In this document: positions 1 through 64,000 of the stretch, one piece after another | How positions within the stretch are numbered: the first letter of the stretch is position 1 | Layout of the letters: every line of letters starts with the position of its first letter | NCBI GenBank assembly: GCA_038087875.1 | Contig: CM075993.1 | Span: 8,496,001-8,560,000, forward strand | DNA from: Malacoraja senta | Lineage: Eukaryota | Length of the DNA stretch: 64,000 nucleotides | Direction of reading: 5' to 3' | Program-made: the position numbers and the translations under genes | Notes under the pieces: generated by a model | The model's database searches: none | Seen by the model: the letters and a program-made list of their open reading frames with translations, nothing else | Told to the model about the DNA's origin: nothing

Positions 1-2050
1 TTGGGCAGACTTAAACAGCTGGATTTGCTTACACCTCTTGTGCAGTACTTGATTTACAAACCCTCAAGAATGTGTCATGATGATCTCTCCTCTCTCAGCC
101 TGAGCTACCTCCCCCAGTTCAGAGACAGGCACGTTGAAACGGCAAACGCTTTATTTACACTGTCACTTTATCCTTTAGCCTTGGTATGATTCCAGCCGTC
201 AAACACAAAGTTGCAACAACTGCAATATCGCAGCTACTTCCCACCTCACAAAGAGCTTAGCCACGGCATCATCTATTCCCCCTTCCTCGTGGAAGGTCTA
301 ATGTACATCAACAAAAATGCTCCCCTGCAGGTGTTTCATTTCACAGAACCATCCAATGCTCCTCATTAGAGAGTGTTTAAGAGACACCACCACTTTCGCT
401 TGCAAATAATCCAACACTCAGTTCTGTTCAATCTTTTTCCATGCACAAGGTTAAGATTAAATAGAGAACCTTGGACTGCTCTTTAAAATGAAAGCCATTT
501 AACCTCCTAGTAAAAAACTGAAATGTAGTCAAAACTAGCAGCTCCCCCTCTCTCTGATCCAGCACGAGCTGCTAAAGATTGTTAATTATTTAGTGTACAT
601 CAGGTATTCGGGCATTATCTTGTACATGACAAAGGTCAAATGTGAGGCCTCATTTATTCACAGAATGCCTTGCGAGATGTGATAAATAATAATCATTGTT
701 ATTAATGCACTTTCAGCCTGTAATCTTAAAGCTATTATAACTTTCGACTGATCTTTGTTGCTGCCTGCTCTTGAGGGAACATTCCAACCTTACTTTCCCT
801 GTATAAACTGAAATTAGTTGCAGATTATTTCCTTGAAACCAGGTTTATGGTTCTGTTTTTGTTTAATAATGTTGCTGACTATTTTCTGAGCTCAGCTCTA
901 TAATTGGATCCTGAGTGATCATCACATTGGTATTGGTTTATTGTTGGTATTATGCTTGCCCAGTCCTCGATCTTTGGCATTGCCCCTCCATTACAGCCCC
1001 AAGGAGGCAGGCAGGCAAGCATGGTGTTATCTTCCACCATTATTCCCATTTAGAAAACCATCTAGTCTCTCTGTGTTCTAGCTTTAAATAACAACTGTTC
1101 TTTTTTCCCACCGACCCACCGGAACAGTTGAGGCAAGAGGGGGGCAGGCGTGCTAGCCTTGAACCCATTTGGCCGTTCTGTGAGATCATGATTGAACTTT
1201 GCCATTTCCATGTATCTATTGTCCTATATCCTTTAACCACTTTTAGTTATTTAAAATAATCTCATTTATAATTTGTAATTAATCTGCCTTTAATGAAAGA
1301 GACTTCTAAACGTGTGCTATTACTTGCATGTAGAGGAGTTTCCAATTTCCAAATGTTTCTCCCGAAATGCCTGGTTTCATATTTTGGACAAATGGATTAT
1401 TGTGGTCTTCTCAAATATCAGAAGTGGATTCCTCTCCCCATTTTATCCTATAAGTCAGCGTGGCTTCAGCTACAAACCTATCCGTGTTCCCATTCCTAAC
1501 CCTCACCCTGGCTCCAGCCACACATCTGGAGCTCCACACATCTGCAACTCGCACTCTGGCGACAATTGTGGGAATCAGATGTCAAACTATCCAAACATTT
1601 GGGTATCAAATCAGCAGAGTTTACTGTATCCTGTTCTGTCTCGTTGAGATCCAAATCTCACATTTGTCAACATTGAATTCCCTTTGCCGCACTTTCACTT
1701 AATTTGTTGGTATCTGCTAGTAATTTATTTTGGGAGCTACTGTGGGGCAGTAGTTGAGTTACCAGTTGGCATCCTGAACACTGGATTAACAGTCCTAACA
1801 AAGAAGCTGTGAAATATAAATCTGTTAATTAAATAATCAGAAATGTTAATAAATACTACTTAATAATGGTGACTGTGAAACTATCAGCCTGTTGTAAAAG
1901 CCCATCTAATTCAAAGTTCTTCAGAGAAGAAAATCTATTGACCTTACTCAATCTAGCCCATGTGATTACATGCCCAGAGCAATGGCTTAATGGTTTGTAG
2001 CGAGCAAACGAATATTTGGGATAAACCTCTTTGACGTAGACCTCTGCAGG

Positions 2051-2176
2051 ATGGCGCAGCGGTGGAGTTGCTGCCTCACAACGCTGGAGACCCGAGTTCC
2101 AACCTGACCACGGGTGCTGTCTGCGTGGAGTTTCTACGTTCTCCCTGTGACCTGCGTGGGTTTTCTCCGAGTGTTC
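2051..2176 (+). mobile_element. HE1/V-SINE 5' fragment
   Basis: A-box-like tggcgcagcgg, B-box-like gagttccaacc, and V-domain gctgtctgcgtggagttt...ctgcgtgggttttctcc. Confidence 0.8.
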
Positions 2177-2297
2177 TTTAACATTTCATGCACATTCATC
2201 CCCTTGTGTTCTAGATTCAAACTTCTTATCGACTATTACCTTCATCCCTGCCCAGTTACTGACTGTAATTCATTGGGCTTGAGTTTATGTCAATCAC

Positions 2298-2704
2298 TAG
2301 AGCACGACTGGCCTCTCAGCCCACAATGTCTGCCAAACATGTGGCCGCGATCAACTTGTACCTACCTGCACATAATCCATAACCCTCCATTCCCTGCATA
2401 TCCATATTTTTATCCAAAAGAGTCTTAAATGCCACTACCGTATCTACCCCAGTAACATGTTCCAGGCACTCAACATCCTATGTGTAAAAAAATAAGATTT
2501 GTGCCGCACATCTCCTTGAAACTTTGCTTCTCCCACCTTAAAGCATTGCCCTTAGTATTTGTTTTTTTCTCCATCCCGGGAAAAAGTTCTGACTGTCTAC
2601 CCTATCTATGCCCCTCATAATTTGATATACTTCTATCAGGTCTCCCTGCAGCCTCCGGCATTCCAGAGGAAACAACAAATCTGTCCAACCTCTCCCTGTA
2701 GCTA
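2298..2704 (-). mobile_element. Degenerate CR1 LINE 3' fragment
   Basis: Resembles the reverse complement of the CR1 ORF2 C-terminus and 3' UTR seen elsewhere in the window. Confidence 0.7.
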
Positions 2705-3274
2705 CTGCCGCACTAGGGGCGCCGGCCGCATTGATGGCAGCCTCTGCCTATGGGCTGTGTGTTTTTCTATCTTTTTTCATTTTTAATTTGTTTGAAAAGT
2801 ACCTTTTGGAGGATTTTTTAAAGTATTTCTATGTGGGGGAGGGGGGAGGGTAAGGGGGAAACCGTTTCTCAGTCACTTCCTGGCGAGGATGTGACTATTC
2901 TCCGAGTCGCATGTTCGCACCCCCCCCTCGCAGCCTACCAACTGGATTGGCGCGGCCTTTCATGCCGGGGACCAGACCAAAGCTTCAGCGGCAGCGCAGC
3001 ACTGGATTCACCGCGGAGCGGGCGATGCCTTACCTGGATCGCCGTTTGAAGCTCCAGAGTGTTGGGCCTGCTGCTTCAACATCGTGGAGCTGTGGTTTGC
3101 AGAGCTTCCAGCATGGGCGGCGCTGACCTCAACATCGCGGAGTCCTGGGATTCCCTTTGCCGAGGTCAGCCAGCGTGAATCTCCGCCCAGCGCGGCCTGT
3201 GGACTTCAGGAGCCGCGGTCTCCGGTAGGAAGTGGCCGATTCGGATGTCCAAGCCGCTGAGAATGTTTTCCCGT
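2705..3274. repeat. Unclassified GC/CpG-rich insertion inside the CR1 fragment
   Basis: Abrupt compositional shift. CR1-like sequence (gtcatctgcaaattactaa) resumes at about 3275-3343. Confidence 0.5.
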
Positions 3275-3346
3275 TTAACCTTGACAACCTTCCTCATTGT
3301 CAGTGACCCCAGTAATCTTTTTGTCATCTGCAAATTACTAACCAGG

Positions 3347-3631
3347 TTTAGAGACACAGCATGGAAACAGGCCTCTTTGGCCTCCCGAATCCGTGCTGAT
3401 CATCGATCACCTGTTTGCACTCGGTCTTTGTTAGCCCACTTTCTCATCCACTCCCTGCACATTAGGGGCAATTTTACAGAGGCCAATTAACCTACAAACC
3501 TGCACGTCTTTGGCTTGTGGAGAAAACCTTAGCACCCGTAGGAAACCCATGCGAATGTGCAAATTCCACAGAGACAGCACCCGAGATCAGGATTGAACCG
3601 GGGTCTCGGGGCTGCAGGCAGCAGCTCCACC
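3347..3631 (-). mobile_element. HE1/V-SINE
   Basis: tttagagacacagcatggaaacaggcc tail, ccaattaacctacaaacctgcacgtctttgg, and reverse-complement B box. Confidence 0.8.
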
Positions 3632-4384
3632 AGCTTGTTCCATATATATCCCATTTGCATAAATGATGGCGTGAAGTTGCACCAGATTTGGATCGTTGAG
3701 GTGTTGTGCTGCTGATTTTTGGTGTAACTACATCTGACTGGTTGATACAAACCAATGTTTATGACCTGACAAACAGTTAGGTCAACCATCTGCTCGGCCC
3801 ACAGGAGACCTTGACCTGCACTTCCTCTGGTAAAGGCCCTGCAGACAATTGTTTAACCTGCTGCCTGACTGCACTGCTGTGTTTGCTGCCTGCTTTTGGG
3901 TTACTTCCTCCTTGTGGTTTTGATTGCTATCTCACTTCCAGAGAAGAGAGGCAGAGGTTTGAAGATAAGCCAGTGGCTGTTAGTGCTGTGGGAAGGAAGC
4001 CTTTTCGGTTGAGTAAGGTGGGAGAGCAGAATGTCATGAGGGGCACAGCTTTGTTAACTTGTTTACACACATTTCTTCAGTTTTCTTTTCTGACTATCCA
4101 TATGAATGGTTTTTGTATTAGTAGTCTTGCCCTTCTCCAACAGTGCATGGAGAATTCAAACAACACCAAGTGTTTGGAGAATGTTGTGCTGCACCAGTTC
4201 AGGCCTCGTTCACATCCTAGTTTTATTCATTGCAGTGTTGCTGACCTTGCCACCAGTTGCCTTGGCCTGAATCCCTAATTCATCCTCTAAGTCACTGTTT
4301 AAAAGCAACCTCCTTGACCAAATGTTTAGGTGAATAGCTTCACATTTCTATATGTTACACAGTGTCAAAGTTTGTCCAAATAAG

Positions 4385-6110
4385 AGTCATACTGCACAGA
4401 ATCAGGCCCTTTGGCTCAACTCAAGATACCCCACCTAAGTTTGTCTTATTTTCCCATATTTTTCTCAAATCCCTCAAATCCCTCTAAACCGTTCCTATCT
4501 ATGTACCTATCGAAATGTTTTATAAATGGTGTTATTATATCTGCTTTACCTATTTCCTCTGGCAGCTTGTTCCATATACCCAATACCCTATGTGAAAAAG
4601 CTGCCCCTCAGATTGAACCTTTTTCCCCTCACCTTAAACTATGCACTCTCGTTCTTGATTTCCCTCAGCTGAAAAATAAGACTGTGCATTCACACTATCT
4701 ATTCCCCTCATGATTTTATATACCGCTATAAGATCACTCCTCAGCCTCCTGTGTCCCAAGGCATAAAGCCCTAGCGGGTCCAACCTCTCCCTATAACTCA
4801 GACCCTCGAGTTCAGGCAGCAACCTTGTAAATAGACAAGGTTGGCTGAAGAGTGTAGGAAGGAACTGCAGATGCTGGTTTAAACTGAAGATCGACACAAA
4901 AATCTGGAGTAACTCAGCGGGACAGGCAGCATCTCTGGAGAGAAGGAATGGGTGACGTGTCGGGTCGAGACTCTTCTTCAGACTAGTCAGGGGAAAGGGT
5001 TAACGAGAGATATAGATGATGTAGAGAGATATAGAACAATGAATGAAAGATATGCAAAAAAGTAATGATGAGCAAGGGAACAGGTCATTGTTAGCTGTTT
5101 GTTGGGTAAAAACAAGAAGCTGGTGCGACTTGGGTGGCTGAGGGATGGAGAGGGAGGGAATGCCGGGCTTACTTGAAGTTAGAGAAATCAATATTCATAC
5201 CACTGAGCAGTAAGCTGCCCAAGTGAAATTTGGCTGAAGAGCCTATTTCCATGCTGTACTAAATCTTCTCTGCATTCTTTCCAGCCTAATGGCATCTTTT
5301 CTATAGCAGAATTACCAAAACTGAACACCATTCACCGCCTGCCTCACCAACATATGGTACAACTGTAACATATCGTCCCAACCTGTATACTCAATTCCCT
5401 GTCTGATGAAGGCCAACATGCCAAAAACATTCTTCACCGATCTATCTAGCTACAATGCCACTATCCGGGAGTATGTACTTGTACTCCTGGATCTCTCTGT
5501 TCTACAACATTCTCCATGGGCCTTCCGTTCACTGTGAATGTCTTGTCCTGATTTGACATCCTGAATACAACAACACCTCATATGTTTTCTGTATTAAACT
5601 TAATCAACCATTTCTCGGTCCACTTCCCCAGCTGATCATGATCCCGCTGTAATTCTTGATACATCTTCACTGTTTACCATCTGATCATACCATCTATTTT
5701 AGTGCCATCTGCACACTTACTAATCACTTACTTGTACATTCTCATCCAAATCATTGATATAAACCACGAACGGCCATGGGCCCAACAACGCTCCCTGAGG
5801 TACACGACTAGTCGCAGGCCTCCAGTCTGAGAAACAACCTTCCACCTCTCTGCTTCTCACCATGAAGCCGATTCTGTATCCAGTTCGCTGGGTTTCCCTG
5901 GATCCCATGTGATCTAACCTTCCAGGGCAGTCTGCCTTGCTCATCATTACTTTTTTGCATATCTTTCATTCATTGTTCTATATCTCTCTACATCATCTAT
6001 ATGTCTTGCTGAAATCCATATAAACCATGTCTATGGCCCTCCCCTCATCAACCTTCCTGGTTGCTTCTTCAAAAAATCAAATTCATGAGAAGCCATCTCC
6101 CACCACACAA
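4385..6110 (-). mobile_element. Fragmented CR1 LINE interrupted by a PLE 3' fragment
   Basis: Minus-strand peptides LEGLSYRERLDPLGLYALGHRRLRSDLI and FSDWRPATSRVPQGALLGPWPFVVYINDLD. Confidence 0.8.
4853..5230 (-). mobile_element. Penelope 3' fragment: endonuclease C-terminus plus pLTR with a mutated hammerhead
   Basis: Minus strand encodes FHLGSLLLSGMNIDFSNFK*, matching the C-terminus of the PLE near 23525-23585. The pLTR module lies at 4853-4984. Confidence 0.8.
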
Positions 6111-6114
6111 CCTG

Positions 6115-6252
6115 TGTAAGAAAGAACTGCAGATGCTGGTTTAAATCAAAGGTAGACACAAAATGCTGGAGTAACTCAGCGGGTGAGGCAGCATCTCATA
6201 CTGAAGAAGGGTCTCGACCCGAAACGTCGCCCATTCCTTCTCTCCAGAGATG
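6115..6252. repeat. Rearranged PLE pLTR fold-back fragment
   Basis: agacacaaaatgctggagtaactcagc arm followed by an opposite-orientation ctgaagaagggtctcgacccgaaacgtc arm. Confidence 0.75.
6201..6228 (+). ncRNA. Minimal hammerhead ribozyme motif (PLE-derived)
   Basis: ctgaagaagggtctcgacccgaaacgtc, intact core with a GUC triplet. Confidence 0.65.
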
Positions 6253-7407
6253 TCCTGGTATGTTCATATTCTTAGATTGGCACACTTTTTTGGCATTATT
6301 TCAGTTGCAACCTTTACACAACTTAGAGGGAATGATTAGCACGGTAAATGGCAGAGATCCGACCCGAATCTCAACCAATTGTGAATATTATACAGTTCTC
6401 AAATCATCCTGAATAAACATTTGATGTCCTGGGCAAGAGCATGAACGTCCAGCACTTCTGCCCAAAGTCCTTCATGTTTTTAATTAAGATCTATCCACCA
6501 AAGAGGAAGCAGCTCTTTGAATTTCTAAGTCCTCAATATTTCACGGACAAATTAACATAAAAATAAATTTAAACAAGACTGAGATTTGAAAGGCTGTATT
6601 TGCTCAGCAGGTACGCCTCCCATGATGGCATCACCTACACTTTAAATTGTAGGTAATTCTATATCAAGTAACAGTAATTTTCCTATGAAACGTTGCCGTA
6701 TAAAAAGTCATGTTATAGCCAAACAGGCGAGAGTTGCCTTCAAAGCGCAGATATAAACAGGATTTCCGATCATGATCACGCTATAACAAATATGGGCCAT
6801 ATAACGTTCCCTAATCCATGAACCCATGAATCACGTTAGAACTGAATCTCGTTCTGGAATCGTGCTTCATAGCAGATCTACCTGTGCTCCCACAGCACTG
6901 GCTGAGATCACTGTACATTCTCCCGTCCACGTGCTGTCTTTCTGGCCAGTTGGTGAATGGGCCCTGGCAGAAAACTCAGAAGATTTACATCCCACTAAAT
7001 GAATACATTTCTCCATCTCTTTCTAACACAGCTGATGCCTTATCACTCGATTGTGGCCCTTTGTTCTAGACTGCAGCTTGCTGCATCTGACGTGTGTGTG
7101 TCAATGAAATCATCTCTCATCCCTCTTAACTGCAGTGAGATGACCTAATTTCTTGTCACCGGACAGTGCTCTCATCTCTGGCACAATCCAATGGAATCTT
7201 TCCACTGTCTTCAAGGTTCTCACACCATAAGCACGCTGGAACCATAAACGCAGTGCTCCAGGTGTGGTCACGCTGATGTTTTATACAATTGCTGTCATTT
7301 AAACGGCCGTGGAGACGGTGGGACAAGATGGCATGTCATTCCATTCACATTCAGTTTACATTTTATATTTAAGATGGATACAAAAAGCTGCAGTAACTCA
7401 GCGGGAC

Positions 7408-7491
7408 AGAATGCCTAGTAATTGTAACCCCGCCTAATTATAGCATTCATAGTGTAAGATCCTACCCACTGTCTACCGGTACCAGTAGCAG
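7408..7491. repeat. Left arm of an 84-bp inverted repeat
   Basis: Reverse complement of 8818-8901 with one mismatch. Confidence 0.95.
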
Positions 7492-8833
7492 TGTGAACGT
7501 GTGATGACCTGCTTAGAAGTTAATGACCTGAACAATAACGATGCTTGTGTTTCAACCTGTGTAAGTCTGAGCTCTTTACATGGTATCAGAAGTGGGATCA
7601 GGTGACCATGATAATCAATAACAAACCTCTGATCGCCAAAGTCGATACCGGCGCCAGAGTAAACGTCATGTCACTCAAAGTGTTGAACAAGATAAGGACC
7701 ACTGAGCTCATGAAAAAAGACTCCTCCACTCTACATGCTTACGGAGGGGAAATTCTTCACCCGCTGGGTAAAGCTGATCTCAAATGTACCATCAATGAAC
7801 AGACCAAGAACTTACTTGTCTACATCGTCCAACCAAGTTCTGAGACCCTGCTAGGCATCAATGCATGCCATGACTTGGGTCTGGTCTATTTCGGGCGTGC
7901 TGTCCACAAACTCTGTCTGACAGAGGAACCAACGAAACAGATGCTATCCAACTATAAAGACTTGTTTGACGACAAACTCGGCAAACTACCGACAGTATAC
8001 AAGATCATTGTTGACCATATGGTCACCCCGATCGTACGTGCTCCTCACCGCGTCCCGCATGGCATGGGTGAGAAAACACACGATGAACTAAAACGTATGG
8101 TCTCTATCGGAGTCATTGCCGAAGTCAGCGAACCCTCTGACTGGGTCTCCACCATGGTTGTCACCACATAGAAAGACAAGGAGTTACGCATCTGCATCAA
8201 TCCTAAAGATTTGAACACAACAATCAAACGCCAACACTACCCAATGAGAACTACCGAGGATATAGCGGCACGAATCGGCAACGCAACGGTGTTCTCAGTT
8301 TTGGATGCCATAATTTATTTCTGGCAAATCCCGTTAGACTGTGCCTCATCGGCGTTAACAACCTTCACCACCCCGTTTGGCCGTTACCGATTCCTAAGAA
8401 TGCCCTTCGGTATCAACTCTGCTAGCGAAGCCTTCCAGCGTGCAATGAAACAACTGTTCGCAGAATTTCCTTGTGCCACCGTCCTTGTGACGACATCCTA
8501 GTTTACGGCCAAGATGCGACCGAGCATGATGCCAACCTACGTAAGGTGCTGGACCGTGCCAGAGACATTAATTTAAAACTGAACCCTCTGAAGTGCAAGT
8601 TCAGAGTTCCTGAAGTCACCTACCTAGGGCACGTGTTCACCAGCAACGGGTTAAAACCTGATCCGCTGAAGACTGAAGCAATCAACGAGCTGCCGGTACC
8701 AACTGACGTCACCAGCCTACAACGGTTTTTAGGTATGGTCAACTACCTGGGCAAATTCATTCCCAATCTCAGCGAATTGTCAGCCCCTCTGCATCAACTA
8801 ACCCACAAGGACAACACCTGCTACTGGTACCGG
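7492..8833 (+). mobile_element. Decayed Ty3/Gypsy pol fragment: aspartic protease, RT, connection region
   Basis: KVDTGARVNV; SDWVSTMVV; LRICINPKDLN..IKRQHYPM; FSVLDA..FWQI; TPFGRYRFLRMPFGI; DDILVYG; LQRFLGMVNYLGKFIPNLS. In-frame stop at 8169-8171 and a frameshift near 8480. Confidence 0.92.
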
Positions 8834-8901
8834 TAGACAGTGGGTAGGATCTTACACTATGAATGCTATAATTAGGCGGGGTTATAATTACTAGGCATTC
8901 T
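8818..8901. repeat. Right arm of the 84-bp inverted repeat
   Basis: Reverse complement of 7408-7491 with one mismatch. Confidence 0.95.
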
Positions 8902-11437
8902 AATTGGCTAACATGCTATAGCCAATCTACAATATGCAACCTAACGGAGGAATTTAACTGCTTTCAGTCCCATGAATGTCTATATATCCACTAAGTTCCA
9001 CCTTCCCCTTTGATTGTTAATGCTCTTGATTTGTATTTTGTACCCTCTGCTGTGAAGGTATAAAACCTTTAACTTCCCCATTCTTTCCTTTTGTGCGGTG
9101 AAAGTTATCTTCACCGGTAAGGCTAGCATTTATAGCCTAGAACATAATGAGCTCACAGCACCCTGTGTCTTAACAGGACTTGCAGAGGACCATTGGGGAC
9201 AAACACAAACGCTGCAGGACCTCAGAAGGTCAGGCAGCATCTGTGGAGGGAATTTACAGACGACGTTTCAGCTCACTGTACAAGGGCCCCACCCATAAAC
9301 ATGGTCTGGCCATTCTCTCCACCGATGCTGCCTGACCCACTGAGTTCCTCCAGCACTTTGTTTTTTGCTTGTGATTCCAGCATCGGCAGTCACTTGTGTC
9401 TGTAGTTGGATGTTGTTTTTGTGGTGATGTGATACAATAGTGTGGCTAGGCTATTTCAGAAGACCACAGAAATGTGGGTCTGAAGTTAACGGGCTGGCCC
9501 AGGCCTTGAGGAGGTTAATCATTGCATTTGATGGTGATAACCGTTTCCGATAATGTTTCTTTAAATAAATGTAATTAACTTAATTATTATTTACCATGAT
9601 GGTGTGGAGGGATTTGAATTTGTCTCCAGTAGATCAGTCGTCTCTTTGGAATTAATGGTTCAATATCATAACCAGTAAATTACTGCACTGCTGTTTATAA
9701 ATGACTTTGGAGTTGCCTTTTATGTTCCCCACTAATTTGATGTTCATACATTCTTCTTCTCCTCACTTCCTTTTTCTAATTCCATCCTACACTTTTCACA
9801 TACCTCTGTGCCCACTTATTCTCCACATAATTACTGCCGTCTCAGCCGTGTTTACTCTCAACCGCCATGCTTCATTTGTACCGTGTTCTTGTGTTTCGTA
9901 AAAGTTCACTCTCTTTCGCTTATGCTCCACCGTTGCAAACTCTCCCAGTAGTTTTGGCAAAATTATAAGTCTGTCAGGAAGAGAGATGGTGTGTGTCAGT
10001 GGGAGAGATGGAGTGTTCCTGTGGGAGAGAAAGGTGTGTGTGTGTGGGAGAGGGAGAGGGAGGGAGGGAGGGAGGGAGGGAGAGGGAGAGAACCTGTGGG
10101 AGGGAAAGGAGTGTGTCAGTGAGAAAGAGATGGGTTTCTCAGTGAGAGAATTTAGCCACAATTTGATTACTTTCCCTCTGGACTTTTTATTTCCTAATGG
10201 AATACAAATATTATTTACAGTTCATTGAATGTTAGACTCTGCTTATCTATTATATATTTTTCAATCTACTTGAGCACACGTTGGACATGTTGAATTTGTT
10301 TTTTAAAAGGCACAATGCAAGAGGAACTCATTGCACCAGCCAGCATCCCTGGAGAACATAGATAGGTGACGTTTCATGTTGAGAACTTTCTTCAGAATGT
10401 TGTCGGGTGTGTTTTGAATGGATGTATTCAAATCCATTGAATGGATTTAAGTTTGATTTAGAGTATTGTTGCATCTGTTGCCTTCAAACCCTATATTGTA
10501 TTCTTTCATATTATAATTACTTTTCCCTTGGCATGTGGAGTGCAGTTCCTTATACAAAAAAGGATCTAAAATAATCAGTCCTGTGGTTAATTCAAAACCT
10601 TAAATGGTAGAAGAAACCTTTACCACTACACTTGATGAATTTAATCTCTAATCTGCTTAATTGTATGTGATTAAAGTCCCCTATCATTACTGCATTAGGT
10701 TTGTTTCTAGACATTGTGTACTTTTCTCTCACCCCGTCTCATCCAGGCTCCCATACCGTCTCACTGCAACTTAGTCGAGGTAACTCAAACAGCGAGATTA
10801 TTATAAAGCAAAAGCATGCATTTGTAAAGAACCCTTGAATATGGGGAAATTCCAAGGTGCATCACGGGCACATAATTTGTTAAGAATTGTCACAGGAGAC
10901 TTTAAGAGGGACAGCTCTAAATGCTTGCTGAAAAGTGAGCGTGGGTGGGGGGGGGGGGTCAAGGCTGTTTAGGAATGCAGGATCATTCAATTGGCAAGGT
11001 CAAGGATTGTTTGTGTAAATAAAAAAGCCCCATACCACGTGAAAGTGGTTTCTGGGATTATTTAATGAGCTGATTTAAAATGTTCCTTTACGATCTCTGG
11101 TTATCCTGCTGTCAGAAACTCCCCAAGGTTGCACGGTGGACGTGTTGTCTGAGCCCCATGTGGCACCTGACAGCCTGCCTTTGGCACCAGGACGACAAGT
11201 CTTGGCATGGGGCAATCTTTGTGCAGTACAGAATGTTCCATCCAAAGGAGTGCCTGTTCACTTCAGTCATTAAATACTGGCATGGATCTGACTGATTCGC
11301 AGCAACCCGCAATGACAGTGGGTGGCGGGCCTCAGAAGCAGGCAATGCAACACACAACTTCTGGGTTCCTGCTGCTAGACCTCTGAACTCCTTTCGACGA
11401 AACTAAAGTGGCCAGCAATATGATTTCTGAAATCGGT

Positions 11438-11965
11438 GGCATCTCTGGAGAAAAATACTAGGTGACGTTTCGGCTCTCTCTCTCTTCTTCAGACTGAAAG
11501 CAGGGGGTGGGGTTGAGGGAGTGGGGGTGAAGAAGAACTGCAGGCAAGAAAACACCAGGAAAAAAATCATGGCTGGCCACAAAAGACTTTAGGCGGGGTG
11601 GTGCCCTGTAGGCCCATTGTTGACCAGTGAAGGTGTGATCTCAAGAGGGAATCAATGTGGAGAACTATGGAACTGGTAAAACGACCTATGTGGAGGAAGG
11701 AGGGGTGGGGGGGGAGAGAGTGTAGGTTACTTAAAATCAGATAATTCAATGCTCATATCGCTGCAATGTGAGCTACTCAAGCAAAATGTGAGATGCTGCT
11801 CCTCCAATTTGCATGTGACCTCACTCTGTCAATGGGGGAGGCCGAGTACAGAAAACTCAGCATGGGAATGGAAAGGAGAGTTGGAATGTTGGAAACCAGG
11901 AGATCCTATGCGGACCCCTGCGTAAGTGTTAGTGAAACGGCCGCCGAGTCTACATTTGGTCTCAC
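11438..11965 (-). mobile_element. Older degenerate Penelope 3' fragment
   Basis: gatgctgctcctccaatttg, ggagagttgg and ttggtctcac parallel the PLE at 23520-23770. pLTR remnant at 11438-11496. Confidence 0.7.
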
Positions 11966-13437
11966 TTTGACGAAACTAGACTGGGAACTGTTTACCTTCT
12001 ATTTTATTTTCCTCCGGGAACAGTGAATATGATTTCACTGAAGTTGCCAATTATAGACAGAAGCAGCCAGCTGGACCTGTCTTGCTTGCTCCCTGTATCC
12101 TCATCTGTTCAACGGTTCCTGTTTGTGATGTTGAAAACTTTGCTTGTCGTTATGGCTGCTTTTCTTGCCCAGAGGGCAGGGAGGGGGGAGGTAGATGGAA
12201 TAACAAGGAACGACACAAGAACCACCCTTCACCCTCTCTTTCCCCCCCCTGCTGCCCCCACCACTCTGGAGGCCTGACTGACCTCGCACCAGTTTCTCCC
12301 CTCCCCGTCTGCTTGTACAGTTTATAATGGATACCCAATTCACAACTTTTCTGTCACTAAGCTTAACAATGTTCAACTCTTCATCCTTTTGGGCTCTTCA
12401 TCTTGGGTCTCTGTCCAACAAGCTGCCGATCAAATAACCCCCTCACCAGTGTTCGCCGATTACCACTCCCCTTTCCCCACCTCTCTCTCAGCTTTCTTCC
12501 TCCCCCCCGTTCAATCAGTCTGAAGAAGGGTCCAGCTGTGTTACGCCAGCATTTTACATCTATAGGAGGTAGATGGAGACTGAATGTTGTTGGGATCAAT
12601 TCAGGATGCAGGGTATATCAAACTGAACTGGTTCTCATTCGCCTGTAATGGTGACAGGGGCTTAGTGGACCTGTTTTGAGGCAGTGTTGGTGTTCTATCG
12701 GGTTTGCAACAGGCTATCTGATATTTGACAGTGAGCAGGTACACAGAGCTTCAGATTGCATGCCTCTGCCTCTGACAACCCCAGATGGGTTTTGTAACAA
12801 ACGGACAATCTCGCAGTCAGATTCCAGCTCTTCTCACCAGATATTGATTATTTTATAAACAGCTGTTGTAGTTGAGCTGATTAATTGGTTAATGCTTTTA
12901 TTTATGTCCAGAAATCAAAACCTGTGCATTTGTGCACTCTGCCTGTGATAGGTACTTGTTCACTAAACACCTACTTCGCATATTGTCTCAGAATAAAGCA
13001 GTGGTTTTGTTGGCTTTCTTAGAAGCTGAACTTGTGACCTGGATCACTCGGGTTTCTGCCCTCTCAACAACACCATTTCCGCATGGCCTTCTGAGTGTTT
13101 CCAGCATTTTCTGTGAATTATAGAAATGCTTTATCCAATTTTCATAGCAGCTTGAGCAGAAACCCGAGTGTGTTCTCTCTCGAGCTGCTCTCAAAGTGAT
13201 GCTCCATTTGGATTCCCAGGAATTCCCTGCACTTGCTGACTCACAGAATTTTTCCTGTTGCTTCGCTTATCCCAGGGGCAAAGGCTGCTATACCAGTAAT
13301 CTGTGATGTTGCTGGAATGAACAAGATGGATGGAGAGTTATTTTGAGGAACTGTTCTCTACTGGAGACATACATGCCCGCTGTCCACTTCATTTACTGTA
13401 GATTTTGAATCTGAAGCTTTTGTCACATAAGGATATA

Positions 13438-16400
13438 TAGAAACATAGAAAATAGGTGCAGGGGTAGACCATTTGGCCCTTCGAGCCAGCACCACCATTC
13501 AATATGATCATGGCTGATCATCCAAAATCAGTACCCCGTTCTGGCTTTTCCCCCCATATCCCTTGATCCCCTTAGCCCTAACAGCTAAATCTAACTCTCT
13601 CTTGAAAACATCCAGTGAATTGGCCTCCACTGCCTTCTGTGGCAGAGAGTTCCGCAGATTCACGACTCTCTGGGTGCAAAAGTGTTTCCTCATCTCAGTC
13701 CTAAACGGCCCACCCCTTATTCTTAAACTGTGACCCCTGGTTCTGGACTCCCCCAACATCGGGAACTTTTTTTTTCTGCATCTACCCTGTCCAATCCTCT
13801 AAGCATTTTATATGTTTCTATAAGATATCCTCTCATCCTTCTAAATTCCAGTGAATACTAGCCCAGTCGACCCATTTTTTCATCATATGTCAATCTCGCC
13901 ATCCTGGGAATTAACCTGGTGAACCTACGCTGCACTCCCTCAATAGAAATAATGTCCTTCAAATTAGGAGACCAAAAGTGCACAAAATACTCCAGGTGTG
14001 GTCTCACTAGAGCCCTGTACAATTGCAGTAGGACCACCTTGCTCCTAAATTCAAATCCTCTCGCAATGACGGCCAACATGCCATTAGCTTTCTTCATTGC
14101 CTGTTGTACCTGCATGTTCACTTTCAGTGACTGATGTACAAGCACACCCAGGTCTCGTTGCACCTCCCCTTCTCCTAATCTGACATCATTCAGATAATAA
14201 TCTGCCTTCCTGTTCTTGCCTCACATTTATCCACATTATACTGCATCTGCCATGCTTATGCCCACTGACCCAACCTATCCAAGTCACCCTGCAGCCTCAT
14301 AGCATCCTCGTCGCAGCTCACACTGCCACCCAGCTTTGTGTCATCCGCAAACTTATATAACCATATAACCATATAACAATTACAGCACGGAAACAGGCCA
14401 TCTCGGCCCTTCTAGTCCGTGCCAAACACTTACTCTCACCTAGTCACATCTACCTGCACTCAGACCATAACCCTCCATTCCTTTCCCGTCCATATACCTA
14501 TCCAATTTATTTTTAAATGATGAAATCGAACCTGCCTCCACCACTTCCACTGGAAGCTCATTCCACACAGCTACCACTCTCTGAGTAAAGAACTTCCCCC
14601 TCATGTTACCCCTAAACTTTTGTCCCTTAATTCTCAAATCATGTCCTCTTGTTTGAATCTCAATGGAAAAAGCTTATCCACGTCAACTCTGTCTATCCCT
14701 CTCATAATTTTAAAGATCTCTATCAAGTCCCCCCTTAACCTTCTGCGCTCCAAAGAATAAAGACCTATCTTGTTCAACCTTTCTCTGTAACTTAGGTGCT
14801 GAAACCCAGGCAACATTCTAGTAAATCTCCTCTGTACTCTCTCTATTTCGTTGACATCTTTCCTATAATTTGGCGACCAAAATTGTACACCATACTCCAG
14901 AATTGGCCTCACCAATGCCTTGTACAATCTTAACATTACATCCCAACTTCTATACTCAATGCTCTGATTTATAAAGGCCAGCACACCAAAAGCTTTCTTT
15001 ACCACCCTATCTACATGAGATTCCACCTTCAGGGAACTATGCACAGTTATTCCTAGAACCCTCTGTTCAACTGCTTCCTCAATTTGCTACCATTTACCAT
15101 GTACGTCCTATTTTGATTTGTCCTGCCAAGATGTAGCACCTCACACTTATCAGCATTAAACTCCATCTGCCATTTTTCAGCCCACTCTTCCAAATGGCCT
15201 AAATCTCTCTGTAGACTTTGAAAATCTACTTCATTATCCACAACACCACCTATCTTAGTATCATCTGCATACTTACTAATCCAATTTACCACACCATCAT
15301 CCAGATCATTGATATATATGACAAACAACAGTGGACCCAACACAGATCCCTGAGGCACCCCACTAGTCACCGGCCTCCAACCTGACAAACAGTTATCCAC
15401 CATTACTCTCTGGTATCTCCCATTCAGGCACTGTTGAATCCATCTTGCTACTCCACTATTAATACCCAACAATTGAACCTTCTTAACCAACCTTCCATGT
15501 GGAACCTTGTCAAAGGCCTTACTGAAGTCCATATAGACAACATCCACCGCTTTACCCTCATCAATTTCCCTAGTAACCTCTTCAAAAAATTCAAGAAGAT
15601 TAGTCAAACATGACCTTCCAGGCACAAATCCATGTTGACTGTTCCTAATCAGACCCTGTTTATCCAGATGATTATATATATTATCTCTAAGTATCCTTTC
15701 CATTAATTTGCCCACCACTGATGTCAAACTAACAGGTCTAGAATTACTAGGTTTACTCTTGGAGATGTTACATTTAATTCCCTTGTCTAAATCGTTAATA
15801 TATATTGTAAACAACTGGGGTCCCAGCACCGAGCCTTGCGGCACCCCACTAGTCACTGGCTGCCATTCTGAAAAGGACCCGTTAAGTCCTACTCTTTGCT
15901 TCCTGTCTGCTAGCCATGTCAATTACCTACCCCCAATACCATGTGCTCTAATTTTACACACTAATCTCTTGTGTGGGACCTTGTCAAAGGCTTTTTGAAA
16001 GTCCAGATACGCCACATCCACTGGCTCTCCCTTATCCATTCTACTTGTTACATCCTCAAAAAATTCCAAAAGATTAGTCAAGCATGGTTTCCCCTTCATA
16101 AATCCATGCTGACTTTGACTGATCCTGCCACTGCTTTCCAAATGCACTGCTATAGCATCTTTAATAATCGACTCCAGCATCTTCCCCACTACCGATGTAA
16201 GGCTAACTGATCTATAGTTCCGTTTTCTCTCTCCCTCCTTTCTTAAAAAATGGAGTTACATTGGCTACCCTTCAATCCACAGGAACTGATCCAAAGTCGA
16301 GAGAACATTGGAAAATAATCACCAATGCATCTACGATTTCTTGGGCCACCTCCTTGAGTACTCTGGGATGCAGACCATCTGGCCCTGGGGATTTATCTGC

Positions 16401-16868
16401 TTTCAGCCCCAACAGTTTACCTAACACCGTTTTCTGATTAATGTGGATTCCCTTCAGTTTCTCCCTCCCATTAGATCCTCGGTCCCCTAGTATTTCCGGG
16501 AGATTGTTTGTGTCTTCCTTAGTGAAGACAGAACCACAGTACTCGATTAACTGTTCTGTCATTTCCTTGTTTCCCATTATAAATTTGCCTGTCTCTGACT
16601 GTAAGGGACCTACATTCATCTTCACTAACCTTTTCTTTTTTACATACCTAAAGAAAGTTTTACAGTCAGTTTTTATATTCCCCACAAGCTTTCTTTCATG
16701 CTCTTCCACCCCCCCCCCCTCTTAATTAACCCCTTTGTCATCCTCTGAGTTCTAAATTTCTCCCAGTCCTCTGGTTTGCCACTGCTTCTGGCCAATTTAT
16801 ATGCCTCTTCCTTGGATTTAAAACTATCCTTGACTTCCCTCGTCAGCCACAGTTGAGCCGCCTTCCCA
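13438..16868 (-). mobile_element. CR1 LINE, outer copy (13438-14354 and 15758-16868), 5'-truncated
   Basis: KSPGPDGLHPRVLKE, SQHGFMKGKPCLTNLLEFFE, YLDFQKAFDKVPH, GVPQGSVLGP, LYRALVRPHLEY. The 3' tail reads tagaaacatagaaaataggtgcagg on +. Confidence 0.93.
14355..15757 (-). mobile_element. CR1 LINE, inner copy of a different subfamily, nested in the outer copy
   Basis: Has its own RT motifs (SQHGFVPGRSCLTNL, YADDTKIGG) and an (ATATAACC)n 3' tail. The outer copy resumes exactly: gcaaactt|...|ggagatgttac. Confidence 0.92.
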
Positions 16869-17983
16869 GATATATATTAGTGTATTCTCTCCTACAGTCA
16901 ATAGTCATGAGTTAGAACTCTGTTTATCAAAGGTTGCATGCAGTGTTTACAAATGATTCAAGTACATGAGGCATTCTGGTAACGTACTATTATTTGGACA
17001 AACTAGGAAATGATGCCGCGGGAATCAAACGATTCAACACTTCCCCGTCTCCACGGTCCATCCTTCCCCCACGCCCCCTCTGCCGTGCATCATCGCTCCG
17101 TCCCATGTACCTTCTCCCTCCTCCTTCCTTTCCTCCTCCCTTGTGTCTTTTCCCTCATCAATCCCCTGTCCTCTTCATCATTAACTGCCCTCTACTCTCC
17201 ACGGCCCCCTCACAAATGACCACCCCCTAAACCAACTCTCTAGTCAAAACACTAAGTGCTGGAATAATTCAGCAAGTCAGGCTGAAGAAATCATCTCTGG
17301 AAATCATGAATAGATGACGCTTTGGGTCGGGACCCTTCATCAGACTTCACTCTGTCCAGAGTATATTTCTGTAGACCCTAAACATCCTCACCTCCCAATA
17401 GCTAGTCCCTTCATTACCATCCAAAACCCCATTTACTGCCCTGAGCCTTTAGATAGATTTCTACGATCTATCAGCCAACACTGTTGAAAAATTTCAGATA
17501 CAAGTTTTGAAAATTGGATAATTGCACCATTAAGAAAGGCAGCTGTGCATCCATTAGGAATGAGAACCTCATCTATTCATGTTATTCCTTCTTGCCTTTA
17601 GTTCTTGGTCACTGGGTAAATGTCTGATTTTCAAATGAAGATGCAATGTACTGTAGGGCATGACTGCCCAGAACGTAATAGAGTCATCTAGGAAACTATA
17701 AACTTGCTATTGGTGAAGCAGTGTAAATCAGGTTGAAACAAAGATAAATTGCATTTATTATTGAGATTTCAACAGGATATCCTCATTGGCAAGCTTCAGG
17801 TTGCTGAGATTGGATTACATGTGACGCTATTGTGTTTTGAGATTGATTTGAAAGTTCTTATCCGTTGGATGGGTATGGCACAACTTTCTCACTCAGATTG
17901 CAGCGTGATGGACAGATATCACACAATTAAATTCTAAATGTAACCCCAAACATCTGCCAAGCTGCCTCTGGAATCTTGGAAAA

Positions 17984-18251
17984 CAGACACAAAATGCTGG
18001 AGTAACTCAGCAGGACAGGCAACATCTCTGGAGAGAAGGAATGGGTGACATTTTGGGTCGAGACACTTCTTCAGACTGACCAACTTCAGTCTGAAGAAGG
18101 GTCTCGGTATGAATATTGTTTTCACCGTTTCTCTGAAGGGTTTCGACCCGAAACAACTTCTCTCCAGAGATGCTGCCTGTCCTGCTGAGTTACTCCAGCA
18201 TTTTGTGCCTATTTTTGGTGTAAACCAGCATCTGCAATACCTTCCAACACA
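17984..18251. repeat. Compound PLE pLTR fold-back repeat
   Basis: Inverted arms, with an internal gtatgaatattg piece from the endonuclease C-terminus. Confidence 0.8.
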
Positions 18252-18917
18252 TCTCTTTTCGTAGATTCAGTTTGGGTTGAGATTCTGACAAAATCTCTAC
18301 CCATATTTTTTTGAAAGCCTCAACTTGCCAAGCTTTGAAATTTCTCACTGAGGAAATGCTTTCTCCACACATTGCAATGGTGGACATTAGCAACAAATGT
18401 TCAAATATTGTCCTCTTTTGCCATCCTTGTGTATCAAATATGAGACTTTCCCTGTTAATGACCACAATGGAATAGAAATTTAATCTTGTAAATATGTGAG
18501 TGTTCTGGTAATTTATTTAAGTGCCATTTTGTGTGCCTGGCTTACAAACTACACCATTTAAGAGCGAGGAGTACAAATGTTATCAATAAACTATGGACGG
18601 AGGTTAAGTTTGATTATTTTTGCTTTTTGGGGGAGAAAAGGCTAAATCACCATTTGCAACCAAAACCCTGGACCTCGTTGCAATCATTTTTCTTGAGTCA
18701 GCAGTTTGTTTTTGGAGCAGTTAGTAGCAAAATAACAAGAGTTTTAAATTGAACGATTGAATGAGATTTATTATCATCAGTAGCAAAGTTGAGTGGAAGT
18801 GAGGTTTCCAGTAGGTTTTGGTATGGGCCCTCAGATTTTGATGGATAATAATAACATTAAAATCCCAGCCACTAGGATAGTATCCCACTCCAATCACAAC
18901 TTTAGGAATTCCTTGGT

Positions 18918-19088
18918 ATCGTGGGTTTTCTCTGGGTGCTCTAATTTCCTCCCACACTCCAAAGATGTGCATGTTTGTAGGTTCATTGGCTTCTGTAAAA
19001 TTGTTCCTAATGTGTAGGATTGAACTAGTGTAGGGGGTGATCGCTGGTCGCGTGGACTTGGTGGGCCTGTTTCCACACTATCTCTAAA
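18918..19088 (+). mobile_element. HE1/V-SINE 3' part
   Basis: cgtgggttttctctgggtgctc...ctcccacactccaaagatgtgc...gggcctgtttccacactatctctaaa. Confidence 0.8.
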
Positions 19089-19624
19089 GTGAAGACTGCA
19101 GATGTTGGAATCTTGAGCAAAACCCAAAGTGCTGGACAATTTCGGGTCAGGCAGCATCTGGGGAGGGAATGGGCAGGTGACATGTCTTTCTGGGACACTC
19201 CTCGTAACCATCTATGCTTATTCCATTTACCTGCACTTGGCCCATAGCATTCTCAGGTTCGGCAACACAAGTGCTCACCGAGGTACTTCAATGTTGAGAA
19301 CTGTCAACCATCTCTCCACACTCATACAGGCCAACTGCCCTCTGAGTGAAAATGTTCTTCCTCAGATTCGCTCTGAATCTCTAGCTTCATCCGAAACCTA
19401 TGCTTTCTAGTCTTATTTACTTCTGTTATTGAGGAAAGTTTCCTCGTCTCCACTACGACCTAATTAATTTTACATACTTCTGTCTACCCCCCCCCCCCCC
19501 CACCCCCCCAGCGCCCTGCACTTCCAGGGAAAACAAATTAATCTCCTTGCGTCTCTTATCACTGCAACAACACTCCTTTGTAAATCTCCTTTACATTTCC
19601 CCAGTGTAATCATGTCCTTGTTAT

Positions 19625-19858
19625 GGAGACACAAGGAACTACAGATATTGAAATCTTGAGCTAAGCACAAATGACTGGAGGAACAGCAGTTCAGGCAGTG
19701 GAGGGAATGGACGAATGATGTTTCGGGTCGGGACCCTTCTTCAGATCCCTCCCCCTCCCCCAACTGCAATCAGTGTCTGAAGAAGAGTCGTGGCCCAAAA
19801 CATCATCTCTTCTTTTCTTCCACAGGTGTTGTCTGATCCGCTGAGTTCAGCACTTTGC
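19625..19858. repeat. Degenerate PLE pLTR fold-back repeat
   Basis: tttcgggtcgggacccttcttcaga, then tctgaagaagagtcgtggcccaaaacatc in opposite orientation. Confidence 0.7.
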
Positions 19859-20197
19859 TTCGATCATATCCTTTGTTATAGTGTGAGGGCCTGTCCCACT
19901 TGGCCGTCATTCACGCCCCATTTACGCGACCTGCTAGCGTGTGGGTAGCACGGGACGGGCGCATGGAGTGGCGTGGAGGAGTGTGGACTTCGTCCTGCAC
20001 AAAATCTTCGCGCGCCACCGGCCTGTCGCGTAACTGACGGCCAAAGTGGGACAGGCCCAAGACCCTGGCGCGGAGCAACGTCTCACCTCCAACAGCAGCA
20101 GAAGCAGGCAAACGATCGCCGAGCTCGGCCTGGGGCTCACGGCCGTTCCGCATCCGGATCCGCCCCCACTCCTACTCCCAGAGCGGGGCCAAGACGA

Positions 20198-20393
20198 TTG
20201 GAGATAGACACAAAATGCTGGAGTAACTCAGCGGGACTGGCAGCATCTCTGGAGAGAAGCAATGGGTGACGTTTCGGGTCGAGACCCTTCTTCAGACTGA
20301 AGTTAGTCTCGACCCGAAACATCATCCATTCCTTCTCTCCAGAGATACTGCCAGTCCTGCTGAGTTACTCCTGCATTTTGTGTCTATCTTCAA
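20198..20393. repeat. PLE pLTR fold-back inserted in the MITE
   Basis: ttggagatagacacaaaatgc ... gcattttgtgtctatcttcaa. Confidence 0.85.
20268..20295 (-). ncRNA. Minimal hammerhead ribozyme motif (PLE-derived)
   Basis: Reverse complement is ctgaagaagggtctcgacccgaaacgtc. Confidence 0.65.
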
Positions 20394-21955
20394 ATGACGT
20401 CACGCTCTCCAGACGGCTGTGCGGACGCATGATGACGCGCGGTGACCGTCGTGCGTCAGTCACTACCGGCCTGTCGTGTAAATGACGGCCAGGTGGGACA
20501 GGCCCTGTAGTGACCAGAACTGCACACAGTGCTCCCAGTGTGGCCTGACTGATATTTTATACAGTTTTGCCACAACTTACCAGCTCTTATATTCTGTCCT
20601 CTTTTTGATGAAGACAAGTGGCAAGTACCCCATAATTTGCCTTCTACACCTTCTCTATCAGTCCTATTCAGGGGTCCTTAAACTTGTCCTTCAAGGTTCC
20701 TGTATTCCTTGGATCCTGCCACTCATTGTGTTTGAATGAATCCATACCCTCATTCATGCTGCCAAAAAGCATCACTTTGCATTTATCCAGATCAAGTCCC
20801 ATCTGCAATTGCTCTGCCATCTTGCTGACTGATCAGTATCATCTTGTAGCCTCACTCAATGTGCTGCTCAGTGAACAGAGGTTACAGTACCAGGGTGTAA
20901 TGGTGCCATAGTTACAGCAAAGGACACGGCTGTTTATTCTTTGGGTCAGTGCCCGTTGCTGGTGGAATAACCCTGCCCTATTGTTCCTGCGGGGAGCCAG
21001 CCAGACTGACAGTGCAAGTCACTTACTTCTACAATCTATGCATGGGAAGTATGTTGTTTTTGAACAATATCTCGTGTGTAGTCATTGCAGCAATACAGAA
21101 AATCTAAAGTTTATTAGCAGTCCAGCTTGTGTTACTCTTGTTACAAACCAACAAACCAATAGCTGTTTCATTCAAACACATTCCGTCAGTGGAATAGAAG
21201 GCATCATTTATACAGGATCGTTTTTAAAGGCAGTCAATGCTTCAGCAGTCTGGGTTTTTGATCCAATTTATGCAATTGATGCAATTTCATATGTCTGTTA
21301 TTTTAACGATTATCCAATCAGGAGAATACTTAGAAAGATCTTCTTATCGAGTCCACATCACAAGATTAAAATTGGTTCAGCCAGAGCTGAACACTCTTCT
21401 CGGCATCTGCTTACAATGGCTTCTTGTGCGCAGTGATGGAAAGATTGGTGGAATGAAGGCTGCAACGTGAACGCTCTTTCCTTGACCCCATGTAGAAAAA
21501 TTATATTGATTACATCCGTTTTTCAAACTTCCTTCAGTTTTATCCCCTGCTATAAATTTGTATCCAAATTAATTCTTTACAAATGATCATCTAGTTCTTC
21601 ATCTGAGGTCGGATTAACTTGGAGGGCTATTCCTTATATATGTGATAATAAATTTGAACAATTTGCTTAACTCTTCTATTTCTCTTGTCTGAACAATTAT
21701 CTTTCTGTGTGCTGGGAATATGTTTAGAGGAATTTCAAATTTTTATGAAACGAGAGTTTGTAGGTTTAAGTGAATCATGTTTCAGATGTTCTGATCAGTA
21801 TTTCTGAGGCAGTTGACATCAAGGCTCTGAAAGGAAATACTGCAGGAAAGAGTACGAGCTGCTAACCTTTCCCACCATTGTTGCTCACCATTCATTTATT
21901 TCGTATATTTTGCCAAATCACTGGCTGATCCCAAAGAAACCACGACCATTATCTG

Positions 21956-22163
21956 AAGATAGACACAAAATGCTGGAATAACTCAGTGGGACGATCAGCA
22001 TCCCTGGATAGAAGGAATGGGGGACGTTTCGGGTCGAGACCTTTCTGACCAGTCTGAAGAAGGATCTTGACCCGAAACGTCACCCATTCCTTCTCTCTAG
22101 AGACGCTGCCCGTCCCGCTGAGTTACTCCAGCATTTTGTGTCTTTCTTTGCACCTGCAGTTCT
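21956..22163. mobile_element. PLE pLTR fold-back insertion with 11-bp TSD accattatctg
   Basis: TSD copies at 21945-21955 and 22164-22174; inverted arms. Confidence 0.88.
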
Positions 22164-22282
22164 ACCATTATCTGTATGAATTTCTAATTAAAGCACTGGA
22201 AAAGACCTGAGGTACCAAAATTTCAATGTACCTTCTATACAGGTATAGTACACATTATTATCTAAATTACTCTCTAAATGGC

Positions 22283-23003
22283 AGATTACTATCTAAATGG
22301 CGTCAAGTTGGGGAAAATGGGAAGTGCAACGGAATCTGGGAGTCCTTGTACATCATTCCATGAAAGTAAGCATGCAGGTACAGCAGGCAGTGAAGAAAGC
22401 GAATGGCATGTTGGCCTTTATAACAAGAATCGAATATAGGAGCAAAGAGGTCCTTCTACAGTTGTACAGGGCCCTAGTGAGGCCACACCTGGAGTATTGT
22501 GTGCAGTTTTGTGTCCCCTAATGTGAGGACGGACATTCTTGCTATTGAGGGAGTGCAGAGAGAATATGCTGAGAGAATGGAGCAGCTGGCTTGTACACTC
22601 TGGAGTTTAGAAGGATGAGAGGGAATCTCATTGAAACATATAAGATTGTTAAGGGTTTGGACACGCTAGAGGCAGGAAACATGTTCCCGATGTTGGGGGA
22701 GTCCAGAACCAGGGGCCACAGTTTAAGAGTAAGGAGTAAGCCATTTAGAACAGAGACGAGGAAACACTTTTTCTCACAGAGAGTGGTGAGTCTGTGGAAT
22801 TCTCTGCCTCAGAGGGGGTGGAGGCAGGTCCTCTGGATGCTTTCAAGAGAGAGCTAGATAGGGCTCTTAAAAATAGCGGAGTCAGGGGATATGGGGAGAA
22901 GGCAGGAACGTGGTACTGATTGGGGATGATCAGCCATGATCACATTGAATGGCGGTGCTGGCTCGAAGGGACGAATGGCCTACTCCTGCACCTATTGTCT
23001 ATT
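22283..23003 (+). mobile_element. CR1 LINE 3' fragment
   Basis: VKKANGMLAFI, LYRALVRPHLEYCVQF, RTRGHSLR. 3' end cctactcctgcacctattgtctatt. Confidence 0.9.
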
Positions 23004-23330
23004 ATCTGTCCCTCTGTAAGCCTTAAGGTGGTATGTTTACTGAATTTTATCTGGTGAGTTTTATGTGGAGATCACTAAATTGTCAAAGTGCTGCTGGAGT
23101 TTATCTAACTGAAACCAGACAACTTCCCCATGTTCCTTTTTAAAATTTTCGGATCTAGGAGTAATTGCTGGGGCTAGGATTTATTGCCAACTCTGAATTG
23201 CTTTTAAACTTGGGTGGCTTGCCATTCTAGAGGAATATAAAGGACAGCCACATGGGTGGTTTAGAGTTGTATATAGATCAGATCGGGAAAGGGTGCTAGA
23301 TATTCATGCTAAAAGACATCAGTAATGGAA

Positions 23331-24733
23331 TAGACAAAAATGCTGGAGAAACTCAGCGGGTGAGGCAGCATCTATGGAGTGAAAGAATTAGGCAACGTTT
23401 CGGGTCGAGACCCTTCTTCAGACTGATGTGAGGGTGAGGGGGTGGGGGGGGCGGGAAGAAGAAAGGAAAAGGCGGAGACAGTGGGCTGAGGGAGAGCTGA
23501 GAAGGGGAGGAGAAAGCAGGGACTACCTGAAATTAGAGAAGTCAATGTTCATACCATTGGGGTGTAAACTGCTCAAGCGAAATATGAGGTGCTGCTCCTC
23601 CAATTTACGGTGGTCCTCACTCTAGCCATGGAGGAGGCCCAAGACAGAAAGGCCGGATTCGGAATGGGAGGGGGAGTTGAAGTGCTGAGCCACCGGGAGA
23701 TCAGGTTGGTTAATGCGAACCGAGCGGAGGTGTTGGGCGAAGCGATCGCCAAGCCTAAGCTTGGTCTCACCGATGTAAAGCACCTGACACCAAGAGCAGC
23801 GGATGCAATAGATGAGGTTGGAGGAGGTGCAGGTGAACCTCTGCCGCACCTGGAAAGACTGCTTGGGTCCTTTAATGGAGTCAAGGGGGAGATAAAGCGA
23901 CAAGTGTAGCATTTCCTGCGGTTGCAAGGGAAAATGCCAGGAGAGGGGGTGGTTTGGGTGGGAAGGGAAGAATTGACCAGGGAGTTACGGAGGGAGCAGT
24001 CTCTGCGGAAAGCAGACAGTGGAGGAGATGGGAAGATGTGGCCAGTGGTGGGATCCCGTTGGAGGTGGCGAAAATGTCGGGAGGATTATTTGTTGTATGT
24101 GACAGCTGGTGGGGTGGAAGGTGAGGACAAGGGGGACTCTGCCCTTGGTACGAGTGGGGGGATGGGGCGTGAGAGCAGAGTTACGGGCTATAGAAGAGAC
24201 CCTGGTGAGAGCCTCATCTATAGTAGAAGAGGGGAACCCCCGTTCCCTGAAGAATGAGGACATCTCCGATGCCCTAGTGTGGAACACCTCATCCTGGGTG
24301 CAGATGCGGCGTAAAAAGAGGAATTGGGAGTAGGGGATGGAGTCCTTACAGGAAGCAGGGTGGGAAGAAGTGTAGTCTAGATAGCCATGGGAGACAGTGA
24401 GTTTTTAGTGGATGTCGGTCAGTAGTCTGTCACCTGCGATGGAGATAGTGAGGTCTAGAAACGGGAGGGAAATGTCGGAAATTATCCAGGTGTATTTGAG
24501 TGCCGGATGGAAGTTAGTGGTGAAATGGATGAAGTCAGTGAGTTGTGTGTGGGTGCAGGAGGTAGCACCAATGCAGTCATCGATGTAGCGGAGATAGAGT
24601 TTGGGAAATTGGCCCTGGTACTCCACGAACAAAGATTGTTCGACGTACCCTACAAAGAGGCAGGCATAACTAGGGCCCATGTGCGTGCCCATAGCTACAC
24701 CTTGTATTTGGAGGAAATGGGAGAAGTCAAACG
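23331..24733 (-). mobile_element. 5'-truncated Penelope-like retroelement: RT, GIY-YIG endonuclease, 3' pLTR
   Basis: Minus-strand ORFs give RT motifs GVAMGTHMGPSYACLFVG, YLRYIDD and LPFLDL, then RVPLVLTFHP and the GIY-YIG region FTCTSSNLIYCIRC..C..LYIGET..RL.DRF.QH. Frameshifts are present. Confidence 0.9.
23394..23421 (-). ncRNA. Minimal hammerhead ribozyme motif in the PLE 3' end, on the element's sense strand
   Basis: Reverse complement is CTGAAGA-A-GGGT-CTCG-ACCC-GAAA-CG-TT: CUGANGA and GAAA core boxes, stem II, palindromic ACGT in place of helix III, and a UH site. Confidence 0.7.
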
Positions 24734-24736
24734 GTA

Positions 24737-25040
24737 TAGTTTAGTTTAGAGATACAGCACGGAAACAGGCCCTTTCGCCCACCGTCCACGCCGACCAGCG
24801 ATCCCCGCACATTAACACTATCCTACACAAACTAGGGACAATTTACAATTTTACCAAGCCAATTAACCTACAAACCTGTACGTCTTTGGAATGCAGGAGG
24901 AAACCGGAGATCCCAGGGAAAACCCACTCAGGTCACGGGGAGAACATACAAACTCTGTACAGATAGCGCTGGTAGTCAGGATCGTACCCGAGTCTCTGGC
25001 ACTGTAAGGCAGCAACTCTACCGCTGCACCACCGTGCCAC
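24737..25040 (-). mobile_element. HE1/V-SINE, near full length
   Basis: (tagtt)n tail, V-domain, and tRNA-like head ...ggcagcaactctaccgctgcaccaccgtgcc. Confidence 0.88.
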
Positions 25041-25226
25041 TCTCTATTGTACTACAATCCAATAGTTTTGTAAAAGAAAATTAGTAAACACAAGATTTTA
25101 TACTTCCAGATTATTAACTGAATTTAAATTCCAAAGCTACCGTATGGGATTTGGAAAAAAAGACACAAAGTGATGGAGTAACTCAGCAGGTCAGACAACA
25201 TCTGTGGAGAGCATGAATAGGTGGCA

Positions 25227-25420
25227 GGCAGACACAAAATGCTGGAGTAACTCAGCGGATGAGGCAGCATCTATGGAGAGAAGGAATGGGTGACGTTTTG
25301 GATCGAGACCCGAAACGTCACCCATTCCTTCTCTCAATAGATGCTGCCTCACCCCTTGAGTTACTCCAGCATTTTGTGTCCACCTTCGATTCTATCCGGC
25401 ATCTGCAGTTTTTTCTCACA
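25227..25420. mobile_element. PLE pLTR fold-back insertion with 15-bp TSD catgaataggtggca
   Basis: TSD copies at 25212-25226 and 25421-25435. Inserted into an older pLTR copy beginning about 25160. Confidence 0.88.
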
Positions 25421-26214
25421 CATGAATAGGTGGCATTCTGGTTAGGAGCTCTGTTTTCCAATTTGTTGGTTCAGGTCTCTGGATTCTAGCCCAATACTTA
25501 ATCACTGCTCCACCACCATTACTGGATCAGTGTGAACTCCCTATTAGCAAACATTTCACCTGTGGAGACATCTATCTATCTGGCTCTTGTCATGATGAAG
25601 GCAATGAGGCAATTCCAGGAGAGATCAGGAAGAAACATCTGCTGGGCCAGATGTGGCTCGGTCGGCCATATGTTGCTCTCTCCCCACTGCCCTGCAAATT
25701 ATTCTCTCCCGCATTCACCCAGATCCCATTTGAAAGGGCTAATTGATTTTGTTTGTACCATCCTTACAGGCACTGACTGCAGATTATATAGCTGATTTCC
25801 TTTTTAAGTACATATTTTTCTCCCCAAGTTCTCATTGTATCTTTTGCCCAGCATTTTACATCTGTGAACTTTCAGTGCAGTCTGTTTGCTGAGGATTTGC
25901 AGCGTTTTACTGTTTAATGTCAGTCATTTATAACAGTGTGGTTACCAAGCACAGTTGACTGCAATTATTCAGTCAAGACCTCTCTACCCGACCACAATTG
26001 TATTCTGTATGTGCAATTTTTTTGTTTGTATGGTAGTTGCCCCAGAGTTGTAAGGTGGTGCTGCCTTCACTAAACCTAGTATTAAGTAGGCCCACATAAT
26101 TCTTGCCCTTCCCCATGTTACAACAGTAACTAGATTTCCACAGTGCTTTATTGACTCTGACATGCATTGGGATATCCACAAAAGCATGTAGTTAATGCAA
26201 ATCCCCCCAACCCC

Positions 26215-26216
<2 letters not shown>

Positions 26217-26245
<29 letters not shown>
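26217..26245. repeat. (CA)n microsatellite
   Basis: Direct reading of the sequence. Confidence 0.95.
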
Positions 26246-26751
26246 CAGTCTGTTTGACAGCTGCTGGATGTAGCCCTTTGTGATATTAACCTTCAAGTGA
26301 ACTGTCTGATTCACTACTGTTTGCTAAGTCTCTGGATTGCAAACATATTTAACTTGAGCAATATCATCCACCTGGAATTTGCACTGAAGTCAAGCTGTAG
26401 CTCTGCGGGGCACGGCGGTGGGGTGAGCAGATTGTGTGTCACAAAGCAGGTCCACAGTGGAGCCCGTCTTTGATGCCAGCTCCGTGGAGTGGAAGAGTGC
26501 CGTTGGTACGGGTCTCCGTGTGACTGCCTGCCCCGTCAGCTGCTTTGTGCTGGCAGTGATGCGAGGCCAGGGCTCTGATCGAGCTGTAAATTTCCCTGAT
26601 GCAGTCAGCTGCAAGTTGAAGGCCTGCCAAGGGGCCGTTTCACTTGTCTGTTAGAAACCTTGTACGGCAGCAGCCCGGGCAGGCTGCTCTTGTGCTGTGC
26701 TAAGCTGCTGCTGCTGAGGGTGTTGTTGCAAGGGCTTGCCACCTCTGCAAG

Positions 26752-27193
26752 AGGAATGAGTTCATTCCTAGCATGCGTGGTAATGAAACATTTATGAGGA
26801 AGCAGGGCAATTGAGCTGGGGCCACGCAGTGCAAACACAGCCTGCCAGAGCAGAGTTTTGTTAGAGCTGAGCAGATTGTGGCTGGCTTCCCATCGCTGCA
26901 CAGACATGGCTTTGTGTCGAAGCAGCCTGAAGGCTGACTGCACCCTCACATTCCACCCTTTATTCTTCTCCTTCGTTCAGACATGAATCCGATTACTGGA
27001 GTGGCCGGTGTCGGGTCGTTTCTGCCGCAGAAACTCCCTGCCTTCCGTGGGAGAGTGGAACAAAGGAAGGTGTTAGTCCGGAATTTTGGGAATGTCATTC
27101 CGGTTGATTTATCTGCTTGCTGTTCTCACTCGTTATTTACATTCCTTCCCTGAACTGCACTCCACTTTATGATTGATCGCCCGGATGCATTCC
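26752..27193. promoter_or_regulatory. Candidate enhancer with clustered MCAT/TEAD motifs
   Basis: Seven CATTCC/GGAATG hexamers in about 440 bp of apparently non-repetitive DNA. Confidence 0.4.
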
Positions 27194-29984
27194 TCCCTTC
27201 CCCTCCCGTCTTTTATCTCTCTGCTGGGACCCCCCGAGGTGTTTCTGCCCCTTGACCAAGATGCCAGTGAACAGCTAGATATTTAACAGCTCAGACCTTG
27301 GCCTGCTTGACTGGTTGAATCTCTCTTCCCTCATGCTTCACAAGAGAAACTACAGCAGGGTTTACCGCTAATGTTCTTGAGACCCACCTTGGCTAATGCA
27401 GGCCTGTCGTAGCTTCCTAGTGCAAGTCAAAAACACTGCAAATGCTGTATATCTGAAACCAAAAAGGGGAATGCTGGAAGCACGCAGCGGGTCAGGCAGC
27501 ATCTGCGGAAAGGGAAACGGTTAATGCTTTTGGTCAAAGACTTCTTTTCAGGACTGGGAAAAGGAGAAAACAAATAAAGTGATGACTTCAACTGGCACAT
27601 CTAGTCTAGGGATTAAAGCTTGATCCTTCCTGGCTGTTACAACTTAGTAAACTTACTGTGCCAACAGTGTTCAATAGATTTTTAATTTGTTTTGGTCACT
27701 CTTTTCTAGATCTTTAACTTTATGGGCTGTAGATCTTGAAAGTAAAACCTTTGTACTGTAAAGAGTGCTCGGCATAGCCTATTAAGTGGTTGTAATAGGT
27801 TTATCCCTGTTCTCCAGAGATACTGCCTGACCAGCTGTTACTCCAGCATCATGTTTCTTTTGTAAACCTGCATCGGCACATCCTTGTATCCATAAGATAT
27901 TCAAACCTGAATCTTGACAATTGTTGAACATGTTGAGTACTGTTCTCTTCTACCGTAAACTGTCACAGAGATACGCTGACATGGATTTAGTCTGTAGTAA
28001 TACAAGAAGTAGAAGCAGGAGTGATAGGCTCAATCAGCACAGAAATAGGCCCTTCAGCCCAACCTATCCAAGATGCCTCATCTACGCTCGTCCGATTTGG
28101 CCCATGTTCCTCTGCACCTTTCCTATCCATATACCTGTCCAAATGTCTTTTAAATATAGGCCTCCCCTGCCATTTAGTTAGATCAGGGCTAGTATTTTAC
28201 CTCTGGGCTATCTACCTGTATTAACCTCATCCATTCAACTTTCAGGGTGTGCAGGCAGTGTCTGAACTTGGCTTGAGTTTAATTATTGTGGTAGGACATG
28301 TAAAATATTGTAGATCTTGCACATTTCTGAGCCTGGTTGGTGAGGTAGTGTGGCAGGTTTTGAGTGGTGCCTGCAGGACAGAGGACCACACACCACATGC
28401 CAAATGATTGATGAGCCACTGCTTAAAACTGTGAGTCCTTGTGCCGTTTGAAAGCCTCATGTGTTGTGAAATCGATCTGAGCACCTTTTAAAGTGGATCT
28501 GCTGCATAGTATATTGAGGCTTTGTTAACCAGATCAAACAAGCCCTGAATCTAAAACTGTACCCTCTCCATCACTGGGTGTGTCTAAGTGAATTGTTAGT
28601 GGTCAAACTGCAGTCTGTGCCTTTGAAAGCTTTCAAACATTATACACCTGTGCAAGATTTTGCTGCTATTTATAATGATATTGTTGACTTTCATTTCCTG
28701 TATATTTTGCCTGTACTTTCTTTGATTTCACCCGTCCTCATCTTCCAGCTCACAGCATAGTTTGGAAAATCTATGCTTCAATTTGCTGTATGTTAAATGA
28801 GATGATTCCATCCTAGCCATTGTGGCTTTATGAGAGAATAATGTGCATGAAACTCTCGTCCAGGAAGGGAATGTTGACCAGCGTTCCTCTCTCTCCCACC
28901 CCACCTTCCCTTACGCTGCTATTGTGTACATATGCATGTGGGATGTAGGGCGAGGACAGGTTTGCGCTTGTACGAACAGTCGTGTAACTGGCTGGTGCTT
29001 GCTCACGCATGAAGAGGAGCTACTGCTGAAGTACCAGAGGGTGAGGGCCTTTGGAAGGTGTCCACACTTTTGGAAAATCTGGATGGAGTTGGCCCGTGCT
29101 GAGGAGAGCTGCTGGTAGAAAAATAAAAGGCAGAAATATTATTGTTTTTTCAATGGAACTGAATCTATTGCAAAACCATTAAAAGGGTAATTTGAAGCAG
29201 CATATTTCAAAATGTCAACAGTTTTATCGACAGAAGAAAAAATTGGCTGGGAATCCCTTGGATCGCACTGATGCTGAAAATGACACCATTTGCTCAAGTC
29301 AATTTTGCTCACAGGAGTTTCACCAGAATACTAAATGTGTGTGTGGAATGAGCACCTGGTTTGTTGCTGAGACCATGGCATCTTGCACTGTGTCCCCAGT
29401 CTCTGTTTCTACACTTTCTGCAGCGTTGATGGAGTTTTGGGAAAACCCATTCTTGGAGTTTCATCCTGCGCGGGTGAAAGGGCAGGGGACGGCCAACTGC
29501 GGTTTTGTTCTTTACGAGGATGTTGCCAGGACTCGAGGGCCTGGGCTTTAGGGAGAGATTGAGCAGGCTAGGACTTTATTCCTTGGAGCACAGGAGGATG
29601 AGGTGTATAAGATTGTGTATAAGATCATAAGTTTAGTTTATTGTCACATGTACCAAGGTACAGCGTAAAGCTTTTTGTTGCGTGCTTACTAGTCAGCGGA
29701 AAGACTATACATTACAATTGAGCCGTCCACAGTGTACAGATACATGATAAGGGGAATTACATTTAGTGCAAGATAAAGTCCAGTAAAGTATGATTAAAGA
29801 TAGTCCGAAGGTCTCCAATGAGGTAGATGGTAGCTCAGGACCGCTCTCTAACTGTTGATAGGATGGTTCAATTGCCTGATAGCAGAGGGAAGAAACTGTC
29901 GTTGAATCTGGAGGTGTGCATTTTCACCACTTTGTACCTCTTGACGGTGGGAGAAGGGAGAAGAGGGAAATAACTGGGATGTGA

Positions 29985-30207
29985 GTACACAAAAATGCTG
30001 GAGAAACTCAGCGGGTGCAGCAGCATCTATGGAGCGAAGGAAATAGGCAATGTTTCGGGCCGAAACCCTTCTTCAGAGTCTGAAGAAGGGTTTCGACCCG
30101 AAACGTTGCCTATTTCCTTCGCTCCATAGATGCTGCTGCACCCGCTGAGTTTCTCCAGCATTTTTGTGTACCTTTGATTTTCCAGCATCTGCAGTTCCTT
30201 CTTTTAT
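29985..30207. mobile_element. PLE pLTR fold-back insertion with 93-bp arms and 10-bp TSD tgggatgtga
   Basis: Arms 29985-30077 and 30079-30171 (2 mismatches). TSD copies at 29975-29984 and 30208-30217. Confidence 0.92.
30080..30107 (+). ncRNA. Minimal hammerhead ribozyme motif with UUCG loop
   Basis: ctgaagaagggtttcgacccgaaacgtt. Confidence 0.65.
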
Positions 30208-31339
30208 TGGGATGTGACTTGTCCTCGATCATAAGAAGAATAGATAGGGTAAATGTCTTTTACCTAGAGTGGGGGAATCAACAACCAGAAGACTAGATTT
30301 AAGGTGAGGGGGGTGGAGATTAAATGGAGAATTTTAATTGGATTAAAAAGCTGAGGGGCAACTTTTTTACACAAAGGGTGGTAGGCATATGGAATGAGCT
30401 GCCAGAGGAGGTAGTTGAGGCAGGTATTATTATGTGTGGACAGGTTTATGGTTTGGATCGGTTTGGAGGTATCTGGGGCAATCTCGGGCAGGTGGGACTA
30501 TTGTAGAATGGGGCATGTTTGCTCGGCTGAAGGGCCTGTTTCCATGCTGTATGACTCTATGACGGCATGTTATTGAGACATAGTGCAGCCCTCTGCAAGT
30601 GGAATCAGAGAACGATACCTATCAAAGTTTCAGCAGTCCCTGTTTTCGCAAGAGGTACGTTGCATAAGGGTATGTTTATGGTTGGTTGAAGAAAAAAAAT
30701 TCACTTGGTGCTGGAAAACTGAAGATACTCAGCATGTTAAGCAGCATCCATAGAGAGAGAGCGTGTGTACGCCAAGAACTATTATAAATTAAATATTGTG
30801 TTGTATAATATGAATGGAAGTTTTTCTGAATATTATACTGCTGATGAATGGCAGAATTCTTCTGGATATTCTTACAAGCAAATTATTTTGGAAATTGGTA
30901 TGCACTGATTTGTTTCATAGATGCTGCACAAGTTCACTGTTATGTCACTGTTGTTACAAGAGGGTTCATGAAATTGTAAGCCGCGGTGCCCTGGGAGGTT
31001 GGTGTGTAAACCAGGCCGTGAGCAGGGAGGCAGGGACTTACAGTATCTGCAGGCAAGGAAAGGGAAGTAATCCGCTCTTTAAGTGCTGGTTCTGTTCAAA
31101 CACTGAACGGCTGGTAAACTACTCCAGTGTGACCCCTGGCAGCCAGCCAAGCCACTCTGTGTAAATGCTTGGGGGGAGGGGGGGGGGAAGAGGTTGGGTT
31201 TCAGGAAACCCTGATACTTCTCATTCCTAATGAAAAGTGAATTTGTTGCGCAGATTGCTAGCTAACATTCCTTTTCAATTAGACACACATTACCTCAGCA
31301 TGGATTGGATTACAGAGTGTGTGTGTGTGTATGCTCACA

Positions 31340-31431
31340 AGTCTGAAGAAGGGTCTCGACCCGAAACATCACCCCTTCCTTCTCTCCAGAGATGCTGCTT
31401 GTCCCGCTGAGTTACTCCAGCATTTTGTGTG
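31340..31431 (+). repeat. Solo PLE pLTR module
   Basis: agtctgaagaagggtctcgacccgaaacatcacc...gagttactccagcattttgtgt. Confidence 0.85.
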
Positions 31432-32263
31432 TACCTGCACAAACATGTCCACACTCGGACAAATACGTGCTCTGAAACTCTGGCTGATGCAAAGTCCCCT
31501 CAGGAAGCAGCACGCATCCAGCGTTGCAGCCCTGTGCACCGTTGCAACATGAAGTCAGCATTTGCAGGTCTCGGGTTGTAACAAATGAAGCTGAGCTCCT
31601 CAGACATCGGTGCATCTAAAGATGGAATCATGTCTTCCGCTGATATTTCCTTCTCATCACCGCTATGTATGGTCTATGTGAGTTGTGGAAGGGAACGGTG
31701 ATGAGTGACCAAGGAACTACAAATTCCATGATGCCCTTCAGTTGGGCAGTATCAGCTACATCCATGATGCCAAAGCATTTCTTTGCCTCTTGTTCTCCAG
31801 CAGCAGCAGTTCATAGTTAGTTGTGGACCATTTCATTTATTGTGGATGCACCCGTGTGCCTTGCATACCCTGGGGTACCTTATCCACGAGTTGTCACAAA
31901 GATGTTTGCTCATCTGCAGTGACAGAGATCATCAACTTATTGGAACCCCAATAACTTGTATAAATTACCAAGACTCTGGTTGAAATTTGCAACTCCTACT
32001 TGAGGGAAAGTAACTGGGCGGGCTTTGGGGAATAAAACCAACTGGATTACTGGGCAAAGAACTAGTACAATCTCAATAGGCCAAATGGCCACCTCCTGTG
32101 ATGCAACTTTTTTCTCTTGGGTGTATCATGTATCGACAGAAAATAAAGGATAGTTTGTCAGACTGATACAAGATGAGGAAACTAGACACAGGGATCATTT
32201 CTGCTCACTATCAGTGTGAACATTTGGATTTGGAAACAAAAAAAAATCAACATTTTGTGGATA

Positions 32264-33839
32264 CAGCGCCCTCGATAATATTTGGGACAAAGACCCATAA
32301 TTTATTTATTTGCCTCTGTACTCCACAATTTGAGATTTGTAATAGAAACAAAATCACATGTGGTTAAAGTGCACATTGTCAGATTTTATTAAAGGCCATT
32401 TTTATACATTTTGGTTTCACCGTGTAGAAATTACAGCTGTGTTTATACATAGTCCCCCCATTTCAGGGCACCATAATGTTTGGGACACATGGCTTCACAG
32501 GTGTTTGTAAATGCTCAGGTGTGTTTAATTGCCTCCTTAATGCAGGTATAAGAGAGCTCTCAGCACCTTGTATTTCCTCCAGTCTTTCCATCACCTTTGA
32601 AAACTTTTATTGCTGTTTCTCAACATGAGGACCAAAGTTGTGCCAATGAAAGTCAACAAAGCCATTATGAGACTGAGAAACAAGAATAAAACTGTTAGAG
32701 ACATCTGCCAAACCTTAGGCTTACCAAAATCAACTGTTTGGAACATCATTAAGAAGAAAGAGAGCACGGGTGAGCTTACTAATCGCAAAGGGACTGGCAG
32801 GCCAAGGAAGACCTCCACAGCTGATGACAGAAGAATTCTCTCTATAAGAAAGAAAAACCCCCAAACACCTGTCCGACAAATCAGAAACACTCTTCAGGAG
32901 TTAGGTGTGGATTTATCAATGACCACTATCTGCAGAAGACTTCATGTTTCACAGTTCTGGAAAAAGGTCTTGTGGACAGATGAGATGCAGATTAACTTAT
33001 ATATCAGTGATGGCAAGAGCAAAGTATGGAGGAGAGAAGGAACTGCCCAAGATCCAAAGCATACCACCTCATCTGTGAAACACGGTGGTGGGAGTGTTAT
33101 GGCCTGGGCATGTATGGCTGCTGAAGGTTCTGGCTCACTTATCTTCATTGATGATACAATTGCTAATGATAGTAGTATAATGAATTCTGAAGTGTATAGA
33201 CACATCCTATCTGCTCAAGTTCAAACAAATGCCTCAAAACTCATTGGCCGATGGTTCATTCTACAGCAAGACAATGATCCCAAACCAACTGCTAAAGCAA
33301 CAAAGGAGTTTTTCAAAGCTAAAAATGGTCAATTCTTGAGTGGCCAAGTCAATCACCCGATCTGAACCTAATTGAGCATGCCTTTTATATGCTGAAGAGA
33401 AAACTGAAGAGGACTAGCCCCCAAAACAAGCATAAGCTAAAGATGGCTGCAATACAGGCCTGGCAGAGCGGTACCCGGATGTGGCGCCGACGGACGAGAA
33501 GCCGAAGCAAAGAAGTGGAAGCCAAATAACCAAATGGAAACGAGGCCGAAACGCCAAATAACCGAAAGCGTACGAAGCCTGCAACTGGTGATGTCCATGA
33601 ATCTCAGACTTCAAGCAGTCATTGCATGCAAAGGATATGCAATAAAATACTAAACATGACTACTTTCATTTACATGACATTGCAGTGTCCCAAACATTAT
33701 GGTGCCCTGAAATGGGGGGGGGGGGGGCTATGTATAAACACTGCTGTAATTTCTACATGGTGATTTAATTGAAAAAATCACATGTAGTTAAAGTGCACAT
33801 TGTCAGATTTTAATAATGGCCATTTTTATACATTTTGGT
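32264..33839 (+). mobile_element. Tc1 IR/DR-type DNA transposon with a decayed DD34E transposase
   Basis: TA|CAG left end. ~225-bp left TIR with outer and inner DRs (ataat.tttgggaca). Transposase motifs GRPRKT, VLWTDE, VKHGGGSVMAW, QQDNDPK and frameshifted WPSQSPDLNLIEH. Inner part of the right TIR at 33685-33763. Confidence 0.92.
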
Positions 33840-33844
33840 GCCAC

Positions 33845-34149
33845 AGGAGTACAGTTGCTGCCTTACAGCGAATGCAGCGCCGGAGACCCGGGCTCGATAC
33901 CGACTACGGGTGCTGTCTGTACCGAGTTTGTACATTCACCCCGTGCCCTGCGTGGGTTTTCTCCGAGATCTTCGGTTTCCTCCCCACTCCATAGACGTAC
34001 AGTTGTAGGTTAATTGGCTTGGTAAATGTAAAAATTGTCCCAAGAGTGTGTAGGATAGTGTTAATGTGCGGGGATCGTTGGTCAGCGTGGACCCGGTGGG
34101 CCAAAGGGCTTGTTTCCGCGCTGTATCTCAAACTAAACAAAACTAAAAA
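33845..34149 (+). mobile_element. HE1/V-SINE
   Basis: gttgctgccttacagc...ggctcgatac...V-domain...ctgtatctcaaactaaa. Confidence 0.88.
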
Positions 34150-35431
34150 CACATGCCGTTGGCCACTATCAATCTCCCCAACAACTTCCACTGGCAGCAT
34201 AAACAAGGAAGTTAGATAATTATTTTAAAGAGGTAGTATGTGGCTTCCTTATTCCTCTTCACTGTTCTGATTATTCTCCAATATTTTTTGCTAAATTAGT
34301 TTGATACGTCCACTACCGATTTTCCAGCACCATTGGTCCCAGAGCCTTGCCGTATTATCCATTTTGTCAGACTAACAGAGGTCACGTAATAATGATACAA
34401 TAATACAGCTCGGATCCACTAATTATACACTGATCCTCCCGTCTCTAAAACACCACGGACTGCTAGAAACTTGCACAAACAAATATTAAATGTAAATTAC
34501 TTGCATGTCTTGCTCCGGCAGCCCGGCACCAGTTAACCAGTTGCCCCCAGATGTCCTAATGAGGGTCAGATTGGCGACTGGTTCCGAGGCACCACTTTCC
34601 CAGCAGGACTACCGGGCCAACACCTGCCCAGCTGATATTTGCCAAATCTGCTGAAAATGTGGTGGGGCGGGCGTCCCCACTGTCTGACGCGGGCTTATGA
34701 GCAGAGTCCAACGGTACCGGAACACAAAGGCCGCCAGGGGGCTGAGATATCGCCCCACAAAGTCGGCACCAGAAGTTGGCTATGGGAATGGATCCAGAGC
34801 CCCGGCTGCAGGGGGCAAATTCCACCCGCTGACTGGCCGCGGAAGTCCCAAGGAGGTCGAGATCGTCAACGTTTCCAGGGTGATTTCTGGGAGGGGGGGA
34901 CACTTCAAGTATGCTCTTGTAATTTTTTCCGGATTAAAGGAGGTGCAGGACCACCATTTGCTGGTAAATCATTATATTACCATTATAATAGGCTCATTGC
35001 ATTCTCAAGTTTGACTTTATTCCCATATTTCATGCAAGTGTAGATGTATCTTTTGTTGCCAGCCACAAAAGGTTGTTTCGCATTTTGCTGCACACTGGAG
35101 TGAAATAAAAGTGTGTCAGGTCCTCTGAGAAATGCAGTAACTGCTGGAGTAGATTTGTTGTCTGGGTGAGTGCTACTTTCCCAAGGTTTGTTCATCTGGA
35201 TCCAGTCCAGATCAACAGCCAATTTCAGTGATGTAATCGAGCATAAATGGCAGCAATTAATTGTCTTTCAGAAGGAGTGCAGATGTCATGTCGAACATTC
35301 CCAAAGTCAACAGCTTGAGGTGCCAGCTGTGCCTGACCATCATGCTGGGCAGATTGGTGCTCTGCCTGCTTCCTGGTGTGCTGCCAGTTACGTAGGCGAC
35401 TATTGAAGTCAGTCATAGAGAGATGCAAGGG

Positions 35432-35720
35432 GTGTCAAGGTGGCGAGTCTTACAGCGCCAGAGACTCGGTTCGATGCTGACTACAGGTGCTTGTCTGTAC
35501 GGAGTTTGTATGTTCTCCCCGTGACCTGCGTGGGTTTTCTCCAAGATCTTCAGTTTCCGCCCACACTCCAAAGACGTACAGGCTGGTAGTTAAATTGGCT
35601 TGGTATCAATGTAAAATTGTCCCTAGTGTACCTAGGGTAGTGTTAATGTGCAGGGATCACTGGTTGATGCGGACTCGGTGGGCTGAAGGGCTTATTTCCG
35701 CACCGTATCTCTAAATAAAA
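35432..35720 (+). mobile_element. HE1/V-SINE
   Basis: B box ggttcgatgc, V-domain, and gtatctctaaataaaa tail. Confidence 0.85.
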
Positions 35721-35894
35721 CATGGATTCAGACCCTTTGGCCCTCTGAGTACGTCAACCCTCCAGCAGCTAATTTGACACCAAGCCTCCCCAAGCCATTT
35801 TTATTCTGCAAACATCTCCACCAAACTCCCCACCCCATTCCCAGATTTTACACTCATTTACACACGAGTGGGAACTCACAATTAACAGACTTGA

Positions 35895-36850
35895 TCACTA
35901 CAACACCACCGTCAGGACGCCTACTGCTTCATTTCCCACCTGCACTTTGGAAAATCTGACCAACTGGCCTTGCTTCTTCCTGGGTGCAGGCAGAGACTAG
36001 AGAGTGCAGCACGTGGAAAGAAGACTACCCAGAGCTGTTCATGGGGAGACAGAGGAGCAGTGGACTGGGCTGTGTTCAAGGATTTGTCTGCAGATCTCAA
36101 GAAATGCACCAGAGTCATTACCGACTTAATAAAGAAATGCGTGAATGAATGTCTTGCTACAAAAACATTCTGAGGCTCCCACAGCTAGAAGCCCTGGGTT
36201 CACCAAGAGCCCTGCTGATGGCTCAATCTGTGGTGTTTAGGACTGGCGATCCAGGATCGTACAAAAAGTCCAGCTACAAATTCTCGAAGGCCATCGGGAG
36301 CGCAAAGAGGCACAAATGGGCGCTCAACAGCTGTGGGTAGGGCTTGCACATTAACAATTCTTACAAGGTAAAACTGGGTAGCAGGAGTTGCAATGGCACA
36401 TCACTTCCAGATGAGCTTGATAACTTTTGTGAACGATTTGAAAGAGAGAACTGTGGCACACTACCTCAGTCCGCACAGCCCCTGGGGATCCTGCGACCTC
36501 TGTCTCAGAGACCGACATGAACAATCTTCAAGAGGCCATATCCATGCAAATCGTCCAGCCAGATGGCATACCTGGCCAGTGCTAAAGAACTGTGCGGATC
36601 AACTGGCCGGAGTATTCAAGGACATCATCTTCCTCTCACTTCTGTAATCAGTGGTTCCCACAAGAAGTAGTTAGAGGCTTCAAATTCCTGGGCATTAACA
36701 TCTTAGATGACTTGTCCTGGGCCCAGCACAGGGTGTAATCACAACGAAGGCATGTCAGTGCCTTAGAAGAGTGAGCAGATGTGGCAGATCTCTGAATACT
36801 CTAACGACTTCTACCGTTGTATTGTAGAAAGTCTGCGGCCTGACACGGTG
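35895..36850 (+). mobile_element. Highly decayed Rex1/Babar LINE fragments
   Basis: SDQLALLLLP..RQRL, VDWAVFKD, VLKNCADQLAGVFKDI, and ttcaaattcctgggcattaacatc. Confidence 0.7.
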
Positions 36851-37127
36851 ATTCTAATGCACAGAAACATGAGAGACTTTGTGCTTTCATCTCTGTTTTT
36901 TGTTCAATTATCTGCCAATCAACATCCCTATCACCTTTCCTCGCCAGGCTTTATCCTGAAATTCCTCTCTTCCAGCTTTCTCCATCCTCTCCCCCATACC
37001 CACACCCACACCCACACCCCCACACACACAGTCTGGGCAGGGTTACCCACCTATATTATCCAGAGACATTGCATTACTCCAGCACTTTGTCCTTTACTGT
37101 AAACCAGCATCTGCAGTTCCTTGTCTG

Positions 37128-38446
37128 TGGTGATGAAGTGCTTTGAGAGGTTGGTTATGGTGCACATCAACTCCTACCTCGACAAGAACCTCGACCAACT
37201 ATAGTTCGCATACCGCCACAACAAGTCAACGGTAGATGCAATTTCACTGGCTCTCCACTCCGCACCGGACCACTTGGACAATAAACCACCTACGTCAGGC
37301 TGTTGTTTATAGACTACAGCACGGCGTTTAATACCATCACCCCTACCAAGCTGATTACCAAGCTCACGGAACTGGGCCTCTGCGCATCCCTCTGCAATTC
37401 GATCCTCGACTTCCTCATCCACAGACCACAGTCAGTTCGAATTGGAGGAACCACTTCATCCTCAGTAACAATTAGTAGGGGAGCACCTCAAGGCTGCGTG
37501 CTCAGCCCCCTGCTGTACTCACTCTATACTCATGACTACGTAGCTGGTCATAGTGCAAACTCCATCATCAAGTTCGCTGATGACACCACTGTGGTTGGAC
37601 AAATCACAGATGGGGATGAGTCAGAGTATAGAAGTGAGATCGACCGACTGACCAAATGGTGCCAGCACAACAACCTGGCTCTCAACATCAGTAAGACCAA
37701 GAAACTGATTGTGAACTTTAGTAGGGGAAGGGGATGAAGACCCACAATCCTGTTTATGTCAACGGGATGGAGAGGGTCAATAACTTCGAATTCCTGGGCG
37801 TGCATATATCAGAAGATCTTTCCTGGACCCAGCACACCGATGTAAGTGTAAAGAAGGCACATCAGCGACTCTACTTCCTGAGAAGATTATGGAGATTCGG
37901 CATGTCGAAGAGGATTCTCCTAAACTTCTGCAGGTGCACGGTAGAGAACATTCTGACTGGTTGCATCGTGGCCTGGTTCGGCAACTTGAACGTCCAGGAG
38001 CGAAAAAGACTACAAAAAGTTGTGACCACTGCCCAGTCCATCACCGGCTTTGACCTCCCCATCGTCAAAGGGATCTATCGTAGTCGCTGCCTCAAAAAGG
38101 CAGCCAAAATCATCAAGGACCCTCACCATCCTGGCCACACACTTATCTCACTATTGCCATCAGGTAGAAGGTACAGGAGCCTGAAGACGGTAACGTCCAG
38201 GTTCAGGAACAGCTCCTTCCCCACAGCCATCAGGCTATTAAACACAACGAATAAGCTCTGAGCTCTGAACTGCAAAAGACTAGATTATTATTTGTTATTT
38301 GCACTACATTTGTTATTTATTAAACTTTTTCTTTTTTTTCCCGTTATATACAATGTTTACATATTCACATATTCTGTTGTGCTGCAGCAAGTAAGAATTT
38401 TATTGTCCTGTCCGGGACATATGACAATAAAACATTCTTGACTCTT
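37128..38446 (+). mobile_element. Rex1/Babar LINE 3' half (RT)
   Basis: [72 protein letters not shown]. 3' UTR ends gacaataaaacattcttgactcttg. Confidence 0.88.
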
Positions 38447-39584
38447 GTATTTCCATTGTGATTCAGTGTCAGGACTATGGCCTGCTCTGGTTAATTTGAT
38501 AGAGATCTGTCCTGCTCTATACATGACTGAAGCCCTCCAAGTACACAGGCAGGCAGACATGGTGTATTTCATGTCAGCCTTTATTTCCTGACAAAACATT
38601 AACTTTGTGCTCTGAAGAAGGGTCCTGACCTGAAATGTCATCTGTCCATTCCTTCCACAGATGCTGCCTGACTCGCTGAGTTCTTCCAGCATTTAGCATT
38701 TTGCTTAACAAGGTTATAATAAAAAACCATGACGCAGAGAGATACCATGCTGTCTAAAGATGTGGGAATTTATGGTGAGATTTTAGCCTCCGCAGAAGTT
38801 CCAGTTTGGAACGAGCAGCCAAGAGATATGGATCTTAAATCCACGCTGATTCAGCTGCCTTCATTGACAAAGTTAAGCATTTATCTTGTGTATTAAAGTC
38901 AGGAGTTTGTTAAGGATTGTGCAAGATGACCAGAGGTTGAGACTGTGCGTATTGAGAGGGGAGATGAGACTTTAGCTGGAGGGAGGGGGCCTTGCACAAG
39001 GCTTTTTAAACTGTCAACCTTGGCAGGGAGCAGGAAGAGACAAGATGTGTCCTATTTTGGCTTTTGTCCCTGAAGGAAAGAGCAAGCTGGAGTGTTCATC
39101 TGATCGTGTTACTTTGACCGGACTTTATATGCCCCCTGCAGCCTCGTTGAAGTACTGAGGATGCTGGCTGAGACATTGGCATTTCCTGTTCGCTTGGAAT
39201 GAGTCTGCTGTACCTTTTTATGAGCCATGCAAGATGTCTAACCTGGTTTGCTGATTCTCATGTAAATCGACTGTTTATAAGTTACTGTGAACTCTATAAC
39301 CATTCACATCGACACAGTCCCTGCTGCTGATTCATCTCTGTAATCAGTCTCCAGAACAATAAGAAACCTCTGCAATGATCAAAAATATGTAATATCTGCG
39401 TGGTGTGTACTGCTCGCCAGTGAATGGAAAACAATCACTTGGCACCTTGATTCATGTGTTGCTTAAGGGCTTGAGCATCAGGCGTGTCATTGTGTGCCAC
39501 ACAGATATAAAATATATTATAGAAGATAAATGGATTTCAGACCTTTGGATTCTAAGACCATTTGTGATAACTTCCAATTCAGCA

Positions 39585-39918
39585 GTATGAACATTGATTT
39601 CTCTCATTTTTACTATCCCTGCATTCTCTACCCCCCCCCCCCCCCCCCAGCCCCAGCCCCAGCCCCAGCCCCTGCCTAGTCGTCCTATTAGTTCCGCCGT
39701 TCGCATCTTATATCCCTTTGTTATCACCTCTTCCCCAGCCAACAATGGGCCATTGTGGGCTCCACACTTCCTTGGTCATCTATTCCCAGCCCTGCTTTGT
39801 TCTGGCCTTTTCTTACCTTTCAGTCTGAAGGAGGGCCCCGAGCTGAAATGTCACCCATCCGTTTTCTCCAGAGATGCTGCCTGACCCGTTGAATTACTCC
39901 AGCACTGTGTATCTACCT
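39585..39918 (+). mobile_element. Degenerate Penelope 3' fragment
   Basis: gtatgaacattgatttctc (MNIDFS), pyrimidine-rich UTR, and pLTR cagtctgaaggaggg...gaaatgtcaccc. Confidence 0.72.
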
Positions 39919-40684
39919 TTGGAAGTGTACATAAACATGAAATGGACAATTTTGCAGGAATATGGGACAAATGTTGGTCACTGTTACAAAGACACAGCAT
40001 AGTCACCTGTGCTATAAGATCTGGTGTGTTCCAGAGCAGAATGAGTTGAGCTATAGGGTGACCTGACCAAATCTGTGTTTAATTACCTTATCTATATCCT
40101 GCTCTGCAAGAGTCAGGTGGAGATTATTGCAATAACAATGCCACCACTCAGAGATATTCTGTGCACTGCTTTATTAGTTGGACAACTGCCACGTTTCAAG
40201 AGCTTGTGTGGAAGGGCTGGCACCTTTGCAGGTGAGGCATGCACCTGTTCCGTGTGAAGCCGCTCACACTGCATGGTTCGGTTACAGTGCAGCTCAAGTT
40301 CCATGCGTTTCCACATTTAGAAACAGAAATTTGACATGTCCTCTTGTAAAAAGGTTTCACAAAGGAACTCGATATAACAGTGGCAGCATTGTGCAACTGT
40401 TCATCAGTTAATGCCTCCTTTGTTTACCCACATTGGCAGTGAGTCCAGTCTGTCCCTGGAGAGCTGCCAATTGCTACTCTTGACAACGTAGTCATCTTTG
40501 GCTTCAGACTTGTGTTCAGTAAGTGACCTCTTTAACCAGTTTCCTCTGACTGTGGCAATCTACAATATTCCGTGCACTCTCCTTTTGTTTTGTATCAGCT
40601 GTTTCCCTGTTAAATATTTAACCTAGTGATCAGCTGGTTAACTGTACTTGCTGATAGTGAGGTACCCTCAAGATGCAAAACCAT

Positions 40685-41115
40685 ACGATGGAACTTTCTT
40701 TATCCCAGGAGGGAAATTGATCTGCCAACAGTCATAAAAATACAAAATTAAAGTGACGAGTGGAAAGGCTTGGGGGATGTGCAAAGATTGGAGGGGGGGG
40801 TTCAGTCTCAGTCTATCCCATGACAAAGGGGGGAAGAGTTGTAAAGTTTGATAGCCACAGGGAAGAAGGATCTCCTGTGGTGTTGCGTCATGTATCTTGG
40901 TGGAACCAGTCTGTTGCTGAAGGTACTTCTCAGGTTGCCCAGTGGGTCATGGAGGAGGTGAGCTGTATTATCCAGGATGCTCTGCAGTTTGAGAAGTATC
41001 CTCCCCTCCAAGACCACCTCACATGAATCCAGCTCCGCCCCCAGGATGGAGGCAGCCTTCCTGATGGGTTTGTTGATCCTATTGGCGTCCGCAGCCTTTG
41101 CCCTGCTGCCCCTGA
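40685..41115 (-). mobile_element. Rex1-like LINE 3' fragment
   Basis: DANRINKPIRKAASILG...HLLH...STFSNRL...RRSFFPVAIKLYN. Confidence 0.78.
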
Positions 41116-41370
41116 GATGCATTTGCCTGGTGTCCAGGTCATTGGGTTCTTACACACTGCAGCTTGCAGGAGTTGGTGTTGGAGCATTTGCAATGAAATC
41201 ATTCAACTGCCTGATTCACCTTAATTTTGGATTCTACAGGATTAACTCGGATGAAATGCAGCGTGCCCACATTATCACAGGATTTGCTTGGGGTAGCTTA
41301 TGAATGAATGCAGAGGTTGTTCAGTGGTTTGAATATTTCAATGTCTACTTATTTCTCCCCCCTCTGTCAG

Positions 41371-41458
41371 GTGTCCTGGTGGTTAATGTGACCTGGCGGA
41401 ACAAGACTTATGTGGGAACCCTTTTGGACTGCACAAGACATGACTGGGCACCACCAAG
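41371..41458 (+). CDS. ZNF609: ZNF609 coding exon, 88 bp: (G)[28 protein letters not shown](R)
   Basis: Acceptor ctcccccctctgtcag and donor ag|gtgagc. The peptide is the conserved ZNF608/ZNF609/brakeless motif; CTRHD is the ZNF609-type variant. Phase joins the next exon (AG|G = Arg). Too short to appear in the ORF track. Confidence 0.95.
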
Positions 41459-42247
41459 GTGAGCAAAGAAGAGCTGTATTGTAGTGCTATCATTCAATGT
41501 ACAGAACAGGCACCAGTCACATTTCCTTCGACCCATTTATACTCTGTTCAAATAACAGGATAGATTAATGTGGATTAAAAAATCTGCTCTAGTTTAATCA
41601 TCATTAAGTCTTCTCCCCATGACATCCAAATGTTCCTTGTTAAGTCACTAGTTTGCCTTCATTATCCTGCCCACTGTAGGAATTGGTCACATTGTGAAGG
41701 AGGCTGTTAAGCACGAGCCTCAACTTTCATTCAACAAGATGAAAGCTGATCTCGGACATAACAATAAACATTCACCTTTACAGACAGTCCCCAGGTTACC
41801 ACAGGCTTCCACTCCTGAGTTTTGTTTGGTTCCAACCAACGCCCTATTGTTGAACTTGGTGATGGTGATGGGATCAGGGGTGGTGGAGAGAGAGCAGACA
41901 CATGAAATTGCCCCATTCCCACCCAGCAGAAGGTGCCTGAAGCCCCACAGCGCTTGGCAAATGCATCCCACCAACTCCCAAACACTCATTGGTTTCAGTG
42001 GGGCATTCATAACCTAGACAGCACCAGTATTTTCTCTGGTAACTTTGGTTAACAAGGCTTTAGCATTTTAATGTTTTCAATTCACAATTGCCCTAACATC
42101 AATTTTGGTTTTGCAGAAGCAAAGGTTTCCGAACGATCTAGCACTAATTGCTTGTTATATTCTCTGGTCCTAAATACCCAATGATTGGCTAAATTGAACA
42201 GCTTCCATCCACCCAGCTATCTCCCCCTCTCCCCCCCCCCCCCCCAC

Positions 42248-42524
42248 TAGTTTAGTGTAGAGATACAGCGCGGAAACAGGTCCTTCAATCCACTGAGTCC
42301 ACGCCGACCAGCGATTCCCGTACACTATCACTATCCTACACACTAGGGAACAATTTACAAATTTTTACAGAAGCCAAATTACCCTACAAACCTGCAAGTT
42401 TTTGGAGTGTGGGAGTAAACTGGAGCACCCGGGGAAAGCCCACGCGGTCACATACAAACTCCATACAGATCGCAGCCATAATCAGGATGATAGCCAGGTC
42501 TCTAGCGATGTAAGGCAGCAACTC
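42248..42524 (-). mobile_element. HE1/V-SINE
   Basis: agatacagcgcggaaacagg tail, tttggagtgtgggag..aaactggagcacccgg, and gtaaggcagcaactct. Confidence 0.85.
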
Positions 42525-43263
42525 TGCTTGAAACTTCTGGCATCTGCAACCCTAGTTTCTCCCCTTCCTGGTAATTTCACCTCTGACAGGGAACAAAACT
42601 GAATCTAGTACTCCAGACTTTGGCTTCAGAGGATTTTGTATTGCTGAAGCATAATTTAAACTTCATCCCACAGAAGTCTAGATATAAAGGGCAGGATACC
42701 ATTGGACTATTAACTATTTTTTGTACCTGCCCATGAATGCGCAACCAACTAGAACACTAACAACACTGACCTCAGCAACTATGAACTTCCGACTGAAGAA
42801 GGATCCTGACCCGAAAAATCACCTGTCCAGTTTTTTTCAAGGAAAGCTGCCTGATCTGCTGAGTTACTCCTGCACTTTGTCTTTTTTTTTGTAAACCAGT
42901 ACCTGTAGTTCCTTGTTTCTCCATTAACTTCTATGGACTGTCTTTGGGTGCATAAAGGACTTTCGGGTGGGGGGGGGGGGGGGGGTTCTGCACTAGAATT
43001 ACGGTTATTAATTGAATATTACAAAAATTATTATATATTGTCTGTATTTATAGGGCCTGTTAAGCTGCTGAAAATAAGAATTTTGTTCCTTTGTCGGTAC
43101 ATATAAACACTCTTGACTCTGTCTTGACACTTGACATTTTGATGATCTGCACATACAGCCCACCAATCTCACTGCGTTTAGGGCTGGCGTTTTGCTGAGC
43201 TATCCACTACTTTGAATTAAACAACACAAATCAGACTCCAAATTTCATGCCTGAAATAAGGCA

Positions 43264-43495
43264 AAATGTAGAAACAAAGAACTGCAGATGCTGGCTTATA
43301 CTAAAGGTAGACACAAAGTGCTGGAGTAACTCAGCCGGTCAGGCAACAACTCTGGAGAACATGGAGAGGTGACGTTTCAGATACGGACCTGAAGGAGGTC
43401 ACTTCTTCAGGTTCCGACCCAAAACGTCACCTATCCATGTTCTCCAGAGATGTTGCTTGACCCGCTGAGTTACTCCAGCACTTTCTGTCTATCCT
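43264..43495. mobile_element. PLE pLTR fold-back insertion with 12-bp TSD tgaaataaggca
   Basis: TSD copies at 43252-43263 and 43496-43507; inverted arms. Confidence 0.86.
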
Positions 43496-44419
43496 TGAAA
43501 TAAGGCATTTTAATTTGATAGTAGACAGTGAATAAATAGTTTTCCTAAACATTATGTCAGGGTGGGAAACCAGACTACTGCAATGAAGCGCAAGTGGAGA
43601 ATGTTAATATGCTTGATCTTTTAAGAAGCTTATTTCAATCTTCAATTCTTTTAGTTCTCTTTTAAGCTTGCAGTTACTTTCAGCCATCGTGGGGGTAGTG
43701 AACTTTGAAACTATTTTGACATTGAAGAGTTTAAGTTAGCATAAAAACATGACACCAGTGCACAATAGCAGAGAGTGACAGGACATGAGGCAGCTTCAAT
43801 GGTCCTTCGTTCCGATGCTGTGAACTCGCCAGCTTTATTGTGAGGCAGTGCCTTGCAGGTACAGCTGATGAGAGAGACAAGTGGGGAATAAGATGTTGAA
43901 CTAGGGAGAGGGGGACGGTGGGTAGAAGGGAGCAGGGAGGGGGATGGCCAGGAAATGGGGGACCTGGAGTAAAGAGGGATGGGTGATGAGCAGGTCTGGG
44001 GTGAGTGGGGGGCAAGTGGGTAGGTGACGGGGGCTGTGAGAGTGGAAAGAAAGGTGTGCATAGGGGTGGGTGGGGGGTGAGCAGGTGGGTAGATGAGAAG
44101 GGTGGGGGCGGTATTCTGAAATTGAGAAGATGTGGGGGTGTCTGTCCATTTCCCTCCACAGATGCTACCTGGTCCGCTGTTCCACTGGCAGTCTGTTTTT
44201 GATCAAAATTCTGGTATTGCTTTATTCTTGTCACGTGTGCTGCGATACAGTGAAAAGCTTTGTATTGCCTGCTCTCCTGGCAAATCACACTACACTAGTC
44301 CATCAGGTGGTGCACAAAATATAATAGTGTGTCAACTACAGACAACAAGTGCACGGTCTGCAACGAGGTAAATTGCAGGATCGGGATATTATCTCGCCAT
44401 AATATGTGAGATTTCCATT

Positions 44420-45112
44420 CAATAGACAATAGACAATAGGTGCAGGAGTAGGCCATTTGGCCCTTCGAGCCAGCACCGCCATTCAATGTGATCATGACTG
44501 ATCATCCCCAATCAGTACCCCATTCCTGCCTTCTCCCCATATCCCCTGACTCCGCTATTTTTAAGAGCCCTATCTAGCTCTCTCTTATTATTTTTAAGAG
44601 CCCTATCTAGCATCCAGAGAACCTGCCTCCACCGCCCTCTGAGGCAGAGAATTCCACAGACTCACCACTCTCTGTGAGAAAAAGTGTTTCCTCGTCTCCG
44701 TTCTAAATGGCTTACTCCTTATTCTTAAACTGTGGCCCCTGGTTCTGGTCTCCCCCAACATCGGGAACATGTTTCCTGCCTCTAGCGTGTCCAAGCCCTT
44801 AACAATCTTATATGTTTCAATGAGATAGCCTCTCATCCTTCTAAACTCCAGAGTGTACAAGCCCAGCTGCTCCATTTTCTCAGCATATGACAGTCCCGCC
44901 ATCCCGGGAATTAACCTGTAAACCTACGCTGCACTCCCTCAATAGCAAGTCTGTTCTTCCTCAAATTAGGGGACCAAAACTGCACACAATACTCCAGGTG
45001 TAGTCTCACTAGGGCTCTGTACAACTGCAGAAGGACCTCTTTGCTCCTATATTCGATTCCTCTTGTTATAAAGGCCAACATGCCATTCGCTTTCTTCACT
45101 GCTTGCTGTACC
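44420..45112 (-). mobile_element. CR1 LINE 3' fragment
   Basis: Same subfamily as 22283-23003, with a (caataga)n tail. Confidence 0.9.
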
Positions 45113-45139
45113 TTCAAGAGTCTAATAAAAAAAACAGTG

Positions 45140-45380
45140 AAGACAGGAGTGGGGAGAAGAGAGAATGACCGGGGTGTGAGTGATCCTTGATTATGTTTGC
45201 TGCTTTCCTGAGGCAGTGTGATGTGTAGGCTGATATCGGGGGGGGGGGGGGGGCGGAATGGAGGCTTCGCTGTGTGATGGTCTGGCCTCCAGTCACAACT
45301 CACAGAAATATTGTGCAGCCCTGGGCAGCGCAGTTGCCACATGAAACTGCGATGCATCAGGATAGTATGATTTGTATGCA
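45140..45380 (-). mobile_element. Rex1/Babar LINE fragment
   Basis: YTSHCLRKAANIIKDHSHPGHSLFSPL. Confidence 0.7.
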
Positions 45381-45782
45381 ATCCCTTGTGTCACAAGTTG
45401 ACCAGCACAATTGGTGAATGGGTAGAAGTATCAGTTTATCGATGAGAAAATGGTTAAAATACAAAAAGTATGTGTTAATCTATTCCTCAGTGTTACTCCT
45501 TGGCAAGTGCTTCATCAATTATTTTCTCAGTGGGTCATGGCTGACGTCTGTAAGTTACATTGGGAATAGCAACTGCTTATCATTTCTGTCCCCATGTCCT
45601 TAATACTCAGGAATCTCTTTTGGACATGCAATATCTTCTTTGCTGTGTGCCTTGGATTTCATGGCTGGTGTCCTATTCTAGGTACTTGATTATCTATTAA
45701 ATTCGGGTTGTCAATGATAAACCTCGTGGAGTATTGCTTGTTCATGTCGGCGCAGTCGATGACTTTTGTTTGCGTTTTCCAG

Positions 45783-48237
45783 GTTTTGTGAATCGCCAAC
45801 AAGTGACCTTGAGATGAGAGGGAACAATCGCGGGCGGGGGAAGCGAGTACGGCCCAGCACAAGCGCTCCAGTGATTGAGGCTGTCGTGGTTCCAGACACC
45901 AAGGTTATTACCAAGACTCGGGCGTGTTCCAGCAGCAAGGGGCGTCGGGGCAGCCAGAACTCTTCAGACAGTCGCACCCCCACAAACCCAGTGGAAGACG
46001 TCAAGGCAAGTCCTTCAGCGGGCAACAAGCGGAAGAACAAGCATGCTCCCGATTTGGACTTAACCTCAAGTTCCGAGGACTCAAAGGGAGGGAAAAGGAT
46101 GCGTTCAAACTCGCGCGGGGCAGCAACGCCAACCCCCGTCATGGTGGTGAAGCCCGAGGCGTCCGTGCCTGAGCATAACTGTCCGTCTCCCATCCTCATT
46201 GACTGTCCCCACCCCAACTGCAACAAGAAATACAAACACATCAATGGCCTGCGCTACCACCAGGCTCACGCACATACAGACAGTGACGGGAAGATTGAGG
46301 GTGACATTGACAGCGAGGAGAAGAACTCCGATGGTGAGGACTGCACCCAGCATCCGTCACTGAGTCAGGATTCCAGCAGCTGCAATGGTTCCTCCAGCTC
46401 CCACACGTTCTGCCAGTCGAAGGGCTACATGTCCCCAGCACGATCTGTCACACCAAAGGGCAGGAGGGAAGGCAGCATGGAGGCCCACAGCCCTTCCTCT
46501 GCCATGAAGCTTGGGACTGGGAAGAACGCCAGTAAAAAGAAACCCACTTCAGAGGCCGATGCGGAGTCTGGTGGGTTGTATAATGTTGATTGTTCAGAGG
46601 AAGGGCTTCCGGTTGCCAGCCCGAGTGACGACACAGGAAATGATGGTGACGACTCCACTGAGAAGAAATCGGCCTTGGAAAAAGACAAAGCCAAGAAATC
46701 GAGTGGTTCAAAATCAGATAAGCTTCCACTCAAAACAAAGTCTGCCAGGCCGATTGTCCCCGCCATGACGCCAGCACAAATGTACAGTTTCTCCACTGCC
46801 GCTTTTACTGCCTCGGGCCCGGGCTCTGCCCCTGGTTTGGCTACCACCGTTGTTCAAGCAATGTCCAAGAGCCCTCCGCTCAAACCCATTCAGCCCAAGC
46901 CCACCATCATGGGGGAACCGTCGACGGTGAACCCAGCACTCACGCCCTTGAAGGAGAAGAAGAAAAAGGAGAAGAAGAAGAAGGATGCCAAAGAGGCTGC
47001 GAGCCCCAAACCTCTGGGCAAAGTGGGGGCAAAGCCGGAAGATGGCAAGAGCCCTTTCCGGGATCCCGCTGCGGACTCTGTGGCTAAAGCCGAGGGGCTC
47101 CTAAACGGGTCGTCCGAGTCGCACGAAAGTCGCCTGGCCAGTATCAAGGCCGAAGCGGACAAAATCTACAGCTTCACCGACAACGCACCCAGTCCGTCCA
47201 TCGGTACGGCCAGCAGGCTGGAAGGCACGGGCCTGGTCACGCCTATTACACCCTTGCACGTGGTGACACAGAATGGAGCCGACAGCTCGTCGGTGAAGAC
47301 CAACAGTCCAGCGTACTCGGACATCTCAGATGCAGGGGAGGACGGAGAGGGGAAGGGAGATGGCAGTAAAGTCAAAACCTCCTCCCCGGACCAGATGGCC
47401 AAGGAAAGTGCCAAGAAAGCTTTATTTTCCTCATCATCCTCCTCCTCCTCCTCTTCCTCGTCCTCACGAACTCAACCACCTATAAATAAAGAAACCCACT
47501 CCCCGTACTACCAAGGTTACGACACGTACTATTCTCCGAACTACGCCCACTCGAGTCCTGGAGGTGCCAGCGGAGGCTCGGCGGCGGTGGGCCACTCGGT
47601 CAAGATCAAGAAGGAGGTGGACGAGGAGGGTGTGGAGGTGAGGGTCAAAGTGGAAAGCGCAGACGACAAGAAGACAGAAATGAGCAGTGCGGGCCACCAT
47701 CCTTCAGTGATACAGCAGCGCTCCCAAATGTACATGCAGCCTCTGTATTACGGTCAGTATGCCTACGTGCCCCAGTATGGCTACAGTGATCAGGGCTATC
47801 ACAGTCACATGATGAGCACAAACCCAGGCTACAGGCAGCAGTACGAGAAAATGTGCGAGGAGCAGCACAAACAGAGGCACGAGCAGAACCGCGGGAAGCA
47901 CAGCAGCAACGATCACGACAAGAAACAAGAGCACGCCATCAAGGAGCGGGAGGAGTGGAAGCAGAAGGCTCCTGCCTCTGCCACCCTCTCTAAAGCACCG
48001 AGCTTGACAGACCTTGCAAAACCTGTGCCTAACAAGCCCAAGGACCCGGCGGACTCCATAAAGTATGGCATAATGGCAAAAGCAGATGATACCTCCAAGA
48101 TGCAGACACAGCAGGCAGAAGGATTAAAGATGAAATTAACTGAGGGGAGTCACCTTGGGAGGGAGTTGTGTGAAACAAAACAAGGTCTGGAGTCAAGCAA
48201 GCACTCTGGAATGGATCCAGGACTGTGGTACAGACAG
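45783..48237 (+). CDS. ZNF609: ZNF609 large coding exon, 2455 bp (FCESPTSDLEMR...GLWYRQ), containing the single C2H2 zinc finger
   Basis: Lies within ORF 45766-48303. Acceptor gcgttttccag, donor cag|gtaaga. Motifs CPHPNCNKKYKHINGLRYHQAHAH, RLASIKAEADKIYSFTDNAPSPSIG, NSPAYSDISDAGEDGEG and EGLKMKL. GSQNSS, EDVKASP, HAHTD and LWYRQ favour ZNF609 over ZNF608. Confidence 0.95.
46204..46275 (+). other. ZNF609: C2H2 zinc finger coding segment (C-x4-C-x12-H-x4-H)
   Basis: Translates to CPHPNCNKKYKHINGLRYHQAHAH. Confidence 0.93.
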
Positions 48238-50334
48238 GTAAGACCCAAAAATAATCCGTGGAGTCATTTCAGGTTTTCTGCTTTACCAGACGGCATCTTT
48301 TAACTAAGGACATTCATTCAGCTTTCCATTGTCCTGTCTGATTGTAGTGTAGTGTAGTGTAGTGGACAATCACTCAGGACATCACTCCATCATGAAGAGT
48401 GCTGGAAACAGTACAATATTAGCACAGACTAAACTGACACACATGTAAAAAAACAATCTGCCTCCGCACTATTTTTCACATTTCAAGATGGCCCAAAGTA
48501 CTTTGTAAGCAGAGAATAATTTTGTAAAATGCAGTCACTGCTAGGCAGACCTAACATTCAATTTGCACAGAGGAAGATTTTGGTTTTGCGGATGTAGACT
48601 GGGAATTCAATGTTGACCAAGACGTAGAGAACTTCCCTGCTTTTGGAAGGATGCATTTTTTTAATACACTCACCTGGGGCAGCTTACACTCTCGTTTGGA
48701 AAAACAGCATGTTTAACAATGTGGCATTCCTTTAATTGCGCACTACAGTGTTAAGCCCGAGGCCACAGCCAACAACTCAGGAAAAAGAGCTCTTCAATAA
48801 CATAACAATTCACTTGTTCCATTTAACTGTTAAGGATTGCAAAGGGGGAGAAGAGCTATCTACGTAAGTAGTTGTGATCCAATAGTTCTTTATCATAACG
48901 TTGAATAATCAGCCTCTAATCTGAAAACCTTTCCTCATAAACACTCATAGTTATTGGTCAGGATGCAGACATGCGTGTGAATTGTAAAAATCACTCTCAT
49001 TTTGTTTGGAAAAGTGAAGTTCTTACACATTTTTGGATGTTGAACACCATGGTTTGAAGGAAACTTTCTAAAATCAAAAATCCCATTAAAATAACCAATT
49101 TGTAAGCCTGGGCTGACATTGAGACTTGAGATCAAGTTTATGTGGAGTTATTGTCCTTTGTTGAAGAAGTTGATCGAGGAGCAAACAGCCAACCCTACTC
49201 TTCGAGTCAGAGTTGCACGGTTTTGAATGGCTCTCATTCCATCACTCCATCTGTGGAGTGCACTGGCATCATTGAAGCCACTTGATCAGAGGTTAGCAGT
49301 GAAAAATGCACTCTTTTTCACTGACATACATTTCCATTCAGTTAATGATATGCCATGACTGATTTTACAACACTGAGCTGCTTCCAAGCATTTTATATTT
49401 AATTAACTCTCTTAAGGCTTCAGCTTAATGTCTTTAAATTTTGAGAGAGCACACAACTTCTGCTTGCCTAACCTTTCAATGGAGAGAGTATATGCCACCA
49501 GATGTTGCACAGTCCCTAATGTCAACGTAACTATCCAGTTTTTTAGTTGTGATGTACTTTAGCAAAATCCTCCAAATCCTTTACACATACCGACTCTGGA
49601 GTTAAAAACCGTGTGCAATATTTTAACTAGTTATCTGGTGACATTATTCATTATTCATTGCGAGTAAAGTTTACCAGTTGGCCTCATTCCAATTCTAATA
49701 TTAAATTGTGACCAAAATGTGTTACAATTGGACAAGGAGTACACACATAATGTTAATAGCCTAGTATTTTCATATCTGACTGAGCGCCTCAAGGGGCTTG
49801 ACAAATCAGAAGAAAACCTTATTTTTTAAAGACATTGGCTCATTTCACTGATATTGCATGTGGAAGGATGCAGCCTCTTTATTGGAAGGAGAGGGGAAAA
49901 AATCAGTCAGTATTCACTTATCAGCCAGTGACTTCCGGCCCAAGTTAGTGAGTGTGGGGATCGGGTGAGACAGGGTTCATTGCTGCTCTGTGGCTCCGTT
50001 ATATCACCCATGAGTGCCAGGTCCTCACCATAACTGGCGCTCAGGTAAATAAAATGATGAGGTGAGATGACACTGGGTGATCTTCCCATCACATCAAGGT
50101 GTGAAGCATCGTTGGATGCAGGACAACGACAACATTGCAAAAGCAAAAATAAATGTTCACCTCAATCTTAGACGACCATGATATTTATTTCACCGTTACT
50201 TATATTACCTAATTTTAGATTTTTTTTTGCTTGTGATATGGATCCTGTAACTTGTTTGAATTTGTGTTTAAGTGTGATTTCTTTGCTCTTTATACTTTCA
50301 TGGTAAAATTTACTTATACAATATCTTTATTGTT

Positions 50335-50496
50335 TAATAAACATTTACACGGGGTACATGGATGGGATAGGGTAGGTTTAGAGGGATATGGACCAAATGC
50401 AGGCAGGTGGGAGTTGTGTAGATGGGACATGTTGGCTGGTGTGGGCAAGTTGGACTGAAGGACCTGTTTCCACCCTGTAAGACTATGACGCTATGA
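50335..50496 (+). mobile_element. CR1 3' end
   Basis: ggtttagagggatatggaccaaatgcaggcaggtggg...gaaggacctgtttcc...gactatgacgctatga. Confidence 0.75.
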
Positions 50497-51027
50497 TGTT
50501 AGAATTCATGGGATTTCCAGTCTGTCCCAGGCCATGTTTCACGTCGCCATGATTAACAACCGATAAAGAGAAACACAGATGCTAAACAGAAACTGCAGTG
50601 TCAAGGATGCCTTCTGTCTGCCTCTTTCCCATTTTCATTAACATTGTCTAAAATGCATTGTTTTGTAGTAAAAATAATTACTTGAGGAGGGAAAGCACAT
50701 AAACCGTTCATGTGGACATACAATTATAATGGGGCTGCCAACTTTTTCAACGATTAGGATTACTAATTGGCTAAAATGTATATATTTGCATTGGATTAAA
50801 TCAAAGAGACAAACAGTGAACAGTAGGTTGCCATTAAAGGCAATTTTTTTTATTTTCTATGATAAATTGCTCTGTTCTGCTGAAGTGCAGAACTATTCTA
50901 AACCCATAAATAAAGTTTCCTGGCAAAAAATCTCAGCCACTACAGATTTAGGCAAAAAATGGATATCTGCAATCTATTGTCATGTTGAAGGCGTAACAGG
51001 GGGTGATTGAAGCAGAGACCAGTGATT

Positions 51028-52870
51028 ATAGAGTCATACAATACGGAAACAAGCCCTTCATCTCAACTTGCCCATGCCGACCAGGATAGTCCATCTATAC
51101 TGGTCCCATCTGCCTGCATTTGGCCCATATCCCTCTAAACATTTCCTGTCCATGTACCTGTTCAACTGTCTTTAAAATGTTCTTATAATACCTGCCTTAA
51201 TTATCTCTTCTGGCAGCTCTTTGCAAATACCCACTATGCTCTGTGTGAAAAAGTTGCCCCTCATTTTCCTATTAAATCTTTCCCCTCGCGCCTTAAACCC
51301 ATGTCCTCTGGTTGTCGGTTTCTCAATTCGGGAACAGATTCTGTGCACTCGCCCTATCCATTCCCTCATGATCTTACACACCTCCTTAAGATCACTTTTC
51401 ATCCTCCTGAGCTCCAAGGAAAAAAGTCCTAGCCTGCCCAACCTCAGACCCTTGAGTCCTGGCAACATCCTCGTAAATCTTCTCCACACTCTTTCCAGCT
51501 TAATATTATCCTTTATATAGCAGGGTGACCATAATTGAACACAATACTCCATCAAAATCTGAAACATAACATCCCAACTTCTATACATAATACACTGAGT
51601 AATGAAGGCCAATGTACACAAAGCCTTCTTGACCATCTTATATACCACTATGTACCAGCAGTCCTAGATCCTTCTGCTCTACAACATTCTCCAATGCCCT
51701 GCCATTCACCCTGAAGTTCCTGTCCTGGTTTGACTTCTGACATCTGCAAAGTTACTAATCATGCTGTCTACATTCTCATCCAAGTCATTGAGATAAACCA
51801 CAAACAGCAATGGGCCCCATTGCCGATCCCCGAGGCACACCTCTAGTCAAAGGTCTCCAGTCAGAAAAATAATCTTCATTCCACCACCACTCTCTGCTTC
51901 TCTATCCAGTTAGCTAGCTCTCCCTCGATCCCTTGTGATCTAACCTTCCAGAGAAGCCTACCATACGGAACCTTATCAAATGCCTTGCTGAAGTCCATAT
52001 AAACGTCTAAGGCTTTGCCCTCATCAACCTTTTTAAATACTTCTTCACAAAACTCAATCAGATTCATAAGACACAATGTCCCACATACAAAACCAGACTG
52101 GTTATATCCCTATTCAGCCCCTCTATCCAAATGCATATATATCTTATCCCTCAGAATCCTCTCCAGCAACTTGCCTGGCTCATTGCTGTATTTTCCATGC
52201 AGTCTTTTCCATGCAGCCCTTCTTTAATAAAGGCACAATGTTAGCCACCCTCATGACTTCCAGCACCTCACCCCTGTCTAATGATGCCTCGTATACCTCA
52301 GTCAGGGAGCCTGCAATTAATTTTCTGGCCTCCCAGTGTCCTCTGATTATCTGATCAGGCTCAGGAGATTATCTACCTTCATACACCTTAGGATTTTCAG
52401 CACTTCCTCAACTTTAATACTGAATGTCCTCAAGACACTTCCATTAACTGTCCCAAGTTCCCCAGTCTTCATGTCTTTATCCATGATAAAAAGAGGAGAA
52501 ATACTCAGAGACCCATACCCTGCAGCTCCACACAGAGATGACTACTTTGGTTTCTGAGGGGCCATATTCTCTCTCTAGTCACTGCCTTTCCCTTAATACA
52601 CATACAATCTATTTGGATTTTCCATAATATTATCTCCTGTCCCCTTGTTTCCTTCCTGATTTCCTTAAGTATGCTCCTCCGTTCCTGAAACTCCTGCAGG
52701 ATTTAATCCCTGCTGCCAGTACCTGTCCCATGCCTCCAGCTGTTTCCTGACCAGAGCCTCAATTTCTCTCATCATCCAAGCTTCCTTACTCCCACCTGCC
52801 TTGCCCTCCACTCTAACAGCATGCCCTGAACTATTATCATCATGCTTTTAACAGCATCCCATCTTCCAAA
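51028..52870 (-). mobile_element. Degenerate CR1 LINE
   Basis: VYMDFSKAFDKVPYGRLLWKV, EYCVQLWSP, MRGNFFTQ. Confidence 0.85.
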
Positions 52871-55800
52871 CGTTTATGTATTCTGAATCATTATGTATTT
52901 GTAAAGTTTGCATAGAGGTCAGGGGATGATCCCAGAACAGGTTGAACCTGCCCTGAGGACAGACATGGCTCATTCTACGGTATTACAGTGATTCTATAAT
53001 CAAGTTTCGATAGACTTAATTTCAAATGAAGACCACCTATTTTGGACTAAATTATCCATTGTAAGCTGAAGTACAGGGAAGTAAGAGGACATTAATATAG
53101 ATAACATCGAACAGTACAGCATAGGAACGGGCCCTTCAGCCAACAATATCCGTGCCGAACATGAACCTAAGATAAACTCTTCTCCTCTGCCTGCACGTGA
53201 TCCATATTCCTCCATTCCTTCATATCCATGTGCCCCTGTGCCCATTTTAAACTCCATATCCTAATATGCTTGCCCAAGAGGGGTAAATAGAACTGAAGTA
53301 TTGATCAGCCATGATTTAGTTAGCAGATCAAGCAAGATAGAAGAACTGAATGTTCTTCTCATGGTCCTGTGTTTCTACATTGTTTAGGGATCCAAATTTA
53401 AAGGCATTTTCCCTGGCAATCTACTGGATTGTGAATTTCCTTTTTGCTCCCAGTTCACTCTTGCATCCTGTTCTGCCTTATGAGAGATATAAATAAAGAT
53501 GTCTTGGATATCTAACTTCCTCTCTTTTAAAGCTGGGAAATATTGTATTGTGGTTTCTATCGCAGCCTCAAGGTACCCCAAGTCACTTTCCAGCCAATGA
53601 TCTATGAGGTGCAGTCACTGTTGTAATGTTGGGAATGGTCATTGTGGACCTGCACTAATGGTTCACAAAACAGCCCTGTGATAAACGTCTCTGAGAGACT
53701 TTGATTAAAGGATAAATACCAGCCAGGATATTGAGGGAGAACTACTTTGTTCAAAGTAGTGAATGTGGAAGTTGATATACTTACCCAAGAGTATTATATC
53801 TGACCTGAACGATGACACTCCATTAGTCATAGATTTCCTTCAGTGAACTGGAGCATCAGCCTACATTAAAGATGCTTTAGTGTGGATCCCGAGTGCACAG
53901 GCTTGGGTTGGAGCACAACGTGTTGTCACTGAACTGTGTTCAAATGCAGTTCATTATGTCAGGTCCTGAGACACATACATAATTCTTTGAATCTCTAATT
54001 GAATTGTCGGTTTGTTCCTTAACTGATGGGAAGAGTTTAGTGGTGAGGAAGAAAATGTAATAATCAGCGTTCGAGCTGCAGATGGAACGATTTGACTGTG
54101 GTCACCGTTAACTAATGCTTTGGCTGTTTTATCCCCCATGAGTTTGTCTTGGTGACTAACTTGTGTATTTTAGCTGGCTATTGAGCTTGCTTGCTTTAAG
54201 CAGTTGTTGTGCCAAATGCACTTTTGGCACATCAAATGCATGTGCATATTACTGCGAGGTTGGTATACTTTCACCATGGTTGTTAAATTAAATGTTAAGT
54301 TGAAGTTACCTGTAGTATTTGTTAAGCAATGTTCCTGTAAACATCATGTGATCACAAATTGGATGGTCCAATTCCTATATTGCAGCTGTAATTGGATCCA
54401 AAAAGCAAAAGACTTAACTGACTGTAAAGCACTTTTACATTGGCCCATCATATAAGATGCTGCGTTAAAAACAAGGCTTTCCCCCTACACCAACCTTTGA
54501 GGAAGTAAGAATTTGGGTGTGTGTGTAATGGAGAGGAAAATGTGGTGTTGGTGCGCCCTGACATGGAAATGCCCTCAATGTCAAGACTTCAGTGAAGACT
54601 AAAGACGGCCCATATTGTATACAGATGATCTCGGTTTGCACAGTCCTGCCTGCTGCACCTGTGGCGTGTAATCTATCTTTTTTTGTATTTATAGCAAACT
54701 ACAGAGATAGAACCCGATCCTAGCTCACTTACACAGTACTGCAGTTCATTACACCTTGTGCCGAGGCATGGCAATGACTTTAATTCTTCATCACTAAGGG
54801 GATTATCAAGATGCCAGCTAATTCATTCCTGGAGAGAGGTGAGAGGCCGCTCTCTGCAGCCCATACGGGAAATCCTATAGCATTTTGTGTTAGTTGCATA
54901 TAATGCTCTGTGCGGTGAACAGCGCCCTTGTCAGCACACCCGCAGAGCCATGTGTATCTTGGTGTTGGGTTTCCTGGTGCATTGGGAATTCTACATAATT
55001 GAATTTTCACTTTATTCTTGTCTTCATTGTGGCATGGAGGTGTTTGTACAAAAGAAGCATTAATTTCAGGGCAGTCACTGACAAACTGCAGTAAAATCAA
55101 ATATTTGCTTTCTGTGTATAAAAAACTGCACTGCAGGAGCCTGTGAAACAACTGCCACCATTACCACTTACACTTAGAAACACTCAAAGGAAGGGACCAT
55201 ACAGAAGTCAAAAGCATTTTATACATATTTAAGTAATGGGGAAATGGAATTTATTCTATTAGGAAGAATTTGGGAAATTAGTTCTGCATTTTCTGGTCCT
55301 GTCCTAAACTGAAGCAATATTGAGAATGACCTTGTATAGAGAATGCTGAGATGATGGCACGCTTCATCATTACTGGAAATCCAGGTTAGTTTTGATGACC
55401 TTAAATGCAAATTGGAATTTATTGCATCATCATTCACTTCAGTCGATGACACACAATTAAACTGATCCGACATCTTCCAATTCCAATCCTGTTCTGCTGC
55501 GTAGAATCCAGGTTTGATTTAACACATGATTCATGTAATAAATAGAGCAATATTATTCCCAGTAATTGACATATTTACCTGGTCATAATGAATAAAGCAT
55601 GTTTAATTCCAATAATTGTGCACCATTTCTGCTTCAAATTTAATTATTTGTCACACAACAAATGGATGGAGAATTTCAGATAAATGGTTTCTGAGGTACA
55701 AGATGATAGGCACTGTTTATTACTGAAAATATGCTTTTAACTGTTTGAGAATGATTTATCTTGCTTTAAATAATAGTTTTGGAAAACATTCTTTTATTCT

Positions 55801-56464
55801 TCAATTATATGTTGCAGCGGGAGTTCAACTGATCCTTGTAGAATGGGTTGGTCACAGATTGAACTCCAGACTATGCTGTCTACAGCTGGGATATTGGGAC
55901 GCATTGCTACAGTTAGGTTTCATTATAAATAATAAGATCTCATTATAAATAATATCTCGGCATGTAATCCGTTACATAGGGTGCCCAGTTGGTGTGAAGT
56001 CAGGTTCTTCACACCATAAAACAGTGCAGAACAGGAACTGTTTACAATGTCCATGCCGAACATGATGCCTAATTTCAGCCTGTAAGTAATCCACACCTCT
56101 CCATTCCCTTCACATCCATGTGCCCATCTAAAAGCTTCTCAAATGCCATTATTCAATCTGTTTTCACTACCACTGCTTGCAGCATGTTCCACATACCCAC
56201 CATTCTGTGTTTAAAAAAAAAAAATAGTCCCACACATTTCTGTTCAACTTTCCACCTCTCACCTTAAAGCTAGCAAGCGGACGGGGCAGTACAGTGTTGC
56301 AGCAGTAACTACAGATATGGGTGCTGAGGGATTTGGATGGCATGTAAACAAGAAGGTTGGTTGCAGGGTTATAGGAAAGTAAGGAGAGAAGGTATGAGAC
56401 TGGGAATTGATATGCACTTGACAGGCCAACAGGCAACCTGTGTCCTTAGAGAGAGGAAAGCAAT

Positions 56465-57056
56465 ATAGAAACATAGAAAATAGGTGCAGGAGTAGGCCAT
56501 TCGGCCCTTCGAGCCTGCACCGCCATTCAATATGATCATGGCTCATCATCCAACTCAGTATCCCATCCCTGCCTTCTCTCCATACCCCCTGATCCCTTTA
56601 GCCACACGGGCCACATCTAACTCCCTCTTAAATATAGCCAATGAACTGGCCTCAACTACTTTCTGTGGCAGGGAATTCCACAGATTCACCACTCTCTCTC
56701 TGAAAAAAAAAAATCATCTCGGTCCTAAAAGACTTCCCCCTTATCCTTAAACTGTGACCCCTTGTCCTGGACTTCCCCAACATCGGGAACAATCTTCCTG
56801 CATCTAGCCTGTCCAACCCCTTAAGAATTTTGTAAGTTTCTATAAGATCCCCCCTCAATCTTCTAAATTCTAGCGAGTACAAGCCGAGTCTATCCAGTCT
56901 TTCTTCATATGAAAGTCCTGCCATCCCAGGAATCAGTCTGGTGAACCTTCTCTGTACTCCCTCTATGGCAAGAATGTCTTTCCTCAGATTAGGAGACCAA
57001 AACTGGAGCAATACTCCAGGTGTGGTCTCACCAAGGCCCTGTACAACTGCAGTAGA
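56465..57056 (-). mobile_element. CR1 LINE 3' fragment, well preserved
   Basis: QFWSPNLRKDILAIEGVQRRFTRLIPGMAGLSYEERL. tagaaacatagaaaataggtgcagg tail. Confidence 0.9.
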
Positions 57057-57179
57057 ATATCCACTCATGTCACGCATCCTGAGCAAAGCGTAGTCAAAGT
57101 CGGGGAACTGACTGTCATTCTGATTCCACAGTGGGAGTGGACAATTTAAAGCAGTATAGATTTTACAAGGCATTTGAGT

Positions 57180-57692
57180 ATTTGTGTTCAATTTAGGTCA
57201 CGCTGCTATAAAAAGGATCCCGTTAAGCTGGAAAGAGTGCAGAGAAGATTTATGATGATATTGCCAGGACTCTAGGCCCTGAGCACTAAAGAGAGGTTGG
57301 GCAGACTAGGACTTTATTCCTTGGAGCGCAGGAGACTGAGGGGTGATCTTATAGAGGTGGATAAGATCATGAGGGGGAATTGATCGGGTGAATGTACAGT
57401 CTTCTAGCCTGAGTAAGGGAATCAAGAAACAGAGGACATAGGTTTAACATGAGAGAGGAAAGATTTAGTAGGAACCTGAGGGGCAAGGGGTGGTAGGTAT
57501 ATGGAAGAAACTGCTAGAGGAGGTAGCTGAGGCAGGTACTATAACAACATTTAAAAGATAACTAGTACATGGATAGAGTTAGGTTTGGAGGGATATGGGC
57601 CAAATGCGGGCATGTGGGACTAGTGTAGATGGGGCATCTTGGTTAGGATGGGCAAGTGGGGCCAAAAGGCCTGTTTACGTGCTGTACGACTG
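57180..57692 (+). mobile_element. CR1 LINE 3' fragment
   Basis: aagctggaaagagtgcagagaagattta...ggagactgaggggtgatcttatagagg...ggcctgtttacgtgctgtacgact. Confidence 0.85.
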
Positions 57693-58737
57693 AGAGATAT
57701 ATATTGAGAAGAGGCAATAACCATTCGATGGGAACTTGGAAGTTTGTTTGAAAAGAGGCATAATCTATCTTTAATTCTTTGCCAGGATTAAGAATCAGAT
57801 ATCACTGACAACATAATGACTAGTATCAGGGTCATTACAATCTCCTGAATAGCCCCCAAGAGTAGAATTAACAGTTGAGCTACATTCAGAATTAATATAA
57901 TCTGTATCGATTCCATAAAACAGTCAGTCAGCTGACTGGTTTGTGTATTACACAACAATTTCCTTTTCCTCTCACATTACGGATGAGAGTGGTTCAGCTT
58001 CCTGCGGGGCTGCAGTACCCAACACCCCCCCCCTGCCTCACAGGTTGGGAATACCAGAGATATTCTGCCGTGAGTTGTCATGAAATTCTCTCAGGAACAC
58101 CTCTCCTCTCCATCAGTGAGTCAGTCGCCCTCGGGATGCATCTCAGCCCCCTGCCCGTCCTGTACAGGAAGCAGCTGTGGAGCCAGTGAACTCCAACAGT
58201 TTATTACAGTGCCCAGGCCCCGCTTGTTGTGGACGGCACAAGGGAACAGGCGAGGGGGCAGCTGTTCCCCATCACGCTCAATTACAGCAGCCTCTGCACC
58301 CGCTCCCAGCATGAATCACGCTACCTCATGGAGTGATTACTCTGCAGAACAAGGTCCCCTCAATCCTTTCCCAAAGTGGAATCGGACCTGTATACAGTTT
58401 CCTGAAATTTCAGAATGTTACATTCCAACAGTGGACCTGACTTGACCGCTCGCAGCTCACCTATCCACAGGGCCATTACAATAGTTAATTTCTCCTCTCC
58501 CGCCTCACCTCCTCAGTGAGGAGGGATGCATGGCTTCCTGGAGGGGGTGGAGCACAAATAACTACAGGGAGTCAATAATCTTGAAGTAATTTAGTTAGAA
58601 AGTTTGCCAAACAAATTAAAAATTATTAAATAAATGTACTCAGGCACACCACTTACCCCGGGAATTCCAGCTACCTAGAAGGAGTGGCCCAAAATGATAG
58701 GAGACAAATATGGATATTTTACCAATTGTGAACTTTC

Positions 58738-59500
58738 GTAGAGACATACAGCCCAGAACCAGGCCATTCGGCCCACCACATCCATACTGATCGCATTGCC
58801 CTCAGCACTTATCCCTAGCTTTGTAGAATACGTAAGAATAGTCAATATCCTACGCCTTGCTATTCAACTGCCTGTCTAAAAGCCTTTTAAACATAGTGAT
58901 TGTATCCAACTCCACCAACTCTTCTGGTAGCCAAGTCCCAAAGTCATCAATTCTCTATATGTGTTTAAAAAATCTTGTCAGATCCCCTTTAAAACTCCTC
59001 CCTTTCACTTTAAACCTGTGCCCTCATAGGTAAATGATACTGTCTATTCTACCTATGCTGCTTATAAATATTCGATGCCTCTCTCAGGTCACTGCTTACC
59101 CTTCTTCACATCCAGCCTGTCCACTCTCTCCCCCATACTGTAGTTTCCAATCCAGGCAACATCATGGTGATCTCCTCCGCACTCTCTCCAGTGCAGTCAC
59201 ATCCATCTCTATTGTGGCAATCAGTACTGCACACAATTCTCCAAGTATGTTTAACTAGTGTGTTGTAAAGTTGTAACACAAGCTCTCAACATTTGTATCC
59301 CATGCCCCAACTTGTGAAGCAAGCATATCAGGTGCCTTTGTCACCACCCACTTTGCCTGTGTTGGCAATTTGAGGGAATTCCGAAGGATCTTCAAGGTCC
59401 CTCCTTTCATCAACAGATCTTAGTCCTCTCCCATTTACTGTGAAAAATATCCTATTCCTAATTGACTTACCCAAATGCATCTCCTCCCACTTGTCCATCC
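58738..59500 (-). mobile_element. Old degenerate CR1 LINE
   Basis: aggccattcggcccacc tail, plus ctccgcactctctccag and tactgcacacaattctcca. Confidence 0.7.
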
Positions 59501-60198
59501 AGATAAGTTGGAAACCAATGCTCAGAGGAAGGAATTCCAATGTTTCCTGCATTAAACCAGTAACTGCACTTCAAAGAATCAAAGTTAATTGACTACAACG
59601 CTCTTCGGATATACTGGTTTACCCAGCCTTTCTCCATACCATTTTGCCACTCGACAAGTCTGTCAGAGAAATTCTGGCATAAGAACTTCATGCCCACTGC
59701 TCACCACCCGCTAACCCCGCTTGTCACATGTCTCCTGCAGCCTTCCTTTGCCCATGGGGTACTGTGCAATGTGATTCAGGGCACTCACTTTGTAGAGGAT
59801 TACTGAGGTGAGCTTGATGTGGATGTACTGATGTAGCTCAGCAAAGTGAATAATTTCCTTTTCCAAACAGTCGAATCTTTATTAATTTTACAAGTTTCAT
59901 CTGACTAGGCTGAAGTAAATAAAACTGCCCAATTATAATGTTATCCTGAATAGATCAATGGACTTGGGTTAACACTTCAGCAGTTCTGTTTAAACTCTCC
60001 TATATAGTAATGGATTTTGTCACGTTGCATTTTCTTAGAGGATGTTTTTATAGATTCTCCTCATGCCAATATATACTTCAGAAATCCCAGGGTTTTTTAT
60101 TTCCTTCGCTTGGTATAATTTGGTTCTGGATAGTATGCTCATGTCTGTTTGCAGTTGTTGGTTTACTGTAGTGAGTGACCCGGGATTGTACTTTCCAG

Positions 60199-60580
60199 GA
60201 ATCTGAAAGCAGGTTGTGGTCTTACGTGTATCCTAACAAATACTCCGAGCAGCAAAAGGCAGAAGAGGAGCGGTGGAAAGAAGCTGAGCGAGATCGTAAA
60301 TTTAAAGACGAGGGCTCATCGCGAATAAGAAGCAAAGAGATAGCAGTTAAAGAGGAAAGCAAGGACAACATGTGCTTGGAGTCCCGCTCAACGTCACTGG
60401 AAGAATGTCGATCAGTTGGAAAAGATCCCAGATCAGGACTTCACATCCCTGTGTCCTCATCGATGGTCCAGCACCCATCTTACATGCCGTACGTTCATGG
60501 CTACCCTTACGGAAAGCCGTACGAAGCCCCTCATCCAGGATTCCGAGGGGTAACGCCAGTCATGATGCAGAATTATCCAG
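60199..60580 (+). CDS. ZNF609: ZNF609 coding exon, 382 bp (ESESRLWSYVYPNKY...VMMQNYP-G)
   Basis: Acceptor tactttccag, donor ccag|gtacgc. Phase 0 start matches the previous exon. Resembles the ZNF609 segment EAEPRMWTYVYP...VMMQNYPG as recalled. Confidence 0.93.
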
Positions 60581-61112
60581 GTACGCTCATGGGCTCATTT
60601 ATCACGTCGGGTATTGGGGAGAACCATCATCGCAACAAATCAATAAAATCGAGGATAAGAGATCGCTCGATCATCACTTATCCAAACAGTAGCGCAATGT
60701 TCAAGTCAATGGGTGATGAAAGCTATTTCATGAGTAAATGATTTAATGAGATTGAATGAGAAAACGATTTAGAAAATATGCCTCACCGTCAGGCCAAGTA
60801 TGTGCATTGTTTCTTTGTCCAGGCTGTTCCTCATCGCAGGATCAATGCAGGATACGCCACTGACATGACAAGACTTAAATGCAGCCAGTTGTGTTTCTAA
60901 AAGATGAGTAAGGAAACTCAGTCAAAATATTTCAATCAAACTCCCTTCCTTGAAGGGATAGTGCTATAGTTAGCGTGAGTAAATGGTACTGCTGGTCTGC
61001 TGTGAACAGTGAAACTGCCCAGGTTAATCATTGTGAACTATAAAGCTCTGCTCATTTACATTCAAAACTGTGCTTTGTTTACAATTGATTTGGGCCAACA
61101 TTTGTTCTTCAG

Positions 61113-61288
61113 GATCATACCTGTCATCGGGATTCTCTTTCTCACCTTATGCAAGTAAGGTTCCGGGACACGATGACAATGAACGAGCTCATGGGAGTCC
61201 TGGTGTGGGCAACAAGTCAAGCTCTGAATCCATGGCCCTAGATATCTTGCAGCAACATGCCAGTCAGTACAAGAGCAGATCACCCACG
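61113..61288 (+). CDS. ZNF609: ZNF609 coding exon, 176 bp (GSYLSSGFSFSPY...ALDILQQHASQYKSRSPT)
   Basis: Acceptor tttgttcttcag, donor acg|gtaagt. Phase 1 start matches the previous exon. Contains the conserved ALDILQQHAS.YKS.SPT motif. Confidence 0.93.
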
Positions 61289-61469
61289 GTAAGTGTGCAA
61301 GGTCTGTGGACAATATAATCCTTGTATCGCATCCGTCATTCAGTTCCATGCTCTACGCTGGATGAGGTGACTCCCTCCTAAGCTTTGACAGGAAATGGCG
61401 ACGTGCACTTCTGCAGAAGTTAGCAGGATTACTTACGTATAATTGGTGGCTCATCACAGAATCCTTTTC

Positions 61470-61708
61470 GAAGGTAGATACAAAATGCTGGAGTAACTCA
61501 GCTGGACAGGCAGAATCTCTGAAGAGAAGGAATGGGTGACATTTTGGGTCGAGACCCTTCCTCAGTCTGTCTTCAGTCATTATGTCTTCAGTGTAAAGAA
61601 GGGTCTCGACCCGAAAAGTCACTCATTCCTTCTCTCCAGAGATGCTGCCTGCCCCGCTGAGTTACTCCAACATTTTGTATCTAAACCAGCATCTGCAGTT
61701 CTCCCCTA
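61470..61708. mobile_element. PLE pLTR fold-back insertion with 15-bp TSD cacagaatccttttc
   Basis: TSD copies at 61455-61469 and 61709-61723; inverted arms. Confidence 0.88.
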
Positions 61709-62083
61709 CACAGAATCCTTTTCTGTTATCTCTGTTGCTTGAGTATAATCAATGACCTTCAGTCATGCGATCTGATCAACTCCACTGGTGTCGCTTCCGC
61801 TAACATTCATCAAGCTCCTTCATTGCTTTCATAGTGGCTGCTTGCGGCATTATGTTCCCTCTGCTCCTCTCAGCTCTTGAAAATGGTTTCTTTATTTAGT
61901 GCTGTCTAACTGCTGTTTGTCATCTCTTACCCTTGAACAGCTTTTTATCAATCTTAAATCCCACTCACACAGCTCCTCCATTTTTAAAACTGCTTCAAAA
62001 AAAGATTAGCGTCTTCTGATGCCTCCCACTTTACCATTCAGCAACCTTCATCCTCTCTAAACCAGCACAAAATTGATTTAGGC

Positions 62084-62370
62084 TTTAGAGATACAGTGCA
62101 GAAACAGGCCCTTCGCCCACTGAGTCCACGCAAACTAGCGATCAACCCATACACTAACACTATCCTACACGCAAGGGACAATTTACAGAAGCCAATTAAC
62201 CTACAAACCTGTACGTCTTTAGAGTGGGAAGAAACCGGAGCATCCAGAGAAAACCCACGAGGTCACAAGGAGAACATGCAAACTCCGTACAGACACCACC
62301 TGTCGTCAGGGTCGAACCCGGGTCTCTGGTTCGGTAAGGCAGCATCTCTATCGCTGGGCCACCGTGTCAC
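62084..62370 (-). mobile_element. HE1/V-SINE
   Basis: ttagagatacagtgcagaaacaggcccttcg tail, V-domain, and reverse-complement B box gggtcgaacccggg. Confidence 0.87.
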
Positions 62371-63460
62371 CTGAGTTCTGAAAACTCTTCCAACATTTCT
62401 CTCATCCTTGGGACAAAGTGCAAGAACGAGCCTGTTACCCGATTCCTTTCTCATCTCTAAACCCTTGCTTGCTTCTCTGTCACCTCTAAAGTCCTTCCCT
62501 ATTTCTAATACAATAATCTGATTTCACCCCCTCACCCTCCATTGCTGTCCTCATACCCTACGCTGTCTTCTCCACCCACCATACTCACACTGATGACGTA
62601 TAGATGTGTGCTCTTTGGTTCGTATTCTTTGATGGTGCCAATGTAACACTTTACCTACAGCCTTGGAGAATCTTATCCAAGAATTATTTATTTGGTGCTG
62701 GCTCGAAGGGCTGAATTGTCTATTGTTGTTCAGAAATCCTATTCAACTTTCAGTTTTATCGTTAACCTCTCAAGTTAGAAAATTCTGTGGGTTTTTTCAG
62801 AATCTGTTCAATGTTGGCGGCATTTTAGTCTACAGATGTAATTTTTTAAAAACATTTATTTACTAATGTGACTGGTGACATCTTGCTCCAGGCTCTGATA
62901 GGAAACCCATCTGTCTCACTGCCTCAGTAATGAGGCTTTTTGGTGTAAAGGTGTTGACTCAATCTCAAATCATCAACCTCCAATTGTTAGAGTAAGATGC
63001 ATTATCTGCCGACGTGATGTCCGCAGAATGTAGAATTAATAAAGCCAAAATCCCAGCCTTGCCGTTGCTCTCAAACTGTCATTAATTCAGACCTCGTACT
63101 ATAAGACCATATGGTCACTGGTTTGGAATTTGATCAAGCAGCAGATATGAGAAAGGCAAAGTTTTTGGCTAATGCCAGGGGTGTGAGGAGAGAAGGTGTG
63201 CCCCATGATGTGGGAGTGTGTACCTTTATAATGTTATAATGTGAGTAATACAAAACCGAGCTGAGATCACTTTTGTGTTGTGAGGGAACAGCTTTACCTT
63301 TTGTACACAAATGCCGCTCATCTTGGGAATCTGTTTGAATCCAGCATAGACACGCTTTTAACTAATCTATGCACATGGATTCAAAACTAATTTCCAATTG
63401 AAGTAAATGGAAATTGCCTACAGTGGTTTTGAAGGACAGAAGTTTAAAATGAGGAATAGT

Positions 63461-63757
63461 GGGGCGGCACGGTGGCACAGTGGTGGAGTTGCTGCCTTAC
63501 AGCATTTGCCGCGCTGGAGAACCGAGTTCGATCCTGTTTAAGGGTGCCATCTGTACGGAGTTTGTACATTCTCCCCGTGATCTGCATGGGTTTTCTGCGA
63601 GACATTCGGTTTCCTCCTACATGCCAAAGATGTGCAGGTTTGTAGGTTAATCGGCTTGGTATAAGTGTAAAATAGTTCCCAGTGCATGTAGGATAGTGTT
63701 AATGTGTCATCGCGGGGCCGAAGGGCCTGTTTCCGCACTGTATCTCTAAACTAAAAA
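63461..63757 (+). mobile_element. HE1/V-SINE, near full length
   Basis: A box tggcacagtgg, B box gagttcgatcc, V-domain, and CR1-like tail gggccgaagggcctgtttccgcactgtatctctaaactaaa. Confidence 0.88.
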
Positions 63758-64000
63758 CGAAATATCTTTGAGCCACGATCTTTAGGAAACACAGCACACT
63801 CCTCTGCCAGCTATAATGATTCAATGAGGAATGTGTTTGGGTTCTGTTGGCCTGTTCTGTAAATGTTCAGGCATCATACTATGGAACCACTTATTAGCTG
63901 GTTGGAAATAAGATCATATAGCTAAATGCTTAATATAGTTTGCTTTTATAATAAAAACCAAAATGTGCAGCAGGTCAGGTAATGAGGAGGAAGAAAGAGA

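Follow-up and report, generated by a model that had tools for sequence, protein, structure and literature searches.

The window, a stretch of 64 kb of DNA from Malacoraja senta, is strewn with copies of a 95-135 bp module that carries a hammerhead motif, and the question it raises is whether these copies spread by themselves, as circular RNAs, or are left over from the copying of a larger element. An earlier note on this DNA had counted about 20 copies, one per 3 kb. The module proved real, and all 22 coordinates listed for it lay within 60 bp of a module match, but the density had been set too low: we detected 39 matches at E<0.01 (3,640 bp in total, one per 1.6 kb), and none at E<1 when the reversed window was used as a control. 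In 17 of 22 cases, positions given as CTGAAGA starts were instead the low ends of minus-strand copies. Seven partial modules had gone unlisted (7359-7409, 19089-19193 and 30716-30758 on the minus strand; 13081-13126, 27803-27879, 37042-37122 and 44150-44200 on the plus strand), and the arrangement of 20 of the 39 modules as 10 head-to-head inverted pairs had been missed. The very high copy number that had been claimed was borne out by a blindly chosen genome sample of 998.6 kb, which contained 477 copies (about 4.8 per 10 kb, or roughly one every 2 kb), with none in reversed controls. Extrapolation from this sample gives an estimated 0.8-1.1 million module copies, about 4.5% of the genome.

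The module, with the hammerhead motif at its 5' end, forms the terminal pseudo-LTR of a Penelope-like element (PLE). As the earlier note had stated, it terminates a PLE in the window; this element (23329-24735, minus strand) is 5'-truncated and frameshifted, and comprises pieces of reverse transcriptase (RT), a Cys-rich linker, a GIY-YIG endonuclease, a pyrimidine-rich 3' UTR and the module. The terminal module (23329-23421, minus), which has the shorter of two 3' ends, lies about 150 nt past the end of the endonuclease frame and contains a hammerhead core at 23394-23421 with a helix I of 2 bp. A YIDD-type RT motif and the endonuclease were identified in the frames; the GIY-YIG match in Pfam had an E value of 0.0021, below the Pfam cut-off, and the RT fragments were not recognised in the Pfam search. 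Eight homologues were found, and the best endonuclease matches were skate proteins (84% and 77%), in agreement with the cartilaginous-fish host proposed earlier. The frame at 23573-24085 and homologues contain a CxxxxCxxC Zn-finger-like linker. In PMC8557442, such a linker between RT and endonuclease is a criterion for Neptune and Nematis, and the linker motif together with the likeness of the hammerhead makes it likely that this PLE belongs to the Neptune clade. In 28 of 30 PLE loci the module lay on the 3' side of the ORF, which supports its Penelope origin, and at three loci (L162, L163 and L170) it continues straight into the N-terminus of the ORF; from CUGA to the first ATG the distance is about 165 nt. 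A partial tandem, an optional tail, an inverted 5' copy and a target duplication, as known from endonuclease-bearing (EN+) PLEs, are all present here. The module sequence is wholly PLE-derived, and copy lengths form a continuum that reaches up to ORF-containing copies. An open reading frame through the module was considered and dropped because it is not maintained in the other main subfamily.

Judged by its sequence, the hammerhead motif is genuine in the parent lineage. The motif had been proposed to be a minimal hammerhead of type I, a palindrome, ACGU, standing in for helix III, and strict motifs, distant relatives and compensatory pairs all uphold it. The 998.6-kb sample contained 59 strict motifs, all inside the module family (0-1 in shuffles), and no second hammerhead family; by extrapolation, about 115,000 intact motifs are expected genome-wide under our own descriptor, which does not require helix I. 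Distant endonuclease-bearing loci had a motif 180-325 nt downstream in 19 of 67 cases (ORF control, 0 of 42). The covariation check suggested in the earlier note yielded two compensatory pairs against these distant relatives, one in stem II and one in helix I, but the count of doubly changed pairs was not above chance in shuffles (433/500), in a set that comprises two lineages, i.e. two events. Stem II, including G10.1-C11.1, was paired in 98.9% of cells in the 22 hand-picked, well-preserved copies from the two lineages, and the third pair of helix I was broken in 11 of 11 copies of this set that come from the present genome, within which covariation was one-sided (wobble) only.

Four cores had been described as intact, at 6201-6228 (plus), 20268-20295 (minus), 23394-23421 and 30080-30107 (plus). 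The boxes, stem II and ACGU-H are present in all of them, but the first has no helix I, because its first base pair would set an A against a G; the match containing it ends at module position 52. The loop of stem II varies as described. An extra A and a helix I of only 2 bp had been entered as caveats, and neither is a defect: an extra nucleotide before stem II, present in 49 of the 59 strict matches, belongs to the published consensus CUGANGAH (PMC4209133), and 2-bp helices I, found in 45 of the 59 (maximum 3 bp), are published for Drosophila, Culex and Oikopleura (PMC4209133, Fig. S3). Rfam, also proposed as a check, gave no hammerhead match in the window at E<=1 or in 23360-23460 at E<=10. 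Sub-threshold matches of Rfam miRNA models to two palindromes were discarded as module palindromes.

Of 190 full-core copies, 170 retained box 1 (CUGANGA), 123 retained box 2 (GAAA) and 100 retained CGU, whose loss is due to CpG decay; H17 was C or U. The CpG of the catalytic G was intact in 184 of 361 copies versus 229 of 403 for a control CpG (p=0.11): the core in dispersed copies decays neutrally, the catalytic G being lost at the neutral CpG rate. Folding predictions gave an alternative hairpin in the module RNA, with its base at position 3, that would sequester the purine box. The predicted probability of stem II was below 0.1 in 38 of 44 intact copies, compared to 0.42-1.0 in four distant motifs; the same hairpin is predicted to be weak in the cDNA (-2.6 to -4.9 kcal/mol). 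For this module family, the predictions imply a hammerhead fold that the alternative hairpin switches off. Cutting by this hammerhead would require a partner RNA and the help of protein, and the dispersed copies would be inert.

Could the motif be a hammerhead by descent only, no longer cutting here and retained as a protein-binding or reverse-transcription signal? We regard this as rather unlikely. While the broken third pair of helix I, the low predicted probability of stem II, the lack of an Rfam match in the window and the conservation of sequence 3' of the predicted cut site, which equals that of the core, all point that way, both boxes, G10.1-C11.1, ACGU and H17 are kept across subfamilies despite three mutable CpGs, and substitutions between subfamilies preserve pairs as wobbles. 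In addition, the anole motif is likewise uncut until protein is supplied (PMC11167929, available text). Among consensus lines of small groups, CpG-decay letters were present at core positions in 2 of 6.

The earlier note had read the modules as a retrozyme-like offshoot. As retrozymes, they would be non-autonomous units excised by paired hammerheads, circularised and spread via circular RNA. The minimal type I motif, the very high copy number and the existence of 34 partial direct repeats would suit such an origin, and vertebrate retrozymes stem from PLE repeats, with one chondrichthyan case in the available text of bioRxiv 10.64898/2026.07.22.740005. However, two intact cores were found in none of 35 same-strand neighbours, and no same-strand pair lay within 1 kb among 46 strict cores in 998.6 kb; head-to-tail arrays of modules were absent from the 64-kb window, though rare arrays may exist in other parts of the genome. 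Copies start upstream of the core and not at the cut site, their target duplications are variable as in ordinary PLE insertions, the core decays neutrally, and in head-to-head pairs the motif is predicted to lie buried within a long hairpin. A retrozyme origin is therefore very improbable.

About half of the copies start 1-6 nt upstream of CUGA, with the boundary spread over -1 to -6, and 103 of 173 solo copies end within 10 nt of CUGA. The predicted cut site (positions 28-30) accounts for just 4 of 315 starts and shows no excess. These starts therefore indicate that the modules are likely to be short cDNAs from uncut RNA. Genome-wide, among 19,354 exact cores, six parental bases were kept upstream in 9,473 versus six fixed bases downstream in 16,682; the rate at which parental sequence is lost beyond -6 was derived from the blind sample only. 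G was found at -4 in 11 of 25 cases in the blind sample (p=0.04) and in 826 of 2,017 non-parental cases genome-wide. This excess, which could suggest a cap-derived G, is mild, and junction inspection did not support it: of 16 copies resolved by their duplications, a single one had exactly one extra G.

We consider it probable that the modules are short products of PLE reverse transcription, begun on uncut RNA at two internal starts and halted just before the ribozyme, and likely that they are dead by-products of element copying rather than self-spreading circular RNAs. The 5' stop would most likely be run-off where the RNA ends, at the AGU that precedes CUGA, in the repeat copy ahead of the ORF. 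It is possible, if less probable, that with the same origin the stop arises from structure or splicing and not from a transcription start, and a boundary spread over several bases rather than one would accord with this. The RT could fall off after copying the purine box if the hairpin that sequesters this box, with its base predicted at position 3, re-forms in both RNA and cDNA; this hairpin is predicted in the RNA but only weakly in the cDNA. Alternatively, the RNA end could come from splicing, with the conserved pyrimidine tract and the YAG directly ahead of CUGA serving as the 3' splice site. Most of 47 clustered long copies end in a pyrimidine tract and CAGT despite diverged 3' UTRs, and the intron of D. 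virilis Penelope ends at helix I (PMC4209133, available text), but the joints listed from contig sets of four relatives include no GT..AG joint spanning the repeat, and no common upstream exon was found among 108 solo copies without long upstream homology. A search for the spliced-junction pattern also gave no genome matches, a weak test because PLEs retain introns.

Both solo copies and pairs are found in the window. Solo modules are located on the minus strand at 4853-4981 (long end; upstream sequence similar to the 3' UTR of another PLE subfamily), 10285-10395 (old), 17246-17343 and 27432-27549 (old), and on the plus strand at 31343-31440 (AGT directly before), 38612-38708, 39825-39929 (3' UTR-like sequence upstream) and 42793-42915 (long end); 11435-11492 (minus) is partial, and 12520-12563 (plus) has an internal deletion. 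Head-to-head pairs occupy 6113-6252 (minus arm 6113-6197, plus arm 6201-6252), 9179-9394 (old), 17973-18250 (short and long end, complex centre) and 19632-19869 (old). Target duplications of 10-15 bp were present in 5 of the 9 window pairs tested: 21945-22174 (11 bp, 21945-21955 and 22164-22174); 25226-25421, a palindrome whose arms overlap in stem II and which is nested in an older module (25155-25435; 15 bp, 25212-25226 and 25421-25435); 29975-30217 (short and long end, 10 bp); 43252-43508 (12 bp); and 61455-61723 (short and long end, 15 bp). The remaining pair, 20196-20408, is the cargo of a terminal inverted repeat (TIR) element of about 620 bp (19887-20505), with 15-bp terminal inverted repeats and TWA-like flanks, which thus carries the core at 20268-20295.

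About one third of module copies form head-to-head palindromes. Inverted neighbours within 100 bp in the blind sample were head-to-head in 81 cases versus tail-to-tail in 14, and we estimate 158,000 head-to-head loci genome-wide. The 81 pairs had 75 distinct junctions, and both arms belonged to the same subfamily class in all 57 classifiable pairs. The two 3' ends of the module lie at about positions 95 and 131; a long end was combined with a short one in 46 pairs versus 30.6 expected (p<1e-4), an asymmetry that fits two-strand priming. Duplications of at least 9 bp flanked 19 of 80 pairs (control, 2), duplications of at least 8 bp flanked 21 of 85 solo copies (control, 1), and 16 of 25 young non-palindromic copies had duplications of 10-15 bp. 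Where scoreable, the length varied from 8 to 20 bp; 61 of 80 pairs and 64 of 85 solo copies had no scoreable duplication, presumably due to age. We propose that the endonuclease would make staggered target cuts and that each 3'-OH would prime at one of the two internal start points. Extension of a single strand would leave a solo copy. With both strands extended, the two cDNAs would join head to head by microhomology, often that of stem II or of the TCAG/CTGA mini-palindrome. The resulting palindrome would have a long end on one side and a short end on the other.

The uniform length and boundaries could also suggest that the module, or the palindrome, forms a non-autonomous family in its own right, resembling a SINE or MITE and derived from a few masters of its own, and the TIR element is one case in which a palindrome is indeed propagated whole. 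We find this improbable, since 75 of 81 junctions differ, ends are asymmetric, duplication lengths vary, lengths run continuously up to ORF-containing copies, and short copies bear the diagnostic letters of long PLE subfamilies. A MITE, with the palindrome as a DNA transposon, was rejected on the distinct junctions, the asymmetric ends and the 8-20 bp duplications. The TIR carrier was absent from the 998.6-kb blind sample. Transcribed solo copies may have been re-copied in trans.

The mode of PLE integration and the role of the hammerhead are treated as open questions in the available text of PMC8557442 and PMC11167929. Tentatively, this genome may hold an Alu-scale fossil record of Penelope insertion, with about a million strong-stop-like run-off cDNAs copied from uncut RNA and some 150,000 doubly primed palindromes, and one start site per strand. 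If so, it would provide in vivo evidence for the PLE protein as a two-strand primer, a hammerhead held off by a conserved switch hairpin, and a SINE-sized repeat class without a master element of its own. The sharp module ends would document the mechanism of PLE insertion, and about a million copies would give counts of cDNA stops, of the start site per strand and of the copying of cut RNA that are beyond reach in vitro. The copying of uncut RNA and the neutral decay of the core agree with the anole experiments and argue against scoring such motifs as active ribozymes. A repeat of this share of the genome, with its near-perfect 100-bp hairpins at the estimated head-to-head loci, would affect repeat annotation, and the hairpins would matter for false microRNA calls and double-stranded RNA load. 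In the openly accessible literature we found no account of the module family from skates or sharks and none of PLE copies of a strong-stop-like kind; the family may already be catalogued in Repbase or Dfam. The parts are known already, and it is the scale and the insertion record that are of interest.

The minimal hammerheads of PLEs (PMC4209133, available text) share with the modules CUGANGA with an extra nucleotide, G10.1-C11.1, GAAA, a palindromic 15.2-16.2 and the absence of helix III. In both, the motif sits in the repeat downstream of RT-EN, most copies are single, scattered remnants of truncated PLEs, and opposite-strand pairs occur; the Acropora Neptune entry matches the motif found at the distant loci. 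The cases described there differ in scale (about 4,000 motifs in coelacanth and 9,000 in Xenopus, versus about 115,000 here), and the 2-bp helix I with a predicted off-state hairpin sets the modules apart; that text includes no cartilaginous fish. In the anole element PAc (Poseidon), both strands are cut and the protein extends them from two adjacent internal RT starts, giving a 'tail', with uncut RNA as substrate, and the protein-assisted hammerhead is situated close to the downstream unit's 5' end (PMC11167929, available text). The modules would have in common with it the two internal starts, the cutting and extension of both strands, the uncut template and such a hammerhead, whereas PAc belongs to a different clade, its ORF starts at stem II, and a mass of 100-bp products is not described in that text.

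Inverted pseudo-LTRs of EN+ PLEs (PMC3846280 and PMC8557442, available text) resemble the modules in their head-to-head inverted repeats, palindromic junctions, solo repeats, 30-40 bp tail at one end only and 8-10 bp duplications. Unlike those, the inverted structure here consists of two arms of about 100 bp without a body, and for inverted structures these sources prefer an origin by self-priming on antisense RNA or by resolution through the endonuclease. Non-LTR retrozymes share the type I hammerhead, kinship with PLEs and high copy number, the motifs of axolotl numbering as many as 120,000 (PMC7229834; bioRxiv 10.64898/2026.07.22.740005). As described in the available text of these sources, their units of 150-450 bp are arranged head to tail in tandem, most motifs are canonical, with a longer helix I, and circular RNAs are formed, whereas the modules are 95-135 bp long and solo or inverted, with minimal motifs and a helix I of at most 3 bp.

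Searched with a profile derived from 12 of its own module copies, the window gave 40 matches at E<1 and its reversed sequence none. A second profile, built from 123 copies sampled blindly from the genome, gave 39 matches in the window (3,640 bp in total), against the roughly 20 copies reported in the earlier note. All 22 coordinates listed in that note lay on profile matches, although 17 marked the low ends of minus-strand copies, and its four named hammerhead cores were all present, with that at 6201 lacking helix I and that at 20268 lying within a terminal inverted repeat (TIR) element. One hundred 10-kb stretches of the genome, taken at round coordinates (998,600 bases; the blind sample), contained 477 module matches (reversed control 0), a density of 4.77 per 10 kb (bootstrap 3.99-5.60). 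Extrapolated to the 1.94-Gb genome, this gives 0.78-1.09 million copies, which would make up about 4.5% of its length. The largest contig carried 2.85 modules per 10 kb (20 stretches) compared with 5.25 elsewhere (80 stretches). Exact 27-letter cores of two types occurred 20,906 and 19,354 times genome-wide (controls 0), and a strict minimal-hammerhead descriptor matched 59 times in the blind sample, every time in the module family (shuffles 0-1), or about 115,000 times when extrapolated to the genome. Contig sets of relatives (four runs) contained the module too; among the matches listed for them, loose module ends fell at positions matching the long 3' end, the short 3' end and position -3, counted from CUGA.

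A ZNF608/ZNF609-like gene has a long exon at 45763-48303 (+; atlas matches 0.93-0.94, PF27627), and we take 60175-60741 (+) to be another; several window modules are located between these exons or next to them. Broken protease and reverse transcriptase (RT) frames at 7539-8836 (+) resemble a Gypsy-type LTR retrotransposon, and a 254-aa frame at 32601-33365 (+) resembles a Tc1-type transposase; we take 14634-16721, 37285-38261, 51172-51663 and 56652-57197 to be CR1/L2-type LINE RT fragments.

The parent Penelope-like element (PLE) is represented by a 5'-truncated, frameshifted minus-strand copy at 23329-24735. Its endonuclease matched GIY-YIG at E=0.0021, below the Pfam cut-off, and its nearest relatives were skate proteins (84% and 77%), followed by stingray and gar; judged from sequence, the Cys-rich linker points to a probable Neptune or Nematis affiliation. 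Of 30 PLE loci, 24 had the module 3' of the ORF where expected, four had it displaced by insertion or deletion and two lacked it, which upholds the Penelope origin proposed earlier. An inverted module was found close to the 5' truncation point in four PLE loci. Three near-full-length copies showed the 3' UTR and module continuing directly into the start of an ORF, whose first ATG came about 165 nt 3' of CUGA; the module therefore closes one unit and also serves as leader of the following one, and partial tandems are the usual PLE arrangement. The 3' UTRs upstream of the module formed at least six groups, with divergence far above that of the module, and a pyrimidine tract plus CAGT terminated most long copies. 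In loci L162-L190, the PLE ORF carried an array of ~27-bp units (a 9-aa repeat) in variable number, which separates the N-terminal domain from the RT. In the window, a repeat at 24735-25040 that contains a tRNA-like segment, probably a SINE, adjoins the 5' truncation point of the PLE, and like copies were seen at other loci.

The module motif agreed with the published PLE hammerhead consensus, extra nucleotide included; since PMC4209133 includes this nucleotide and lists 2-bp helix I examples, the extra A and short helix I raised earlier as caveats both have precedent. For comparison we took 80 distant loci with an endonuclease (42-59% identity) from metagenome contigs; 67 of these loci had enough downstream DNA. 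The strict motif lay 180-325 nt downstream in 19 of the 67 (antisense 1; ORF control 0/42), and a looser motif, with about one mismatch, in 28 of 47 others. Together with the consensus fit, this indicates that the minimal hammerhead motif of the PLE family is real. The distant motif matches the Acropora Neptune entry in PMC4209133. A scan against Rfam returned no model matching the motif. We aligned 11 copies from this genome with 11 of the 19 distant motifs, all hand-picked for good preservation. The boxes were near-invariant and stem II was 98.9% paired (slid controls 14-55%), and the third pair of helix I was broken in the copies of this genome. One stem II pair and one helix I pair showed compensatory change on both sides; these represent two events in two lineages, and the count of doubly changed pairs was not above that in shuffles.

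The CpG containing the catalytic G was intact in 184/361 dispersed copies and the ACGU CpG in 201/376, compared with 229/403 for a CpG outside the ribozyme (p=0.11 and p=0.35). Divergence was 5.1% at non-CpG core positions versus 6.2% outside the core, and only 46 of 190 full-core copies kept all features. This neutral-like decay indicates that the dispersed copies are under no visible selection, whereas the parent lineages retain the hammerhead motif. Folding models predict an off-switch for the hammerhead in this family: the four bases 3' of the cut site would imitate the stem II 3' arm and, together with the next pyrimidines, would sequester the purine box. In these models the probability of stem II drops from 0.95 for a transcript ending at position 28 to 0.01 for one ending at position 40. 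Of 44 intact copies, 38 had a predicted value below 0.1, compared with 0.42-1.0 in four distant motifs.

Module 3' ends were concentrated near positions 95-100 and 131. A 3' tail is known from PLEs, and for an anole element PMC11167929 explains it by two internal RT starts. At L163 (208-360, a minus-strand locus, oriented), sequence just after the long end repeats the motif preceding the short end, so that the two RT start sites lie beside direct repeats. The 5' end lay within 10 nt of CUGA in 103 of 173 unpaired (solo) modules with an intact start, the remaining 70 being scattered over more than 400 nt, and only 4 of 315 solos started at positions 28-30, where cut RNA would begin. As an incomplete upstream library may have inflated the near-CUGA fraction, we checked one young subfamily genome-wide. 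Its 19,354 exact cores kept upstream GT in 16,576 cases, AGT in 13,465, CAGT in 11,448 and ATCAGT in 9,473, and six fixed downstream bases in 16,682; corrected for the latter, about 43% of copies end within six bases of CUGA, mostly at -2 or -3. Solos were flanked by 8-15 bp duplications in 21 of 85 cases (control 1), as were 16 of 25 young copies; microhomology to AGT or short fillers frequently accompanied the duplications. At L289, L299 and L300, the 5'-junction fillers consisted of one or more further copies of the target duplication, suggesting that priming on the target had been repeated.

Same-strand neighbours were partial direct repeats in 34 of 35 cases (one a run of eight short units); none of the 35 pairs had two intact cores, and no strict cores shared a strand within 1 kb in the blind sample. 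Near 8135-8500 of L135, a 33-nt module piece (positions 8-40) is repeated eight times head to tail, a minisatellite derived from stem II. Because copies start upstream of the core and decay neutrally, and tandems with two intact cores were not found in the blind sample, the retrozyme-like offshoot proposed earlier lacks the defining features of retrozymes. We are highly confident that the modules are truncated PLE ends instead.

Ten head-to-head pairs with central CUGA boxes, unnoticed in the earlier note, account for 20 of the 39 window modules, and 10-15 bp target duplications flanked five of nine pairs tested. Within 100 bp, the blind sample held 81 head-to-head, 14 tail-to-tail, and 16 and 19 same-strand pairs, so that 162 of 477 modules were paired head-to-head. 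These 81 palindromes had 75 distinct junctions; arm similarity was 0.84 within pairs versus 0.77 between, and in all 57 pairs that could be classified (24 could not) the two arms belonged to one subfamily class. Where both ends could be scored (n=60), 46 pairs were long+short, compared with 30.6 expected by permutation (p<1e-4), 11 short+short and three long+long, and duplications of 9-20 bp surrounded 19 of 80 pairs (control 2). The varied junctions, like arms, asymmetric ends and duplications together indicate that each palindrome is its own fresh insertion event. Self-priming on antisense RNA, as set out in PMC3846280, does not by itself predict the long+short asymmetry. The simplest reading, by analogy with an anole protein extending both strands, would be two-strand priming: both target ends would be primed at different start sites, and the two cDNAs would then anneal into a palindrome. 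We regard the full mechanism by which the modules arise, of which this step is an inferred part, as likely. For each palindrome, folding predicted one long hairpin (-140 to -186 kcal/mol) without stem II.

One entire palindrome is carried within a non-autonomous TIR element of ~620 bp at 19887-20505, with 15-bp terminal inverted repeats, TWA-like flanks and an internal copy of the terminal repeat, a layout we take to be Harbinger-like. The best 29 genomic matches to 20190-20300 lay within the same element, as in the window, in copies 82-93% identical; the element's flanks were absent from the 998.6-kb blind sample. A DNA transposon multiplied this palindrome; the palindrome's own ribozyme did not.

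Each ingredient of this picture is in print: the motif, the dispersed truncated copies, and inverted repeats that carry a tail on one side. New within the literature searched are the cartilaginous-fish case and its scale, the 5' boundary that lies immediately before the core, the long+short asymmetry of palindromes, and the off-switch predicted by folding.

Follow-up and report, generated by a model that had tools for sequence, protein, structure and literature searches.

Inverted pLTR pairs in the window

The window analysed here, a stretch of 64,000 nucleotides from contig CM075993.1 of the skate Malacoraja senta, contains nine head-to-head pairs of the 3' end (pLTR) of a Penelope-like element (PLE), together with the remains of longer element copies. 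The pairs are numbered as units, and TSD denotes a target site duplication:

4855-5230 (-): 3' end of a second element, with the last ORF codons, a different UTR and a pLTR with tail
6110-6253: head-to-head pair of nearly non-overlapping halves, 3' half and tail (-), 5' half (+)
9203-9401: unit 8, old, arms 26% apart
11438-11963 (-): 3' end of a third element, with the endonuclease C-terminus, a third UTR and a partial pLTR
17980-18250: unit 6, tail-less arm (-) and tailed arm (+) with an internal insertion
19609-19879: unit 9 and TSDs; pair at 19625-19862, tailed arm (-), tail-less arm (+) after about 35 nt of UTR
20201-20393: unit 7, both arms tail-less; (-) arm with a join of ORF end and hammerhead at 20290-20306
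21945-21955: unit 1, left TSD, 11 bp
21956-22046 (-): unit 1, tail-less pLTR arm
22050-22163 (+): unit 1, pLTR arm with hammerhead motif at 22054-22081 and an internally deleted tail
22164-22174: unit 1, right TSD
23327-24740 (-): PLE, putatively Neptune-type, 5'-truncated and broken
25150-25211 (-): 3' part of the older pLTR copy hosting unit 2, which resumes at 25421-25458
25212-25226: unit 2, left TSD, 15 bp
25227-25420: unit 2, tail-less arm (-) 25227-25314, tailed arm (+) 25303-25420
25421-25435: unit 2, right TSD
29975-29984: unit 3, left TSD, 10 bp
29985-30207: unit 3, tail-less arm (-) 29985-30077, 1-nt centre, tailed arm (+) 30079-30207
30208-30217: unit 3, right TSD
43252-43263: unit 4, left TSD, 12 bp
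43264-43495: unit 4, older subfamily, tailed arm (-) 43264-43385, small inverted centre, tail-less arm (+) 43402-43495
43496-43507: unit 4, right TSD
61455-61469: unit 5, left TSD, 15 bp
61470-61708: unit 5, tail-less arm (-) 61470-61568, filler of about 20 nt, tailed arm (+) 61589-61708
61709-61723: unit 5, right TSD

Units 1 to 5 are the five hairpins for which a preliminary description had reported exact direct TSDs, and all five were recovered at their positions, the duplications being exact, occurring exactly twice each in the window and lying flush with inserts of 208, 194, 223, 232 and 239 bp, respectively. When the same search windows were placed at 3000 random places, a null that includes chance draws on the units themselves, an exact repeat of at least 10 was found at 0.5%. 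The two arms of a unit show 83-98% complementarity along 79-106 nt, and unit 3, the youngest unit and at the upper end of this range (98%), has a predicted fold of -181.9 kcal/mol (z = -28.5). The four further pairs, units 6 to 9, had been missed, and among them only unit 9 has a recognisable duplication, degenerate and 17 bp long (19609-19624 and 19863-19879), which brings the pairs with a duplication to six of nine. The TSD search returned none at units 6, 7 and 8, at the pair at 6110-6253 or at the ORF-bearing copy, and nothing above chance at the solo pLTR copies tried.

The notion that the units are discrete insertions with TSDs of variable length is supported by the range of 10-15 bp and by unit 2, which is nested inside an older pLTR that becomes co-linear with other copies when unit 2 and one TSD are deleted. 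Apart from this nested unit, no tandem arrays of the pLTR repeat were found in the window. Contigs of four runs, one close and three differing by about 4% in unique sequence, were furthermore aligned on 17700-30700; all four runs are extremely rich in the repeat, the comparison was swamped by repeat contigs, and no empty-site joint was seen among the 15 joints listed of 54,646. In contigs of three relatives the alignment ends 14-27 nt past the right TSD of unit 2, leaving 43-60 letters unaligned. Pattern scans of viral (1), metagenome (2) and prokaryotic genome (1) contigs gave 0 copies of the repeat.

Source element and hammerhead

The Penelope-like origin proposed for the hairpins is borne out by the element at 23327-24740, whose pLTR matches the arms and which contains the C-terminal part of a reverse transcriptase (RT), a CX4CX2C linker, a GIY-YIG/CCHH endonuclease, a UTR and a tail-less pLTR (23327-23424). 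Positions 23526-24731 align to P0017, P0014 and P0019 (70% to P0017, which bears RVT_1), and the ORF, although broken, has RT motifs. The GIY-YIG match has E = 0.002, below the Pfam cut-off, and the order of a PLE-type RT followed by a C-terminal GIY-YIG endonuclease is that of EN+ PLEs, as is the presence of the CCHH residues (LIYCIRCSWCQVLYIGET ... QH ... QHFN), which serve as a criterion for this class (PMC8557442). The linker between RT and endonuclease reads CNRRKCYTC; a CX2-5CxxC linker is shared by Neptune and Nematis and is missing in Penelope and Poseidon (PMC8557442), and the assignment as Neptune-type rests on this linker and hence on a feature also of Nematis. Judged from these features, the arms all derive from the 3' end of a putative Neptune-type PLE, the part that bears the hammerhead motif.

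The minimal hammerhead pattern has 13 matches against 0.41 expected, 12 of them within the pLTR repeat, which points to a predicted minimal hammerhead motif in the pLTR. An Rfam search gave no hammerhead family and returned only sub-threshold miRNA and lncRNA matches, which are due to the hairpins. When three hammerhead regions were folded in isolation, their stability did not exceed that of shuffles, and the predicted minimum was not the hammerhead fold.

Arm ends and centre junctions

In each of units 1 to 5 one arm carries a tail of about 30 nt and the other ends near GTGTCTA, and the earlier observation that one arm runs to the 3' end of the element while the other is shorter thus holds throughout, except that in unit 1 the tail has an internal deletion and the quoted catctgcagtt is missing from it. 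The layout is however not uniform, since unit 4 has the reverse polarity with its tail on the left. A tailed and a tail-less arm are paired in eight of the nine units, the exception being unit 7, and by simple arithmetic this would have a probability of about 0.02 if each arm picked its end independently with equal chances. The pairs include both polarities and several subfamilies. The tail-less end also terminates ordinary non-inverted copies, including the ORF-bearing one, and for this reason it behaves as a priming site.

The centre junctions differ in all nine pairs, in agreement with the earlier notion that the units are not copies of one propagating MITE, yet they cluster within about 30 nt. 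The junction of unit 2 coincides exactly with hammerhead stem II, on which its arms overlap, unit 3 is a perfect palindrome about its 1-nt centre, and the junction of unit 7 lies on TCAG-A-CTGA. Units 1, 4, 5, 6 and 9, on the other hand, have fillers and no clean snap-back; the filler of unit 5 holds short repeats of junction sequence, and in unit 9 one arm extends 35 nt further 5' than its partner. The "stereotyped fold-back" of the preliminary description is therefore not demonstrated, since the junctions are clustered but different and since the tail-less end is not confined to inverted copies.

Taken together, it is very probable that the units are independent insertions made by Penelope-like machinery, and the five hairpins are each likely to stem from a separate insertion event, a pattern known for this class.

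Arm divergence

It had also been argued that arms match each other better within units than between them and that each hairpin consequently probably formed at insertion. Arms are indeed closer within units when all subfamilies are considered (9.3% versus 18.6% under random pairing, P = 0.001), but in the main subfamily alone the difference is not significant (9.9% versus 11.5%, P = 0.07), and the argument therefore mostly reflects a subfamily effect. Units 1 to 7 each have two arms of one subfamily, only units 2, 3 and 4 have arms that are reciprocal nearest neighbours, and the arm tree has poor resolution within the main subfamily. The arms of units 1, 3 and 7 share variants found in no other copy in the window. 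Within-unit likeness would in any case be equally expected from copying of whole hairpins or from later homogenisation of the arms. The arms differ at 35 of 375 sites versus 0 of 63 across the five TSDs, but this excess is too weak to establish two different templates (P = 0.04 for all sites and 0.12 without CpG, allowing for units without exact duplication).

Origin of the units

Starting from what is seen directly, namely the sequence identity of the arms, the duplications, the two end classes and the differing junctions, we lean towards an origin in which both target nicks prime cDNA and the two cDNAs are joined head to head, each unit representing one target-primed insertion. The GIY-YIG nuclease would cut the two target strands 10-15 nt apart, giving rise to the TSD; one nick would prime at an outer start site and yield the tailed arm, while the other would prime at an inner site about 30 nt upstream and yield the tail-less arm. 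Both cDNAs would then halt close to the hammerhead's 5' boundary and be joined there by way of built-in palindromes or short fillers. A single RNA could template both cDNAs, the Penelope-like enzyme not being known to possess RNase H. Cleavage, priming from two nicks and the sharing of one RNA are inferred. The occurrence of the tail-less end on non-inverted copies favours two priming events over one fold-back, and the twin-priming-like layout of the pair at 6110-6253 likewise speaks for double priming, as does the cutting and extension of both strands by a Penelope-like protein in vitro (PMC11167929). Against it stand the three of nine pairs and the pair at 6110-6253 that lack a recognisable duplication, the non-significant pairing of arms in the main subfamily and the two tail-less arms of unit 7, as well as the in vitro start sites, which did not differ between the strands (PMC11167929), and the palindromic junctions of units 2, 3 and 7 suit a fold-back equally well.

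The main rival is self-priming, as proposed for Penelope-like elements (PMC3846280), in which a tail-primed cDNA halts at the 5' edge of the hammerhead, folds on a palindrome and copies itself to about 30 nt short of its start, whereupon the hairpin is joined to the second nick. This is possible but unlikely: it accounts for the junctions of units 2, 3 and 7, for the tailed and tail-less pairing in eight of nine units and for the same-subfamily arms, but it gives no reason why the second arm should end where non-inverted copies end, it does not simply produce unit 7 or the pair at 6110-6253, and it is in poor agreement with the fillers and with the longer 5' arm of unit 9.

It is improbable that a few hairpins formed once and then spread whole as non-autonomous elements, SINE-like by way of the Penelope protein or MITE-like. 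A copied master would show the unit-private arm variants of units 1, 3 and 7, and the abundance of the repeat in all four runs is compatible with such spreading, but no two of the nine units, nine loci in one 64-kb window, have a junction or arm type in common, the TSD length varies, and the termini are not inverted repeats, since the tail is one-sided. Target sites of DDE transposases do not have variable-length duplications. A MITE proper was rejected, since five different TSD lengths occur in place of a fixed one, and a one-sided tail and nine different centres in place of terminal inverted repeats at both ends and a uniform interior.

An origin after insertion, by an adjacent second insertion, local inverted duplication or arm conversion, is very improbable, for although unit 2 shows the element inserting into one of its own copies and three of nine pairs lack a duplication, a single duplication brackets both arms in the other six, units 1 to 7 have same-subfamily arms and the tail asymmetry is regular.

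Two further candidates were considered. The non-LTR retrozyme consists of head-to-tail tandem monomers with a type I hammerhead (10.64898/2026.07.22.740005), and the units differ in being head-to-head and in forming no tandem array besides nested unit 2. The literature passages concerned with the human Eulor/UCON hairpin repeats gave no support for a link.

Template and significance

An addition to double priming, which we consider decidedly improbable, is that the UTR separating hammerhead and ORF end is an intron and that cDNAs on spliced RNA close into dead-end hairpins. The arms stop at what is probably a splice acceptor, and in one or two of them the putative spliced join is present. If true, that join would give a stronger palindrome, CTTCAG-T-CTGAAG, exactly at the arm stops, long copies would come from unspliced RNA only, the apparent intron retention of Penelope elements would be explained, and the abundant hairpins would document a two-primer mechanism across the genome.

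The late steps of Penelope insertion, that is second strand synthesis, the inverted pLTR and the tail, are stated to be unsettled (PMC8557442; PMC11167929). The units are very short, and both ends, both arms and the junction therefore fit in one sequencing read; with a repeat this abundant in these fishes, thousands of loci could decide between double priming and fold-back, and the same loci could test spliced RNA as template. In practical terms, the units resemble MITEs or microRNA hairpins, as the sub-threshold miRNA matches illustrate, and in a gene region they could form long double-stranded RNA.

Comparison with known systems

MITEs are non-autonomous DNA transposons that are short, palindromic, non-coding and flanked by TSDs. 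The skate units share these four properties, but differ in the variable TSD, the one-sided tail, the unique centres and the derivation of their arms from a retroelement end. In LINE-1 twin priming, reportedly described by Ostertag and Kazazian in 2001, both target strands are said to prime cDNA, giving a 5' inversion inside the TSD. The pair at 6110-6253 shares this layout, whereas in the skate units both arms cover the same ~95 nt, unlike the two LINE-1 cDNAs, which come from separate portions of the RNA.

Minimal hammerheads of metazoan PLEs consist of CUGANGA, a bulged base, stem II and a GAAA-CG-UC core (PMC4209133), and the motif predicted in the skate pLTR has the same core elements. In Schistosoma, paired hammerhead motifs lie on opposite strands 100-700 bp apart, compared with 0-35 nt in the skate units, and in Drosophila Penelope an intron ends at helix I (PMC4209133).

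The Poseidon element PAc of the anole encodes a protein that in vitro cuts and extends both strands, with two RT start sites bracketing the tail, the start site being the same for both strands; the main text describes no inverted products or double priming (PMC11167929). Both PAc and the skate pLTR have a hammerhead motif at the pLTR start and two classes of 3' end about 30 nt apart downstream, and by analogy the two arm ends appear to mirror the two in vitro start sites. The skate element is however Neptune-type by its linker, and, in contrast to PAc, the unit targets are only 50-67% AT.

The closest counterparts are the complex insertions of EN+ PLEs, which combine an inverted pLTR, an optional 30-40-nt tail and a short variable TSD (PMC3846280; PMC8557442). 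Like the skate units, these have inverted pLTRs placed head to head, of which one lacks the tail and is shorter by that length, palindromes at the inverted junction and short TSDs, of 8-10 bp compared with 10-15 bp in the skate. The skate units differ in having no ORF or anything else between two pLTR stubs that both halt near the hammerhead, and in occurring as nine pairs within 64 kb of a gene region in a vertebrate. The architecture is thus not new, and the skate units are its minimal form.

Hairpin units and their target duplications

The five palindromic units first noted in the window (units 1-5, at 21945-22174, 25212-25435, 29975-30217, 43252-43507 and 61455-61723, duplications included) are each enclosed by an exact target site duplication (TSD) occurring twice in the window, just as and where the preliminary description held, and their inserts of 208, 194, 223, 232 and 239 bp are flush with these duplications. 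In a chance control with identical search windows at 3000 random places, 0.5% gave an exact repeat of at least 10 bases. The arms of these units are 83-98% complementary. A profile search furthermore gave 39 matches to the repeat in the window, some overlapping, among them four more head-to-head pairs, units 6-9 (17980-18250, 20201-20393, 9203-9401 and 19609-19879). Unit 9 has a degenerate 17 bp duplication scoring 24, a score of 22 being reached by <0.35% of 2000 random pairs, and no duplication was found around units 6, 7 and 8, nor around the following pair:

6110-6253, pair with nearly non-overlapping halves: pLTR 3' half plus tail, head to head with the 5' half, 7 bases common to both

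Here pLTR denotes the ~100-nt, hammerhead-bearing 3' end of a Penelope-like element, and the tail is an optional extension of ~30 nt.

The source element

The proposed Penelope-like origin is borne out, since the arms are the 3' end of such an element and the same ~100-nt end closes a broken copy with an open reading frame (ORF):

23327-24740, minus strand, 5'-truncated, broken Penelope-like copy: RT motifs, CNRRKCYTC linker, GIY-YIG with CCHH residues, then UTR and ~100-nt end

The RT portion shares 70% identity with a shark protein that itself matches RVT_1, and the best named protein matches of the element come from sharks and rays; identity is highest in a skate, at 81% with 57% of the query covered, so that a skate or ray is the likely source of the window. 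The linker motif is described as a mark of Neptune or Nematis rather than Penelope/Poseidon (PMC8557442), and by this motif the element would be of Neptune or Nematis type. A predicted minimal hammerhead motif opens the pLTR, 12 of its 13 pattern matches in the window (0.41 expected) lying in this repeat; an Rfam search gave no matching hammerhead family. Most pLTR copies have CTGAAGAAG, and the copy at 17346 (minus strand) has kept CTGATGAAG, at the position of the anole element's start codon. In a second element the pLTR and tail (4855-4984, minus strand) form an open reading frame, and 72 nt of its UTR (5006-5077) recur as a 99% complementary inverted copy at 5935-6006. Other repeat sequence fills the 857 nt separating the two, which may represent a larger inverted insertion interrupted later.

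As to the surroundings, large host-gene exons lie on the plus strand at 45763-48303 and 60175-60741, with hairpins around and between them. We take their C2H2-like motif to be reminiscent of ZNF608/ZNF609; in a comparison a ZNF608 cluster ranked third at 0.89, which is a lead only. A Tc1/mariner-like transposon, which has inverted repeats and whose transposase is decayed, occupies 32417-33763, and 84-nt inverted repeats (99%) at 7408-8901 enclose aspartyl-protease and RT-like fragments, the left one interrupting a pLTR copy at 7409.

A possible intron

Three copies extend to the ORF end, and their UTRs cannot be aligned:

23424-23526, minus strand, UTR of the ORF-bearing copy, ~100 nt, begins GTA at 23526
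4984-5172, minus strand, UTR of the second element, ~190 nt, begins GTA at 5172
11495-11730, minus strand, UTR of the third element, ~235 nt, begins GTA at 11730

In each, GTA falls on the last codon of the ORF, and a pyrimidine tract with YAG immediately precedes TCTGAAG and the hammerhead; this sequence is likely an intron, its end resembling that of the Drosophila Penelope intron, which is described as lying at hammerhead helix I (PMC4209133). Furthermore, the minus arm of unit 7 (20290-20306, minus strand) carries an exact join of ORF end and hammerhead, and unit 6 (18080-18096, plus strand) the same join with one mismatch, as cDNA of spliced RNA would have. The predicted folding of this join is -2.6 kcal/mol, against -0.2, 0 and -1.1 at the three unspliced boundaries. 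It should however be mentioned that GTA is already dictated by the last codon and stop, that fold-back alone would give CTTCAG, that in two unspliced acceptors 7-8 of 10 positions agree with the exon end, that the boundary fits an initiator consensus as well, and that exon sequence is absent from the seven remaining junctions.

Anatomy and formation of the hairpins

In all pairs the arms are joined 5' to 5'. That one arm runs to the 3' end and the other stops early is true of eight of nine pairs (end of the ~30-nt tail versus a stop near GTGTCTA), but not of unit 7, where both arms are tail-less; none of the nine has two tails. The same two ends recur in non-inverted copies, the ORF-bearing copy ending at the tail-less site. 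Twenty-one arms whose CTGA core is intact were compared: 15 end about the AG/TCTGAAG boundary and six run on into pyrimidine-rich UTR, which two further copies also bear.

A single propagating MITE with a shared centre junction, already discounted in the preliminary description, is contradicted by centres that differ among all nine units: overlapping arms on stem II (unit 2), perfectly palindromic arms around a single nucleotide (unit 3), a small inner inversion (unit 4), ~35 nt of UTR (unit 9) and fillers (units 1, 5 and 6). Within a core of 75 alignment columns, units 1-5 show 9, 7, 2, 9 and 8 differences between their arms, the between-unit mean being 19.7%, and random re-pairing gives P = 0.001 (five units) or 5e-5 (seven units); the age of units 8 and 9 precludes this comparison. 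The closeness within units is less marked than proposed: in the main subfamily P is 0.07 (four units). Only units 2, 3 and 4 have reciprocal nearest-neighbour arms, and units 1, 3 and 7 have variants common to both arms and absent from every other aligned copy. The arms of a unit so have a common origin; formation at insertion, which had been deduced from this similarity, is argued for rather by junctions unique to each unit, by the mixture of polarities and by the spread over several subfamilies. Substitutions number 0/63 in TSDs and 35/375 in arms, a weak excess when units lacking an exact duplication are counted (P = 0.04; 0.12 without CpG).

Unit 2 sits in an older copy of its own repeat. 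Taking away the unit and one duplication restores the continuity of that copy, which is the sole direct indication of an empty site. Around unit 7 lies a GC-rich element (19886-20200 and 20394-20500) whose ends are of the GGCCTGTCCCAC type and which begins right after unit 9; unit 7 probably inserted into it. Pattern scans of four contig collections (one viral, two metagenomic, one prokaryotic) gave no copies of the repeat. The region is present in public sequencing runs of seven organisms; in four of 23 runs, aligned to 17700-30700, depth per bin was 15-112 in unique stretches and 1e4-1e7 in repeat-rich bins, and the repeats are therefore very abundant in all four. No empty site is among the 15 joints listed of 54,646.

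In the anole element both target strands are reported to be cut and extended, and reverse transcription to begin at two sites bracketing the tail (PMC11167929). Double priming joined head to head is the simplest account of these data and the present anatomy, and we lean modestly towards it, inferring the enzymatic steps: two nicks 10-15 nt apart would each prime one cDNA, one from each start site, and the two same-sense cDNAs would be linked through their 3' ends, which is possible only at palindromes or via fillers. Fold-back self-priming of the cDNA, proposed for rotifer elements (PMC3846280), likewise predicts palindromic centres and a one-sided tail; it is the main rival and seems to us the less probable source of the hairpins. 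The pair at 6110-6253 would fit double priming in having the layout of a twin-priming inversion, a model from L1, though it lacks a duplication.

Comparison with known systems

Searches of mainly open-access papers gave none on this family in cartilaginous fishes and none on twin priming by Penelope elements. Hammerhead pairs on opposite strands are noted in PMC4209133, and the retrozymes of preprint 10.64898/2026.07.22.740005 are described as tandem units, whereas the pairs here are head to head. Inverted copies and tails are given as standard for Penelope-like elements (PMC8557442; PMC8969392), and PMC3846280 describes inverted pLTRs with a 31-bp tail on one, TSDs of 8-10 bp and palindromes at junctions. 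The hairpin units, useful as material to test the steps of Penelope insertion, are real, Penelope-like and a minimal case of this already described architecture.
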